From assembly GCA_047495785.1 (NCBI GenBank), contig JBLDXI010000034.1, forward strand, positions 372,001 to 436,000: 64,000 nucleotides of DNA. Reading direction: 5' to 3'. Position numbers and translations under genes: made by a program. Shown here piece after piece: positions 1 through 64,000 of this stretch (position 1 is the first letter of the stretch; every line of letters begins with the position of its first letter). This DNA is from Lepidodermella squamata (taxonomy: Eukaryota; Animalia; Gastrotricha). The notes beneath the pieces were generated by a model. It had not been told where the DNA came from, ran no database searches, and was given only the letters and a program-made list of their open reading frames with translations.

Positions 1-141
1 ACGAAATTCCAAGCAAACATCGCTGTCTTAGATCGCCGTAATAAGACAGCCTTGCATTGGGCCACGATCTGCGATAAAAGTGTTTCTGCTGATGACAAGC
101 GCAAGACTATCGAAATACTCGAGCGGCCAAAATTAAACTAG
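1..141 (+). CDS. 3' end of a further pseudokinase-ankyrin paralog (C-cap repeat), running in from the left edge
   Basis: Translates TKFQANIAVLDRRNKTALHWATICDKSVSADDKRKTIEILERPKLN*, nearly identical to the end of 54385..58122 (TKFQANIDAVDRRNKTAFHWATNCDDSVSADDKRKTIEILERPKLK*). Confidence 0.9.
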   Translation, partial: TKFQANIAVLDRRNKTALHWATICDKSVSADDKRKTIEILERPKLN

Positions 142-555
142 CTCGCAGTCAAGCATTTACCTAGACACAATGACCCAATAATCTATCGATAAACAAATGT
201 GAAACTATAAAAAACCTCTTGCGCTGGTAAATTGTTGTAGCCCAGTGTCAAACTCTATTCAAGAATATTTTGACTAAAACGTCCCTCAATGAAAACGAAG
301 ATGGAAGTATCATTTTCTTTGGCGTATTGTTGAATTATAGATAGAGAAGAGTCGAAGCGTCTATCTCACTCATCGCATAGTTATTCATGTTATTAGCTGA
401 AGCAAGAACATTATCCGAGTGCCGAACAACAATGGCAAACTCGTAGCCATCGACGGCGACAAAGCAGCAAGTTATTGCGACGAAAGCGGCTGCAACTAAT
501 TCAAGAACCACTAACGGACGGGTTGAATTATTTAGGCAATTGGCTTGCAATTGGC
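1..555 (+). repeat. Segmental duplicate of about 57982-58537 (ankyrin gene end plus 3' flank)
   Basis: Colinear high similarity by eye through the 3' flank, up to ttggcttgcaatt. Confidence 0.9.
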
Positions 556-619
556 TTGATTTGAGCCTCATTTGCTAAAATGTCACTGCTGAAAAGTCTG
601 ACCTCGTCGTCAATTATTA

Positions 620-886
620 CAGCGTGTCCCAGAAATTGCGCAACTATTATTTAATTATAAACAAAAATTTTTAGGAATTTCTTTTTTAAATTAAACCTAC
701 CGAGAGAATATTCCATCCAATTTAACCGAAGAAATAAAAAATTTACCGGAGAACACCCAGAAAACTGGTTAGGTAATTTTCGGTTTTTTACCCGGTTTGA
801 CCAAATTTCTCCGGACCTATTAATCACATTGACAAATAACATACTTGAAATCTTGATCTTTCAAATCAATTTCTGGCCATGAGACG
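620..886. mobile_element. Truncated Tc1/mariner-like MITE (same family as 50716-51049)
   Basis: TA followed by CAGCGTGTCCCAGAAA. The body matches 50716-51030; the right TIR is missing. Confidence 0.55.
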
Positions 887-1274
887 TGTCTCTCTCATTT
901 GATAGAATTTCTGTCTACCCTTTTCCGTGTACTTTCTTCGCTTGCATTACCTATGGGACATGATGGACTTTCTAGTGAAATCGATACTAGAAATCGATAT
1001 AATGTCTCAGGTTTCCAGCGCTATTTCGCTGTCCTATTTTTTCAGGTCAGGAGCGATTGTCAAGAGCATTAGTTCACTGTTCACTGGTAATTAAAAGTCA
1101 TTTTGATTTAAATAATCGAATATAAAATGGAGCCTTGACCGTTTAAATTCATTTCTGCTGATATTAATATCTGCTGCCATCTCTTTCTATGGGAAATATT
1201 TCACCTTGCTCTCTTAGCTCTTGGGCGTGATATTTCCAAATAAATATATTAATTGAAAAGTAGAATTTAATATA

Positions 1275-2561
1275 ATGGATAAATTACTGGCCACTATTCG
1301 CTCGTTGCCTGTGAGTTCGGACTTGGAAGCGGATACTTCCTATATTTCGAAGCATTTCGCTACAGCAGTAAGAGGCAACCCTAGAAATTTGCAGGAAATA
1401 GCCGCGTTGGTCCCGTCCATGATAGCCGACCAAAATAAACGGTATGAAATTCTGAAATGCGACGCAAGTAATACCTGGCGTCGCATGTCCGCTGAAACAC
1501 GGTCTCAAAAGCCTATTGATGATATACCAGTACTCGGACTTGATAGCGAAAAAGAAAAGCGCCCTATGCTTAAGCGTCATATTGTTCAACAAGATGACCA
1601 GAGAAAATCCGCGTCCAAGAAGCCGAAACCGAGTAATTTACCCGATCAGAATTTATTTGTATTCGAAACTGACCAAATTCAGGAAAATAATGACCCCGTC
1701 CGTATTGAGGGCCCGTCTTCCGAGATGAAAAGCATCGACCTACCTGAATCGTTCAACACAGAATTCATGCCTGAGACGAACAATGTCGACATTGAAATGG
1801 ATATATTATTGTTTCCCCTAAACCCATCACCGATTGAACCCTTTAACTTCGAATCTGAAATTTCAATTGATACATGTCACGCGGATGTTTTCGATTACTC
1901 CGAGTCACCAAGAATAGTGGAACAGCCCGATTTGAGTTCGACTGCACGCCAGAGTAGTCGCCAAGTAGCAAGGGAATTCCCAGTAATACATATGCACAAT
2001 GCTGCTGAAATAAAACTGGCCTATGATGAGCGGATAAGAGCGAAAGCCATGAGGCCAAAGATCGACCTAGATACCAGAATCAGCTATGGCGATTTTCGAG
2101 CCCAGTATGAAACTTATTTTTCTGAGTGTACTGAAGACAAGCCTCTCGCGCCCGCCACCAGGTTTGAGATGGCCGATTTCGCTTTCGGCAAGCTGTCAGC
2201 CTTGATTCCCAACAAGCTACCTGTGGCTACACCGTTTTTTACTACGACAAAATTCACTTCTAGTTCCTTGCCTTCGCCATTAATCGATCAGTATCCTATT
2301 CCGTCTGAAATAACTCGACCAGTTGCTAACATCGGCGCGGTCAGTACTTCGTTTCAAGAAATGTCTACGATCAATGATTACCACAGTGAAGCAATTTCGG
2401 AGCCGGAAAATGCCAGTCTACTAATTACACAAACCGCAGAATTGGCGCCGAGTGAGAGGCCGATTGATCTACCCGTTTCGACTAGGAAAAACATAAAATC
2501 GGCGCTTTTCTTTTCCCAACTGCTACGGCTGAGAGCGAGTTGGGCTGTTGTTATTACACAA
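1275..2561 (+). CDS. Divergent alpha-kleisin (Rad21/Rec8 family cohesin subunit); last exon uncertain
   Basis: N-terminal LQEIAALVPSMIADQNKRYEILKCDA aligns without gaps to Rad21 [26 protein letters not shown]. C-terminal ALFFSQLLRLRASWAVVITQ aligns without gaps to [20 protein letters not shown]. The middle is acidic and Pro-rich with ExxR motifs. GTAAG donor at 2562. Confidence 0.55.
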
Positions 2562-2833
2562 GTAAGATTCTTTTTAAATTAATCATTTAATCCGGACAAT
2601 TTCATCCGGAAAATTGATTATTTTTCGCGCCTATTATACTTGTCTTGAATATTTCTACTTTCCTTCCTAAAGGCTGGGGATGGACAAGGAATGGAACAAG
2701 GCGCATAATATCTCTAATTATTGAAATTATTTATTGATTATTACTCATAAAATGTTCCGAATAATTCGATATGTTATGCTGCCAAAATATCTTTAACAAC
2801 AGGAATAAAGAAAGAAATAGCCAAGAAGTTTTA

Positions 2834-3299
2834 CTAGTTGCGCCTAAGGGTAAACGTGAGGTGTAACCGGCCCCAGCTATCACGGACGCGTGTGTGGAAC
2901 CAAAACCGACACTCTGGCATGTTGCAGATTGAGCTGCGTAGGGTCGGGTCGTTACGATCAATAGCGAGCAGCTCCTCGACGTCTTCCCTTCGAACATTAA
3001 ATATCGGCTTTCGGTTATTTGGCTCCAGTCTGTATAATAAAATGAATTAGGATGAAATCGAAACATTTTAGTTACCTATTTTTCAGGGTCGCAAAATGCT
3101 CGGTAGAACAAGCCACTTGCACTCTTACCACGACCAAGTTGGTGTGCGACCTCCTTCTGCGGAGTGCGGCCAACACATCGCTTCGCAATTCAGTGATGTA
3201 GTTGTAATTGCGTGTTCGACGATGGCGGCGTTCAGCCTGCCTTGGCTGGAATTCTTCAGAATAACGAACGGGGGGTCTCACGTCCTGTCTGAGCTGCAT
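2834..3299 (-). CDS. Two-exon orphan gene (about 139 aa), unknown function
   Basis: Exons 3299-3076 and 3029-2834 are joined by a 46-nt GT-AG intron into an open frame (...ATLKNR|LEPNNRKPIFNVRREDVEELL...HLTFTLRRN*). Confidence 0.5.
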
Positions 3300-3568
3300 T
3301 TCCAATTTAATAGCGAGCCAATCTGGAATAGATAAAAACAAAAAGTAAAAAGAAAGTTTGAATATTTCAGTTTTATATATTTGACCATATTATTTATAGC
3401 AATTTTGGACCTTTGTTATGCAATGGAGGATTTTTTTACTGTTGCAACTGTTAATCTCCATTTGTTGCGTTTATCATCGAGTTGCATCTCTTTTCTTGAG
3501 TTATTAGTGAAATTTTGATTTGCGAAACATGTAACCATAATTTTCCGATTTGACGTAGACATAATTGT

Positions 3569-6265
3569 ATGAACGAAAAATTGGTTAAACGTCTACGACC
3601 GGACGAGCCTGGGTCTCCCGCTAATTGGGCTGCTGCATTTTTGCGGCCCAGATCTGCAGTAATTTCGTATTTTTCTATGAAAAATTAATGGAAATTTTAC
3701 TAATTTTCAGCCTCCTCACAATGTTCGAAATGTCACCGGATATGATGAATTTCCTGAAGATGTTGTTCCACCTGAAAATAACGAAGGTCGTCGCCAGCCT
3801 GTGTTGCCTCCAAATGGCAACCACGAGCTTTACTATATACAAAATAATTGCTCATTAAAATCCATCTGTGAAAAGATAAAAACCGGTAATTTTAGAAAAA
3901 AAAAATGCAAGTTTTGCGTTTCAGAAAAAACGATGCTTTCAAAAATGTCTTACAAACAAGCTCGAAATTCTTATTTTATTTATTTATTTATTTAAAGAGC
4001 CATAACGCCCAGAAGAGGACAGCTCAGACAAGTGATCAATAGAAAAGTAAAGACAACAACAAAATTGAAAATCGAAATAGCATAAATAGTAGACTGATCG
4101 GGATCACTGTCGAAATCAATGCAATGATCAACATGACATGAACAATATGAAAATATATGAATATTCAACAATCAGAGCATAGCGGCATTAATGTTGTAGT
4201 AGTGTAGATAAGCCGCTTGGCGACACGCCTTCGCTGACTCCGCTTCGTGAACGCTCGAAGGCATTTGATTCCACAAGTGCGGGCCACGGTACGACATGCT
4301 TAGTTGGCCTCGCTCGGATGTGTAGGTCGGTTTAAACATGGGTTCGAAATTACGGCAGCTGTAGCCGTGGCTGCGATCGTTCAGCTTAAACATCAACGTG
4401 AATTCATCCGGCGCCATCTTGTTCAGGCTCTTCCACATGAATGTACATAGGTGCATCGCATGTTTCTGGCCGACTGTTAGCCACCCAAGTCGATGCCGCA
4501 GCGGGGCCGGATCCGCCAATGGATGAGCGCCGTATATGATTTTGATAGCTCGATCCTGCGACGATTGCAGTTTGTCGCGAGTCGATTTTGAGGCCTGTCC
4601 AAGGGTGAGGTCGCCATAATTCAAATGGCTGACGACGAGGCCATTTGTCATCATAACAGCAGTTTTGCGATCGATTCCAGCGTTGACAGCTTATTTGAGA
4701 GCAAACAGGCCTTTTCGGGCTTTGCCTTTGGCCATCTCGACGTGCTCATCGAATTGTAGCTTGTTGTCAATTTTGAAACCAAGGGTATCCATGATTTCTG
4801 ACGGCTTTATCGCAACTCCTCCGATTGTGACCTTGAAATCGGGCGCTGTCGAGAGGTGTGGTTTGAGAAGCATGAATTGCGATTTTTTCCCATTTACTGC
4901 GAGGCTGTTCTGTTTTAGCCATGCGCATACCCTGTCAAGTTCCAGTTGCAGAACTGAGTGGAGTTCGTTGATGTTCTTCGATCCGTAAAAAATTGTAATG
5001 TCGTCGGCGTATTGTGCTATACCGCATCTCCTTAAAATCAAAGGCAGGTCGTTTACATAAATTGTAAACATGAGTGGCCCAAGGACCGATCCTTGTGGCA
5101 CACCGCAATCAATTGACTCGAACGGGGATGCTTCGCCGTTGATTTTCGTGGTTTGGCGGCGATTGCTCAAGTAGTTTATCAATAGGCGAATTGACTCTTC
5201 CGTTACACCAGCGGATCGGAGAGATTCGATAATCCCATCGTGGTGGAGCGTGTCGAAGGCTTTGGATAAGTCGATCGACACGGCTCCAACCACGTTTCCT
5301 TTGTCAAGTAGATGTCGCCAGCGTTCGGTGAACGATGCCACGCAGGTGTCAGTCGAATGGTATTGACGGAATCCGTGTTGTGCCGGTGTTAAGAATTTGA
5401 TCGCTCGCAAATGATCTTTCAGCTGTGTTGCCAGGCAACGCTCGAACGTACGTGCTAGCGGTGAAGTGATCGAAATCGGCCTAAAATTCCCAACCTCAGC
5501 CTTTGATCCGGACTTATGCAGCGGTGTGACAATAGCCGTTTTCCAATCACTGATGAAGACACCATCTCGAATGGCCAAGTTGAAGAGCGCTGTGAGATGA
5601 CGAGCAATTGAAGGCTTTGCCATCTTCACGATGCACTCGGGAATGCCGTCGAACCCGGTCGTAGCCTTGTAACTCAGTTTGTCGATCGCTTTTTCGACAT
5701 CGGTGACCAAGACAGGTCGAAACGTAAACGGCGTTGAGCTTCGTTTACGTCTTGCGAAGTTCAGACAATCTCCGAGACTTTCGGCCACGATTTTTCCTGC
5801 TCGTGAGAAGAACAGATTAAAATTGGTGGCCTTTTGCAATGACTCATCTCTTGATAGCTGCGTCCAGACGTTGCGGTTCTTTGGCTTGGGGCGGAAATCT
5901 TTGACGATTCGCCACAATTTTCGCGGGTCGTTGCCAGCCTCCTTAACTCGTCGACGATATCGAGCACGGCGCGCCTTGCGTCGTTGTCGTTGACGTTGTC
6001 GCCGCGTGAGCGTTGGATCAAAATGCTTCATCTTGGCTTGGCGATTACGCTTTTTAGCTTGTTCTTTGTCGATCAACTTCGTCCATCACTGCTAGAAGCC
6101 GGAGTTTGATTTGAGACCAGAAAGTTTCGCAATCGTCCGACTCGTTCTGCTAACAAAACAAAATTTTATTGTAAAACCTGTCCCGGAAATCCACCAATTT
6201 GCCAGTCTTGTTATGACAAGCATTCTCATGGCCTAACCGCATTTAACCCGGGAAATTCGAAGTAG
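3569..6265 (+). pseudogene. Small spliced gene ending in a Cys/His zinc-binding domain resembling the piggyBac C-terminal CRD; LINE in intron 2; in-frame TGA at 6107
   Basis: Exons 3569-3658, 3711-3885 and 6096-6265 are phase-compatible. Motif NCSLKSIC...TKFYCKTCPGNPPICQSCYDKH. Confidence 0.45.
3971..6085 (-). mobile_element. 5'-truncated non-LTR retrotransposon (CR1/L2-like LINE), RT and C-terminal region
   Basis: RT motifs NFRPISIT, QHGFR, IDLSKAFDT, GVPQGSVLGP and QYADD. ORFs 4691..6076 and 4172..4654 are in the same frame, split by one TAA. (TAAA)n 3' tail at 3971-3995. Confidence 0.92.
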
Positions 6266-9231
6266 CAATAATCTGGCTTATTGATCTATATTTTTGTAGA
6301 AATTATTACATTTTGAATTTAAAATGACTTTCGAAGATCCTACTCAGCACTCTAAAAGCCCAAAGCGTGGTAGACCTGCTACCCGTGCAAAGGTACAAAT
6401 TTACAGATTTTTTCCTGATTTTTATTAAGATATAAAATATTCTTTCCAGACCGACTACACTGGCCATGTTCCATCGTCAACGCGGAGAAATTCTCTTGAT
6501 GTACGCTATTTATTTGCTGAGATAGCTTAAAAGGGAGCAACTTTCATTTATCCTAGGCCTCCACGACGTCGCAAGCTGAATCAGGGTGTCTAGTATTTAA
6601 ACCGCCTAGACAGGTAATTGTTTCCCTCGTCAGCACAGCCAATTAAATCATTTTAATCTTGTAGAAGGATGAAGAATATGTGGAACTCTCGGAACCTGGG
6701 AAACACAAACGGCGACATCGGCTTTTCGATGACCTCGAGAAACTGGTCGACTGGGAGCGTGACCACGGCGGGGTTCCAGTAGTAGGGGCGACGTTCGAAA
6801 TTCACGTGGCTGACGGCTCAAAAATAAAGCAGTTCTCGAAGTCCTCGGGAATTGTCCCCGATGACACTAGAAAAAAAATTAGGTTCATTAGCTGAAGATA
6901 ATCATCTTTTATGGCTATTTATCCTGAGGTTTATTAGCGGATATTTATCTCATGGTTTTTTAGCTACGTCAAATGAATCAGCCTGTAATTAGGACAAATT
7001 GCCACGGAAAATCGAGAAATTTCGGATAAAAAGCCGTCGATTTCATTGTTGATAAAATTCGCCCGCCACGCAACAGCAGTCATGACCCTTTCTGATTACG
7101 ACTTGAAAGTATTTCATTCGACTTTTTCACACGCACAAACACAGCAGCGATTTTTCGTAGTTTTTCAGAGTTAAAACCGCGGGAAGAACAACCGCGTCGA
7201 TTTCCGAACCAATTAGTCGAAATTTGAGGGCTGTCAGGTGAGAACTTCTATCTATTTACCTGTTGATTGATATTTTGATGGCTTCACCTGATGCGTTTTA
7301 TTTAATTCCTGAATTAATTTTTTTTACATTGGAATAAATTTTAATTAGAAAATCAGCTAATTATCTCCGGCCAACACGGACTTTTCTAACACCGGTAACT
7401 TATAATTAAACTAACATACTAACCTAACCAAAGCTCGTGTTATTCGGAGGTTGAATATGCTGATGATCTACGGTATTCACTATGGATTTTTCAAGAGTAA
7501 AATTTGATTAAAATTTGAACAATTCGAGCTCTAATGATCTCTGTTCGGGTTCTAAATTTTATATATTTTCAGTTGAATTTGCGGCATGTTCAGCTTCGCT
7601 GCTGTTGATAGTTGCGAAAATCTGAAAAACCGTAAGTTTCTCAGTTTTATCACAAAATTAGCTGTATTTTTTGACAAAAATTACAGCAAAATCGAAGCAC
7701 ATTGGCCGGTTTTCGATCAAGCTAGAAAGCATCGACTACACGGCAAACACGACCATGCTCAATTTCAAACTGAAGCGAATGACCCGCCTCTGCTCTCTGG
7801 TTCAGATCGACTCACTTGGCTGGCTGTGAAACAAAGAGCCGAGTTGTCAGATTTGTACGGCGAATTGAGGTGAATTTCCGTATGAATTATTTATTTAAAA
7901 ATAATTTTCAATTTCGATTTTAATCTTGAATATTTTCCTATTGCGGTAAATTTTACATTTCGAGGTTTTCAAATTGTTATTCAATTAATTCAGACTTGGA
8001 CTTTGATCGAATTTCGCGATTTTTTTCTCTAAACCATTGTCTGGTAAAAGATTCCCTGGCATAGTATGTTGATTTTCCGGTGCGATAATTAGAAATTTAA
8101 ATTGGGAATTCCTTTTGATTATTGCGTTTAAGTGTTTTTGCGTTTTGAAAAAAATGAATAAAGCGTGAAATATGATATCGCAGGTCCAGTCAACCGTGAC
8201 GATTTTTAAAATTTATCCTAATCGCTCGGAAATTCGACATGTTTCTCTTTCGAACGGAAAATAAATTATGTCCGTCGAACCACTTCGAATTCGCTAAATA
8301 AATTACACATTTTCTTCATTTCATGGGGAAAAAATTCGTTCTAAATAGGAGCCATTTTTATTCGAAATTTATAGGCAAATTTAGAAAATTAAATTTTTTT
8401 CGGTAGTAATATATATTAAATGAGCTCTTTCAAATTCAAAATAATTTATTAATTTTTTCCGAATTTCCTGTCTGATTTTTATTGATAGTATGGTATTTTT
8501 CAGATGGCAGATGGAAGGCTTGTGGACTGAGTCATGGCGAATCTAATGCGGCTAGCTAAAACCTAACCAATCTGCGTTGGAAATCGCACAGCTGGGCGAA
8601 CACAATCGATGCGTTTTTCGATCTCGTCGATTTCTCTTCGAAAATCTCCGCGGGAAATTGACATTAACATAAAATTAATTGATAAACTGTGTTTGATATC
8701 GTCGGCGCCGTGCAGTAATGTTGCTTAACCATGCTATACCCACATGGGAAAACAAATTTTCTTAATTTGTCGAATTTAGCCTCGAAACCGGTATCAAAAT
8801 GACCGTCTTGATGCGAGGATGAAGAATATGTAAAAATTGATGCACTTGGATCATCTGGGGTTAAGCTACAGCTATTTAAACGATTTTCAGTCGGCGTTAT
8901 ACTATTATTATTATTAGTGTGTGCATATATTATGCAAATGCGGCCTCTTGTGCGGGCGCATATTTTTAACCTATTATTTATTGCAAGAGAAATAGGAGCC
9001 ACTAGGCTAAATGTTTTCTCGATCAACAATAAATAGGTAGCTTTGATGTAGATAATTAGGGATCAAAGATCGGATCGTTTTGCATATAAATCCGCTTCGC
9101 TATGCTCTAAAGGGCTGCCGGTCACTCTGAAAAGCGCGAAATCTAATAATTATTGCTGGTTGCCATAAAGAGACGCCGTCACATTCGCCCTAGTAAAGTT
9201 TCATTGATATTGCTGCACTGTTACTGTTCAA

Positions 9232-9599
9232 CATAGACAAATAATTCTGGTATCAATAGAAAGCTCTCATAAAATTCTGCATCGATCCCATTAGTAACAT
9301 TTTGGAATCTGAGGTGGGGCAAATTGCAAGTTCTCAAAGTTTTTAAAGCCGTGAATTTTGGGAAAATTTTTACGACACAGCTTCAAAATGTATATGGTTG
9401 TATAGAGCGTGAGCTACTGCCTTTTTGACTACGGCTCCACTACGGCCGATGAAAACTGTCGTTGCAACACCAGGATATAGTGAGGGCTAAAATTCAAAAA
9501 TTTCCTTAAAAATGTGCTTGAGGACTTCTATTTGAAAATTCGAATAATTTCGGCAGTATTACAAAGGCAAGAGTGTCCAGTCTCTTATATTTGTCTATG
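9232..9599. mobile_element. hAT-like MITE
   Basis: Termini CATAGACAAATA and TATTTGTCTATG; perfect 8-bp TSD CTGTTCAA. Confidence 0.85.
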
Positions 9600-10876
9600 C
9601 TGTTCAAATATAAAGAGATGCTGCTGAAAAAGATTAAAAAACCATTATCAACACGACTAAACACGACGTTCGCTCAACAAAGTTTTACTTCAAAATTATT
9701 ATTATTATTATTATTATTATTTGCCGATTTGCCAATAATAGATTCAATATAGTCAATAAGAATAGTCGACAGCAAAAGCAGCAGGCTAGGCACAATTTTG
9801 AAACAGAAACATAGTTCAACTTTGGACAACGATCTTTGTTCGCGTTGATTGGAGGCAAGCCGTAAAATCCCTGATCCAGTGCCCATTTCGTAGAACATCG
9901 GACTCTGACATTCGACATTAAGACAGATACAAAAGCGAAACCATCTTGGGCCACGATGGGTTTTCGTTCAGTCTAAAAGAAAAGACAACAAGGTTTTAGA
10001 TTCACCATATTTGTTACAACAACAGCCCAACCGATAATATATTAGCCCAAGTCTAAATCCCGCCCGCATCAATCGCCCGGGCCATGCAATGGATAGGCTT
10101 CACGTATGGGATAGCGATAGCTGTCACATTCAGCATGCTACGCAAGCAGTTTGCCGCGAACTTGGATTTGACTCGGCTGTTGATTGCTGAGTTTCAATTT
10201 TCTTAATAAATGTGGCTCGACTATGTTTGCAATAAAAATTCGGGATGGATAGGAATAAAAAATTTAGAGGATTCTAATCATTTGCGCAGGACAAAACGAG
10301 TGACTGGTGATTTCATAGATGGGAGTAATTTTGATATTATTTCTCGATTTTGATATTATTTTGTTGTCACTGATTATCAGATGGTTTTTCTCCAACTCGG
10401 ATCGGTCTCCTAAACTGATCCTCCGATTTTTTTCTGGGCGCCCATAAAACGCCCATTTCAACGCTAAAAATACTACCCAGTCTTCTTTAATCCAATCATT
10501 GATATACGCAGCATTAAAACATGCAAACCCTTTCTATATAGGTAAATTCCCGATCCAAGGTCTATGAAATTATTCCGAGCTCTATCCAAGTTTTACATGT
10601 TGAAAGCGGCAAGCGGCAAACACAAAGTGCGTACCGCATTTGTTTTATTTTACAGTAGAGAGCAGCCCGGGCTTCTAAAATTTCAACCTTGAAATTTTGA
10701 AGAATTCGAAGAATCAAGTTTTTGCGAATGGTTAATTTTTGACGTTTTTGAACTGAGTTGACCCCTCAGCCCTGGGGTATTACTGGAACAAATCCGATGT
10801 CTTTTCTCGGTTAGCATAACGCATTCGAGGGTGTAAAACCACTAATACTAACGCGATTGGCCATCGCCATCTCTAG

Positions 10877-11040
10877 CACTAGAAAAAAATATGGTCCGAA
10901 ATCAGGGGATGCTTCATCCGAATTTAGGGGTAGGCCCTGAAATCAGGGGGTTGCAAAGTGCTGTTTTTCAGAGTTATGAATTCATACCATACTAATTGAG
11001 CATCTCCCGAATTCAGCGGTATGCTATTAGGGGATGAATA
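10877..11040. mobile_element. Orphan left end of a second CACTA-type element
   Basis: CACTAGAAAAAAAT followed by repeated CCGAA(A/T)T(C/T)AGGGG-like subterminal motifs. No matching right end seen. Confidence 0.5.
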
Positions 11041-11099
11041 ATTGAATTAAAAACTCTAGAATTTTAGTCATATTTCATGTGTGCATATGCTAAGCAGTG

Positions 11100-13013
11100 C
11101 GTTCACGTCGCGGAAGAACCCGCACTTTAGGCAAAAAAACTCCTGTACTCCCAAGTACAGTATTTTTAGGCTGTAATCCTAGTTACAGTCTCCAATGCTG
11201 TACGAACGGTACAGTCCACTCGAGCTGTACAGCGAGTACAGTTCATCTTACTGTACTGCGATTACAGCTCAATTAGGCTGTACTGCAAGTACAGTTCGTT
11301 TAGCTGTACTAGTAATTACAGCTATTATTGACTGTAGCGTGAGATACAGTCCAAATAACTGTACTAGTTGTACAGCCCGACGAGCCGTACCCTCAGTACA
11401 GTCAAATGACCATATAATATAGAGCTACAGCAAAAACGACGTCTATGTTACTTCTTCGATCTCGGAGCGAAACCAAGCATCAAAGGTGACTATCTACCTT
11501 GGTCAGAAGGTGTATGGTTTCGCTGCGAGAATGAGCAGCGAAGACAGTCTGTGCGCGAGATGCGAGACGGCTATGAAGCCAAATGGCCTTGGAAGATATA
11601 TTCCCTTTCACCCGCTGCGTTCAAGAAGGTTCCCTCTGGAGCTCCACCCAGCTTGAGAAATTCGCCCATTCCTCTATCCGACACTTTTGGATGCTTTGAT
11701 GGCCGATCTTCTGGAAATGCTGTAAAGTGAAAAAATTCCTAAAATTACTACCCAAAATTACCTAAAATTACCTAAAACAAGTATTAAGCCCCCCGTATCA
11801 ACCGTTTGGAGTGGCACGCAGTCTGATCATCGCGCAATTTTTGACACTTCAGGTCTGAAGAAGAACAATTCCGTTAGCTATGATTCGGATTTTGATGATT
11901 AAAAAGAAAGTTAGGAATGAAAAATACTTTTTATAATTGAATTTTAATAATAATTCCGGTTCCGGTTTTGAAGAGGGCGAAGGCTGGCAAAGAGTATTCC
12001 TTGCCCAACCCACAGTTCAAGATCCTGCTTTTTCAGAAAAATTCGTAGTTTTCAATAGAGTTAACAATCATGCGCCATTCATCTTTTCAAACGAAACCAT
12101 TTTAGGTAGTGTAAGATCAGGAATAATTTCTATTTCAAACTCCTTTACGCCAGATGTTTTGTTTTTAGGCGTTTTGCCCGTCTTATTGTTCGCTTTACTC
12201 TTAAATTTATCCGGCGTAATTCCTTAGTCAGTACTACCTTAACTAATTTCTATGCACTCCGTGGATCCATCTAGTTCTGGGTCGTCCTCTTAGTGCAAAC
12301 CATCCACACGGAGGCGTCCAAATATTATAAATTTTGTTAATTAGTCCTTCCACGTCATAGTCGCGTGATCTAGTAATGTGCGCGAAATACCTTAACCGTT
12401 GTTTTTCTACAATGCGGCCCACTACAATGAGACCTCCGCATAGAGCTAGCCTTATGTCTATGTTAGAAATGTAGTCCATAAGGTGGACATCTAATATCGA
12501 ACGGAGCCAGCGATATTCAATATTTTTTAGTCTATTTTCTCGAGCTATCAAGAATCAAGCTATCAATTTTGAAAAGGGCGAAACTCCTTAACGATCGGAG
12601 AGGCATTTAAAACAGATCATTCAGCTGTCAGAAAATTTAATTAGCTCGTATCGACTAGTTCTGCGCCTTAGGTATTTTCTATATATGCCGCAAGCCGAAA
12701 ATTTGCATCCTGGGTATTTTCGATCTTTGTCTCCGCAATCGACTACAGTTCGATCGACACTGTACGCAAAAGTACAGTTATGAGCTGTACTAGGGGCTAC
12801 AGCCAATCTGAGATGTACATTGTACTACAGTCACTGAACTGTACAGTGCTTTACAGCCGATCTGAGCTGTACTATGCAGTACATACGACGCACTGTACAC
12901 GACTGTACAGTTTCAACCAGCTGTACAACTATTTACAGCTGCGAGAACTGTACTTTGCAATACAGTAAAATAAAAAAAATCACCTAAGTGCGGGTTCTTC
13001 CGCGACGTGAACG
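11100..13013. mobile_element. Non-autonomous TIR element with TACAG/CTGTA subterminal repeat arrays
   Basis: About 31-bp TIR CGTTCACGTCGCGGAAGAACCCGCACTT(T)AGG; 4-bp TSD AGTG; dense CTGTAC/GTACAG repeats at 11140-11430 and 12740-12970. Confidence 0.85.
12170..12551 (-). mobile_element. Degenerate RTE-clade LINE fragment (C-terminal region of the RT ORF)
   Basis: RWLRSIL...ISNIDIR...RLRYFAHITR...RGRPRTRW is typical of RTE C-termini; stop codons follow downstream. Confidence 0.75.
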
Positions 13014-13285
13014 AGTGAGTCCGAGTCTTATTCATAAACGAAGGTCGACTCGTTGGAAAATTGGCATAGATTCAAAGGCCTTTGTGTAAGTAACTCGGTA
13101 AGAGTTAACTGGCTGCCGGGTAGTCCTGGGTGGAGAATCTCTGATCCTAGTTACTCTAACAGGGTTTCGGAACCTTGCTACCTTGCTGCCTGGTACAACC
13201 AGGTACTTGGATTTCAAGATATAAATTTTTTAAAAGTGCTTTATCGTTTATTATTGACATGTAAATTTTTCAAAAATTGCATTAA

Positions 13286-13830
13286 TTAATTGCAAGGTCC
13301 CAATTCCCACCTATGAAAAAAAAAATTTGAGCGCCCGAATTCGCACCATTCGTTAGTTTTACCGTAAAAGCACTTGCGGTAGTTACTAGAAAATCCGTAA
13401 ATCTGCGACTCAGTTCTCCGATAGGCGTAGATACCCAGCAGCAGCAAAGACACGATTACGAGCATCAGGTAAATTCGAAAAATGATCAGAAACATAAGCG
13501 ATGGAAAGCCAATGCAGAGGGCTGCTAAACAACCACATGTGGTGGCTCTGACACTGAGACGTAATGCAAAAAGGATCACTAGGCTTGCTAGAAGCATCGC
13601 TAACTTGAACTTCAAAAACTCGAGCAGGAAGTGAACAATGTCAGCAATGATTTCGAAAAAACCCTGAAACAAAAGGCTAACTGCGTCCGGTTCAGTGTGA
13701 TGCAAAATACTGCCATCGACGAGTTTAGGCAACCCATCGTGGAACAACACGTCGTACATGACCCCGTGATAATGGGTGTAACATAAAAGTAAAGCAACAG
13801 AAATGAAGTTGCAAACCGTAACGATCCCAT
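13286..13830 (-). CDS. Possible small multi-pass membrane protein or relic, carried inside the Sola-like element
   Basis: 157-aa ORF with 2-3 hydrophobic stretches. An upstream signal-like segment (MGSLRFATSFLLLYFYV) lies in another frame. Confidence 0.3.
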
Positions 13831-14662
13831 ACTAGTGATAGCTGCAAATAATACTGACAATAAGAATAAACAATATAAACTCCAAATCTGACCAGATACA
13901 ACAAAAGACTTTGTCGAGTTCACATTGATTCTTTTATTCGGCTTACACATCGTTAATTACTAGCTCTTGATAACAGCAAGGTGTACATTGAGTTAACATG
14001 TAGCAGCCGCTGCTCGGTTCCAGGCTCCAATCAGTAGCCGATCAGTAATGTTTGATAACTTGATGACAGTTGCATACCGCGCTACCTACGAGTCCACCCT
14101 CATCAGTAGCTGACTCAGTAGTGTTTAATTCCTTGATGACAGTTTCATGGCGTTTTGATGTACACCTCACTCCTGTGAAGAATAAAGGTCCATTTGGTTA
14201 TGATAACGGTAGGTAGATAATAATAACTTGCCTTCTCTGCTCGTTATTTTATTTGTTATTTTATCATGACAGCTAAACCTGAAAAAGTGTACTGGGCCGC
14301 GAAACCTCACGTTTGATAAAAAGATGGATTTGCTGTCTTGGATTGCGGATGGTGTTATTCCACCGCGAATGCTTGATTACTTCAAGGCTCTACCATGTGA
14401 CATTTCTTCAGAGGAGAAACGCCGGGCATATGAAAATCGGCTAGCCCTGATTCGAGAAAAATATAAAGACAACGAATGGACAGCCGATGACGTGGATATG
14501 GCAGACGAAGAAGAGCTTATCGACAGGCTTTGAATTTTGGTATTGGTGTTATCCTCGTAATATATATAATATATAGTTTTACCTCTTGTTTTAATGTTTT
14601 CAATGATATTATTATTATTATTATTGTGCAGAAATTGAAATAAATTTTTTGTAGTGTTTTAA

Positions 14663-15167
14663 CACTTTAACTGCCAAAAATTGACTGCGAGGTCCGATAT
14701 TTGGGTCTAATTCCTGGGTCTCTCAAAAAGTCTTTTATTTCGGGTCAACGATGCGTCGAGGGGCAAAATGCCTGACGGCAAAGTGTAGGCCATGACCTGG
14801 CGGTTCTTTTGACACCGAATTCGGGGCCACAAGGTCTGAGCAGGTCATTGAAAATGACAGTGAAATAACGTCGAAAATTTTGGATTAGAGCCAAAAATCA
14901 GACCCAAGAATTGGACCTAATTATTAGACCCAGATTATGGCGCAACAATCGAAATTTCACTGTTTTTCAAGTTTGATTTCTGTGCGTTCCTTGAAGTCTT
15001 TGGCCCCGAATTCGGTGTCAAAAGAACCGCCAGGTCATGGCCTACACTTTGCCGTCAGGCATTTTGCCCCTCGACGCATCGTTGACCCGAAATAAAAGAC
15101 TTTTTGACAGACCCAGGAATTAGACCCAAATATCGGACCTCGCAGTCTATTTTTGGCAGTTAAAGTG
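14663..15167. mobile_element. piggyBac-like foldback MITE
   Basis: About 167-bp TIRs starting CACTTTAACTGCC; TTAA on both flanks. Confidence 0.9.
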
Positions 15168-15719
15168 TTAATGAAAAAATGCGTTGTTGGTGTTGTGTCT
15201 TTGAGCGGCTTCTGGTCAACGATAATGAACGGTGAAGAAAATCTTAGATAGCAGGCACTTGAGAACAACATTTTTAGGGGAATTTTATTATTCTTCTCGT
15301 ATTTTACGTCAAGTCTCAATAAATTTGTAGTTATCGGAGCTACCTGTTACGCACAATGCAACGTAAAATAACAACGAATTTCCATAAAAGTTATGTCGCC
15401 TGGCCGCCCATGCTTTAATCGCGCATCATGCACAACAACATACATATGCGCACACTAATAATAATAATAGTACGCCGACTGAAAAACCGCTCAAACAGCT
15501 TCAACGTGGCACTGGACGCTCGAAGTGCATCAATTTTTACATATTCTTCATCCTCGCATCAAGACGGTCATTTTGACACCGGTTTCGAGGCTAAATTCGA
15601 CAAATTAAGAAAATTTGTTTTCCCATGTGGGTATAGCATGGTTAAGCAACATTACTGCACGGCGCCGACGATATTGTGAACTTGTATCTACCTGATCTAC
15701 CTGATGTTTGATTTGTGAA

Positions 15720-17320
15720 TTTTTTCGCGAATATTTTTTAATAAAGTAATAATTATGGCTGTATCTTTTTCCGTACAACGTATATCTCTTTCCGTACAAC
15801 GCTAAAGTCTTTGATACGTACAACATGATTAAACCGGGTGGAATATCTCCCAATCGTACAACGTATTATCTTTTTGCGTACAACATATAATTGCCGCCAC
15901 GTGGTCGAATGTTGGGTCATATAACACGTGGCCGATTGAACCAGCATGGCCGGTCAAAGGGGCCTTCCCAGTTGCTCTCATTCGATAAGTTTTCGTTATG
16001 GCGAAATTCAAATTAACAGTGGTTTTCTTAGCCGTGTTGATGCTAACTGGGGCTCACCTCATAGCCCCCGCGAACTTCATAGGCATTAGCGCAGAGCTGG
16101 ATAATGCATCAGTTTCTTCCTTTACCGATGATGGTGACGATGACGTGGCTGAGGACGATGATTTCGATAATGCTGGCGAGGAGAACGGTGAAGTCGACGA
16201 CGAGGCTGATTTACCGGCTGATGATGAAGATGCTCCTGGCGAGGGTGATGACATTTTCGATACCTACATGCCGATTACGCGATGCACGCTGAAGGTTGTG
16301 CGTACAACAGGACTCGGTTCTCATGAAAACGAAAGTGCGTACGAACATCTGTTTCGATCATTGAAGAAGTGGAAGCCGGACTATTGCCCCAAAGCAGTCA
16401 TGGCTGACGGCGCTTCGTACATAACAGCCGCGATCATCGCTGTTCGAAATCACGCGAGACTGGACATTCCACTTTGAAGAGTGGGCGACTTCTCCGAAAA
16501 CTACCGCCAAAGAATACACCACTGCTTATTCTTACTACCTCAAGTTTGCTGATCATTACGACCAAATCGGTGACAATGAGTGGCTGTGGCTTCCTTGTGA
16601 TTATACTGTCGACGATTCAGTTATTACTGCTCGAAGAGATGGCAACTTCTCAAGCCTTAATGCGTTCGACTGCGCCTTGAAGTACGTCTTCTTGTTGGTA
16701 GTCGCCCCTGGGATCATCACTTGCACTTGTGAAACTGGCGTCAAACGAAAGCCATGCGCTCATGCCATCGCTCTCGCTCATCACTTGCCCGGCCACAAGC
16801 GAATCGACGCGAAATACCACTCTGTTCCGTTGGTCATGCGTGGCAAGGCTGGGAGACGAAGCAAGGTAGCTCCAGCTTTGGTCCATCAAGCTTCGCCGAC
16901 TCGACCCAACCTGGAGTTTTGGCAGGAACCTGCTGGAGCAGTCGAGGCTGATTCGACCACAAATCCGCCTATTCCAACTGAGCAGCCCAAGAAAAAGCGT
17001 GGTCGGCCCAGGGGTAGCCGTAACAAGCGATCTGCTTCTGCCGCTGGGCGTGGTGAGGTTCGCCGCCGGCGAGGACGCCGCCAATCTGCCAAATAGCTGT
17101 TGTATGGTTGGGAGATATGGAGAGTGAAATAAAATATGAATAAAAATAATATTGCGTTGTACGGTTGGGAGATGTTAAATTTAAATTTAAATTTAATAGA
17201 TGTGTTGTACGTTTGGAAGATATTTCTGTTGTACGGAAAGAGATATACGTTGTACGGAAAAAGATTTCCTCATAATTATTATCGAGGAATCTACTTTTTC
17301 GAATTACGCTGAAAAAATAG
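15720..17320 (+). mobile_element. Deleted Mutator-like (MULE) element with transposase relic
   Basis: ENESAYEHLFRSL...PKAVMADGASYITAA (MULE DDE segment); SWIM finger CTCETGVKRKPCAH; AT-hook KKRGRPRGS. Inverted CGTACAAC/GTTGTACG subterminal repeats at 15760-15885 and 17096-17265. Confidence 0.8.
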
Positions 17321-17488
17321 AAAAAGGGAAGAGGAGGGAGGAAGGGCCTGCTGGGTCCGAAAATTCAATCGATTGTTGCGTCATGGGTCACAGATGGTGA
17401 TAACTATAATGCTGCTCGCTTCGTGGACGAAGGCTAATAAACCAAAGCCAGCTAATAAACCGCCAGCTAAATACCCAAAATAGATAAT

Positions 17489-18521
17489 AGCCCCTTTTAC
17501 ACTACACCATACGAATGGTAAATGATGGTAATTACTCCATTGTTAGATAACAGAAATTTGCTCGCTTTTATTTGATTCTAACGTTTTTATCGGTGCTATG
17601 AGAGAACTAAAAGGAATTAAAAACTTTTTGATTTTATTGTAACTAATTTTCAAAGGTATAATAGCATGCTCATTTTCCCGTGAAACTGGATACGATTACT
17701 GGCTTTATATTCAGCACCCGAAAAAATTCCCGCATTTGAATAATCGAACAAATTTTTTTATAAAATTATTCTGGTAAAAATATTCTGTAAATTTCTTGCT
17801 TCATCACCGTGATCTCGAGGATTTTCGCGTCAAAAATTGTCAGCAAGTCAACTATTGAATACATTTCAAAGTGTTTATTTCCGTAAAATTTGCCGTAAAA
17901 TTCTCAACAGGGGGTCTTACTTTTAGTCTGGTAAACGATTTCATAACATTTAATTTTTGAAATTCACGATTAATTTCAAAGAAATATTGGTTGCAAAATT
18001 CCATGTGGTTTTCAGTAAAAGGCATCGCTTCACAATACCCCGGGCGATTTTAAGCGGTCAAATTAATAATTTTACAGCAATTTTGTGTGGAAAAGCTGTC
18101 CACAAATACCATGAAAATTAAAACTAAAAAATACCCCAAAATTAGCATCACCTCAATTTCCCAACGCGAGAGCCGAGTTCAAAAGGTGATGAAACATGAT
18201 AGAAAAAATGCAGAGATACGCTTAGTAGAATCGCAGAAAATTTGCGGAATTTTCAAGATAATTTATTTATGGCGATTTTATTTCAGCCAGGCACTGAATA
18301 AAGCTCAGGCATCCTATCCGGTTGACGGAAAATTGATCAGGTCGTAAATGACTCGCAAAAATACCCACGTAAACTGGTTTCAATTCTATTTAGTTCTCTT
18401 AAAATCACGATAAAACCGTAAAAATAAGCAAAAACAAGCTAATCCTTGTTATTCAACACACGAGTAATTACCATCAATTACCATCATTTACCATTCGCAT
18501 AGTAGTAGTGTAAAAGGGGCT
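17489..18521. mobile_element. PIF/Harbinger-like MITE, copy 1
   Basis: TIR AGCCCCTTTTACAC...GTGTAAAAGGGGCT; AAT on both flanks. Confidence 0.85.
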
Positions 18522-18524
18522 AAT

Positions 18525-19765
18525 AGCCCCTTTTACACCACACCATTCGAATGGTAAATGATGGTAATTACTCCATTGTTAAATAACAGTGATCAGCTTG
18601 ATTTCATTTTATTTTAACGTTTTTTATCGCTGCTATGAGAGAACTAAATAGGAATAAAAACATTCTGATTTTTTTGTGACTAATTTCAAAAGGTATTACA
18701 GCATGCCCATTTACCCGTGAAACTGTATATGATTCCTGGGCTTTATATCAGCACCCAAACAACAATTTCTCGCCTTTGCATAATTAAACACATCGAACAA
18801 TAGCCGCCAAGTATTTTTAAATTGTTTTTGCGAAATTATTTTGGTAAAATTATTTGTATAACCCTTGCTTCGTCGAGGAATTTCGCGTCAGAAAATTGTC
18901 ACTTTTGAATATTTCTCAAGATGTTTATTGCAGTAAAATTTGCCTTAAAAATCTCAAGAGAGTCATACGTTTAGTCGCCTGTTGCGGAGCCAGCAAATTT
19001 ATGGTAAACGTATTCATACAAATTACTTTTTTAAAAATTCACGATTAATTTCCAATAAAATATAAATTCCAATAAAATTCCAATAAATTCCAATAAAAAT
19101 TGGTCGCAAAATTCCACGTGGTTTTCAGTAAAAGACATGACCATCGCTTTAAGAAAAGACGTGATAATAATTATCGATAACAATAATTTAAAACAATTTT
19201 ATTCTAGGCCTCGGTGTTGTTTTAAGGCATGTTTTCGCCTTCGATAATTCGAAGTTAGGAATTATTTCTTGAAAAGAATTGGTGAACCCCGGCGATTTTT
19301 AATCGGTCAATAAATAATTTTACAGCAATTTTGTGTGGAAGCTGTCCAGAAATACCATGAAAAATAACTAAAAAAATACCCCAAAATTGGCATCTCGACA
19401 TATTCCCAACGCGAGAAGCCAAGTTCAAGGTGATGCAATTTGGTAGAAAAAAATTCAGATACACGCTTTGCGGAATCACGGAAAATTTGCGGAATTTTGA
19501 CGATAATTTTTTTAATGGCGATTAAATTGGCCAGGCACTGAATAAAGCTCAGGCATCCTATCCAGTTGACGGAAAATTGATCAGGTTGTAAATGACTCGC
19601 AAAAATACCTACATCCGCTGGTTTTCATTCATTTTAGTTCTCTAAAAATCACGATAAAAGCGTGAAAATGAGCAAAAACAAGCTAATCCTTGTTATTCAA
19701 CACACGAGTAATTACCATCAATTACCATCATTTACCATTCGCATAGTAGTAGTGTAAAAGGGGCT
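18525..19765. mobile_element. PIF/Harbinger-like MITE, copy 2 (head-to-tail with copy 1)
   Basis: Same TIRs and colinear body as copy 1; AAT between the copies and after copy 2. Confidence 0.85.
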
Positions 19766-22263
19766 AATAAACCCGTCGCCAGCGGGGTTATTATCCCAGC
19801 CTAAATTTTAGCTATTTATCTAGCTAATAAACCTAATTTTTTTTCTAGTGCGAGGCATCAAGCTGGGAGCGTGCGGAATTGTAATATTTTGCTTAACGAC
19901 GGATATGTGGAAATTTACGTTGTATCGTCAGGTTAGTCGATATGAAAAAAGGTGGCAATATTTCCTTGCGACGCTTTGAACGTATGCTCCGGAAGATAAA
20001 AAACAAAATGAAAAATGCTTTACCTTTGTTTTTTGTCGATCCACATAAGGTACAATTTTATTTTTGGAATTGTAAATGTTTCCACCGATTTTCTTCTAGG
20101 GGGAAGAGGACAAAGATGAAAATGTGCGAGTTAGGGGCTGCTGTTTTCGTGACCTTGTGGATGTTCTCCATGTTATTGTTGCATGCTACAACCTTGGGAC
20201 GAAATCTGTGCATGAGCTTCGTCTGTCTTTGGACGGAACCCCTCCCCGTAGCCAGGGCCAGCCCATTGAGCGTTTTGACGTAGCCCTGATGTCTACTAAA
20301 ACTGCACCTAATTTAGTGGGCGAAATCTGTCTTGGCATGTATTTGGATGAAGAACTACCAGAAAAAATCAATTACTACTTTGGCCACCTTTTCGACAAGG
20401 TAAATTTAATGACTTATGAACACCTACCCAGATGGAAATTCAAGATGAGAATATTGGGCTAGATTTCAGCTGATTTATTTAGTGCCCTCAAATAGGCGAA
20501 ACACATAATCGGCCACAATTTCAGCTAAAATAATCTCTGAAATCATTAACTAGCTAAACAGACAGGCGACTCAATTAAATCGAATTAATTCGACGAACAG
20601 TCAACTGCTAATTTTTAACACAAATGGCTTCGGCATCGCGAATCTCTTGCAGCCAAATAATTTTTCCCAATTTTAACTAAACTCGATTTCGCAGAAACTT
20701 TCTTCTAAAATGATGGCTGAGCTTCCTGAAAATCAGTTTGGTGAAATAGCCCCAACATTGCGCATAATTATAGGTGAATTTCTTCACCTAAAAAGTTGGC
20801 CTGAACGTCGTTTTTGGTCTCGCAAATTTCCGTCTGAGTAACTGATTATTCGCATTGTCAATGGATTTTTATCCATTTCCAATTTCGATTTTTCATTATT
20901 TCCATCTGTCATTTTTCAGATAAATGCCATCGAAAAAGAGGGTGTGGTCATAAATGGCGATTTATATCGTTTTTCATTTTTTTGGGACTCTGATGTCTAC
21001 GCTTGCATACGAGTATTTGGTGCTAGCCATCCAACGGCTGAGTAAGTCTATTTCTATACTTTGTCCAAATTTTCCTTAAGTGTTAGTCGTTGGGAACGTC
21101 AAGGCATGGAAATCAGCCCTTTTTTCTGTAAATTTGAGAAAAAATCCACTTTCAATTCGGAAGCGTCAGTTTAACCCAATTCCTGACGCAGTATTTCTTC
21201 CAAATTTAAACTCTACGCGCCTGTCACGCGCCACTGCATATGTATTTGCCATGATGAGCTTTCCCAACTTCACTCGACTTTGAAACGATTTTTCTCTTAT
21301 ATTTTTCAGAGAAATATGTCCAATTTGTTTCAAGACGGCATACGATCCGGAGCCTGGATGCAAGGAGCTGCGTCCTTATCACGACGAAAACGCCATCAAA
21401 GCCCTCGTTGACTCCGATGACGACAAGGGTCACTCTCGCCCTTCACTGCTCAACATTTCAGCCAAGAAAATTCTGCCCGATACGTTGCATTTTTACGACC
21501 GGTTTAGCGAAACAGTGATCAGTACGGTAAGATATTATTGACTCCCTCAAATCTTTCGGCTACTTTTTGGCATGACTTAGGTATTGACCGTTGTTGCCGA
21601 ATGCGGCTTCGTCAGTGAAGCAGAACTGTTTGCCCGGCTTTTCGCCGAAGCATCCTGTAAGGGACATTCGACCTACGAGAGGGTACATATTAAGGTGGAA
21701 ATCAAGAGTGCGACAAAGGCTGGGGGTAATCGCCTAGTAAAGATAACCATCGACACCGACAGCCAAAAAGATGTGGCTCGTAGCTTGATGCAGTCGAGTT
21801 TCGAAATTTTAGGCGACGAAATCAACGAAATTAACCGAACAAATCTGCTACGGCATTACTTCGCTTCGTGGTCACCTTCGATGCTGAGCCGTATGCTCGA
21901 AGCACCTCAGCAAGCTCAGCAAGCTCAGCAGTCTACAAAGCGCAAAGCGACATCATCGCGAGCCGCCTTGTCCAAGCCAGCCCCACAAGTCCTCGATAAA
22001 ACGGCTCTTCTCAACACAATTATGGCCAGAGACGAAGCTAACGAAAATTATAGCGAAAAGCCGGAAATCGATAACTGTATAACTCGTCTGCAAAATGCCG
22101 ATTCCCTACTCAAATCAAGCCGTATTGTGATGGGCCTGTTCAAACAGAAGACGCTGCCTTCAGAACACGACCTTATGAATCTGGAAAGACTGGTTTTCAC
22201 CCTTAGGGGCCGAAATACCACGTATAGCCACTGTAAGTTCCGTCATTTACACAATTTCCTTTA

Positions 22264-22329
22264 CCTTTTCACGAGAGCCTTTTCACGGGAGCCTATGCTT
22301 GGCTGAATCAAAATTCCGCTGTGAAAGGG
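22264..22329. mobile_element. Tiny piggyBac-like relic in a transposase intron
   Basis: TTTA|CCTTTTCAC...GTGAAAGGG|TTAA. Confidence 0.4.
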
Positions 22330-24891
22330 TTAACATACATTTAGATTGTATTTTTAACGGGTTTGCATTTTTTTGGAGACGAAACAACTTATTTTCTCTT
22401 GGTAATGAATATCTAAATTAGTTCCTACGTTGTAACTGGGACGAACAGTCTCCAATTTCTCAAGGTTTCAGCTAATCGATTTTGAATTTTTAATGTACAA
22501 TAATGCACTGTACAATAATTTTGGCGTTTTATCTTTATTCCCTTCGTTTTTAACGGAAATATGTTTTTTCATAATTTTTATAAAAAGTATTTATAAAAAC
22601 TTTGAAAAATTCCACTTTTTATAAATATTTTTATAAATCTTTGAAAATTAATTTGAAATTTATAAAAATTAAAATTTATTTGAAATTTATTTAAATTTTA
22701 AAAAAAATGTAAAAAAGAGCATACACCATTACGTCCAATAACTCGCACTTCTCCTGGCGTACCTGTATTTTTAAACTTTATCTATTGTTTACCAGTTACA
22801 ATTTTGAACACCAGACCATACATTTTCAAACACCAGTAATTTTAAACACCAAATCGATCCTTAAAAAACACGCTGTTATTTCAGATGTTGGTTCGCATTT
22901 CTACCCTCACCTGAGCGAAGGCCGAGATCTGTTTGCTCTATGTACTAGCCCAATGGAGCGATCACATCGCGTGACAAAAGATTTCCGGCAACATTGTACA
23001 TCACCATTTAACGGTACTCTCGTCGCTAAGCAGCTGATGGAAGGTGAAAATCAAATTCTCGACAATTTTGTGCGATCATTTAACAAAGAAATACATTATG
23101 AATTCGATGACGAAGATCAGTACAAAGCCGGCGAGTTTCCGCGACCTATAATTCGGCCCCGCCTCCACCACTGATTTCAGCGTCTTAGGGACTCTCATTA
23201 AAAATTTCTTATTTGTTTTTGAATATGAGTCCTAAGATCGGTTGAGCTTTGACCGATGAGTGCACAGCTTACTGGCTTTCGATATCGATATAGTCTACAG
23301 AACACTCGGTAATTAATCAGATTTTCTACCTCTTTTTCGAGAAATTTCCTGAATTAATCCAATTGCCTTGATCCTCGATGTCATTTAAAATTTCAAAATT
23401 TCAAAGCATTAACTTTTAAATCTTTTAAATTTTTAAATTTCAAAAATTATTTTTTAAATCTTAAATATAAATTTTTTAAATTACTCGCGTTTCCAATTTT
23501 ATTCAATTTCTGATTATATTTCAGCTCTCGTTCCTGCATGCTATCGAACCAACGCCAAGCTATGACAGATTGAGGTGGGTGCGATCAAAAACCTAGCAAT
23601 AATTTCCAGCCAGTGCTGAATTTCGTTACGGCCGTCATGTCGATATACCCAAGATTTTCCAATTCTTCTATTATTTGTGATCGTAATATCTTCAATTTCT
23701 TGAATAAGCTTGAATCGCATCGAATTCGCCTTCTGCGGAATTTTTTGGCCACCCTACTGTTGGGATCACGCGTAAATTCTACAAAACTTTTGAATAGCTG
23801 CTCACACTGACTGTAATACGTCTCTGCTTATGGGCGGGCAAAAATACGCACTTTGTAGCCACCTTGTACATGTCTGAATTCAATGCGACACGCTCTAGTG
23901 AATTCGAATTCTGCTCAGTAATCAATTTCTGCGTGATTCATTAGCATGTTGTAGTTTTATTACTATCAATTTCTGCGTGATTCATTACAAATGCCATCTT
24001 TTTTCGAACTGAATGCGACGTTATTATCTCTTTGTTTAAATTACTGATGAAATGTTTGGAATTTTGCCTGAAATTAAAAAAAAACAATTCAGCGATAACC
24101 TGTGGGTAGGTGATGTTCACATTTACGTTATATTCACGCGTGAGTGGTTTAATCATGTATGACTTTTTACGCGCTCTTCGTTCCAGTTTAATACGGCCGT
24201 GTCACCTTTTCCTACTCCTACAAATATCTCCTTCTGCAGAAAATAATGCAGAATTTCTTTGAAGTTGTGAAATGCGCTACTAATTAACCGTTATCTTATT
24301 CTCATTCCCCAAAGTTCGAATCTCTCAGATATTTGCGAAAATAATGCCTCGAGATTCCCAACCATGGCTATAATTTTTCTCGCCTTGGAAAAAATTTAAT
24401 AAAATACCTATGGAAAATTCCTATACCTATCCACTTATTTCCGACTCAACAAATTTTCGAAATGTTTGTTACATTTTTCAAAGAGTTGTTTCAAATTATA
24501 AATTCTTGTTTCTATTGTGTTATTCTTTATTCTTATCTCGCCGGCCGTAAAAATTGTCTATCACTATCAATTGTTTTCAATCTGCTTTCTTTTCGCCAAA
24601 AGTTTCCTCGATTATTTTCATTTATGTAAGTTCGTACTGGAAAACTGGTACGAAATTGCGGGTACGAAGTTACACTTTACCAAATATTGCGGCTTATAAT
24701 TAAATCAGATATTTCTAATGCCTATTTATTGCTTTTTCCCGCTTCTTTTCTCCAAGTGTTGAGACCCAATTATGACGTCACTATGCTCGATGTTGAGGTA
24801 ACTTTCACTTCGGAAATCTTGTTATCAGCTGCCGAATGATTCAAAGCTTACTGAATATTAACATATATCGTGGGAAGTATGCGGTTTCAAA

Positions 24892-25070
24892 CAGCGGCGT
24901 AACTAGGTCTACCAAACTGGTGGGGCCAGCCTTGGGGCCAGCACATCTTTTGTACGTATTTGCGGCCCCGAATTTTTCAGACCAAAGGGTCCCCCCTGTG
25001 GTACCCTGAGGGTATTTTTCCAGCTGGTGGGGCCGGTGCCCCCCCTGGCCCCCCCTTAGTTACGCCCCTG
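24892..25070. mobile_element. hAT-like MITE (179 bp)
   Basis: TIR CAG(C/G)GGCGTAACTA(G/A)G; perfect 8-bp TSD GTTTCAAA. Confidence 0.92.
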
Positions 25071-25555
25071 GTTTCAAATAATCCTGTCTGCAAACATGTT
25101 TCAATATGTTACTTCAATCTTCAATTGCCTTCTTATTTTCACCGCGATGGCCGCGATGGCCGGCCGAAATAAAATAAAAATGCGGATTAATCAGTGGCGT
25201 AATTTTTTTCGAACTGTGACCTATTAAGGTTACCGTATCCGGATGCAGCAGGTACTAACAGGCTCCAAATCACCTTAAAACACCTTGAAATTGGATAATT
25301 AGCCGAGAATCGCGGAGAATCGCGGAGAAAACTTCCATTCTTACAATACAGCCATATGACGTTCTGATGACTCAATGATGATTCATCGTTAATCCAAAGG
25401 AAAAACCGGCTGCGCTATGTAAGTTTTTCGACTCTCCTTTGGTCAGATCCTTTGATTATTGAAATTCATTAAAAACCGGTGTTTATTACCGGTATAAATC
25501 GGTTTAAACTGGTGGGCGGTTTTTTCAGAATATAAACCGGTCGGTATAATACCCT

Positions 25556-25820
25556 GTCGCTCTACAACCGTCGTCAATTCATTCACATAAACGGTGAACA
25601 TTAGCGGTCCGAGAACGGACCCATCAACTGGTTTTGTTGATGGGTTTAAATATTTTACAGTCAAAAGATCCGCACGTTGGAATTGAGGCGATGCTAGTTG
25701 CAATTTTTCGCACGTGGGAAATGAGGCTGTTTATCCCTTGCAAAACGGACCAAAATGACGCCTTCTTCACGATCTCCGAAAATAGCTCCAAGGAAAGGGA
25801 GATAGTTACAACAATATGAA
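25556..25820 (-). mobile_element. Degenerate LINE RT fragment
   Basis: GSVLGPLMFTVYVNEL motif, abutting a CAGGGTATTA hAT-like end at about 25555. Confidence 0.6.
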
Positions 25821-27543
25821 TATATTCATGAGGTGTCATGAAACTAGGGCATTCTTAGTTAAGAGCCAAAAATTGCAGAAAAATTTAAGGTTATAACAAA
25901 TCAAAAATAATTTTTCCATAATTTTTCTGACATAATTAGCACCCTATGAATATTCATATTCTTAAAACTATTAAAACTTCTTTGTCTGTCCGAGTTACAC
26001 TCTTTGTTTTAGCTGAGTTTAACCCAAGCTCGAAGCTAAAAATAGTTCGGGCGCATGTGAGCTATTTTTAGTTTGAACTCAACAAATTCCTGGCCGTGCG
26101 TAACTTTTGATTTTCACTGAAGTTATCTCTGTTTTTTCGCCCACTCTTAACGGTGAATTATCTTTTGAAAAATGAATAGCGTGAAATTCATATGCTATCA
26201 TAAAAAGTGCTATAATTTATGCTCAGCTAGTGGAGCTAGTTACACTCATCTTTCACGGAGAGGGCAAAGGTCGTTGATATTTCCAATATGGGCAATTTCA
26301 TGTCATTTCATCGTGGATCATCGATCATCGGGGAGGATTTTTTTGGGATGGAGCTCGAAAAAATAAGGCATATTTACGCTTGCGACTTTTTTCATCCGAC
26401 GTAGTCGCTCGTGGTAATTTAATTTCCATTCGAACAACGTCAAACCCCAAGTAATCAGATCACAGACCACCGTGAACCTTCTTCTTCAGATCGGAGCTCA
26501 GAGAAGTTTGCTCGTGAGGGTTTTCTCCAGGGTGCGATCTTGGATCTCCGAGCTTGGAGATTTTTCACTAATACACCCTCCAGAAGCTTCCAAAATTAAC
26601 AAAACAGTGGAATAAATTATCATTTTGTCGTCTGGCCCGGCCCGGCCCGGACCATTAGTGCTGAGTTTCCAGTGATGAATCATCCAGTGATGATGATGCT
26701 GTTGCTGATATCAGAAACAGCAAATAGCCGGGCCATGAGTACTTCAAAAGTTCATCCTTTAAACAATAGATTCGAGTCGAATATCGCAACTTGCGCGCCA
26801 TAATAGTGTGCCGGAAATAGAAACAAACTATGATGACACATACGATCCAACTTTAATTACAGTATGCCAATTTTCATCAAGGAATGCCGCGCTGTAATAA
26901 CAAATATCCGATTTATTAATACTGCTTCTCTCATCTTGGCTCAAAATTTGCCAATGTGAATGCGTTGATATTATCTGAGGCTCAACTAATTATTGGCGTA
27001 ATCGCGTCACATGGGAACAATTGCGCGATCAATTCACCGCATGGAAAAAAATGGCAGTTCAAAAAATGAGCTTTTCCATCTCATTACCGTATTATTGTCA
27101 GAGCCGTAAGTAAGCTTCCGCCCGAATGGCTCATTATGCCACGACGCAGTAATTTATAGTCTTGCTTATGCTCGAGATTACACTTGCTATCGATCGGAAC
27201 GTGAAAATGACTAATTCAGAGTAGTTTAAGACATGAAGTTATTCGGTCGAATTTTCTGTTAACAGTTAAAAATCACGCAATTACAACATCACAAGCACGA
27301 TTATTGTCATTCGATTGGATTTTTCCAGATGATGGGTAGATTGACTTTTCCCACTTGAGTTTTTCGCTAGTCTTGCGCTTGACATCGGCAGAAATGCTGG
27401 CATAACAGTTCCCAGCCCTATGCAAGGCTGTTTTATTATGGCGAAGGTGACTAGGAACTTCGTGAGGAGAATATCGCCAACGCCGTGATGGCCGCGATAT
27501 GCGGCTGCCATAAATGCAGCGTCGCACCATCGTTCCGCACAGC

Positions 27544-29558
27544 TTACACTTTGGCGTTATATCGGCCACCTAGCGCCTCTACCACCTCGACATGGCCCTG
27601 CCGGGTGGCGATGTCCAGTGGTTTCCAGCCATAATTTGTGGCCTTATTCACGTCGGCGTTGAACTCACCAACCAACGTCCTCACGACCTCGACGTGGCCC
27701 TCATTTGCGGCGGCGTACAGTGGCGTCCAGCAACTATTATTATCCGTGGCCTTATTCACATCGGCGTTGAACCCACCAGCCAACGTCCTCACCACCTCGA
27801 CGTGGCCCTTGTAGGCGGCGGTCCACAGTGGCGTCCAGCCATTTCTATCGGCCCTATTCACGTCGGCGTTGAACTCACCAGCCAACAGCCTCACCAACTC
27901 GACGTGGCCATTGATGGCGGCGGTCCACAGTGGTGTACGGCCATCATTGGTGGCGGAATTAACATCGGCGTTGAACTCACCAGCCAACGTCTTCACCACC
28001 TCGACGTGGCCATTGAAGGCGGCGGTCCACAGTGGCGTCGCGTCTTTTGAATTATGAACTTCAATGACTGCATCAAATTGCCTGGCCAGAATTTCCACAA
28101 TGTCATTGTAGCCCTTTTGGGCCGCAAGGTACAACAGAGGGCAACCCTCTTCGTCCATGCAGTCAGGGCTAAGATTTAGGTCACTGTTCGACAGTAGCTG
28201 CGCCACTTTCAACAGGTCTTTCCGCCGACACACGCAGTCAAACAGCTCCTAGTTATTTCAAGAATGAATCAAGCGAGAAAGGTAAAATATTCCGAATATA
28301 CCCTAACAGCATCTTTGTTGGGTTCAGCGACTGATTGGTCCGGCTGAAGAATATGCATGGGTTGCAATGATTCAAATGTAAGATACGGAAAATTCATCAT
28401 ACCTTCGTATACCGCATAGGTGCTGATTTCAACAGAAAATTGTTTTCTTGAAGCTGAGTTGAGGTCGGTCGATCGTCAGGATTGACGGCAAGCATTGCCA
28501 TGACAAAATCCCGGAATTCATTGGAATAGCCGAGTGACTCGTCAAAAGGTTTCAAGTCATTACTAAAGTTATTATAGATTTCAGTCAGAGGCAACTCATA
28601 AGTGCGTCAAACTCATAGGTTTACCTCGAAATAGTCGCCATATTGAGGAACTGGAAAATTAATAAGTAACACTCAGTAGTCAATCACGCAAGATCATTCT
28701 CATACTGGTTCATAAAAGTTGGCTAATTTGAAGAGCGTGTATCCAAACGACCAAACATCACTTGCAGCTGATTTCGGTTCGCGCTTTAATTCATCAGGAT
28801 TTAATACCTCAGGAGGCGAAGTGTTCCACTTCGCTAGAGCAAACAGTTGTGAGCCACTGTTTGGAATATACAACACCTTATTAACGGTTAAATGCTCCTC
28901 TTCAATCTTACGTGTCTAATTTCTCGATGATTCCCAACTCAGCTAGTTTCGCTGTGCCTCGGTCTTCTGTTAACAGCAAATTGCTTGCCGTAATGTTGCG
29001 ATGAACGATACCTCGGCCGTGAAGAAAAGTTAAAGCTGATACGACTTGGCGCGACCATATTTGAAGCATAATTTCCGGGATGGGTCTAGTCTCAGGAGTG
29101 ATCAGGCTTTCGAAACTTCCTCCCTCACAAAACTCCATCACCAAATATCTCATCATGCAGTTGCGAGAAGAGGAATCTTCACCGAAATATGTCTCTATAG
29201 TTGGAATATTATTATTAAGAACTAAGGGGAGTGGAGCATTACCTTCGAAAGCGCCGAACACCTTGACAATGTTTGCATGGCTGATTGTGGCCATTAACAA
29301 ATCCTGCAATTTGAAAATATGACATGAATTATTGGGGTCACGGCGAAAACTCACTCTTTCGTGGAGAAGTTCAGCAATTTTGTCGTAGTGTTTTTCGAAA
29401 GTCTTGCGAAGGGCTGTCATGTTGGTTTCTTTGATAACCACTTGCTGTTGATCACGCCCATTACTTTTGCACAACATAGGTTGTCGTAGGCCGCCATGAC
29501 GCAAGACTTTACCAACCGTGAACTCCGACATAGATCGAGGATAATTTCTTGGTTCCAT
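27544..29558 (-). CDS. Pseudokinase-ankyrin gene, copy A (6 intact repeats; premature stop, decayed last two repeats to about 27350)
   Basis: Kinase motifs VVIKE, HANIVK, YLVMEFCEGG, HRNITASN, KLAELG, PPE, SDVWSFG and DRP are spread over short-intron exons, then the ankyrin exon 27544-28248. Exon structure matches copies B and C. Confidence 0.85.
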
Positions 29559-29814
29559 ATTCAATCCGAAGCTAAAAATAAAGGAAGGGAAGTAAAATTT
29601 GCCCTTGGGAATTAGGAAAGAGGAGAAAGCCTCATTACAAAAGGAACCTATTTCTTCAAAGCTACGGTGATAAGAAATCGGAGATACCGGTGGCTCGTCA
29701 TATCATATCTGCCAGAAACACGCTGAAACGCGCATTAATACTTGTACTCTAATCTCTGGACGAGGTTTGCCGGTAATATAGAGACCTCTTGGTATCTTTA
29801 TGTTTACGACCTTA

Positions 29815-31305
29815 TATGACGGGGAACTCCCCGTTGTCGTCGTCCGTGTTCAGTCGTTCGGTGCGTACGTCGAGGAGAATTGTCATTGTAACAAAAAAAC
29901 AGGTTAAAAAAAGCTCAGGATGATATGTATTTCACGTTAAAAAATCGAAAAAAGTTGCCGGGGCCATAATGCAGGCGTGTGCGATGATTTACGCACACCT
30001 GGCGCACACCTCTCTTGCAATTTTAAAGCTCACTGGGCGACTAGCGAATAGCAATATCCAATTACCACTGTCGGCCTAGCGGCCTACGACAGTTGACGTG
30101 GAACTCCCGGTAACGAAACGAATAATATTGGTGAAAGCGACGCGGGTGCAACTTTCGACGAATGCATTGTCAAAATGCATTTCCGTCTTTTAACTCAAAA
30201 ACCTCGGCAGTTTTGCGCTGTTGTTTTATTTCGAAAAATTAACTTTTCGCGAAATTAGCTAGAAATTCTAACATACATTGCTACCTGTACACAGTTATCA
30301 CATCGCTCTCAATTTTTTGCCTATTGTGTATCAAATTAAAAATGCTTAGTGCCCTTAGTGTCGCGATTTTGAAAGACTTGTCACCCACTGTCACCCACTT
30401 TAATGTCTTTTGGGAAAAGGAACGTTGACCAGTGTTTCGACATCAGGAATGATGTCGTCAGTGAAGGAAATCGAAGCGGAGTCGTTAATGTACAGCTGGA
30501 AAGTGGGTGCTTTGATGTAACTCGAGCTGGAATCTTGTGTATTGGCTTTCCAATTTTTTCAGATATAAGCTTTATGGCAGCCGCGTTCCGCGTTTACGGC
30601 AAGCAATGTCTTGCCAAACGTAGGATTTAGCTGCGCTCGAACCTTTCATGTACTGGTACCGAGCATATGCTGTCCTAAAACCCGGGCAAGTCGAGAAAGC
30701 GGCTGAAATTTATTATGTAATGTGATTACGATTAAGGAACATGCTGGCTCTCGTGACATGGCGTCACCAGTCGTCGTTCACCTGTTTTCTACCCTGCTAT
30801 GAAAAAGCTCTCGTGCACTTGCAATTCGTACTATTTTCTAGCACGTGCGGCATGGCGACTTATGACCTGCGACTGACGCGCTTACGCTTTCGTAAAACCC
30901 CTTACTCGGCGCATGCGCGCTACTTTTACCAAATGTGACTAATACCTAAACGTTCAAATACTAGCACATTCGTGATTTGTAGCTCATCTTGAATTTAAGC
31001 CCATGTGAGCCCATGGACACAATCAGTGTAGGTGGCGGCCGAATGACTCTCAGATGAAGGATCAATAATTCCATCAGGGAATTACGCCGCCGTCGCGCGT
31101 GGGTGACACGTTACATGGCTATGCGCAAAGCATAGGGATCACTCCGTTCTCTTCATGGCGCAAAGCAGGGCAACAAGTCAAGGATGTGCACGAAAACGTT
31201 ATATGTACTTGGCTCTTAGGCATCTTCAAGGGCGTGCCATTGTGCTTGACAAAGTCACGGAGTTCCCCGTCAACTGTCAAAGGCCGCAGGCCGACAGTGG
31301 TAATT
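29815..31305. mobile_element. About 1.5-kb insertion in the NmrA-kinase spacer of cassette A
   Basis: About 47-bp inverted repeat at 30060-30107 / 31259-31305 (TACCACTGTCGGCC...GACG(G/T)GGAACTCC), plus a partial third copy at 29817. The flanks rejoin to match the spacer of cassette C near 52750. Confidence 0.65.
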
Positions 31306-31510
31306 CATCTTGCACCTCCACAGAGTGAAAACGGAAGTATTATGTTGGAATGAAAGATGAACTGCCCTCATGGTGTGGCAAGAGTCATTTCAAGTTTTCG
31401 GAAATCAAAATCGCAGAAGTTTATTATTTAAGATAACCCGATGAATCAATCAAAAATTCTGCAGTCTTTAATGGAGTTGAGTCAGTTCTCTCAAAATTTT
31501 CCCTTGCTCT

Positions 31511-32836
31511 TCAAGGAGCTTTGATAAGTTTGCCGTACTTCGCCAAGAACTGATCAAAGTTCATAAGTTTCGGGTTCAGCTTTTTCGTAGCTTCGAAATC
31601 GCGGCTAGCAGTCAATGGCTCGGAGAAATCCTGGTAAAACTGGAACATGTTAGCCATATCAGCGGCGCCAGGAAACGGAAAGGTCCGGAAAACTTCGATA
31701 GGCGTTGGCTGGTACACAACCTCCTCACCCAGAACCTTGCCAACCTTCTCAGCTTGCTCGCTCATCGTCATTGTTTCACTGGCAATCGCAATTCGCTTGC
31801 CAATCCAAGTTGGGTCTTTGAAAATTCCGTAAGCACAACGGCCAATATCGTCTACGGCCATTCCAGGCGTTTTGACGTGCCCCATCGGCGCCGTGATCAT
31901 CAATTTACTATCCTGGCCACGATGCATCGCGACCATGCCGGTACAGAAGTTGTCCCAAAATCCCGGGGTTACCATAAAGGTAACAGGCTGGCCGTCGAAG
32001 AATTTGTCGGAGCCAGCTTTAGTCTCGCAGAATGGTACTTTGTACTTGCCATGCAAAGTTGGTAATCGATCGTCGTTAAGAGGTCCAAATTTGTGAGGGT
32101 CATCCAAGGTAGACCAGATAACATGCTTGATCCCAGCTTTCCTAAAAAAAATAGGTCAGGATAGGATATTATAGGACAGATAGGATAAGTGGTCACACGT
32201 CGCTATTTTTTATATAATTTTTCAAATTTTTTGATTTATAAGAAGGAGAATAATGGATCGCTTGAATTTTTACTGAAATTTACTGAAACTTTACCGGGGC
32301 AAGTTTTACTTCTTGCGAATTTCGTATTCTATTGTATAAATTTTTTCAAATCATTTTAATTTTATTTCCATTTTAATTTGGGTTTTGGGGATTTTTATTT
32401 CAGTAGAATGGGAATTCTTCCTAAGGATTCCATTTCCTAGGGACATGGCAGAAAGTATGCTTCAACTTGCCTCGCTGCGTTAGCCATAGACTTGATTTGT
32501 GTAGTTTCTTTCTCGGGGTCAGCCCAATCGATGACCGACACGCAAAACAATCCATACGAGCCTTTGATAGCCTCGGCCAACGCGTCCTCATCGTTAGCAT
32601 CGACCTGAACGACTTCGACACCTTGCTCAGTCAAGGCCTTTGCTTTCGCCGAATTTACATCTCGGGTTAAGGCTCGAGCCTTGAATTCGGTAGTAGGATC
32701 TTCCAAAATCGCTCGAACAACAGCGCCACCCTTCAGAGAATAAATATAATTTATAAAGCAGCTCTAAAAGTTGATACTGTACCTGTTGTCCAGTTGCTCC
32801 TACAACAGAAATGATTTTCTTGTCAGATGCCATCAT
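31511..32836 (-). CDS. NmrA/HSCARG-like atypical SDR protein, copy A (3 exons)
   Basis: VVGATGQQG Rossmann motif, RALTRD, GIKHVIWSTLDD, DIGRCAYGIF, FPGAADMANMFQF. Confidence 0.92.
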
Positions 32837-35019
32837 AATTCGTGGAACAATACTACAGACTGTTTTGTTGCAGCGGTGAACTCTTAATCTTATATCAACA
32901 GTCTATGTACAAGTCGGAATAAATTTGACCTATCAAATTAAAAAATCTTAACCACTATTTCGTGTTGCGGTTTTTGCTTGAATTCAGCTGTTTGACAATA
33001 ACAAGCTCATACGCGTTATTTATATTCGTCATCATGCGTGACAGTGCTGAACAAAAATTGTCAGCTTTTTCGGTCAAAATTTCTTCTGTGATCGGACTAC
33101 TCACTCGTTGGTAAAAACAACACTCAACTCCCGGCTCGTCCGTTATAGCCTAATAGTGCTACACGCGTGATCTTTATTCGTAATCATGGGTGATAAAGTG
33201 CGGGTCAAAAAGTGTCAGCCTTGTCGATCAAAATAACGATTAGAAAACCATAGCCTCGAAGCTACTTTTCCCTTCTTTTTAATACCACACTAGTCTTCCC
33301 AATTTTCATTTCAGGATTCAGACCTCAGTAAGAAATTATTCCTAAATGATAAACGAAAAATATAATAATCCTGAACTTCTCAAATATGCAGCAAGTTTAC
33401 TCAAGATAATCTATTCAACACTTGAGAGGAATAACGTTATACAGGATCGGGGATTGTGGTTATGCGGTTTGAATCAGCCCTGTGCTCGTTCGCAAATGGC
33501 AGTAAAAGCTTCGGAGCAGCTTACTCTGATCTTTGAACCGAAACATATGCCCACACCTGGATAATAAATTTGATTAACAAACACGTTGTAGAGAAGACTT
33601 CTCTGGCTTACAGTCGTCTTTGCCATAGAAACGCAAAATGTAATTGTTTTCTTTATGAAATTAATAATAATTAAATTAAATTATTTATTTACAACAAACA
33701 AAAAAATAAGAAATAATTGATTTTGCCGCAGAATCCCGTTCCGCTTGGTTGAAAACGGCCACACAAAGTTGGCGTCACTATGAATTCGTTTCGCTGGTCG
33801 CTGGTCGTATGGCGAGCTGCTCAGCGCCAGGATGTAGTTCCCAAGAAGAAAAGCATCAGTTATAAAAATTTCAAACCAACGCCAGAAATGTTTATTAAAA
33901 TAGGATTCGTCAATTCAAGCGAACACACAAGGACGTATTTGCCAGGGGCGAGAATCGAGCCAGAATTTATCCAGGAACCCGAATTCAAGAAAATCCACGG
34001 CAAATTCAATAATTGATTTGTGGTCTACAGTTTCTTAGACAACACCTTTCATTTCGCCAACACTGTTTTGCCGAAACCGCCAGCTAGAGTTCGAGATGAT
34101 GGGAAGACGAACGAGGACTTTGCGACATCGCAACGTCAAAGCGCGGAAGCTTCAGGTTCAAGGCCGCATTCAGCGCCCGAATCTTCCACGAAACGAACTT
34201 CGCTCGTAATCGGCTCGGAAAATGCGCCCAGGGAACTATGGCTACACAATATCTATCGTCAACCAGTAATGTCGATTATGCCAAGCGGCTGTTTATGTAT
34301 CTTCACAAGAATTCGTTTATTACTCATTTCCATTAGTTGTTATCTCTGAACATATTTATTTAATTTATAGAACTCGGAGCAAGTTCACCACAGTTGACAG
34401 TTGCTAATAGTCCAGTAAATTTAAGGAAATCGGTTTCTTGGGCAGCCGATACCGCAACCAAGACTGCAATGTCGATTTAATGGAGAAGGCGCTCCAAACG
34501 AAACTGGATAGCCAAGCTAGAGACCCGGCTACAACGGCTGCTACAACTTCGCAAGCTGTGAAAGTTGAAAATGATTCCGACTGAGAGTAACTCTGTTGAG
34601 AAGATGTATCAAACACATCAAAGTTAGAATTCAATAAAAATCCAGTAGGCAGGTGTAATGCAATCATGTAGAATTACTACGGCTGTACCCATAAAAAATG
34701 CCAATGTATTTTTTTGCATGTCTTGAGTCATTGTATTTGAGTCATTATCAATAACGTTCCATGACCAGAGATCGTCTCTGAAAAAATTATCTTGTTCCTT
34801 TATTTTTGTTTATTTTTTAGCTCCCAAATTCTAAGAAAATCTATACAAATCATAGATAATTTCAGATTCATTAAGCCGCGGATCATGCTTCGCCAATCAG
34901 CCGCACTTTTGGAATACGATATTAACACGATTATGTTATATTTATAAGTTAAATAGTTTATTAATGAGTTTGGGCTTGACTGCAATGCGAAAACGAGTTA
35001 AAGAGAGTAAGATCTAAAA

Positions 35020-35124
35020 AATGAAGCCGATTTTTGGATCCACTTTCTAGATCCAAAATCTGGATCCAATATTTGGATCTAAATTCTGGAGCTCGGACCC
35101 CATATTTGGGCAGTTAAAGTGTTA
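35020..35124. mobile_element. Right end of a piggyBac-like element related to 14663-15167
   Basis: GGCAGTTAAAGTG|TTAA preceded by TGGATC repeats. Left end not found. Confidence 0.5.
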
Positions 35125-35199
35125 ACACAAAAGAGAATCTATTAGCGTGCAATCATTTTCTCAACGTTATTCGAAGAAATTTGGTCCACAATCGTGCAG

Positions 35200-36717
35200 C
35201 ATCACAGATCACAGGCTCAGCTTCCAAATGTCTCAATCAGGCTTGAATTCGCTCGCATATTGCAACATATGTAAGAGAGCAAGCCGTCTTTCTCAAATAA
35301 CCGAGATACAGACCCGCACCTAGGTAATAAATTATATTAAGCGAACGCGTGATATGACCTATTTTCTGACTTACAGTCTTCACCTTCGAGATAAGGTATG
35401 TCAGCGAAATCGAATAGCGAGTTGTTGAAGGGTTCGCCCGTTATCCATGAAAAGGTCATTGGTTCCACTTGTGTCGCTCCTATGTAATATCCGAAACCTG
35501 AATCACTCGCAACAAGAGCCCTGGCAGCGTCGTAAGTCGCCTGATCCTTGATTATGACGAGGGATTTATTTCGGCTCGCGCATTCAGCAGCCATTTCAGA
35601 TCTATTGCCGGTGGTTGGCGTGGCTTCCAGGTCCGACAATGACTGAAAATTAGATAAAATTAGCAATGGGCGATAAATTAAGAGGGTAAGTTTACATTTC
35701 CGGCACAAATACCGCTGACATTATGGTAGCATAGTGCATCCCAGTAGCCTCCATCGTGCCGTAAGGTCATACCTGCGAATCAACCAATGAAACATAATAA
35801 ATAACCATTATAATCGCTCAATTCCGGACCCCGCTTAGTTTCGTGCAGGTAAAAGTTTAAAAATTCCGCCTTTTCCCTCATTTTCTTCACGCAAGTTCAA
35901 TAATTTTATTAAATTCTCACTAAAAATATTTAATTAAATACAATTTAAAATTATTTAAAATATTTTCCATGGTAACGCATTTATGGGGGGAATTTTGAAA
36001 TTTTGCCAAGTCAGGTCGTCGCGTCGCCTGGCCTCCTCTATGTTGTAGCGCAAAAACTATGATAGATAGAGCACTTCTGTAAATTGCGCTGAACTCAGCA
36101 TGGTCGAATTACTTAGAAACCGTTGAAAAAACAATAGGTCAGGAAAATCGACTTTTTTGTCCCTCCGGCGCTGGAGTACCCCCTTAGGGGAGATCTTGAG
36201 TCATCTTAGTCATCTCTCTGGATCTCTAACCGTAACACCTGGAAGCTTCTAATATTGATTTTCTTACTCACCGGACTTGATTTAGTATTGAAAAGATCTT
36301 TTTGAGAGAACAACTTCACACTGGTGGTCTCAAAAGATCTTCTTCCCCGTCTTAGGACAGGATGACTCAGGTGATCACCCTAACTTGCCATGCAAGCTTG
36401 TCAAATGACTTTGGGCGGTTATGATCTCTCAAAAAGATCTTTTCAATACTAAATCAAGTCCGGGGAGTAAGAAAATCAATATTAGAAGCTTCCAGGTGTT
36501 ACGGTTAGAGATCCAGAGAGATGACTAAGATGACTCAAGATCTCCCCTATTATTAACTCACTTGATATTCGCGTAATTGCCAACAGCCGCTCGGTACTTC
36601 GCGGCAATCAGTGAATGCGTCGTCGAATTGCGAAAAGCAACGAGCCCATTCTCCGCTTTGCACAACATTGACTGTAGAGAACAGCACGGCCAAAATCGGG
36701 ATGAGTAACCGTTTCAT
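35200..36717 (-). CDS. Secreted C-type lectin-domain protein (multi-exon; possibly partial)
   Basis: Signal peptide MKRLLIPILAVLFSTVNVVQS. CTL motifs GYWDALC...IC and C.S...SLVII...YYIGATQ...FSWITGEP. 3' end uncertain. Confidence 0.65.
36187..36547. mobile_element. Foldback MITE in the lectin intron
   Basis: About 120-bp near-perfect TIRs starting GGGGAGATCTTGAG; TA on both flanks. Confidence 0.88.
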
Positions 36718-37199
36718 AACTTGCTTGTTGCAAATGAATCCTCGGAATGATTCGATTTTTAGATTGAAATTATTCAAAATGTTTTATATTCGATATTTTG
36801 ATACGAGACCGGAGACAGGAGAGCCCGATCATCTCTAGTCACGTGCAATTTTACCATCTGTATTCGGACACCTTATTTATTGGCAAGAAGCAACATTCGG
36901 ACCAAGTCGCGTGTTGTCTTTTTAAATCAGGCAAAAAGTGAGACCGTCTGCAAGAAAAATATGTTTTTAGGGTTTTTTATTCCCCGCCCCGTCCTTGAAG
37001 GCCTGGTGGAGTTCAATGGAAAAATGGGAAACTTTAAATGACCAACAAATTCGAGTGATCAGATTATCGTGAACCATTTTTTGGTTAGAGCTTGAGCAAT
37101 AAACGGTTGTGTCAGAGCATTTTGCATTTTGCCTCTAACGCAAAAATGGCCTTCGAAAACGGATAGCGACGCCGAATCCAAGCAACCATTACCAAGACG

Positions 37200-37790
37200 C
37201 GACGTATCTAGTGTTGGCGGAAGTTTTTTTTTAATGTGAACAACAGCGCGAAGAATTTGCGACCATTTTCCTTTTTTATTTGAGATTGTGACGTTTCGAC
37301 GTCATCTAGCCATGTGTTTACCAATTACGCCACTCTTGTGTTCAACAATACGCTTATGTAGGTGTCGGCCTGTATAGCCGACATAGTTGGAACTGCACCA
37401 ACCACATTTGAATCGGTAAATCACGCATTGCTGATTGACAATTAGCGGCTTCTTTTCCTTTGGTCCAAATTCGGCGTTAATCTTGCGACTGATGAAGACG
37501 GGCTGTACTTCCTGTTCGATCTTGTTGCTCAGTTCGTGCAGTTCAGTCTTTACTTTTCTTGACGCGTTTTCGCTCTTGTCAGCGGGTTTGCCAGCAGGCA
37601 TGGCAAATTTGCTCTCTAGGAACCTTTCGATAACTCGCTCGACCAACTCATCAGGATAGAGAAGGTTTTTGAACACGTTTCGAAGTCGAGAAACTTCCAT
37701 GTCGAAGAGGAGCCACGTCGAGGAAAGCTTGTAAGCGCGGTGTAACGTGTTCAAAAACCTTATCTATCCCTGATGAGTTGGTCGAGCAAC
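37200..37790 (-). mobile_element. Penelope-like retroelement fragment (RT C-terminus plus GIY-YIG endonuclease)
   Basis: TLHRAYKLSS...YP...CVIYRFKCGWCSSNYVGYTGRHLHKRIVEH. Confidence 0.85.
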
Positions 37791-38240
37791 CACTACTTGG
37801 TGTTTTTCCTTCAGCTGTTTGACAACAACAAGCTTACACGCGTATCGTCGTCATTCGTCATCACGATAGACAGTGATGAACGAAAATTGTCAGCCTTGTC
37901 GGTCAAATTAACAATTTGAAAGCCATGGCTACATAGTTGCACTGTCTTTAATAGTTTTACCACACAATTCTTCAGACCTCAGTTCGAGAACACAACTTGA
38001 ACGAAAATATTTTGAAATGACACGAGAAAATATTTCGATCATGGGTTCTTTCAATAACAGGGATCTTTCAATAACATTTGACTCATGGGACTTCTAACTT
38101 CTAGCTAACTCTAATTTCAAAATTCTGATGTTGTCTATCGAATCTCCTTTGATATTTCAAAAAATAACGGGGTTGAACTTAAATCTATAACGAAGATATG
38201 AATAACCAACTCGGTCAAAACAATGCATAGAAGCGAATTA
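37790..38240 (-). promoter_or_regulatory. Orphan copy of the NmrA upstream region
   Basis: Colinear similarity to 32950-33400 and 44038-44480 (aaccact...cagct..ttgac..taacaagct.acacgcg), with no NmrA coding sequence attached. Confidence 0.6.
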
Positions 38241-39114
38241 ATAGGGCAAGAAAAATCGCTGTCATGATCTTGAGAAGCCGTTTCATACATGTTTGCTGTA
38301 GATAAATACCTCGGAATAAAAAGATTCGCACAGGCTAAAACGAAGTTCAATGCTGTGTTCGGACAACTCAATCATTTGGAAAAACAGCATCCTAATCATT
38401 CGTGATTTAGGCGGCCAGCAAAACAACAATAAATGTTATTTTTATCCCCCGCCTCGTCCGTTATTGCATAGTGTGTTCCTAGACGTCAAATTCTCCAAAT
38501 TCTGTAGTGGTTTAATAATGTGCAAGCCTTCATTCGGATTTTAAAATAATTGGAGGAATTGTGAGAATTCGTTTGATATGAAATTTGTCCAAATCCAAAG
38601 CATTAAGCCAAATCCAAAGCCCGAAAACCGCAGGTGAAATATTGAGTGGCGATTGGCCTTGACCCCGTAACTAGGCCTGGCCCATAGGAGACAGAGGAGA
38701 AATGCGAAACATTCAGATCGAATCTCATTGTAACGAAAATTTCAGGAAAGTTTACCGAAGACCTGATCTATGGCCTGGTGGAAACGGAGTGGTTACGGAG
38801 TTATTCAAAAATTGCGAGGTAAAAAATATATTGGTCATACATCGCGTAATCTCTTGGGTAAACATTATTTGAAAGAACTTTAAAAATTTTGGTAAACATT
38901 TATTGGAATTCCTGTACCTGAAATCGTGTTCTAAAATAGGCGAAACAAAATTACTCTTTCAGCTTTGTTTTTATTGAGCGATGTTGTAATCAGTTTTTTC
39001 TTGGATATAGTTCGGTGCTGGGCTATACCTAATTTCCCAGCCCGAGAGTTTCTATATAGCTCCATGAGACGTCTCATGTATAGCTCCACCTTCGTTTCCC
39101 AAGCAATGGTTGAT

Positions 39115-41878
39115 TCATTCGACGGCCCGCTCGAGTACTTTAATAGTCTTGCCCTTGTCATCGGCGGAAACACTTTCATGACAGTTTGTGGCCCAATCTA
39201 TGGCTGTCTTTTTATCGCTATCACTGGCGTCGATGTTTGCTTTGAATTTCGTTAGCAGAACTTCAGCAACACCATGATGGCCGTGATAAGCGGCTACCAT
39301 CAACGGCGTCGAACCATCGTTGCTTGCAGCATTCACGTTGGCGTTATATTGGCCAGCTAGAGCCTCTACTACCTCGACGTGACCATTCTCGGCGGCTATG
39401 CACAGTGGCGTATAACCATCATTATCCGTGGATTCTACATTCGCCTTGAGTTCGCCAACCAACATCCTCGCCACCTCGGCGTGGCCATTCTCGGCGGCTA
39501 TGCATAGTGGCGTATAGCCATCACTCTCCGTCGATTCCACATTCGCCTTGAACTCGCCAGCCAATAACCTTACCACCTCGGCGTGGCCCTTCTCGGCGGC
39601 GATATACAGTGGGGTCCTGCCATTATTCGCGGTGGAATCAACGTCGGCGTTGAACTCGCCAGCCAACATCCTCACCACCTCAGCGTGGCCGTTGAATGCG
39701 GCAACGTGGAGTGGCGCAAACCCATCGTTTTTGCCAATATTAACAGCGGCGCTCGACTTGCTAGCCAACAGCCTCGCCATCTCTGTTTGGCCATTCTGGG
39801 CAGCGATGTAGAGTGGCGAAACGCCATCCTTTGTGGCCAAATTAACGTCAGCGTTCATGTCGCCTGCCAACATCCTTACTACCTCAGCGTGGCCATTGAA
39901 GGCGGCGGCAAACAGTGGCGTACGGCCATCATTTGCGGCGGAATCCACATCGGCCTTGAACTCGCTAGCCAACATCTTCACAACTTCGACGTGGCCATTC
40001 TTGGCGGCGACAAACAATGGCGAAAAGCCATCCTTTGAAGCAGAATTAACATCGGCCTTGAACTCGCTAGCCAACATCCTAACCATCTCGGTGTGACCAT
40101 TGAAGGCGGCGACGTACAGTGGCGTAAAGCCATCTTTATCGGCCGAATTAACATGGGCCTTGAACTCGCTAGCCAACAGTCTCACCATCCCAACATCGCG
40201 ATTGAAGGCGGCGATCAACAGGGGCGTTATGCCACCTTCATTACATACTTCAGTGTCTGCATCAAACTGCCTAACCAGAGTTTCCACAATGTCTCTGTAG
40301 CCTTTTTGAGCAGCAAGTAACAACAGAGGAATTCCGTCTTCGTCTTTGCAGTCTGGGCTAAGGCCGAGGTCACTTTTAGATAATAGCCGAACTAATGTCA
40401 ACACATTTTTCCGCCACAATACGCAGTCAAAAAGGACCTAATAACTATAATTAAAACGCCTGGATCAAGTTTGAAATAACGCAAAGCTACCTGAACGGCC
40501 TTTTGGTTTTGTACAGCGACTGATTGGGCCGGCTGAGGAATAGGGGGAACATGATTGCAATGAATTCGCTGTCATTCAAATTAAATCGAACCTTTGTATA
40601 CCGCATCGGTGCTGATTTCAGCAGAAAAGTATTGTCTTGAAGCTGCCTTGAGGTTGGTCGATGCTTAGGCTGTTCGGCAAGCATTGCCATGACAAAATCT
40701 CGCAATTCATCGGAGTAGCCGCGTGATTCGTCAAATGGTTTCAGTTTATAACTGCGAAAATGATAGATTCCTAATTGAGACCACTGTGTCGTACTCATAT
40801 TTACCTCAAAATATCCTGCATGGAGGTGAACTGGAAAATGATTCAAGCTTATGGATTCATCACTAAAGGTCATTCTCATACTAGTTCATCGAAGTTGGCC
40901 AATTCGAAGAGCGCATATCCCAACGACCAAACGTCACTTGCAGGTGATTTCGGTTCGCATTTCAATACCTCAGGAGGGGAAGTGTACCACACTGTTACGG
41001 CAGTCATTTGCGAATCACTGTTTAGAATAATAAAATGTATCTAGGAATGCTTAATTTCAAACTCACAGGTCAAATCTATCGGTGATTCCCAAGTCAGCTA
41101 GTTTCGCTGTGCCGTGGTCTTCTGTTAGTAGTATATTGCTTGTCTTGATGTTGCGATGAACAATACTTCGGCCGTGAAGATAAGCCAAAGCTGATACGAG
41201 TTGGCGCGACCATATTTGAATCATAATTTCCGGGATGGTCTCGATCCCGCTCGGTCGCGATCCCTCGGTCGCGATCAGGTATTCGAAGCTGAAACCCTTG
41301 CAGAACTCCATCACCAAATACCTCATGCGAGATTCTTTTGCGTATTCCTCTTTTGTTGAAAAATGTTAGCTATGTTTGCATCAAAAAGATGAATCTCAAA
41401 CCTTCGAAAGCGCTGAAAAACTTGGCTATATTTGCATGGCTCATATTGACCATTAACGAATCCTATTAATCCAAAACATGTGAATTGAGGGAGTTTAACG
41501 GCCTTTTCCACGATACTTTTCCTTCAAGCATTGTCACCCTAAATTTTGAGTTTTGATTTAGATTTCAAAGGAGAAATGCAAACAACACTCTTAAGACAGT
41601 TTTCGTTTAACTATTATTTTATATTGAAAACCCATAGCTTAAGTATATAGTGTATGAATGAATGAATGCGTATTTACCCTTTCGCGGAGAATTTCCAGAG
41701 TTCTGTCGAAGTCTCCTCTTGATAGCTGGCGAAGGTTTTTCAAGTTGGTTTCCTTGATAATAAATTGTTCTTCAGGGCGCCTTGTGTGCTTGCACAATAT
41801 CAATTTTCGGTAGTCGCCATGATTCAGGGTCATAACATCAGTGAACTCCGACTTGGATCGATACATTCTTGAATCCAT
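39115..41878 (-). CDS. Pseudokinase-ankyrin gene, copy B (12 ankyrin repeats)
   Basis: FIIKE, YLVMEFCKG, HRNIKTSN, KLADLG, PPE, SDVWSLG; ankyrin exon from about 40437 to 39115 is open to the stop. Confidence 0.88.
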
Positions 41879-42705
41879 ATTCAATCCGAAGCTAAAAATG
41901 ATGACAAAGAAGTAAAAATATGCCTTATCAGTCCTAATCAGTCCTAATTCTCAATGAATTTTGGTACAAAGGCGTGTAAAGTGAGCCATTGGAAAGCTGA
42001 AGGGACGGGGAATTTAATGCATTTTTTTATTTGAGGCGTCATATTCGCCGAGGGGGCGAAATTGGCCCAAATTAATGTCCACCTCGACTTGGAAAGTACG
42101 GACGTATCTGCAAATAATTGAATGAAAGAGTACCACTTATCATCCCCAGTAACCCTGACATTGGTATCACATAATGTTTCCTGGTTTACCAATAAATCTT
42201 TTGCATGGCTATTCGGTGAAATGTTCGTTCAAGCAGCGGAATGAGGCATACTCCAAAAATCTGAGGCCACAAAGATGAAAAAAATTCCGGTCCCCTGAAC
42301 AGCAACGCCCATGGGCCGGTACAACTGCCTCTCCTTGACAGTTAAAGGATCTGAACTGGCCCTTTTGTTAGTGAATGATTCAGTTGCTTACGATTGATCC
42401 ACGATTCAACGGAGACTGTTTTGTCTGGGAATATACATCAACGCTATGCTATTTGAACCTGCTTATTAAGTTTTGAAAACCTGTACTTCTTGAAGAGATT
42501 TAGCTTGCCCTTGTGATGGCTGCATAGTGAACAAATTGTCAACACATTACGAAGGTTACAGAATTTATGACGCAGAATTTATTATTCCAAGCTATCGCAG
42601 AATTTAGAATTAGCCAACAGTAACACTGGGCATCAATAACGTCAGTACTCCAATATTCTATATTCAATTAATCAAGTCAATTTTCCAGATTTATTTCCGC
42701 AAACT

Positions 42706-43941
42706 TTAAGGAGCTTTGATAAGCTTGCCGTATTTCACCAGAAACTGATCAAAGCTCATGAGTTTCGGGTTCAGCTTCTTCGTAGATTCGTAATCGATGC
42801 TAGCATTGAATTTCTCGGTGAAATCTTGGTAAAACTGGAAAATGCTCGCCAATTCACCCGCGCCAGGAAACGGAAAGGTCCGGAAAACTTCGATAGGTGT
42901 AGGCTGGTACAAAATCTCCTCGCCTAGAACCTTACCAACCTTCTCAGCTTGCTCGCTGACCGTCATCGTTTCACTAGCAATCGAAATTCGCTTGCCAATC
43001 CAAGTTGGGTCTTTAAAAGCTCCGTAAGCACAACGGCCGATATCGTCTACGGCCATTCCGGGCGTTTTGACATTCCCCAACGGCGTTGTGATCGCCAATT
43101 TACCATCTTGGCCGCGATGCATTGGTTCCAAGCCGGTGCAGAAGTTGTCCCAAAATCTTGGTGCTATCAGAAACGTGACAGGCTGACCATCGAAAAATTT
43201 GTCAGAGCCAGCTTTAGTCTCGCAGAATGGTATTTTGTATTTGCCATGCAATGTTGGAAATCGATCGTCGCTGAGTGGTCCAAATTTGAGAGGGTCGTCC
43301 AGGGTAGACCAGACAACATGCTTGATCTCAGCTTTCCTAAAAAAACAGGGTTATCACAAATCACTATTTTTTATGCATTCATTTTTTCAAAAGGAGAAAA
43401 TAAAGCGTTTGAATTTTAATAATTAATTCGAGTTTAAGTAATTGAGGAATTTCTGAAAAATCTTCAAAAATCGTATCATTTTGTTTCGATTTCAATTTGG
43501 CGATCTTTGATTTTCAGATCGAAAGTACTTTTGTTTGAATGCTTTCTTAGGAAAAGAAGGAATTATTTTTCAACTTGCCTTGCCGCGTTAGCCATGGACC
43601 TGATCTGGGCTATTTCTTTCTCAGGATCAGTAAAATCAACAACCGAGACGCAAAACAAGCCGTACGAGCCTTTGATAGCCGCAGCCAACGCGTCCTCATC
43701 ATTAGCATCGACCTGAGCGAGTTCGACGCCTTGCTCAGCCATAGCCTTGGCTTTCGCCGAGTTGACATCTCGGGTTAAAGCTCGAGCCTTGAAATCGGTG
43801 ACAGGATCCTCCAAAATCGCCCGAATAACAGAAGCGCCCTTCAAAAATTCAACAAATTACAACTATAATCTCAAAATGTTGATGATTTACCTGTTGGCCA
43901 GTTGCTCCTACAACAGAGATTATTTTCTTTCCAGATGCCAT
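42706..43941 (-). CDS. NmrA/HSCARG-like protein, copy B (3 exons)
   Basis: Paralog of copy A with the same intron positions and an open frame. Confidence 0.92.
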
Positions 43942-46564
43942 TATGCGAGAAAACATCTACAGAATGGAACTCGTAATTTTATGTAGACTTCCTATGTCCA
44001 AAAAGTAATAAAATGGACCTGTTAATTTAAAAAGCTTAACCACTTGGTTCAGCCGTTTTTGCTTGCATTCAGCTCTTCGACTATAACATCAGACATCGGA
44101 CATTCTATAACATTCGACTATACCTAACATCAGAGATAACGCTTACACGCGTTATCTCCATAAGTTATCTTGGTACAGAGAATATTGAACAACAATTGCC
44201 GGTCTGACACCAATGGCTACATAGTTACTTTGTACTTTGTCACCGTTAAATTAGTCTCCAATTTTGTTCGAGGACGTAACTTTTATATGGCTCAAGGGAA
44301 TTATTTTGAAATGACAAAAGACAAATAATATATTGATATCGATCGGGTTTGACAAATAAGTTGAATAATTAAGGATTCTTCAATTAAATTTGACCCATGG
44401 GACATTTAGCTAGCTATAACTTCAAATGTTGCTGATGTTTGATGTTTGATCAAATCTGCTTTGATAGTTTGATAAATAAAAATAATAGAAATATGAAAAA
44501 TGTTCTAAGGTGTAAGATATGACCAAAAATAAGTGAAAAGTGGGGTTTGGCGAAATTTTTGACATAGTGAGATTGTGATGCCACTCTCAAGATCTATTAA
44601 CGAGGAGTCGAAAGGTATAAGAAAGGGGTTGATATTCATCAGGGTTGTTGAGAAAATGGGCTTCAAAGTATATGAGCGAAAAAATGCAAATTTCAAAAAA
44701 TGCGGGCTTAAAAAATTAGTTGTTTATTGCGTCATTTAAAAATTCCCCACGCAATAAATTCTGATGTCATTTTCTTATATGCACAGTTGACAATTCTAAG
44801 GGTATTCTGAGGTGAGGAATCTCGCTATATATTCAAAAATTTTGTTGGGATCAAGATAGTGTCTCTACGACAACCTGAATCAATAACACTTTTCAGGGCT
44901 GCCCTGGGGTTTTCCGTATTTTAAGGCAGATAGGAGCCTCCTAGAGGTCTGACATTTGAACATTTCAAATCCTCAAGAAAAACTGAGTCAGAAAACCTTG
45001 GAATTCAAGAATTGTCGTAATTCGAGTGAAAACACTCTTTGCGATTTGCTGGAAAATTCAGAAAATTCGCCAAATTAAGGATAGCTTTTCACTTATTTTC
45101 GGTCATATAAAAGATATAAAACGATGTATTAAGTGAGACGGATGAAGCACTGAACTAGAATTATTATTGAATGACAATTATTAGAAAATGAAATAGCGTA
45201 AATGGCTTGATTCAGCTTTAGCACGGTGGCAGTGGTCGCGTGCGCACTAACAGCACGCTTCTCCATGCCAGCAAATGGCCATTTTTTTCCTGTCGCAAAT
45301 AATTGTTTTGTAATCTTAATATCGATCAAAAGGACAATGAGACGTGGCTATGTAATAATCTTAATATCGATCAAAAGGACAGTGAGACGCCGTAGCTGGG
45401 TTGTTTACGAGAAAAAAGTGTTGTCAAAAACAATTAGGGTCAAAGGTCACTTTTTGAAAAAAATGAGATGAATCACCTATCATTAAATGTTCTTTTTATC
45501 CGTCATTTTATGTTGCCAAAATAAGGTTAAAACAAAACCCTTGATTTAGACGCGATCAATCGATAATTCGGGGAATGCATTGTAAAAAATGGAATCAACA
45601 TTCTGCTCCAAGCTTTTAATTTTTAAACATTATTGAAAATTATTAAAATCAACCGATTTTTCATTCCAGTTGGAACCCCCAGTAATTTATTAGACCGCAA
45701 TTGAGCAATCAAGTTCCCGCTGAAAGTCCTATAGCCGAAAACGTTGAAGATTTTCGACTGAAAAACTTTCCGGTTCGATTGCTTAAGAGATGAAATAATC
45801 ACGCGTCAGTACGAAATAGATGCAGCATAATCGCGACGTGAAAGAAAACAGCTCCATTGTGTGACCACTTTTTACTATGGGCATGACTTCTCATACAAAA
45901 GCACAAAAGCATTGGAGAAAAAAAGTAGAACGGGCAAATGGTCACAATATGATTAACATACGGCTTGTTTGAGTTGTTTTTTGTCCCTAGAAAGTACTCC
46001 AGATGTAGTTTACTAAGATCTACATGTCATAGCTTGCGTTCTCTCGATCTTGGGGTGTCCCGACTTGGAACCTGATTCTAGCTTTGTAACCATGGACGCC
46101 TACGATTTTTAAAACATTTCGAAACTTCAAGGGGAAGTTATCCAGAATTTTCAAGCATGCATAATGTCAGCACGGCACTTTGTATGGCAGGGTTCAAGCT
46201 TCGGCGCCTTAACTATGAAAACGACGGGTCCCTCACGAAGCAGCAGGCTTCAAAGCAGGATAAACCCAAAAGTGGTGCAAACGCCACGCAACAATAAATC
46301 TAATCAATTACGATAAAATTCTGCGTAATTTTCAGACTATGAGCCCATCATAACTTTAAGAGCCCGGCTTATGAATTTTGGGAAATTTTCGAAAAAGACT
46401 TTTATGACCAAATTGACCAATATATGAGTTACATTACGGAGTTTTCATGACTTACGATCCTCAAATTGTTGATGTTGAAAGCTAGAATAGCTGACCATCA
46501 TCTTAGTCCATTGGTTCAAAATCAGAGACTAAGCCTGTGCGCCTACTGTTTAGTGCGTTTACCA

Positions 46565-46663
46565 CATAGACATAATTTAGGATAGACTGCTTACTCACGA
46601 GGAAAAGGGCGCTACGCCATGGGCGCCAGATGGTCAGCTGATTCATCCTAAATTATGTCTATG
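46565..46663. mobile_element. Tiny hAT-like MITE
   Basis: TIR CATAGACATAATTTAGGAT; TSD GTTTACCA/GTTTACCC. Confidence 0.75.
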
Positions 46664-46687
46664 GTTTACCCTGCATTGAAGCCTGCT

Positions 46688-47674
46688 CATAGAGCTAGTT
46701 TTAAGATAGAGGTCCTACTCCTGACAAAGCCTGTAAACGCCATGGGCGCCAGATGTGATGAATCAGCATCGAGTGGTTGGAAAAGTAAACAAATCAGGTG
46801 ATTTTTCGATTCCCGATATCTCATTCACGGAAATTTCCTTGATGGAAAGTTTGGTGGTACCTGATACCGCTTGAAATGCTGATCATCACTATTATTTTTT
46901 CAAAATTTTCGGAGCAATGTAAAGCAGTGAAATCAAGAAAAATAAATTTTTGATTTCAAATAAATCAACATGAACTAATAAGTAAATCGAAATTGAAGCA
47001 TATTTATAATAGGGTGGGTAGTTCTAATCAAGCTCTACATTTTAATGCTTGGAGCGAGCTTGGACGATTTTTTCCTGATTTTCTATAATTTTATAAACAA
47101 TTCTGCTTGGTTTTTTACATTATAAAGATCGAGACTGCTCGCTGGATTCCGTCCAGAATCTTTGATGACAGCACGTGCGCCACGTGCACACGTGGTGTGG
47201 CTGGATCGAGCTCAGAGCTGGAACGGAGTTCCAATATAGTGAAAAACCATTCATTCAAGCAATAAAAAATTGCAGAAAATCGGAAAAAATTCTCCCAAGC
47301 TCGCTCCAAGCATCAACATGCAGAGCTTGATAAGAATTACCTGGTCCATTAAAAATACCCTTCAATTTCGCTGCCTTAATGGCAGTTGTCATGTTTTATT
47401 GATGGATCAGTTTTCTTTTTATGCGATTTTCCCCTTTTCAAAAATCATTAAAATTTCGGAAAAATAATCAATGTGTTCGTTTTTGCAAGAGCTATCTCGA
47501 GCCGCCAGATATGATTGATTTTGATTAATCGTTCACGATTAATGAGCGATCGAAAAATCACCTGATTTGTTTACTTTCCCAACCACTCGATCCTGATTCA
47601 TCACAACATCTGGTGCCCATGGCGTTTACAGCCTTAGTCAGGAGTAGGACCTCTATCTTAAAACTAGCTCTATG
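46688..47674. mobile_element. hAT-like non-autonomous element with long TIRs
   Basis: About 125-bp TIRs starting CATAGAGCTAGTTTTAAGATAGAGG; perfect 8-bp TSD AGCCTGCT; additional inner inverted repeat. Confidence 0.9.
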
Positions 47675-47979
47675 AGCCTGCTACTTCGTGGGGGACTCGA
47701 AAACGACTTGTTATTTAGTTGTTTTGCTACTTAACATGGCCTCGTGACCATTCGCAAGAAAACACAAGAATGAACCTATTTTTCCAGTTTAAAATTATGG
47801 GAAATATGGTTATTTTAAATAACAGGAGAGCTCATTCATAGTCACTAGACATTATAGTCATTCCCAGCACACTTTCCGGCAACAGTGACATTTCCAAATT
47901 GTAACATTTGTTATCTTCCTTAATGTTAGAAAAGTCAAATGACATTCAATCAATTTTCCTGATATTTCCACGGTTTGCA

Positions 47980-48250
47980 AGGAGCTTTGATAAGTTCGCC
48001 TTGTACGTCACCAACAACTGATCAAACGTCATGAGTTTCCGGTTCAGCTTATTCGTCGTTTCGAAATTCGCGCCTAGCTTCAATTGCTCGGAGAAATTCT
48101 GTGAAACTGGAACAAGAAGTTCCGGAAAACTTCGATTGGCGCTGGACGATACACAATTTCCTCGCCTATAGAACCTTGCCAACTTTCTCAGCTTGTTCGC
48201 AAATTTTCATCTTTTTTCGCAAATTCGCTGGCCAATCCAAGTCGGGTCTT
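47980..48250 (-). pseudogene. NmrA-like 3' pseudogene fragment
   Basis: Frameshifted match to the C-terminal third of NmrA (…FSEQLKLGANFETTNKLNRKLMTFDQLL). Confidence 0.85.
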
Positions 48251-48384
48251 TCACATAATCGAAAATCCGAATAGACAATAAAAAAATGCACGAAAAATGT
48301 TATCATCTGGGACCAAGTTGAACGCGTTTATGTGTTGATCTCATCTTGCTTATATATTTTACTCTAATTTATTTTGATTTACCT

Positions 48385-48830
48385 GTACTTGCACAAACGA
48401 TTTTGCACAAAAGAACTTGCACAAATGTACTTGCACAAAAATTGTTTCACAAACTCAATTTTTCAGCGGATTCAATCCTTTAATGCGTAGCGAAGCTGGC
48501 CAATTCAAGGGCAGCGCAATCTTGAGTGATATTGGCAGAAAAATGGACATGGCATCATCGATTGATTGATTTCAGGTTCATTCAATCATTCGAAGGTCCC
48601 AAAAAGAAACTCGCCATCCCTTGTAATTGAAACTCGAATCGGATGCGTTAAAATATCTCAAAAGGCAGGTCCCGGAATCAGTCTTTGATGCCAGTGGGCT
48701 TAGCCTTCAATTTGCTATATACGATTTTCTTATTCAAATCGATTCCGCTTGAAAAATTGAGTTTGTGCAAAAGTTTTTCAGCAAGTGCATTTGTGCAAGT
48801 GATTTTGTGCAGAATTGTTTGTACAGACAT
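48385..48830. mobile_element. MITE-like element with imperfect TIRs built from TTGCACAAA repeats
   Basis: 48385-48478 is an imperfect inverted copy of 48738-48830. Confidence 0.6.
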
Positions 48831-49223
48831 CCCTTTATTTTGAAAATATTCTGGTTTGATTTCAATTTTCAAATATTCTCAAATCCATCGGCGAAAAATG
48901 CCCGAAGCTAGTGAAAAGCCGCTACATCTGGGCCTCATTTAGCTTTTGTTATAGAAAAAAAATCGATGAAACTTGGCTATGGCTTCACTCAGAGAGCTCG
49001 CCCTCCAAGTTGTTATCAAGTTTTCTTATCTAACTCAGTAATTAATAATTAATCTCATAACAAGATAAAATGACGCCCAGCACAACTTTTTATTTTCTTA
49101 CAAATATTTATCATAAACACTTATTTTTACGAAAAATGTTCATAATCATCGGTATTTTAGTTCTGGCAACTCAGCACGGTATACTCCTAAATTTGTTCCT
49201 TAAATTTTTGGATTTTTGAATTT

Positions 49224-50715
49224 TTGTTAGGCTATTGTCATGATGAGCTCACCGACCATACCAGCTTAGTCTCAAAAATCCTCGAAAACCGAATAGCTAA
49301 TTACCTCGAAAAAGGTTCAATCACCGCAAATCAAGCTGCTGTTCTATCAACGTACGCCAGTCGTGATTTACCGGCAATTATCGACTACGTCACAACTCGC
49401 CACAACAAATTCAGCTATACCGACCCGAACAAGGCTGGAAATCCGTTCCTAAAATCATCACTCGATTTCACGGACAAATTCTTCGAATCTTTGGAGCAGT
49501 TACTGCCTCAACTTGTCGAGGCGGGTTTTTTCGAGGGAAATGAAGAATTAATTACGGCATCGGAATTTATCCTACTCTACATTCGCGAGACAGTTTTGAT
49601 TTTGGAGCAAAGCAATCAGGCGAAAATTAGCGAAAAATTACAGCAAATTTTTGAAAAATGGTCGCTATTCAAGCAAGCTTTAGTCGGGACATTGCTAGAT
49701 AATTTCGCTATGGATAAAAATTCCGAAAAAAATCGAGAAAAAATATCGGATTTATTAACAAAAATCAGCGAAATTTTACTCGAAAATACGCGAAAAATTG
49801 AAAATGGCCAGGAAAATTTTGAAAAATTCATCGAAAATACAGTCGACTTGTGCCGAGATGAAATATTGAAAATCGTCATCAAAAATGGACAAAGGGTGAA
49901 ATTAGAAGTTTATTCTGAATTTTTCAAATTTTTTGCGAAATTATCCGAAATTTTGTATCACCGTGAAAAGTTTCACGTCGACTTGAAGAAGGCTAAAATT
50001 TTAATTGATGATTTTAATTCTAAAATTGCTAAATTCCCCGAAAAATTGACTTGGATGTCTAGTGAAGATCGCGAAGATTTTGCGGAAATTTTCAGATTTT
50101 TCAAGAAATTTTCCGAAAATTCACACGATTTTCTATCGAGTTACCGCGACTACGGCGAGAGCGATGTTCTCGGTTCGAGAATTGCAATTTACGAACAGCT
50201 CAAGACGCCTGGCAAGAAGGTTGTCTCGATTTTATTGAAGTGGAAATTGCGCGATAAAGCCAACGATTTGCGAACGAAATCGCCGCAGGAGAACGAGCAG
50301 ATTATGCGATATTGTCTGTATCTAGGTCAAGAATTTTACGGCCTAGTTTTCGCCGGGTTGACGTCGCAAATTGACAGCAAATCACGGCCGGAGTTGGCTG
50401 AATGGCTGCTGGAGGCTAAATCGGCGACGGCTAAATTTTTGGCACTTCAACGCGAATCTGGTGGCGGTTTGACGGCGAGTGATCAGGAAGTAGCGGCTTT
50501 TCAGGCCGAATTGGATGCGATTGTTGACTCTGTTTTAAATGTTGTGAATCATTTCGACATTGCTCAGCTTGCTTTCAAGCGTTTTATTGCATTTATTGTC
50601 GCCTAAAATTGTCAATAAAAAAATTAATAATAATATTTTAGGTGACCGCCGAGATTCCATTGAGGTTTTATGGGAATTTCAGCAGTTTCATCCTAATTTC
50701 AGTCGTAAATTATGG
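49224..50715 (+). CDS. Alpha-helical protein of unknown function; ends uncertain, 3' part hit by a MITE
   Basis: 460-aa open frame. A probable intron at 50581-50641 extends it to DRRDSIEVLWEFQQFHPNFSRKLW. Paralog at 61975-62904. Confidence 0.65.
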
Positions 50716-51049
50716 CAGCGTGTCCCAAAATTTGCGCAACTATTTTTTTAATTTGGCAAAATTTTGTTGGAAATTAAATTAATTTTATAATTTAACCTAC
50801 CGACAGAATAAGAATTCCATCTTTCCTCCGCGACTTGACCGAAGAAATACACTATTTACCGATGAAAACCCGGAAAACCCCGATGGAACTGGTTCGGTAA
50901 TTTTCGGTATTTTACTCTGTTGGACAAATTTCTCCGGGATTTTTCATCCTATCAACAAGAGAGGCCCACTTGTTATCTTTCCTCGGGAATTTCTGAATTT
51001 TTCTATAATTGTTCTGGCCACGAGACGGGCCGTTTTTTGGGACACGCTT
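50716..51049. mobile_element. Tc1/mariner-like MITE
   Basis: CAGCGTGTCCCAAAA...TTTTGGGACACGCT. Related copies at 620, 63023 and (inverted) about 61660-61840. Confidence 0.65.
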
Positions 51050-51411
51050 CAGCCTGCAGAGCCGATACAAATAATATCATATTCGCAAATTTCCACCGCT
51101 TTCTTTTAAGGCACGGAGCGATTCCAAGAGCTTCGTCATGGTATAGTAGCGGCAATTAAAAGCCATATTGACCGACTAGGCTGACTGTTTTTGTTCGGCA
51201 ATTGTTTGCCATGATGAAGAATAAAGATGAAGCGTGTAAGCTTGTTATGGTCAAATTTCTGAGTTCAAGTAAAACCGCAACAACACAAGTGGTTATTACG
51301 CTTTTTTAGTTTTGAAGTAGGTCAAATTTTATTGAACCTTGTAGGCGTTTTATATTTAAGTACGAGCTTCCAGCTGCAGCAAAACAAATTGTAGATTTTT
51401 ATAATCTCAAA

Positions 51412-52523
51412 ATGGCACTTGAAAAGAAAATCATTTCTGTTGTAGGAGCAACTGGACAACAGGTAAAGCATCGAAATTCTAAGATTTTTCCTGAAGTTTG
51501 TTCAATTTCTGAAGGGTCGATCTGTTGTTCGAGCGATCTTGGAGGATCCTGCAACTGAATTCAAGGCTCGAGCTTTAACCCGTGATGCCAACTCTGCGAA
51601 AGCCAAGGCCCTGGCTGAGCAAGGTGTCGAAGTCGTTCAGGTCGATGCTAACGATGAGGATGCGTTGGCCGAGGCTATCAAAGGCTCGTATGGATTGTTT
51701 TGCGTCTCGGTAATCGACTGGACCGATCCAGATAAAGAAATCGCACAGATCAAGTCGATGGCTAGCGCGGCAAAGCAAGTTGAAAAATAATTTCCTACCT
51801 TGTCCTAGGAATAATAATCCAGGCTCAAACGCTTTAATATTGTCATTCTATAAAAATCCTACAAAGAAATTAAAGATTTGTCTGTATTTTAGGAAAGCTG
51901 GAATCAAACATGTTATTTGGTCTACCTTGGATGACCCTCACAAATTTGGACCCCTTGGCGACGATCATTTTCCAACTTTGCACGGCAAGTACAAAGTAAC
52001 GCACTGCGAGACGAAAGCTAACTCAGACAAGTTCTTCGATGGCCAGCCTGTTACCTATCTGATAACCCCAGCATTTTGGGACAACTTCTATACTGGCTTT
52101 TTCCCAATGCATCGCGGCCAGAATGGTAAACTGATGATTACAGTCCCAATGGGGCATGTTAAAACGCCTGGGATGGCCGTAAACGATATTGGCCGTTGTG
52201 CTTACGGAATTTTCAAAGACCCATTATGGATTGGCAAGCGAATTGCAATTGCTAGTGAATCGATGACGGTCAGCGAGCAAGCGGAGAAAATAGGCAAGGT
52301 TCTAGGTGAAGAGATTGCGTACCAGCCTGCGCCAATGGAAGTTTTCCGAAACCTGCCGTTTCCTGGCGCGGGTGAATTGGCGAACATGTTCCAGCTTTGC
52401 CAGGATTTCTCCGAGCAATTGAATGCTAGCCGCGATTTCGAAGCTACGAAGAAGCTGAACTCGAAACTAATGAACTTTGATCAGTTTCTGGCGAAATACG
52501 GCAAACTTATCAAAGCTCCTTGA
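51412..52523 (+). CDS. NmrA/HSCARG-like protein, copy C
   Basis: Exons 51412-51462, 51515-51774 and 51893-52523 (second intron GC-AG); GATGQQG motif; open frame. Confidence 0.92.
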
Positions 52524-52989
52524 AGAACGTGGGACAATGTTGAGAAAAATGACTCATCTCCACTTTGAAGACTGCACAATTATCGATGATTGCTAATGAT
52601 ATTTTTGAGTTCACGAATAACTTGAAAGAATAAACCTCTATGATTTCGATTTCCAAAGCCCTGAATTTACTCTTGCCGTATGCCGCAACGGCGATTTATC
52701 TTTCATGCACGACTATGATATTTTTTTTTTATTCTATGGAGGTGCAAGTTGAATAAGTCGTCGAACAGATAACAAGCCCGAGTCGCCTCTAACACCCTCT
52801 CTCAGAGATAAGAGAGGAGTACAAATGATTATGCGTTCAAATTTCAGCGCATACGCCGATTTCTTATCGCCGTAACTTGTAAGAATTAAGCTGCTTATAA
52901 TGTCGCTCATTTGTTGAAGCTTTATTCCTATTTGCTGTTTGATAAGGCCGGCTTTTTACTCTGCCATAATTTCTAGCTTCGCATTGAAT

Positions 52990-55900
52990 ATGGAACTAAA
53001 GACGCATCCAACGATGTCGCAGTTCACTGTAGTTGAAACCTTGCGTCATGGCCGCCTACGAAAATCTCTATTGTGCAAACGTAACGGGAGCCCTCAAGAA
53101 CGAGTAGTTATCAAAGAAACCAACTTAACGAATCTTGAGAAAAACTTCAACGGAATTGGTGAACTTCTCCGTGAAAGAGTGAGTTTCAAATGCTCAGAGT
53201 TTTCAAAATTCGATTCATAATAATGAGTTGAAATAAAGTTAAGTTAAATTGAAATTGAGTTAATTTCTAATGTGAGGATCTTTTCGTCTATATATATGCC
53301 TTGATGGTGTTTTCCCAAGGCTACTCAATCAAAACTCGAAGTAGTTGAAATGAGGTTACTTCGAAGACAAGTAAACCTCAACAATTCATTTCATATTTCA
53401 AATTGCAGGATTTGTTGATGGTCGATATCAACCATGCAAACATTGTCAAGGTGTTAGACGCTTTCGAAGGTAACGTTCTACTTCCCTTAGTTCTTAATAA
53501 TAATATTCCAATAATAGAGACATATTCCGGTGAAGATTCTTCTTCTCTCAACTGCAAGATGAGGTATTTGGTGATGGAGTTTTGCGAGGGAGGAAGTTTC
53601 GAAAGCTTGATCGCGACTGAGACTGCACCCATCCCAGAAATTATGCTTCAAATATGGTCGCGCCAACTTGTATCAGCTTTGGCTTACCTTAACGACCGAA
53701 AAATCGTTCGTCGCAACATAACGACAAGCAATGCACTGCTAACAGAAGACCGAGGCCCAGCTAAACTGGCTGATTTGGGAATGGTCGAGAGATTAGACAC
53801 GTATGACTGAAAAGAAGCATTTAATCCTAGATAAATTCGATATTCAAAACAGTGGTTCGCAAATAACCGCTCTAGCTGCATGGTACCCTTCCGCTCCTGA
53901 GATTTTGCAATGTCAACCGAAATCATCTGCAAGTGATGTTTGGTCGTTGGGATTCGCGCTCTTCAAATTAGCCAACTTCCAAGAACCAGTATGACAATGA
54001 ACATGAATGTACGCGATGATTTACTTTTGTTTTATCCTCCCCCAGTTCATCTCAACGGCGGATATTTTAAGGTAAACTCATGAGTTGGATACAGAGGTCT
54101 CAAGCTTAAATCTATGATACTTTAGTAATAAACAGAAACCATTCGACGAGTCACGTGGCTATTCCGTTGAATTCCGGGATTTTGTCATGTCAATGCTTGC
54201 CGTGAATCCTGATGATCGACCGGCCTCAACTCAGCTTAAAGCCAGTAGTTTTCTGTTGAAATCAGCACCCATGCGGTATACAAAGGTATGATTGGTTTCC
54301 ATTTCATCTGAATTGTTGCTGCAGACTTGATTCATCTTTCCTTCTATACTTCAGCCAGAACATACGTTAGCTGAACCCAACCAAGTGGCTGTTAAGGTAG
54401 CTGCGGATTATTCGACAATTGATTCAGGCTTTAGTAATTTAAATTGCCAGGAGTTATTTGACTGCGTAATGAAGCGAAAAGATGTGTTGAAATTGGTGCA
54501 GCTACTCTCTAACAGTGATCTCGGTCTTAGCCCGGACTGCAAAGACGATGATGGATTGCCTCTGTTGTACCATGCAGCTGGGAAAGGCTACAACGACATT
54601 GTGGAAACTCTGGTCAGGCAATTTGAGGCAAACATTGAAGTTCGTAATGCTAAAGGTTCAACACCACTGCTGATTGCCGCCTTCAATGGCCACATCGAGG
54701 TTGTGAAGATGTTGGCTGGCGAGTTCAAGGCGAACGTGGAATCGGCGCTCGAAGTTGGGGCCACGCCACTGTTTGTCGCCGCCCAGAATGGCCATGCAGA
54801 GGTTGTGAAGTGTCTGGCTGGCGAGTTCAAGGCGAACGTGGAATCGGCGCTCGAAGATGGCACGACACCACTGTATGTCGCCGCCCAGAATGGCCACGTC
54901 GAGGTTGTGAAGATGTTGGCTGGCAAGTTCAAGGCGAACGTGGAATCGGCGCTCGAAGATGGGGCCACGCCACTGTATGTCGCCGCCCGGAATGGCCACG
55001 TCGAGGTTGTGAAGATGTTGGCTGGCGAGTTCAAGGCGAACGTGGAATCGGCGCTCGAAGATGGGGCCACGCCACTGTTTGTCGCCGCCGAGAATGGCCA
55101 CGTCGAGGTTGTGAATATGTTGGCTGGCGAGATCAAGGCGAACGTGGAATCGGCGCTCGAAGATGGGGCCACGCCACTGTTTGTCGCCGCCGAGAATGGC
55201 CACGTCGAGGTTGTGAATATGTTGGCTGGCGAGTTCAAGGCGAACGTGGAATCAGCGAATAAATATGGGGCCACGCCACTGTATGTCGCCGCCCGGAATG
55301 GCCACATCGAGGTTGTGAGGATGTTGGCTGGCGAGTTCAAGGCACACGTGGAATCGGCGCTCGAAGATGGCACCAGACCATTGTGTACCGCTGCTCTGAA
55401 TGGCCACGCCAAGGTGGTGACAATGTTGGCTGGCGAGTTCAATGCCGACGTGAATTCTGCAGATAAAGATGGCTTTACGCCACTGTATGTCGCCGCCCAG
55501 AATAGCCACATCGAGGTTGCGAGGATGTTGGCTGGCGAGTTCAAGGCGAACGTGGAATCGCCGAAAAATAATGGGGCCACGCCACTGTTTGTCGCCGCCC
55601 AGAATGGGCACAAAGATGTTGTGAAAATGTTGGCTGGCGAGTTCAAGGCGAACGTGGAATCGGCGCTTAAAGATGGCACGACACCATTGTGGATCGCCGC
55701 CCAGAATGGCCACATCGGGGTTGTGAAGATGTTGGCTGGCGAGTTCAAGGCGAACGTGGAATCGGCGCTCGAAGATGGGGTAACGCCGCTGTTTGTCGCT
55801 GCCTTCAATGGCCACATCGAGGTTGCGAGGATGTTGTCTGGCGGGTTCAAGGCGAACGTAGAATCAGCGAATAAAAATGGGGCCACGCCACTGTATGTCG

Positions 55901-58122
55901 CCGCCCGGAATGGCCACATCGAGGTTGCGAGGATGTTGGCTGGCGAGTTCAAGGCGAACGTGGAATCAGCGAATAAAAATGGGGCCACGCCACTGTATGT
56001 CGCCGCCGAGAATGGCCACATCGAGGTTGCGAGGATGTTGGCTGGCGAGTTCAAGGCGAACGTGGAATCGCCGAAAAATAATGGGGCCACGCCACTGTTT
56101 GTCGCCGCCCAGAATGGGCACGCCGAGGTTGTGAAGATGTTGGCTAGCGAGTTCAAGGCACACGTGGAATCGGCGCTTAAAGATGGCACGACACCATTGT
56201 GGATCACCGCCCAGAATGGCCACGCCAAGGTGGTGAGGATGTTGGCTGGCGAGTTCAAGGCACACGTGGAATCGGCGCTCGAAGATGGCACCAGACCATT
56301 GTGTACCGCTGCTCTGAATGGCCACGCCAAGGTGGTGACAATGTTGGCTGGCGAGTTCAATGCCGACGTGAATTCTGCAGATAAAGATGGCTTTACGCCA
56401 CTGTATGTCGCCGCCCAGAATGGCCACATCGAGGTTGCGAGGATGTTGGCTGGCGAGTTCAAGGCGAACGTGGAATCGCCGAAAAATAATGGGGCCACGC
56501 CACTGTTTGTCGCCGCCCAGAATGGGCACAAAGATGTTGTGAAAATGTTGGCTGGCGAGTTCAAGGCGAACGTGGAATCGGCGCTTAAAGATGGCACGAC
56601 ACCATTGTGGATCGCCGCCCAGAATGGCCACATCGGGGTTGTGAAGATGTTGGCTGGCGAGTTCAAGGCGAACGTGGAATCGGCGCTCGAAGATGGGGTA
56701 ACGCCGCTGTTTGTCGCTGCCTTCAATGGCCACATCGAGGTTGCGAGGATGTTGTCTGGCGGGTTCAAGGCGAACGTAGAATCAGCGAATAAAAATGGGG
56801 CCACGCCACTGTATGTCGCCGCCCGGAATGGCCACATCGAGGTTGCGAGGATGTTGGCTGGCGAGTTCAAGGCGAACGTGGAATCAGCGAATAAAAATGG
56901 GGCCACGCCACTGTATGTCGCCGCCGAGAATGGCCACATCGAGGTTGCGAGGATGTTGGCTGGCGAGTTCAAGGCGAACGTGGAATCGCCGAAAAATAAT
57001 GGGGCCACGCCACTGTTTGTCGCCGCCCAGAATGGGCACGCCGAGGTTGTGAAGATGTTGGCTAGCGAGTTCAAGGCACACGTGGAATCGGCGCTTAAAG
57101 ATGGCACGACACCATTGTGGATCACCGCCCAGAATGGCCACGCCAAGGTGGTGAGGATGTTGGCTGGCGAGTTCAATGCCGGCGTGAATTCTGCAGATAA
57201 AGATGGCTTTACGCCACTGTTTGTCGCCGCCGAGAATGGCCACATCGAGGTGGTGAAGATTCTGGCTGGCGAGTTCAAGGCCGACGTGGAATCGCCGAAA
57301 AATAATGGGGCCACGCCACTGTATGTTGCCGCCCAGAATGGCCACATCGAGGTTGCGAGGATGTTGGCTGGCGAGTTCAAGGCGAACGTAGAATCAGCGA
57401 ATAAAAATGGGGCCACGCCACTGTATGTTGCCGCCCAAAATGGCCACATCGAGGTTGCGAGGATGTTGGCTGGCGGGTTCAAGGCGAACGTGGAATCGGC
57501 GCTCGAAGATGGGGTAACGCCGCTGTTTGTCGCTGCCTTCAATGGCCACATCGAGGTTGCGAGGATGTTGGCTGGCGGGTTCAAGGCGAACGTAGAATCA
57601 GCGAATAAAAATGGGGCCACGCCACTGTATGTTGCCGCCCAAAATGGCCACATCGAGGTTGCGAGGATGTTGGCTGGCGAGTTCAAGGCGAACGTGGAAT
57701 CAGCGAATAAAAATGGGGCCACGCCACTGTTTGTCGCCGCCGAGAATGGCCACATCGAGGTTGCGAGGATGTTGGCTGGCGAGTTCAAGGCGAACGTGGA
57801 ATCAGCGAATAAAAATGGGGCCACGCCACTGTATGTCGCCGCCGAGAAGGGCAACCTCGAGGTGATTGAGGCACTAGCTGGCCAATTCAGCGCCAAAGTA
57901 AATGCTGCTCGTAATGATGGTAGGACCCCGTTGATGGTCGCTGCATATAATGGCCATCACTATGTTGCTGAAGTTCTCCTTACGAAATTCCAAGCAAACA
58001 TCGACGCCGTAGATCGCCGTAATAAGACAGCCTTTCATTGGGCCACGAACTGCGATGATAGTGTTTCTGCTGATGACAAGCGCAAGACTATCGAAATACT
58101 TGAGCGGCCAAAATTAAAATAG
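52990..58122 (+). CDS. Pseudokinase-ankyrin gene, copy C (about 35 ankyrin repeats)
   Basis: Exons approx. 52990-53178, 53409-53469, 53518-53800, 53853-53988, 54046-54071, 54126-54285, 54355-54396 and 54451-58122 are phase-compatible. Motifs RRNITTSN, KLADLG, APE, SDVWSLG; 34-aa repeats follow. Confidence 0.92.
54660..57900 (+). repeat. 102-bp coding tandem repeat (ankyrin units) with a 918-bp higher-order duplication
   Basis: Repeats 9-17 recur as repeats 18-26. Identical off-frame ORFs at 55689/56607 and 55877/56795 are each 918 bp apart. Confidence 0.97.
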
Positions 58123-59680
58123 CTCGCTGTCAAACATTTACCTAGACACAATGACCCAATAATTTATCGATAAACAAAGGTGAAACTATATAAAAACTCT
58201 TGCGCTGGTAAATTGTTGTAGCCCAGGGCTAAACTCTATTCAAGAATATGTTGACTAAAACGTCCCTCAATAAAAACGAAGATGGAAGTATCATTTTCTT
58301 TTGCGTATTATCGAATTATAGATGGATAAGAGTCGAAGCGTCTATCTCACTCATCGCATTAGTAATTCATTTTATTAGCTGAAGCAAGAACATTATCCGA
58401 GTGCCGAACAACAATGGCAAACACGCAGCCATCGAATGGGACAAAGAAGCAAGTTACAACTGCGACGAAAGCAGCTGCAACTAATTCAAGAACCACTACC
58501 GGACGGGTTGAATTATTTAGGCAATTGGCTTGCAATTATGTGAATTGGGTGGCAATGGTTTGGCAGGAATAAAAACTGTGTACTAAAATGGGATAGTTTG
58601 CTAGTGTTTCACCTAGGGAATAACAGGTAAACAATCATTGTGGAACCACTCGAAAGTCAAATTTCATGCGCACGCTGATTGGTCAGCCGATCGTTGCTAT
58701 GACTCCCGGAGGAAGCATTCAGTCGTGCGATCCATGAGATATTTTGCAACACGTGATTTCAGCCACAGTAATTTACTACGATTTAAATGGAGTTTGCGCT
58801 CGTGGTTAATGGAATACGTGCAGAATGTGTGGCAAGATCATTTTTACATGAAAATAAACTCTAACTCTAAGCTAAACTCTACACGTGCAGACGTCGAAGC
58901 GTCTATCTCACTCATCGCATTAGTAATTCATTTTATTAGCTGAAGCAATGGGATGTCCCTCAATAAAATTGCGTATTTTGCATTATCCGAGTGCGACGAA
59001 TCGCGACGAATTCTTTCAACCTTCGATTAAATATTTAATCACCTTAATTATGATTAAATATTTAATTTAATTTAATAAAAATTATTTTATTTTCATCCGC
59101 ACGGCAGAAATGTAGCCATAGCGAAATTGACAGGGTAGACTTGATCTAAAATCGGTTTGTCGAAAACTAGGTTAAATCGACTTACCCGGCCAACGGTGAG
59201 CTGGTACAACGGGAGTTGAGTCAACATGCTCATCAAGACCCAGCGGATCGTCTCGTGCTAAAAAATGGGCGGAAAATCCTCAAATTCGAAAGAAATCCGG
59301 AATAGGGGGTCGGCCCAAGCCTGGTGCATTTTTTTAAAAGAATTCTTTCAAAATTGAGCCAACAAGTACCTTAATTAATGGTTGGAAATTTCGACTTCTA
59401 GGAGACTCCGAAGCAGGGTTGGACGGTGTAAAAACATCATGTAAAAACGTGTTAAAACATGCAAAATCGAAAAAAATTGGAAAATGTAAATACCTGTAAA
59501 ATCCTCGGCCTGCCACGTGCTGTAGCAGGCCAAATACGAATGATTGTTCAGCTTCTAAGCTCCATCCCTGCCTCAAAGGTGCTGAACAATACTCCTTAAA
59601 AAAACAGCCCCCCCCCCCCCACAATTTTTGACAGTGAAGATATCAATTTAATGTACTTAGTTTCCACCGCTAGATGGTTG

Positions 59681-60460
59681 CCATGTTTCAAAACCTCCAA
59701 TAATTTTTCTTCAAACATACCGAACAAACTACTGATTTTTAAACAATTAAAAACGAAAAAATCGCTTCTTCGGTTACGCAATTGCGCAACTACCTTGACC
59801 TAACGGCGTAAGGTCACCGGAGCCGGTCGCCACCACCGCGCGCTCTCGCGCGCGCACACGACCACACACGCGTAATCATCGGCGCTCATTATAACCGCGC
59901 GCACACTGTGGCTGCGCCACTGCGCCATTCTTTTTGTTTATTGCCGTTAAAATCTTTTTATGAATTACCAGCTGCCTCCCTCCCCCGGGGGAGGGAGGCT
60001 TCAATTATCTTTCTTAAAAAACATGACATTTATTTCCGGTTTGGAGGGTGGGGGAAATAAAAACCAGCCGACCTTATTTCATCAATAACTTCACCAAAAA
60101 TAATCCGAATTTGAAAATTTTTGCGGCAACCGGCAGCTGGTGCCCCGTTTTTCTAGATGGTTGCGCACCAACGGTCCCACAGGGACGGAGTCCCCATAAG
60201 CAATAGAGTACGGCGCATCAGCCACTGCTGATGCGGATGAGGTTATAGGCCGATTCGCGGAAACTCCTAGGGAAACTCCTGTGATAGCTGTAAAATTCAA
60301 AAAAATACCAAAAAATCGGCCATGTTTCAAAACCTCCAATAATTTTTCTTCAAACATACCGAACAAACAACTGATTTTTAAACAATTAAAAACGAAAAAA
60401 TCGCTCTTCCGGTTACGCAATTGCGCAATTGCCTAACTACCTTGACCTAACGGCGCAAGT
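59681..60460 (+). repeat. About 135-bp direct repeat (59681-59815 and 60320-60460) in a probable non-autonomous TE region with GC hairpins
   Basis: Near-identical segments ending CCTTGACCTAACGGCG(T/C)AAG(G/T)TCA. Palindrome GCCTCCCTCCCCC/GGGGGAGGGAGGC at about 59974 and 60557. Confidence 0.7.
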
Positions 60461-60708
60461 TCATGCGAACGGCAACTAGACGGTTATGAGATATTACGCT
60501 ACGCGCACTAGGGGACAACTAAACGTGAAGACGCCGAGTAATGCTTATTTAGCGGTTGCCTCCCTCCCCCGGGGGGAGGGAGGCTTCAAGTATACTCACC
60601 AGCTAAAGATGTGGCGCCAAATTCTTCACAAAAAAGTCTTTCAATCCAGAAATATACAGTGGACTATTGAGAAGATAAAGAAGCAGTTTATTGTTAGCGT
60701 CAAATTTA

Positions 60709-61621
60709 AAAGTGATCTGTCGAAAGACCACTTTTTCGAAAATTTAGTAAAAATTTATTTTCAATCGGTTTAAAATGTATTTGGTGCCATTAGATAGAGC
60801 GCAAAATTCTCTACAAGCGTACTGCAACAGTTAAATATCGACTCTATCCAGCTTGGAGCGCGCAGGAAAAAACCTTGTTACACAGCTATTAAAAATACGC
60901 AAAGTACTTGTGTGTGCGCATGCAAGAGAATAGTCATACTTGTAAAATTTTTCCTCATTTACAACAAACGCAAATACCGTCAACAAATATGCCAGTGGAA
61001 CGAGCGCAGAAAACTGCAAATGCCAATTTTGATATCACAATCAAGTCATTAGCCGTTAGAAAGTCATCAAGGTAAACGCATGTTAGTCGCTTGATAAATG
61101 CCTAAAGTGGTCTGTCAAAAGACCACTTTTTCGAAAATTTAGTAAAAATTTATTTTCAATCGGTTTAAAATGTATTTGGTGCCATTAGATAGAGCGCAAA
61201 ATTCTCTACAAGCGTACTGCAACAGTTAAATATCGACTCTATCCAGCTTGGAGCGCGCAGGAAAAAACCTTGTTACACAGCTATTAAAAATACGCAAAGT
61301 ACTTGTGTGTGCGCATGCAAGAGAATAGTCATACTTGTAAAATTTTTCCTCATTTACAACAAACGCAAATACCGTCAACAAATATGCCAGTGGAACGAGC
61401 GCAGAAAACTGCAAATGCCAATTTTGATATCACAATCAAGTCATTAGCCGTTAGAAAGTCATCAAGGTAAACGCATGTTAGTCGCTTGATAAATGCCTAA
61501 AGTGGTCTGTCAAAAGACCACTTTTTCGAAAATTTAGTAAAAATTTATTTTCAATCGGTTTAAAATGTATTTGGTGCCATTAGATAGAGCGCAAAATTCT
61601 CTACAAGCGTACTGCAACAGT
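60709..61621 (+). repeat. 395-bp tandem repeat, about 2.3 copies
   Basis: Units start at about 60711, 61106 and 61501. Identical ORFs at 60831 and 61226. Confidence 0.95.
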
Positions 61622-61980
61622 CTGACCGTCATCGCTTCACTAGCAATCGCAATTCGCAATTATCCCGGAGAAAATCTGTTCAACCGGGTAAAATACCGAA
61701 AATTACGGAACCAGTTACCATCGGGATTTCCGGGTTTTCCTCGGTAAATTATTTAGAAAATGTTTAATTTAAAATGAAATAAATTTATTTAAAAAATTTG
61801 CCAGTTTAAAAAAATTGGATGGGCAACTTCTGGGACTCGCTGCCATAATTTACGACTGAAATTAGGATCGAAGTGCTGAAATGTCGATAAAACCTCAATG
61901 TAATCTTGATTTTCGGTCACCTAAAATGCTTTTGTTAATTTTTATGTTAATTTAACAATTTTAAGCGACAATAAATGCAA
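61622..61980 (-). repeat. Inverted duplicate of 62885-63243
   Basis: Reverse complement matches by eye across about 359 bp. Confidence 0.93.
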
Positions 61981-62904
61981 GTTGGGACATTGCTCGATAA
62001 TTTCTCCATTGATAAAAGTTCCGAAAAAAATCGAGATAAAATATCTGATTTACTAACAAAAACCAGCGAAATTTTACTCGAAAATACGCGAAAAATTGAA
62101 AAAGGCCAGGAATATTTTGAAAAATTCATCGAAAATACAGTCGACTTGTGCCGTGATGAAATGTTGAAAATCGTCATCAAAAATGACCAAAGGGTGAAAG
62201 TAGAATTTTATTGTGAATTTTTCAAATTTTTTGCAAAATTATCCGAAATTTTGTATCACCGTGAAAATTTTCACGTCGACTTGAAGAAGGCTAAAGCTTT
62301 AATTGATGATTTTAATTCTAAAATTGCTAAATTCCCCGAAAAACTGACTTGGATGTCTGGTGAAGATCGCGAAGATTTTGCGGAAATTTTCAGATTTTTC
62401 AAGAAATTTTCCGAAAATTCCCTCGATTTTCTATCGAGTTATCGCGACTACGGCGAGAGCGATGTTCTCGGTTCGAGAATTGCAATTTACGAACAGCTCA
62501 AGACCCCAGGCAAGAAGGTTGTCTCGATTTTATTGAAGTGGAAATTGCGTGATAAAGCCAACGATTTGCGAACGAAATCGCCGCAGGAGAACGAGCAGAT
62601 TCTGCGCTATTGTCTGTATCTAGGTCAAGAATTTTACGGCCTCGTTTTCGCTGGGTTGACGTCGCAAATTGACAGCAAATCACGGCCAGAGTTGGTTGAA
62701 TGGCTGCTGGAGGCTAAAACGGCGACGGCTAAATTTTTGGCACTTCAACGCGAATCAGGCGGCGGTTTGACGGCGAGTGATCAGGAAATAGCGGCATTTC
62801 AGGCCGAATTGGATGCGATTGTTGACTCGGTTTTAAATGTTGTGAATCATTTCGACATTGCTCAGCTCGCTTTCAAGCGTTTTATTGCATTTATTGTCGC
62901 TTAA
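61975..62904 (+). CDS. 5'-truncated paralog of 49224-50606, with its ATG supplied by the inverted duplicate
   Basis: 309-aa open frame highly similar to residues from VGTLLDNF onward. Confidence 0.6.
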   Translation: MQVGTLLDNFSIDKSSEKNRDKISDLLTKTSEILLENTRKIEKGQEYFEKFIENTVDLCRDEMLKIVIKNDQRVKVEFYCEFFKFFAKLSEILYHRENFHVDLKKAKALIDDFNSKIAKFPEKLTWMSGEDREDFAEIFRFFKKFSENSLDFLSSYRDYGESDVLGSRIAIYEQLKTPGKKVVSILLKWKLRDKANDLRTKSPQENEQILRYCLYLGQEFYGLVFAGLTSQIDSKSRPELVEWLLEAKTATAKFLALQRESGGGLTASDQEIAAFQAELDAIVDSVLNVVNHFDIAQLAFKRFIAFIVA

Positions 62905-63207
62905 AATTGTTAAATTAACATAAAAATTAACAAAAGCATTTTAGGTGACCGAAAATCAAGATTACATTGAGGTTTTATCGACATTTCAGCACTTCGATCC
63001 TAATTTCAGTCGTAAATTATGGCAGCGAGTCCCAGAAGTTGCCCATCCAATTTTTTTAAACTGGCAAATTTTTTAAATAAATTTATTTCATTTTAAATTA
63101 AACATTTTCTAAATAATTTACCGAGGAAAACCCGGAAATCCCGATGGTAACTGGTTCCGTAATTTTCGGTATTTTACCCGGTTGAACAGATTTTCTCCGG
63201 GATAATT

Positions 63208-63492
63208 GCGAATTGCGATTGCTAGTGAAGCGATGACGGTCAGCGAGCAAGCTGAGAAGGTTGGTGAGGTTCTAGGTGAGGAGATTGTGTACCAGCCTGT
63301 GCCAATCGCTGTTTTCCGGACCTTCCCGTTTCCTGGCGCGGGGTAATTGGCGAGCATGTTCCAGCTTTGCCAGGATTTCACAGAGAAATTGAATGCTAGC
63401 CGCGATTTCGAAGCTACAAAGAAGCTGAACCCGAAACTCATGAACTTTGATCAGTTTCTCGCGAAATACGGCTAGCTTATCAAAGCTCTTTA
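63208..63492 (+). pseudogene. NmrA-like 3' pseudogene fragment
   Basis: RIAIASEAMTVSEQAEKVGEVLGEE... with internal TAA and TAG; the 5' two-thirds are deleted. Confidence 0.88.
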
Positions 63493-63723
63493 AAGATCGC
63501 GGGAATAAATTGGAAAATTGACTTTTCTTTCGACACTACGGTTCGGATTTAGGGAAGCTCCTTGAATAACCTGGGAATATTTTGAGAAAAATGACTCCAT
63601 CGTAGACTTCATAATATTTGATGATTTCTAATGATATTTCTGAGTTCACGAATAGCTTGAAACAATTCTTTGCGATTTCGATAACCAAAGCCCTGAAATT
63701 ACTCATGCCTAGTGCACTTCACT

Positions 63724-64000
63724 CATAGAGATAGAAGATAACGTCGTTGGTGCGGCTAAAACTCCTATGTCCATCAAAAATCGAAATCGGGCTTTTCCAG
63801 TTCCTGACTCAGTTTTTCACGCTGGTCAATAATATGAAAACCGCATTTCAAAATTCGCCAGGAATCAAAAGTCCTATCTACACATTCGTGGATTATTTTC
63901 CAGGTCATTCTTTTTCCATCTCCATAGCACGAGTTCGAATAGGGCACAAAAAGTGCTATGTGCATCACACAAATTATTCGATCACGACAAAAAATGGCGA
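63724..64000. mobile_element. Probable left end of a hAT-like element running off the window
   Basis: CATAGAGATAGAAGATA resembles the CATAGA termini at 9232, 46565 and 46688. Confidence 0.35.

Follow-up and report, generated by a model that had tools for sequence, protein, structure and literature searches.

This 64,000-nt window of forward-strand DNA from the gastrotrich Lepidodermella squamata raises the question of whether transposase-type motifs spread over some 17 kb belong to one gene and, if so, whether that gene descends from the RAG1/Transib lineage, as the original prediction proposed. An intron-rich predicted gene carrying such motifs is present at 6324–23174 (Table 1), and it is read here, with a probability of about 0.78, as a divergent, apparently single-copy transposase gene of the CMCT clade that is interrupted in this copy. 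The ten exon pieces first proposed are all present on the + strand, with canonical GT-AG splice signals. Splicing of the five 3′ exons (20100–23174) yields 526 codons with zero stops, an open run expected by chance with a probability of ∼1e-12 at the stop-codon frequency of the window (0.051). The exons have a GC content of 47–52% vs 30–33% for the introns, short introns of 51–57 nt are found alike in the 5′ and 3′ halves of the gene, and the four short 5′ exons (6324–6864) are of the same style as the 3′ exons. The sole sequencing run found (X1) is of DNA, and the predicted splice junctions rest on sequence signals.

Table 1. Predicted exons, motif codons and the inserted transposon, in window coordinates (slashes mark splice junctions; residue numbers refer to the 678-aa model).
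Feature	Position	Strand	Details
Exon 1	6324..6392	+	ATG, 23 codons; AT-hook KRGRP at 6363-6377; donor AAG/gtacaa, phase 0
Exon 2	6450..6500	+	17 codons; acceptor ttctttccag/; donor GAT/gtacgc
Exon 3	6557..6613	+	19 codons; acceptor atcctag/; donor CAG/gtaatt
Exon 4, left part	6665..6864	+	acceptor tcttgtag/; open, without donor, up to the transposon end
Transposon insertion, 12,986 bp	6865..19850	.	termini CACTAG...CTAGTG; flanks TGA and CGA
Left terminal inverted repeat (TIR), 29 nt	6865..6893	+	TIR alignment and pattern search
Right terminal inverted repeat	19822..19850	-	28/29 identical to left TIR; unitig break at 19850
Interrupted exon, right part	19851..19931	+	donor CAG/gttagt at 19931; frame uncertain by one base
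Exon b	20100..20399	+	putative first catalytic Asp D197 (LSLDGT, codon 20232-20234); canonical splice sites
Exon with putative second catalytic Asp	20920..21041	+	D277 (WDSDVY, codon 20992-20994); canonical splice sites
Exon d	21310..21526	+	C296-x2-C299 (ICPIC, codons 21317-21319 and 21326-21328); H353 (PDTLH, codon 21488-21490); canonical splice sites
Exon e	21581..22232	+	217 aa, H353-H582 region; Q/A-rich low-complexity stretch; TTYSH at end
Junction of exons e and f	22232/22885	+	spanned by TTYSH/YVGSH; His codons 22229-22231 and 22896-22898
Exon f, last	22885..23174	+	H587; putative catalytic E607 (SPMERSH, codon 22956-22958); C-terminal tail; stop codon 23172-23174

The motifs quoted in the original prediction, including the N-terminal AT-hook, were all found in the order given there and on the + strand. 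Along the 678-aa model they run as AT-hook, D197, D277, C296-x2-C299, H353, H582-x4-H587 and E607, with a spacing of 80 between the two Asp residues (D1-D2) and of 330 between the second Asp and the Glu (D2-E). In the predicted protein, the AT-hook would serve DNA binding, an RNase H-like core would hold D197 and D277, and a zinc site would comprise C296/C299 together with H582/H587, the long insertion between H353 and H582 being probably helical. The third catalytic residue would be E607, located 20 residues past the second zinc His. By analogy with the clade, the enzyme would be expected to bind and nick the ends of transposons and to perform strand transfer by means of two metal ions.

The CMCT clade comprises CACTA, Mirage, Chapaev, Transib, Plavaka, ESTA, RAG1, and Lanisha, and the pattern D-D-C(2)C-H(3-4)H-E is a signature of the clade as a whole and not of RAG1/Transib alone (Kojima, 2025; PMC12730594). 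Every residue of this signature is found in the model, which shares with the clade the order D, D, E, a C(2)C soon after the second D, a His in a D-x-L-H context, an H(3-4)H before the E and a long insertion separating the second D from the E. The gene differs from clade members in its single-copy look, in the nine introns of the model and in that sequence searches link it to no member of the named lineages. It also differs in its ends, since the 5′-CA..TG-3′ termini and 2–5 bp target site duplications (TSDs) typical of the clade were not found around 19851–23400 or 6077–25500; the inverted repeats flanking these intervals were chance-level 8–13-mers only. The original prediction had likewise seen no TIRs at the gene, and CAC-starting TIRs with a 5-bp TSD were not found around it either. 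The missing element ends fit a relic or a domesticated gene.

Database searches retrieved a single homologue, the fragment P0001, which was the only match among 1.84 billion representative proteins when the 112-aa ORF holding exon b was used as a HMMER query. P0001 is 37–39% identical to exon b, keeps LDGTP and aligns as far as the donor, and the reading frame of P0001, too, starts close to the start of exon b. The fragment comes from another public run. Nothing new came from word-index searches in which exons e and f and alignment A1 served as queries, leaving exon e without a homologue, and scans of metagenome and viral contigs gave no match. No transposase family in Pfam was matched by the exact exon pieces, and PDB sequence and profile searches with exons b, d, e, f and A1 returned chance matches only (e.g., plectin, TFIID), so that these queries, which were exon-sized and hence of limited sensitivity, gave no significant hit to a transposase family at the level of either profile or structure. 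A DUF1280 match (E=0.037) lay below the cut-off, leaned on intron read-through and disappeared with the exact exon; an FTP match on exon 4, also below the cut-off, was disregarded. AF2 models of exon e (pLDDT 42.8) and of exon b with P0001 (pLDDT 46.9) both stayed at a pLDDT <50 and were unusable. In the language-model (Atlas) neighbourhood of exon b, clusters of Transposase_21, Plavaka, and DUF1280 predominate and RAG1_RNase_H fragments form a minority, four Pfam families that all belong to the CMCT clade, and among the otherwise unnamed neighbours of exon f the only named cluster was a weak DUF4218; by the tool's own criteria these scores (0.84–0.92, <170 shared features) are leads only.

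Read depth in the DNA run is ∼41 over 19854–22650 vs 135–1800 in the flanking repeats, and no second copy was found within the window. The gene looks single-copy in this genome.

The interruption in exon 4 bears on whether the two halves form one gene. A pattern search of the window for the TIR gave exactly two matches, with zero expected by chance, and in the DNA run the repeat unitig stops at the right end of the transposon, with unique sequence beyond. The insertion contains nested repeats, a SWIM/MULE-like ORF, and LINE fragments. A second CACTAG-ended copy considered at 10877–14656 was rejected upon alignment. The interval that the original prediction proposed to remove corresponds exactly to this TIR-bounded element, which had not been recognised there as a transposon. 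The exon 4 ORF continues for 13 further codons inside the insertion before a stop; because the exon itself has neither stop nor donor ahead of the insertion point, it is most simply seen as severed by the insertion, with its remainder lying to the right of 19850. Removal of the interval had been expected to give a stop-free splice, an expectation that failed, as exact removal leads to a stop at 19881–19883, which is also encountered when a 3-bp TSD is removed along with the element. The 678-aa ORF is open only upon removal of 6865–19849 or 6865–19852, i.e., one base fewer or two more than the element itself. The description of this copy as recently inactivated is supported insofar as a transposon interrupts it. 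The two halves are joined in frame only with a 1-nt adjustment. With exon 4 split by the CACTAG-ended element in this allele, the full-length protein could be made only if splicing were to remove the insertion; otherwise, the in-frame ATG at 19905 may be the start of an N-truncated product of 535 aa.

It is possible, but not probable, that the exons at 6324–6864 and those at 19851–23174 are unrelated genes or fragments with a transposon between them, the transposase ORF being confined to the 3′ part and N-truncated. Exact excision, with a TSD of 0 or 3 bp, restores no single frame, and the upstream ORF runs into the stop noted above. Two of the three frames of 19851–19931 are open, so continuity across 6864/19851 comes cheaply and is weak evidence alone. 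The ATG at 19905 is in frame, and apart from the AT-hook neither a homologue nor a domain match was found for the 5′ exons. Against this stand the absence of a stop or donor in exon 4 ahead of the insertion and the equality of strand, intron size and GC contrast in the two halves. Furthermore, the 3′ part alone would leave ∼50–70 residues before the first Asp, probably too few for a DNA-binding N-terminus.

A single interrupted CMCT-clade gene remains the preferred reading, and its assignment to the Transib/RAG1 lineage, whether as a transposase of the Transib type or as a RAG1-like gene that has been domesticated, is considered unlikely. Mouse RAG1 has the same spacing at several local points, namely 19 residues from the second Asp to the first Cys, H(4)H, and 20 residues from the second His to the Glu, the mouse positions being D708-C727, H937/H942, and H942-E962. 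The AT-hook lies ∼180 residues ahead of the first Asp, comparable to the GGRPR of RAG1, which lies ∼210 residues ahead of D600. These features, H(4)H with a Glu 20 residues later, the Asp-Cys distance and an N-terminal AT-hook-like element, are shared with the RAG1 core and with Transib transposases (HzTransib, Nozomi), and the Atlas neighbours of exon b include RAG1_RNase_H fragment clusters. Low copy number and undetectable ends are also common for autonomous Transibs, which are typically single or low copy (PMC4411706), and divergent Transibs may be without InterPro matches and have TA or 3-bp TSDs (10.64898/2026.08.26.747230).

No exon, however, matches any RAG1 Pfam model or any PDB chain of RAG1, RAG1L or HzTransib, even at E<=10, so the profile similarity anticipated by the original prediction was absent from Pfam and PDB searches with exon-sized queries. 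The larger spacings differ as well: D1-D2 is 108 in both RAG1 and the Transib Nozomi (D232/D340; Nozomi preprint 10.64898/2026.08.26.747230) vs 80 here, and D2-E is 206–214 in Transib and 253 in RAG1 (PMC1131882; Nozomi preprint 10.64898/2026.08.26.747230) vs 330 here. The C(2)C and H(3-4)H elements are common to the whole CMCT clade, and RAG1 clusters are fewer than CMC and Plavaka clusters in the Atlas neighbourhood of exon b. The surroundings also lack a 5-bp TSD, a CACAATG-type, heptamer-like TIR and a RAG2-like partner. On the last point the original prediction is borne out, an ORF listing showing none of >=100 aa between 23175 and 27272, where the shorter ORFs look like repeat debris. 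No test run placed the gene in the RAG1/Transib branch, and it is not a canonical Transib. What stands of the proposed RAG1-superfamily transposase is a DDE-type gene whose residue arrangement, D, D, C(2)C, H, H(4)H, and E, is shared by RAG1, but without a match to RAG1 or Transib.

Long D2-E distances, such as that of the present model, are typical of CMC transposases. The gene resembles EnSpm/CACTA, Chapaev, and Plavaka in the Atlas neighbours of its exons, Transposase_21, DUF1280, and Plavaka for exon b and DUF4218 for exon f, of which DUF1280 corresponds to Chapaev (PMC3985635). It differs from EnSpm/CACTA in that the exact exons have no Pfam match to Transposase_21 (PF02992) or DUF4218, from Chapaev in having no Chapa or RING zinc finger, its N-terminal 190 residues being without a Cys-rich motif, and from Mirage in having no Pfam match to DUF1258 (PF06869). 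By description it is reminiscent of ESTA, CMCT transposases that resemble RAG1 to profile methods yet are not Transib; the ESTA of rust fungi are EnSpm-like, have a TA TSD and find RAG1 as the best HHpred match, although they are fungal whereas the gene described here is from an animal.

That the locus is not a transposase at all, the motifs being coincidental in an unrelated lineage-specific gene, would agree with the lack of any significant database match and with the one homologous fragment found, but is very improbable given seven conserved positions that follow the expected order, several at spacings typical of the clade, a predicted β strand that ends just ahead of D197 (AF2, low confidence) and the four independent CMCT Pfam families that neighbour exon b, which holds the first Asp, in the Atlas. 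Least credible is a host-retained RAG1-like recombinase of an undescribed CMCT lineage, combining RAG1-type zinc-site and Glu geometry with CMC-type spacing and acting now or formerly on the neighbouring variable ankyrin-repeat genes; as the original prediction had stated, no link to those genes was found, RSS-like signals are absent near them, and RSS-like heptamer-nonamer patterns do not exceed shuffled expectation anywhere in the window. In a weaker version, the gene would simply found a new CMCT lineage.

As it stands, the locus is read as a divergent, interrupted transposase gene. RAG1-related transposases bear on how V(D)J recombination arose and matter as tools of genome engineering, and the present case indicates that RAG1/Transib is called too readily when a RAG1-like motif pattern is the sole criterion. 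All predicted catalytic and zinc-binding residues are kept, yet the gene was unseen by Pfam and by a sequence search of 1.8 billion proteins, indicating that current profiles do not cover the full breadth of the CMCT clade. Were profile, structure and tree analyses of the whole protein to place the gene close to the split of Transib and Chapaev, the relation of those lineages would become easier to resolve.

The five 3′ exons of the predicted transposase gene (see table) join into an ORF of 526 codons, and at the stop-codon frequency of the window (0.051) a stop-free run of this length has a chance probability of ∼1e-12. GC content is 47-52% in exons vs 30-33% in introns, and four introns measure 51-57 nt. 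The gene is a genuine exon-intron structure rather than an accidental series of ORFs. The RAG1-type motifs quoted in the original prediction were all found on the + strand in the same order, in three-frame translation and in the raw sequence. A small repeat (22775-22901) lies in the last intron, with a depth of ∼252 in X1, and DNA from ∼23156 on, inside the final ORF codons, is repeated (depth 185-396).

Features of the gene, its predicted protein and its neighbours in the window
Feature	Position	Strand	Remarks
5′ exon 1	6324-6392	+	starts with ATG; canonical site
5′ exon 2	6450-6500	+	canonical sites
5′ exon 3	6557-6613	+	canonical sites
5′ exon 4, left part	6665-6864	+	canonical site; cut by insertion
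3′ exon b	20100-20399	+	canonical acceptor/donor
3′ exon	20920-21041	+	canonical acceptor/donor
3′ exon	21310-21526	+	canonical acceptor/donor
3′ exon	21581-22232	+	canonical acceptor/donor
Last 3′ exon	22885-23174	+	canonical splice site; TGA stop at 23172-23174
AT-hook	residues 14-18		678-aa model
First catalytic Asp (D1)	D197		678-aa model
Second catalytic Asp (D2)	D277		678-aa model
C(2)C	C296, C299		678-aa model
Conserved His (D-x-L-H)	H353		678-aa model
H(4)H	H582, H587		678-aa model
Catalytic Glu	E607		678-aa model
Ankyrin-repeat ORF	27544-28233	-	
Kinase fragment	28908-29564		between ankyrin ORFs
NmrA-like paralogue	31511-32107	-	between ankyrin ORFs
Ankyrin-repeat ORF	39115-40419	-	
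NmrA-like paralogue	51780-52523	+	between ankyrin ORFs
Ankyrin-repeat ORF	54385-58122	+	largest: 1,245 aa, one exon, >20 repeats

The interval 6865-19850 is exactly one transposon of 12,986 bp. It is bounded by inverted repeats of 29 nt, identical at 28/29 positions, that start with CACTAG and end with CTAGTG, a pattern found in the window only at these two sites (chance expectation 0), and the flanks are TGA and CGA. In X1, the DNA assembly of the one public run containing this DNA, a repeated unitig stops at 19850, where a single-copy unitig (depth 41) begins; the terminal 62 nt of the insertion have ∼3x single-copy depth. Exon 4 has neither a stop nor a donor ahead of the insertion and is therefore cut by it. 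Within the element lie an ORF of SWIM-finger/MULE-like type, LINE fragments and further repeats; its termini are CACTA-like, yet it carries no CMCT transposase of its own.

Several repeats lie within the insertion. A nested short MULE-like element (15747-17281) has 79-nt inverted arms (84%) around two ORFs, one acidic, MULE-like by eye and without a Pfam match (15998-16477), the other with a SWIM zinc finger (16677-17096; 22.4 bits). A ∼1.24 kb repeat with MITE-like inverted ends is present in two copies, tandem or nested, at 17485-19774; its depth in X1 (∼1,700-1,800 vs 41 for unique DNA) therefore indicates roughly at least 40 genomic copies. Inverted 192-nt arms (91%) at 8696-8887 and 15483-15674, 6.6 kb apart, have one ORF fragment in common, and in a near-perfect hairpin (14659-14829/15001-15171) arms of 171 nt (99%) enclose a loop that is also 171 nt long.

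The original prediction that the exons splice without stops once 6865-19850 is removed did not hold, as the upstream frame meets a stop at 19881-19883, which is also reached when 3 bp more are excised. The 678-aa ORF is open only with removal of 6865-19849 or 6865-19852, and continuity across 19851-19931 comes cheaply because two of the three frames are open there. The 5′ and 3′ halves probably belong together; translation from the in-frame ATG at 19905 could also yield an N-truncated product of 535 aa.

Homology tests were all run with exon-sized pieces of the spliced protein. Both AF2 structure predictions were unusable; that of exon b, at low confidence, places D197 directly after a beta strand followed by two more strands, an order like that of RNase H-like DDE enzymes. 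Language-model neighbours of exon b, at lead-level scores, were clusters with Transposase_21 (15), Plavaka (10), DUF1280 (8), which represents Chapaev (PMC3985635), and a few RAG1_RNase_H fragment clusters, all four being families of the CMCT clade (CACTA, Mirage, Chapaev, Transib, Plavaka, ESTA, plus RAG1); the sole named neighbour of the last exon was DUF4218. The paper that names this clade (PMC12730594) assigns it the signature D-D-C(2)C-H(3-4)H-E, with two Cys and three His counted in a figure legend, and the motif pattern of the original prediction is therefore that of the clade and not specific to RAG1/Transib. We regard the gene as a likely CMCT-clade member (probability ∼0.78), possibly of a new branch.

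Membership of Transib/RAG1 specifically is unlikely. Several spacings favour it: D2-Cys 19, H(4)H and His-Glu 20 equal those of mouse RAG1 (D708-C727, H937/H942, and H942-E962). The AT-hook lies ∼180 residues N-terminal to D1, comparable to the RAG1 GGRPR. Transibs are, moreover, frequently single-copy without findable ends (PMC4411706), and divergent members may lack InterPro matches, with TSDs that can be TA or 3 bp long (preprint 10.64898/2026.08.26.747230). However, no exon matched the RAG1 Pfam models or the PDB chains of RAG1, RAG1L, and HzTransib, even at E<=10. D1 and D2 are 80 residues apart, whereas the distance is 108 in RAG1 and in Transib Nozomi (D232/D340/E553; preprint 10.64898/2026.08.26.747230), and D2-E spans 330, where Transib has 206-214 and RAG1 253 (PMC1131882). 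Neither a heptamer-like TIR nor a 5-bp TSD was found around the gene, and the ORFs listed downstream of it include no RAG2-like neighbour, in agreement with the TIRs and RAG2-like gene originally reported missing.

A full HMMER pass over 1.84 billion representative proteins with the 112-aa ORF containing exon b gave one match, P0001, a 108-aa ORF 37-39% identical to the query, at positions 489-815 of L001, a 1.6-kb Logan contig (SRR21620664; 36% GC). The alignment spans exon b to its donor and LDGTP is retained. Other exons of the gene were not detectable on L001, searches with other exons and in other collections gave zero further homologues, and the 64-kb window holds no second copy.

Single-copy depth, many short introns and absent ends are compatible with a gene that has been domesticated or with an old relic, as is the exon boundary common to the distant homologue. 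The 1-nt frame problem and the splitting of exon 4 by the transposon agree with a gene that, in this allele, is dead or dispensable. If the nested repeats are later than the insertion, the disruption would be old, and the intact 526-codon 3′ ORF would then need explanation.

As the original prediction had noted, no link from the gene to the ankyrin genes (27.5, 39-40, and 54-58 kb) was found, and RSS-like or TIR-like signals are no more frequent than expected by chance. The largest ankyrin ORF has a GC content of 52-56% and a 1,102-aa antisense ORF of a kind typical for repeat arrays. A 461-aa ORF (4691-6076, -), LINE reverse transcriptase-like by eye, ends ∼250 bp upstream of the transposase gene (exon 1), and further RT-like fragments lie at 12243-12551 (-) and 25443-25703 (-).

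What the first reader, a model, noticed from the sequence alone, without database searches (positions are those of the whole stretch)
27350..63492. Recurrently co-duplicated NmrA + pseudokinase-ankyrin cassette: candidate undescribed sensor/receptor system
Seen: three cassettes keep an NmrA-like gene directly upstream of a co-oriented pseudokinase-ankyrin gene. Spacers are about 470 bp in C, about 830 bp in B, and about 460 bp in A after removing an insertion. Two cassettes are on minus and one on plus, with further remnants at 1-555, 37.8, 48 and 63.2 kb. Known: NmrA/HSCARG proteins are NAD(P)-binding redox sensors acting through protein contacts (Aspergillus NmrA-AreA; human HSCARG dampens NF-kB signalling). 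Kinase-then-ankyrin order occurs in RIPK4/ANKK1, and pseudokinase switches occur in MLKL and RNase L. Inference: a birth-and-death family coupling a variable ankyrin recognition module, a pseudokinase switch and a redox sensor, possibly in innate immunity or allorecognition. I do not recognise this pairing from any described locus.
Basis: partly seen in the sequence, partly recalled or inferred. Interest (0 to 1): 0.88.

Follow-up and report, generated by a model that had tools for sequence, protein, structure and literature searches.

The report
Duplicated NmrA plus pseudokinase-ankyrin gene pair
A two-gene block, a bacterial-type NAD(P)-binding NmrA gene followed by a dead-kinase gene with a variable ankyrin-repeat tail, is really present three times, intact; one copy was checked against RNA and is transcribed, but nothing yet shows that the two genes work together rather than just being copied together.

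Summary
Three cassettes (A 27.3-33.1 kb and B 38.9-44.1 kb on minus, C 51.2-58.3 kb on plus) each carry an intact 3-exon NmrA/HSCARG-family gene (313-314 aa) directly upstream of an intact, co-oriented 8-exon gene. That gene encodes a cytosolic pseudokinase (HRD is HRN or RRN, glycine loop degenerate) with 6, 12 or about 35 ankyrin repeats.

An RNA run covers only the exons of both cassette A genes. It confirms seven introns, including a GC-AG intron and both introns flanking a 26-nt micro-exon.

Synonymous divergence is alike in both genes (about 0.35-0.46). The similarity ranking is also the same (A-C closest, B most distant), so the pair was copied as one unit. Both genes are under purifying selection (omega about 0.2 and 0.5).

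The interpretation as a coupled sensor/receptor system is not shown:
- All copies descend from one ancestral adjacency in one cluster.
- No relatives exist in the searched databases to test conserved linkage.
- Unchecked scan notes list 17 kinase-ankyrin findings elsewhere in this genome but only one other NmrA.

This scan had already noted the kinase-ankyrin family on other DNA of this genome. The most likely reading is a birth-and-death segmental duplication of two neighbouring genes.

The parts
31511..32836 (-). NmrA gene of cassette A (nA), 3 exons, 314 aa, GATGQQG Rossmann motif
   Evidence: tblastn with bacterial homologues; spliced model intact; the GC-AG intron 32470-32142 is confirmed by spliced contigs in runs X1 and X3, and RNA depth falls on exons only
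27544..29558 (-). Pseudokinase-ankyrin gene of cassette A (kA), 8 exons, 543 aa, about 6 ankyrin repeats
   Evidence: Model. Six introns are confirmed by RNA joints (29242-29195, 28911-28857, 28705-28651, 28624-28563, 28402-28344, 28301-28249), including both introns flanking the 26-nt micro-exon 28650-28625
27350..27543 (-). Decayed C-terminal cap of kA: a stop codon followed by at least two frameshifts relative to kB and kC
   Evidence: Three-frame translation and alignment of C-termini; DNA is still homologous to B and C
30060..31305 (.). About 1.25-kb element with 47-nt terminal inverted repeats, within the ~1.6-kb stretch (29681-31303) inserted in the A spacer
   Evidence: Inverted repeats I1 and I2; very high depth at its end in DNA run X2 and none in RNA run X1; block boundaries
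42706..43941 (-). NmrA gene of cassette B (nB), 313 aa
39115..41878 (-). Pseudokinase-ankyrin gene of cassette B (kB), 743 aa, about 12 repeats
   Evidence: Model with the same eight exons as kA; RNA run X1 holds 14% of the sampled words of the B cassette
51412..52523 (+). NmrA gene of cassette C (nC), 313 aa
   Evidence: an RNA contig of X1 carries the 5' UTR sequence of nC (loose end at 32833, compared)
52990..58122 (+). Pseudokinase-ankyrin gene of cassette C (kC), 1522 aa, about 35 repeats of 34 aa
   Evidence: Model; array of 31 copies of 102 nt; a 918-nt higher-order duplication is 100% identical over at least 612 nt
1..552 (+). End of a further kinase-ankyrin gene (coding 1-135) and its 3' flank
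   Evidence: tblastn 87% aa identity to the kC C-terminus; blastn 92.6% identity to 57982-58537
37810..37907 (-). About 100-bp fragment of the NmrA upstream flank
   Evidence: blastn 82.7% identity to 32983-33078 and 76.7% to 51168-51255
47980..48263 (-). Degenerate NmrA 3' fragment (pseudogene remnant)
   Evidence: tblastn about 32% aa identity over residues 208-306; blastn 70-73% identity
63209..63487 (+). NmrA 3' fragment (residues 220-312) of a partial cassette D
   Evidence: tblastn 84% aa identity to nC; its spacer follows C for about 170 nt, then diverges

Best explanation
This is a lineage-specific, birth-and-death gene cluster. It was made by repeated direct and inverted segmental duplication of a ~5-kb block that happens to span two neighbouring genes.

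The upstream gene encodes a bacterial-type NmrA/HSCARG-family protein with an intact NAD(P)-binding Rossmann motif. The downstream gene encodes a cytosolic pseudokinase derived from STE20/NEK-like kinases, fused to a C-terminal ankyrin array. That array expands and contracts (6 to about 35 repeats) and varies at a subset of repeat positions.

Shown here:
- Three complete copies are intact.
- The pair was copied as a unit.
- Both genes are under purifying selection.
- Both genes of copy A are transcribed and correctly spliced, with no RNA over the spacer.

Inferred:
- The two genes are separate transcription units. This rests on the empty spacer in A and on an AATAAA motif I read about 100 nt after the NmrA stop in the spacer alignment.
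- The pseudokinase-ankyrin protein acts as a non-catalytic scaffold or recognition protein, and belongs to a much larger kinase-ankyrin family in this genome.
- NmrA is an NAD(P)(H)-binding enzyme or sensor that may have arrived by ancient transfer from bacteria.
- The pair stays together by descent from one adjacency, not because the products need each other.
For: - Three homologous blocks exist in both orientations, with no terminal inverted repeats at their ends.
- All six genes have intact ORFs with the same intron positions.
- NG86 dS is 0.42-0.46 for the NmrA pairs and 0.35-0.45 for the kinase pairs. A-C is the closest pair and B the most divergent in both genes. Omega is about 0.19-0.24 for NmrA and 0.51-0.58 for the kinase part.
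- RNA run X1 covers exons only, confirms seven introns, and has zero depth across 29582-31255.
- Partial copies show gene loss: two NmrA fragments, a decayed kA C-terminus and the divergent spacer of D.
- The surroundings are rich in transposons: a reverse-transcriptase-like ORF, a weak GIY-YIG match and an element with inverted repeats.
- The kinase has no relative above 39% identity in 1.8 billion representatives.
- NmrA is nearest to bacterial proteins.
- Scan notes list 17 kinase-ankyrin findings on other pieces of this genome and one other NmrA (unchecked).
Against: - All three complete cassettes kept both genes intact at dS about 0.4. That is more retention than expected for redundant, unrelated passengers.
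- NmrA stays under fairly strong purifying selection in every copy.
- The genes are co-oriented with a short spacer.
- A 26-nt block around a splice-acceptor-like AG, 13 nt before the kinase ATG, is nearly invariant in all copies. It is in frame with the NmrA exon-2 donor, which leaves room for co-transcription or a joined isoform.
- The absence of NmrA at other kinase-ankyrin loci rests on unchecked notes.
Confidence: 0.6

Rival explanations
1. The pair is a functional two-component module. The NmrA protein senses NAD(P)H/NAD(P)+ and binds or regulates the neighbouring pseudokinase-ankyrin protein, whose ankyrin array recognises ligands. The pair is kept in cis because partners co-evolve, as in an innate-immune or allorecognition-like sensor.
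For: - Both genes are retained intact in all three full cassettes at dS about 0.4, with congruent divergence.
- Both genes of A are expressed in the same RNA runs, X1 and X3.
- Variation sits at a subset of ankyrin positions, with dN/dS about 1.0 there against 0.39 in the framework.
- Human HSCARG acts through protein contacts in NF-kappaB and RIG-I-like receptor signalling (PMC4047896, PMC3999155).
Against: - There is no interaction, co-regulation or cross-species linkage evidence.
- Only one ancestral adjacency exists.
- The NmrA is bacterial-type and only distantly like HSCARG.
- Kinase-ankyrin genes appear at many other loci without NmrA (unchecked).
- Two remnants are NmrA fragments alone.
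- The variable sites were chosen post hoc, and dN/dS does not exceed 1.
Confidence: 0.25
2. The two genes are co-transcribed, or are joined by splicing. This could be an operon-like unit resolved by trans-splicing at the conserved AG just before the kinase ATG. It could also be a conjoined isoform in which NmrA exons 1-2 (the Rossmann half) splice in frame onto the pseudokinase-ankyrin exons.
For: - The sequence TTTTTAG|CTTCGGATTGAAT-ATG is nearly invariant in A, B and C, while the rest of the spacer has diverged.
- RNA depth stops within about 10-20 nt of that AG.
- The NmrA exon-2 donor (phase 2) plus the 13-nt leader reads in frame, without stops, into the kinase ATG in all three copies.
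Against: - No joint linking the two genes appears among the 15 joints listed, and the spacer has zero RNA depth.
- NmrA appears to have its own conserved AATAAA about 100 nt after the stop (my reading of the alignment).
- An NmrA C contig reads collinearly through its own upstream AG, so there is no obligatory leader there.
- Frame compatibility has a one-in-three chance and is inherited, not independent.
- Five joints and 79 loose ends were not shown, so the test is incomplete.
Confidence: 0.1
3. The cassettes are decaying duplicates, that is, pseudogenes without function.
For: kA has lost its C-terminal cap, and several fragments lie in the cluster.
Against: - Six intact multi-exon ORFs have conserved splice sites.
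- Omega is below 1 in both genes.
- Cassette A gives spliced RNA.
Confidence: 0.05

Closest known systems
NmrA/HSCARG (NMRAL1) family, Pfam PF05368
   Same: Pfam NmrA match well above the cut-off; length of about 314 aa; N-terminal GxxGxxG Rossmann motif; human HSCARG is the best solved-structure match.
   Different: Much nearer to bacterial 315-aa NmrA/HSCARG proteins (about 51% identity, 226 bits) than to human HSCARG (66 bits). It carries two spliceosomal introns, one of them GC-AG. No evidence shows that it senses redox state or binds a signalling partner.
Kinase-then-ankyrin proteins (RIPK4/ANKK1; DAPK1)
   Same: An N-terminal kinase fold followed by C-terminal ankyrin repeats in one cytosolic polypeptide.
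   Different: The kinase here lacks the catalytic Asp and a working glycine loop. Its best solved relatives are STE20-group kinases (SLK, STK10, MAP4K) and NEK1, not RIPKs. The ankyrin array is far longer and variable in number. That the compared proteins are active kinases is from my own knowledge.
Giardia Nek kinases with ankyrin repeats, many of them catalytically inactive (PMC3218828)
   Same: A lineage-specific expansion of Nek-like kinases with ankyrin repeats that includes catalytically inactive members. This rests on the title and term counts and on my own knowledge; the paper's text was not opened.
   Different: An unrelated lineage (this genome shows features typical of animals). No sequence kinship was shown. 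No NmrA partner is described there.
Pseudokinase-ankyrin scaffolds ILK and RNase L
   Same: A non-catalytic kinase fold combined with ankyrin repeats that serves as a scaffold or ligand sensor (from my own knowledge).
   Different: The domain order is opposite (ankyrin first). There are few, fixed repeats and single-copy conserved genes, not a variable multigene cluster.

Membership tests
NmrA/HSCARG family (PF05368) | Sequence match to the family profile above the curated cut-off | tested here: met
   65-74 bits against a cut-off of 27 on the last exon alone; full-length alignment to bacterial members over residues 2-313
NmrA/HSCARG family (PF05368) | N-terminal Rossmann dinucleotide-binding motif GxxGxxG | tested here: met
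   VVGATGQQG is present in nA, nB and nC
NmrA/HSCARG family (PF05368) | Acts as an NAD(P)H-dependent sensor through protein contacts, not as an enzyme | not testable with these tools
   Needs binding and activity assays
Pseudokinase (protein kinase fold lacking catalytic residues) | Protein kinase fold | tested here: met
   Pkinase 53-60 bits against a cut-off of 31.7 on partial ORFs; full subdomain order through APE, DxWSxG and the DRP Arg
Pseudokinase (protein kinase fold lacking catalytic residues) | Loss of at least one of the VAIK Lys, the HRD Asp or the DFG Asp | tested here: met
   HRD is HRN (A, B) or RRN (C). DFG is ELG in A. The glycine loop has lost two of its three Gly. The VAIK Lys is kept
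RIPK4/ANKK1-type kinase-ankyrin proteins | Kinase domain of the RIPK (TKL) group | tested here: not met
   The best solved-structure matches are SLK, STK10, MAP4K3 and NEK1 (E about 5e-12 to 1e-10). No RIPK is among the 60 shown
RIPK4/ANKK1-type kinase-ankyrin proteins | Kinase N-terminal, ankyrin repeats C-terminal | tested here: met
   Gene models
Conserved functional gene pair or two-gene system | Linkage found at independent loci or in other species | tested here: inconclusive
   No relative close enough to test was found in protein or metagenome collections. All copies here descend from one block. Scan notes suggest the pairing is absent elsewhere, but they are unchecked
Operon or co-transcribed unit | RNA spanning both genes, or a spliced leader on the downstream gene | tested here: inconclusive
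   Zero RNA depth in the spacer of A and no listed joint between the genes. Five joints and 79 loose ends were not displayed
Gene acquired from bacteria | Nearest relatives are bacterial and the gene is integrated in the host genome | tested here: met
   Every named hit among the best 120 is bacterial; the rest are unnamed metagenome proteins. The gene has two spliceosomal introns confirmed or conserved, host-like flanks and spliced RNA
Gene acquired from bacteria | Absent from related eukaryotes, nested within bacteria in a tree | not tested
   No eukaryotic relatives could be fetched for a tree. Only a bit-score contrast with human HSCARG is available

The most novel reading that the evidence does not exclude
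A cis-linked cytosolic sensor pair. A bacterially derived NAD(P)(H)-binding NmrA protein would partner with, or through the conserved in-frame acceptor even be spliced onto, a STE20/NEK-derived pseudokinase. The expandable ankyrin array of that pseudokinase would serve as a variable recognition surface. Cognate partners would duplicate and diverge together, as in immune or allorecognition receptor families.
Probability: 0.2. Interest if true: 0.8.

Novelty: new member of a known kind. Interest (0 to 1): 0.42.

Why it matters
If the two products do interact, this would be an undescribed animal sensor design. It would link metabolic or redox state (NmrA) to a variable-repeat pseudokinase scaffold, and it would be an example of a bacterial-type gene recruited into a diversifying receptor family.

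As it stands, it documents three things:
- A well-supported, expressed, lineage-specific pseudokinase-ankyrin subfamily with copy-number-variable repeat arrays.
- An intron-bearing bacterial-type NmrA gene family.
- A clean case where co-duplication alone can mimic a gene 'system'.

Tried and rejected
1. Cross-species or independent-locus linkage. Four searches gave no family member:
- An exhaustive HMMER search with the kinase ORF gave hits of at most 39% identity, mostly unrelated multi-kinase proteins.
- A word-indexed search with the family-specific ankyrin N-cap gave only generic ankyrin proteins.
- A JGI metagenome scan with a three-copy kinase alignment gave only kinases of 26-33% identity.
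- The contig of the one collinear partial hit, P0127, is 1.2 kb and has no context.

2. Mobile-element cargo. No terminal inverted repeats flank any cassette.

3. Dead duplicates. Rejected by the intact ORFs, omega below 1 and spliced RNA.

4. My first gene model read a 218-aa ORF as continuous coding sequence. RNA joints showed a 48-nt in-frame intron inside it; a second in-frame intron of 51 nt in the same ORF is predicted from splice sites and from the homologous introns of B and C, but was not among the listed joints. The query therefore carried 33 intron-coded residues.

5. Positive selection on the ankyrin surface. dN/dS is about 1.0 at sites picked post hoc in kC and 0.38 in kB, which is not evidence of diversifying selection.

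6. NCBIfam gave no family for NmrA. The Atlas search confirmed only the NmrA family.

7. Literature searches for the NmrA, ankyrin and pseudokinase pairing found nothing relevant.

8. Structure and multimer prediction was not run.

Full report
**What is there**

A self-comparison of the window shows three homologous blocks at 70-87% nucleotide identity: A 27350-33080 and B 38929-44088 on the minus strand, and C 51165-58315 on the plus strand. Pfam finds NmrA, protein kinase and ankyrin repeats in that order in each block. The window is eukaryotic and rich in transposons. It holds a reverse-transcriptase-like ORF at 4691-6076 (my reading of the translation), a weak GIY-YIG match at 37302-37754 and introns of about 50 nt.

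**Gene models**

I located the NmrA exons with bacterial homologues. Each NmrA gene has three exons, a GT-AG intron of about 52 nt and a GC-AG intron of 118-329 nt with a GCAAGT donor at the same place in all copies.
- nA is 32836-31511, nB is 43941-42706 and nC is 51412-52523.
- All three are intact at 313-314 aa and keep the GATGQQG dinucleotide-binding motif.

The downstream gene has eight exons at the same positions in all three copies, including a 26-nt micro-exon and a 42-nt exon.
- kA is 29558-27544 (543 aa), kB is 41878-39115 (743 aa) and kC is 52990-58122 (1522 aa).
- All three are open reading frames without internal stops.
- kA has lost its C-terminal capping repeat. There is a stop codon, and the homologous sequence behind it carries frameshifts.

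**Transcription**

Contigs of public run X1 laid on cassette A cover only the exons of both genes. Depth is zero across the spacer (29582-31255) and across NmrA intron 2.
- The contigs carry joints with GT-AG ends on the minus strand for six kA introns. These include both introns around the micro-exon and a 48-nt in-frame intron that I had first read as coding.
- They also carry the joint for the NmrA GC-AG intron, which run X3 shows as well.
- One X1 contig continues into the 5' UTR sequence of nC, so nC is transcribed too.
- X1 also holds 14% of the sampled words of cassette B.
- Run X2 behaves as DNA, with spacer cover and very high depth at the inserted repeat.

**The proteins**

Every named hit among the best 120 for NmrA is a bacterial NmrA/HSCARG-family protein of about 315 aa at about 50% identity (up to 226 bits); the remaining hits are unnamed metagenome proteins. 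Human HSCARG, the best solved structure, scores only 66 bits. With two spliceosomal introns and spliced RNA, the gene is resident in this genome. A bacterial origin is plausible but not tested by a tree. An earlier scan note made the same suggestion for another NmrA copy.

I aligned the kinase part with active relatives:
- The glycine loop is degenerate.
- The catalytic Asp is replaced (HRN in A and B, RRN in C).
- DFG is ELG in A and DLG in B and C.
- The VAIK lysine, APE, DxWSxG and the subdomain XI Arg are kept.

It is therefore a pseudokinase by the usual criteria. Its nearest solved relatives are STE20-group kinases and NEK1, not RIPKs. The best hits among 1.8 billion representatives reach only 25-39% identity, and the top nine checked have several kinase domains or are fragments and none has ankyrin repeats.

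The ankyrin repeats are 34 aa long and number about 6, 12 and 35. Variation is concentrated at positions 1, 4, 8, 9, 12, 33 and 34. At those sites dN/dS is about 1.0 in kC, against 0.39 in the framework, but the sites were chosen post hoc. kC holds a 918-nt higher-order duplication that is 100% identical over at least 612 nt.

**How the cluster arose**

Synonymous divergence is alike in the two genes: 0.42-0.46 for the NmrA pairs and 0.35-0.45 for the kinase pairs. In both genes A-C is the closest pair and B the most divergent. The two genes were therefore copied together and have not swapped partners. Omega is about 0.2 for NmrA and about 0.5 for the kinase part, so both are constrained.

The cluster also holds partial copies:
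- the end of a further kinase-ankyrin gene at 1-135, with a flank 92.6% identical to that of C;
- a ~100-bp piece of the NmrA upstream flank at 37.8 kb;
- a degenerate NmrA 3' fragment at 48 kb;
- an NmrA 3' fragment at 63.2 kb, whose spacer stops matching C after about 170 nt.

An orphan 460-aa gene (49224-50606) is co-duplicated with C and the partial copy D only. No terminal inverted repeats bound the cassettes. This is a birth-and-death cluster.

**Is it a system?**

Arguments for coupling:
- All three full cassettes kept both genes intact at dS about 0.4.
- The genes are co-oriented with short spacers (466, 827, and 1952 nt with a roughly 1.6-kb inserted stretch that contains the 1.25-kb element).
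- A 26-nt block around an acceptor-like AG, 13 nt before the kinase ATG, is nearly invariant. It is in frame with the NmrA exon-2 donor in all copies.

Arguments against:
- Every copy descends from one adjacency.
- No RNA links the genes in the output shown.
- NmrA appears to have its own conserved AATAAA about 100 nt after the stop. This is my reading of the spacer alignment, not a motif search.
- No relative close enough to test conserved linkage exists in the collections searched.
- Literature searches found no such pairing.
- Unchecked scan notes list 17 kinase-ankyrin findings on other pieces of this genome but only one other NmrA.

I therefore put about 0.6 on co-duplication of neighbours without a required partnership. 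I put about 0.25 on a true two-component module and about 0.1 on co-transcription or a joined isoform.

**Comparison with known families**

The NmrA gene is a member of PF05368, with the profile and motif tests met. Its sensor function is untested.

The downstream gene is a pseudokinase with ankyrin repeats. It shares its domain order with RIPK4, ANKK1 and DAPK1 but fails RIPK-group membership. As an expanded Nek-like kinase family with ankyrin repeats and inactive members, it most resembles what is described for Giardia (PMC3218828; I did not open the paper's text). No kinship is shown.

HSCARG's action through protein contacts in NF-kappaB and RIG-I-like receptor signalling (PMC4047896, PMC3999155) is an analogy only.

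**Limits**

- Only one lay of reads was allowed, and part of its tables was not shown.
- The kB and kC models rest on homology to the RNA-supported kA model.
- Spliced proteins could not be submitted to structure tools.
- The organism is not identified.

Noticed in passing
window 29571-29583, 41891-41903, 52965-52989: An acceptor-like TTTTTAG|CTTCGGATTGAAT lies 13 nt before the kinase ATG. It is nearly invariant in all three cassettes while the rest of the spacer has diverged. It is in frame with the phase-2 donor of NmrA exon 2. It could mark a 5' UTR intron, a trans-splice site or a conjoined isoform.
   Followed up: partly
window 49224-50606 and 61975-62904: An orphan helical 460-aa ORF has no Pfam family and no convincing Atlas match. 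It is duplicated (93% aa identity) just upstream of cassette C and of the partial cassette D, but not of A or B.
   Followed up: partly
window 60709-63243: A 359-bp inverted repeat that is 100% identical (61622-61980 against 62885-63243) brackets the second orphan ORF. Beside it is a 395-bp-period direct repeat (60709-61621, 99.6%). This is either a very recent rearrangement or an assembly artefact.
   Followed up: no
window 30060-31305 (also 29817-29834): An element of about 1.25 kb with 47-nt terminal inverted repeats sits in the A spacer, within a ~1.6-kb stretch (29681-31303) that C lacks. Its end has very high depth in DNA run X2, and DNA contigs join across 29840-31273, so it is a multi-copy transposon family. 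It may be an insertion polymorphism.
   Followed up: partly
window 55505-57035: Inside the kC ankyrin array, a 918-nt unit (nine repeats) is duplicated with 100% identity over at least 612 nt. This is very recent array growth, or a collapse or expansion in the assembly.
   Followed up: partly
window 32142-32470, 43337-43578, 51775-51892: A GC-AG intron (donor GCAAGT) is conserved in all three NmrA genes and confirmed by spliced RNA in two runs for copy A.
   Followed up: yes
window 28625-28650, 40805-40830, 54046-54071: A conserved 26-nt micro-exon lies inside the kinase C-lobe, flanked by introns of about 55 and 53-62 nt. RNA confirms it in copy A. Without it the reading frame breaks, so exon-blind gene finders would call these genes broken.
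   Followed up: yes
window 51412-52523 and the other NmrA copies: The NmrA genes are far closer to bacterial NmrA/HSCARG proteins (about 51% identity) than to human HSCARG, which makes them candidates for ancient horizontal transfer. A scan note says the same of another copy elsewhere in the genome.
   Followed up: partly
window 4691-6076 and 37302-37754: A reverse-transcriptase-like ORF (my reading of its translation; no Pfam scan was run on it) and an ORF with a weak GIY-YIG match (E 0.0085, below the Pfam cut-off) lie between and beside the cassettes.
   Followed up: no

What the first reader, a model, noticed from the sequence alone, without database searches (positions are those of the whole stretch)
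54451..58122. Single-exon ankyrin arrays vary from 6 to 35 repeats, with DARPin-like variable positions
Seen: the paralogs share N-cap and C-cap repeats but carry 6(+2 decayed), 12 and about 35 units. In copy C the 102-bp framework is nearly invariant while the hairpin (ALED/ANKN/PKNN/ADKD/ALKD), the residue before TPL (A/T/F/V), the residue after it (F/Y/W/C) and the residue after AA (Q/R/E/F/L) switch combinatorially, as if half-repeats were shuffled. Known: these are largely the positions forming the concave binding face that is randomised in DARPins, and high-identity repeat shuffling diversifies fungal NLR sensor domains. Inference: a recombination-diversified binding repertoire.
Basis: partly seen in the sequence, partly recalled or inferred. 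Interest (0 to 1): 0.82.

Follow-up and report, generated by a model that had tools for sequence, protein, structure and literature searches.

The report
Recombining ankyrin array on a dead kinase
Three neighbouring copies of a dead-kinase gene end in single-exon ankyrin arrays of 6, 11 and 34 repeats, and the longest array has a constrained framework but fast-changing, recombined residues on its likely binding face, as in fungal immune receptors; variation between individuals was not tested.

Summary
Copy C (exon 54451-58122, +) has 34 in-register units of exactly 102 bp (34 aa) plus a degenerate tail. Copy B has 11 plus a tail. Copy A has 6 plus a decayed C-cap (one stop, two frameshifts).

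Nine of C's units are a near-verbatim 918-bp block duplication with one mismatch in 944 bp, so 24 of the 31 internal units are distinct.

Framework codons are constrained: dN/dS is about 0.2 and amino-acid identity is 92%. Seven hairpin and helix-1 codons are only 38% identical.

The units are mosaics. Site incompatibility rises from 7% to 59% with distance (p<0.001).

My M1a/M2a test gives LRT 22-24, with omega about 3-4 at positions p34, p1, p2, p8, p12 and p16. In 62 null simulations with heavy recombination the maximum LRT was 15.5. Simpler counting gives only 1.2-1.8.

Four of the six DARPin library positions vary.

Gene C is intact: 8 exons, 1522 aa, with an N-terminal kinase-like domain lacking the catalytic Asp.

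This matches the evolutionary mode described for fungal NLR repeats, on a different partner domain and apparently in an animal. Differences between individuals or tissues could not be tested, and no ligand is known.

The parts
52990..58122 (+). Gene C, full model. Eight exons: 52990-53178, 53409-53469, 53518-53800, 53853-53988, 54046-54071, 54126-54285, 54355-54396 and 54451-58122. It encodes an intact 1522-aa protein with an N-terminal kinase-like domain followed by the ankyrin array.
   Evidence: All seven introns are GT..AG and 48-230 nt long, and the joined CDS has no internal stop. Five of the junctions appear as GT..AG joints in contigs of the RNA-like run X2, including the acceptor that makes the exon start at 54451.
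53409..54396 (+). Kinase-like exons of gene C. The motifs read RRN in place of HRD and DLG in place of DFG, so this is a probable pseudokinase.
   Evidence: Pfam Pkinase, E 4e-14. The closest solved kinases are STE20/SLK, MAP4K and NEK1, at E about 1e-12. P0127, a Logan fragment, is 34% identical along the whole ORF and keeps HRD and DFG.
54451..58122 (+). Single exon encoding the whole ankyrin domain of copy C (1223 codons).
   Evidence: ORF. Pfam Ank E 4e-219 and Ank_2 E 1.5e-268. The AF2 model (pLDDT 75) matches AnkB/AnkR solenoids at TM about 0.6.
54547..58014 (+). 34 in-register units of 102 bp. Unit 0 is the N-cap, units 1-31 are internal, and units 32-33 are C-cap units. A degenerate tail follows at 58015-58119.
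   Evidence: Register listing. TRF finds period 102, 31.2 copies, 84% matches and 0% indels. Identity matrix.
55315..57176 (+). Tandem block duplication with a 918-bp (9-unit) period and 2.03 copies. Region 55315-56258 equals 56233-57176 except for one mismatch at 55504.
   Evidence: Shift comparison gives exact runs of 754 and 189 bp at an offset of 9 units.
57097..57198 (+). Hybrid unit 25. Its first 80 nt or so are identical to unit 16. Its end (NAGVNSAD) resembles the end of units 8/17. It looks like an unequal-crossover junction.
   Evidence: Unit 25 is 89% identical to unit 16 and 88% to units 8/17.
39115..40419 (-). Copy B ankyrin exon: 11 units plus tail, intact. Mean amino-acid identity among its internal units is 57%.
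   Evidence: An AG acceptor lies at the same position as in C, just upstream near 40440.
27273..28233 (-). Copy A ankyrin exon: 6 units, then a decayed C-cap with a stop at 27544-27546 and two frameshifts further on.
   Evidence: Three-frame translation.
28908..29564 (-). Kinase-like exon of copy A, with HRN in place of HRD and ELG in place of DFG.
   Evidence: ORF and alignments.

Best explanation
These are germline paralogues of one lineage-specific gene. It encodes a cytoplasmic protein with an N-terminal catalytically dead kinase domain and a C-terminal ankyrin solenoid that lies in a single exon.

Shown:
- After the genes duplicated, the interior of each array evolved on its own.
- In copy C the interior grew to 31 units through nested tandem duplications of 2-, 3- and 9-unit blocks. 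Recombination or short-tract conversion between the 102-bp units left them as mosaics.
- Selection keeps the helix and packing framework. The hairpin tip (p34, p1, p2) and the two ends of the inner helix (p8, p12) change faster than synonymous sites.

Inferred:
- The concave groove binds protein ligands.
- Unit shuffling plus point changes at these positions alters what is bound.
- The dead kinase domain serves as an adaptor or signalling module.
- This makes the family a rapidly evolving recognition or scaffold family, in the manner of fungal NLR repeat domains.

Nothing here supports somatic diversification.
For: Intact gene. Gene C is an intact 1522-aa ORF with canonical splice sites. Contigs of an RNA-like run show spliced forms joining the kinase exons to the ankyrin exon.

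Independent expansion. The caps are orthologous between B and C, while 21 of 24 distinct internal C units form a C-only clade with SH-aLRT 96. Between B and C caps, dS is 0.42-0.63 and dN/dS is 0.27-0.42.

Block duplications and a hybrid unit are visible.

Recombination. The PHI-type test gives p<0.0005. Incompatible site pairs rise from 7% at 1-6 nt to 59% at 49-101 nt, and permuting codon order gives p<0.001.

Selection.
- Framework dN/dS is 0.17-0.2. The seven face codons give 1.5-1.8 against the array-wide dS.
- M1a versus M2a gives LRT 22.1 on the ML tree and 24.1 on the NJ tree. omega2 is 2.9-3.8, and posterior probability exceeds 0.95 at p1, p2, p8, p12, p16 and p34.
- Sixty-two null data sets were simulated under M1a with three independently shuffled segments. 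None reached LRT 22; the maximum was 15.5.
- Among unit pairs at least 94% identical in DNA, differing face codons are 33 nonsynonymous to 1 synonymous. Other codons are 13 to 17.

The same positions are the variable ones in copy B (Spearman 0.72).
Against: - The face set was chosen after seeing the data. The a-priori DARPin set gives dN/dS of only 1.19 (P=0.22), and no single codon survives multiple-test correction in the counting test.
- The site-model test is my own implementation, run on 34 codons and 24 sequences. It uses fixed relative branch lengths and NEB posteriors, and it does not model multi-nucleotide changes. Several face codons differ by 2-3 bases. Old repeat types carried in by conversion could explain that as well as repeated selection.
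- p16 varies mainly among I, V and A and lies on the outer helix.
- Copy A is decaying, as expected for neutral birth-and-death turnover.
- Expression of this exact copy is not shown. The RNA-run contigs over its unique 3' end differ at 2-5 bases per 100-150 nt.
- No ligand, no polymorphism data and no close homologues exist to compare with.
Confidence: 0.6

Rival explanations
1. Neutral turnover. The gene family undergoes rapid birth and death. Unequal crossing-over expands and contracts the array for no adaptive reason. The variable positions are simply the least constrained surface positions of any ankyrin repeat (omega near 1), reshuffled by recombination.
For: Counting methods give omega of only 1.2 for the a-priori DARPin positions. 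Within the face codons themselves it is 0.85-0.97. Copy A is a decaying pseudogene. The latest step is an unselected-looking verbatim copy of 9 units. Recombination inflated false positives of the site test to 16% at the nominal 5% level in my simulations. The same positions vary in the older, more diverged copy B.
Against: The observed LRT of 22-24 exceeded all 62 null simulations, whose maximum was 15.5. Face dN is 1.5-1.8 times the array-wide dS, with a bootstrap interval of 1.42-2.28. Among near-identical units, differing face codons are 33 nonsynonymous to 1 synonymous. The framework is strongly constrained, so the gene was functional while the units diverged.
Confidence: 0.3
2. Assembly artefact. 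The extreme length of copy C, at least the 918-bp block duplication, comes from a false tandem duplication in the assembly. On this reading the true array has about 25 units.
For: Two copies of 944 bp differ at a single base. That base could be a heterozygous site. The available runs are k-mer contigs that break up inside the array and cannot confirm its length.
Against: The window has no N and no gap. The block is only 0.9 kb, well within the reach of long reads. Older nested duplications of 2 and 3 units at 91-99% identity show that the array really grows this way. The rest of the finding does not depend on this block.
Confidence: 0.07
3. Mechanical or structural role. The long array acts as a spring or spacer, as in NOMPC/TRPN. 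Repeat number would matter, but binding-face diversity would not.
For: Thirty-four repeats make more than one superhelical turn. NOMPC is among the best sequence and fold matches and has similar 34-residue 'LADKFKA'-type units. PMC5100051 describes the TRPN spring.
Against: There is no channel or membrane domain. Paralogues carry 6, 11 and 34 repeats, whereas TRPN repeat number is strongly conserved (PMC5100051). Variation is concentrated on the binding face.
Confidence: 0.03

Closest known systems
Fungal NLR (NACHT/NB-ARC) proteins with highly internally conserved ANK, TPR or WD repeats (Podospora HNWD family and ANK NLRs; Dyrka et al. 2014, PMC4986451; Paoletti 2007; Chevanne 2010)
   Same: Both have high-identity solenoid repeats of 33-34 aa and recombination between repeats. 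Both show hypervariable, positively selected positions on the concave face (beta-hairpin/loop and inner helix). Repeat number differs between family members (one search compared).
   Different: There is no NOD domain here; the N-terminal partner is a dead kinase. The host appears to be an animal (scan notes). Mean identity between units is 74% aa and 83% DNA, below their 85% cut-off, which only sub-blocks reach. Allelic repeat-number polymorphism, shown by PCR in Podospora, is untested here.
Giardia Nek kinase-ankyrin family, 'Protein 21.1' (Manning et al. 2011, PMC3218828)
   Same: An N-terminal kinase domain, mostly catalytically dead, is followed by a variable ankyrin array (1-26 repeats, median 8). 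The family is large, fast-evolving and lineage-specific.
   Different: The lineage is unrelated. Giardia repeats carry a TALM motif, whereas these have TPL(Y/F/W). Giardia repeats are described as divergent rather than high-identity. The kinase here cannot be assigned to Nek: its best solved matches are STE20/SLK, MAP4K and NEK1 at similar weak E-values.
Vertebrate ANKK1 / RIPK4 (RIP-type kinase plus about 10 ankyrin repeats)
   Same: The domain order is kinase followed by an ankyrin array. ANKK1 proteins appear among the ANK-level hits at 34% identity.
   Different: The kinase domains are barely similar (BLASTP E=0.006 over 74 aa). The catalytic Asp is absent here. Repeat number is not stable between paralogues.
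DARPin libraries (consensus ankyrin scaffold randomised at positions 2, 3, 5, 13, 14 and 33; the position list is from my own knowledge of Binz et al. 2003 and was checked against a solved DARPin)
   Same: Both have a near-constant framework with variation at hairpin and inner-helix positions. p1, p2, p4 and p12 correspond to library positions 2, 3, 5 and 13.
   Different: p13 (library position 14) is invariant Asn, and p33 (position 33) is only A/P. The hot positions p34 (D1), p8 (the His of TPLH) and p16 (L17) are framework in DARPins. The unit is 34 aa rather than 33, with one extra residue after helix 2.
Concerted evolution of metazoan domain repeats (Schueler and Bornberg-Bauer 2016, PMC5100051)
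   Same: High unit similarity combined with a PHI-detectable recombination signal. That paper describes the pattern as rare and enriched in host-pathogen functions.
   Different: That survey gives no case of a pseudokinase-ankyrin gene. Here site-specific selection was also tested.

Membership tests
Ankyrin repeat (Pfam PF00023 / PF12796) | Repeated motif of about 33 aa with TPL..AA..GH, significant match to the family profiles | tested here: met
   Ank E 4.3e-219 (30 stretches) and Ank_2 E 1.5e-268. Aligns to Ankyrin-1, NOMPC and DARPins with one extra residue per unit.
Ankyrin repeat (Pfam PF00023 / PF12796) | Stacked helix-turn-helix solenoid fold | tested here: met
   The AF2 single-sequence model has pLDDT 75 and pTM 0.70. 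Foldseek matches AnkB, AnkR and NOMPC with probability 1.0 and TM 0.56-0.61. The loops are poorly modelled.
Fungal NLRs with highly internally conserved repeats | NACHT or NB-ARC NOD domain N-terminal of the repeats | tested here: not met
   The 299 aa upstream of the array are taken up by a kinase-like domain. Pfam finds Pkinase only.
Fungal NLRs with highly internally conserved repeats | At least 85% identity between repeats over at least 100 aa (criterion of PMC4986451) | tested here: inconclusive
   Mean identity between units is 74% aa, and only 15% of pairs reach 85%. Runs such as units 13-14, 27-31 and the duplicated block do exceed it.
Fungal NLRs with highly internally conserved repeats | Recombination or reshuffling between repeats | tested here: met
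   PHI-type test p<0.0005 and distance-dependent incompatibility p<0.001. Hybrid unit 25 and block duplications.
Fungal NLRs with highly internally conserved repeats | Positive selection at concave-face positions | tested here: met
   M1a/M2a LRT is 22-24 with sites p34, p1, p2, p8 and p12 (plus p16), above all 62 recombination-null simulations. Caveat: counting methods give omega of only 1.2-1.8.
Fungal NLRs with highly internally conserved repeats | Repeat-number polymorphism between individuals | not testable with these tools
   Only Logan k-mer contigs were available, and they fragment inside the array.
DARPin-like variable surface | Variation confined to positions equivalent to 2, 3, 5, 13, 14 and 33 | tested here: inconclusive
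   Four of the six vary (p1, p2, p4, p12). p13 is invariant and p33 nearly so. The extra hot positions are p34, p8, p16 and p20.
ANKK1 / RIPK4 | RIP-type active kinase domain homologous to ANKK1/RIPK4 | tested here: not met
   BLASTP against an ANKK1 protein gives E=0.006 and 24% identity over 74 aa. The motif is HRN/RRN instead of HRD. The best solved matches are STE20, MAP4K and NEK1.
Giardia Nek-ankyrin (Protein 21.1) | Nek-family kinase domain and TALM-type ankyrin repeats | tested here: not met
   The repeats have TPL(Y/F/W/C), not TALM. The kinase cannot be assigned to Nek. Only the domain order and the variable repeat number are shared.
TRPN/NOMPC ankyrin spring | About 29 conserved repeats attached to a TRP channel | tested here: not met
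   The 1522-aa model has no channel domain. Repeat number differs 6/11/34 between paralogues.

The most novel reading that the evidence does not exclude
This animal may carry a germline-encoded, rapidly diversifying intracellular recognition family. In it, a pseudokinase signalling module would be coupled to an ankyrin sensor whose specificity is renewed by unit shuffling and positive selection. That would be an independent invention of the strategy of the fungal high-internal-conservation NLRs. It predicts that repeat number and order are polymorphic between individuals.
Probability: 0.2. Interest if true: 0.8.

Novelty: new variant of a known kind. Interest (0 to 1): 0.5.

Why it matters
High-identity solenoid repeats with hypervariable binding positions are how fungi diversify NLR sensors. 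PMC4986451 reports them as rare in animals (0.8% of repeats), and PMC5100051 describes concerted repeat evolution in metazoa as exceptional. A clear animal case on a pseudokinase partner would add a new architecture to the rapidly evolving recognition proteins. It would also be a natural experiment in how ankyrin binding surfaces diversify, and a directly testable locus: count the units in long reads, then look for ligands. If the array is the same in all individuals and the selection signal does not hold, this is just a recently expanded repeat gene.

Tried and rejected
- Organism. It could not be identified. The ANK exon of copy B gives only generic ankyrin hits at 26-50% identity. The kinase ORF has no hit better than 39% among 1.84 billion representatives. 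The N-cap search found nothing close. The NmrA-like neighbour hits bacteria. The atlas search was uninformative. The contig of P0127 has no context.
- Polymorphism. The single read-laying run returned only Logan contigs. The two joints inside the array skip 1557 and 803 bases, have sides of 23-26 bases and are not multiples of 102. I treat them as k-mer graph or paralogue artefacts.
- Somatic diversification. No evidence of any kind, so not pursued.
- DARPin position list. A paper stating the positions was not found in the library. The mapping was read from a solved DARPin alignment instead.
- Structure mapping. The AF2 tool returns no coordinates, so the mapping rests on sequence correspondence. 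The single-sequence model is moderate and models the hairpins as helices.
- Simulation. A first batch timed out.
- Membership. ANKK1/RIPK4 and Giardia Nek were tested and rejected.


Full report
WHAT IS THERE

The window holds three paralogous genes. Each lies next to an NmrA-like gene inside a segmentally duplicated unit: copies A and B on the minus strand and copy C on the plus strand. In all three the whole ankyrin domain sits in one exon that starts at the same AG acceptor.

- Copy C (54451-58122) is a 1223-codon open exon. From 54547 it consists of 34 consecutive units of exactly 102 bp (34 aa) with no indel, followed by a degenerate tail.
- Copy B (39115-40419) has 11 units plus the tail.
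- Copy A (27273-28233) has 6 units. Its C-cap then carries a stop at 27544-27546 and two frameshifts.

The N-caps are 69-76% identical between copies.

THE GENE

Five GT..AG joints seen in contigs of an RNA-like run, plus two further consensus sites, give an 8-exon model for gene C (52990-58122). Its introns are 48-230 nt and it encodes an intact 1522-aa product.

The first 285 or so residues are a protein-kinase fold (Pfam Pkinase). It has RRN/HRN in place of HRD and DLG/ELG in place of DFG. This agrees with an earlier scan note on the same window.

The nearest solved kinases are STE20/SLK, MAP4K and NEK1 at about 1e-12. ANKK1's kinase domain is barely similar. One Logan fragment, P0127, is 34% identical along the whole ORF and keeps HRD and DFG.

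No close homologue of either domain exists in the protein collections. Scan notes describe an animal genome with very many ankyrin genes. I could not name the organism.

ARRAY ANATOMY

The DNA identity matrix shows that units 8-16 and 17-25 are a tandem block duplication. Region 55315-56258 equals 56233-57176, a 918-bp period with one mismatch in 944 bp.

Older nested blocks are also visible. Units 12-14 resemble 29-31 at 96-99%, and units 10-11 resemble 15-16 at 91-92%. Unit 25 is a hybrid of a unit-16-type head and a unit-8/17-type tail.

Of the 31 internal units, 24 are distinct.

On a tree of units the caps pair between genes (C0/B0, C33/B10, C32/B9). In contrast, 21 of 24 distinct internal C units form a C-only clade with SH-aLRT 96. 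DNA identity between B and C caps is 75-82%, against 80-100% among C's internal units. The interior of C therefore expanded or was homogenised after the genes separated.

WHERE THE VARIATION IS

In the register EDGATPLYVAARNGHVEVVKMLAGEFKANVESAL, entropy exceeds 1.5 bits at p1, p2, p4, p8, p12, p16, p20 and p34.

Amino-acid identity is 38% at seven face codons (p33, p34, p1, p2, p4, p8, p12) and 92% at 22 framework codons. Third positions of those framework codons are only 82% identical. The framework is therefore held by purifying selection, not merely by youth.

An alignment to a solved DARPin maps its variable positions 33, 2, 3, 5, 13 and 14 to p33, p1, p2, p4, p12 and p13. The extra 34th residue falls after helix 2.

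Four of the six library positions vary here. p13 is invariant Asn and p33 is A/P. p34 (DARPin D1), p8 (the His of TPLH) and p16 (L17) are additional hot positions. Copy B varies at the same positions (Spearman 0.72).

RECOMBINATION

The hairpin residues occur as a few linked blocks (ALED, ANKN, PKNN, ADKD, ALKD). These blocks combine with different p8/p12 pairs and different helix-2 variants.

A PHI-type permutation test gives p<0.0005. Excluding same-codon pairs, the share of incompatible site pairs rises from 7% at 1-6 nt to 59% at 49-101 nt, and permuting codon order gives p<0.001.

SELECTION

- Nei-Gojobori estimates give framework dN/dS of 0.165. Face dN is 0.50 against an array-wide dS of 0.28, a ratio of 1.78 (bootstrap 1.42-2.28). 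The a-priori DARPin set gives about 1.2.
- Parsimony counting on a tree gives 1.5 for the face set (P=0.005, but the set was chosen post hoc), 1.19 for the DARPin set (not significant) and 0.2 for the framework.
- My own GY94 M1a/M2a implementation gives LRT 22.1 on the ML tree and 24.1 on the NJ tree. omega2 is 2.9-3.8 on 15-24% of codons. NEB posterior exceeds 0.95 at p1, p2, p8, p12, p16 and p34.
- Recombination inflates this test, so I simulated 62 data sets under M1a with three independently shuffled segments. Of these, 16% passed the nominal 5% threshold, but the maximum LRT was 15.5.
- Among unit pairs at least 94% identical, differing face codons are 33 nonsynonymous to 1 synonymous. 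Other codons are 13 to 17.

Caveats: the alignment is tiny, the code is home-made, multi-nucleotide codon differences are not modelled, and the face set was chosen post hoc. I read the result as probable, not proven, diversifying selection.

WHAT COULD NOT BE TESTED

Allelic or somatic variation could not be tested. The only runs are k-mer contigs that shatter inside the array. Their two internal joints are not multiples of 102 and have short sides. The high summed depth inside the array suggests that more paralogues exist elsewhere. Contigs over C's unique 3' end differ at a few bases, so expression of this exact copy is not shown.

COMPARISON WITH WHAT IS KNOWN

The evolutionary mode matches fungal NLR repeat domains: high internal conservation, recombination, repeat-number differences, and positive selection on the hairpin and inner helix (PMC4986451). 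Here, however, there is no NOD domain, average unit identity is below their 85% cut-off, and allelic variation is unknown.

The domain order (a dead kinase followed by a variable ankyrin array) parallels the Giardia Nek/Protein 21.1 family (PMC3218828) and, loosely, ANKK1/RIPK4. Membership of both was tested and not met. Concerted evolution of metazoan repeats is reported as rare (PMC5100051).

VERDICT

Recombination and a selected variable face are shown. A 'repertoire' is not. I classify this as a new variant of a known kind and rate it of moderate interest.

Noticed in passing
window 51780-52523 (+); 42706-43251 and 43563-43844 (-); 31511-32107 (-): Each duplicated unit carries an intron-split NmrA/HSCARG-like gene. 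Among its top 120 protein hits, every one that carries a name is bacterial (about 50% identity; Terrimicrobiaceae, Niastella, Bryobacteraceae), most of the rest are unnamed metagenomic proteins, and none is named as eukaryotic. It is a candidate old bacterial-to-animal transfer that was co-duplicated with the pseudokinase-ankyrin gene.
   Followed up: partly
window 49224-50606 (+) and 61975-62904 (+): A 460-aa helical ORF with no Pfam hit and no convincing atlas relative (best score 0.78) recurs 12.7 kb downstream. It appears to be the first gene of the duplicated unit, so a fourth unit may start near 61.9 kb and run past the end of the window.
   Followed up: partly
window 60709-61621: A tandem repeat of 395 bp, 2.3 copies at 99% identity, lies between copy C and the next duplicated unit.
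   Followed up: no
window 53179-53408 (gene C) versus 29.3 kb region of copy A: The first intron of the kinase-like gene is 230 nt in C. In A the same GTGAGT donor is followed by only 51 nt, which happen to stay in frame, so A's ORF reads through it. A contig of run X1 shows a further copy with 30 nt in place of 209 nt at this position.
   Followed up: partly
L001:602-1171 (P0127, Logan SRR21279729): This is the only relative found that aligns along the whole kinase-like ORF (34% identity, E 2e-33). It keeps HRD and DFG, so active cousins of this pseudokinase exist in some unsampled organism.
   Followed up: partly
window 4691-6076 (-) and 4172-4654 (-): Two ORFs that look like the reverse-transcriptase part of a retroelement, judged by eye from the translation and not scanned against any family library.
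   Followed up: no
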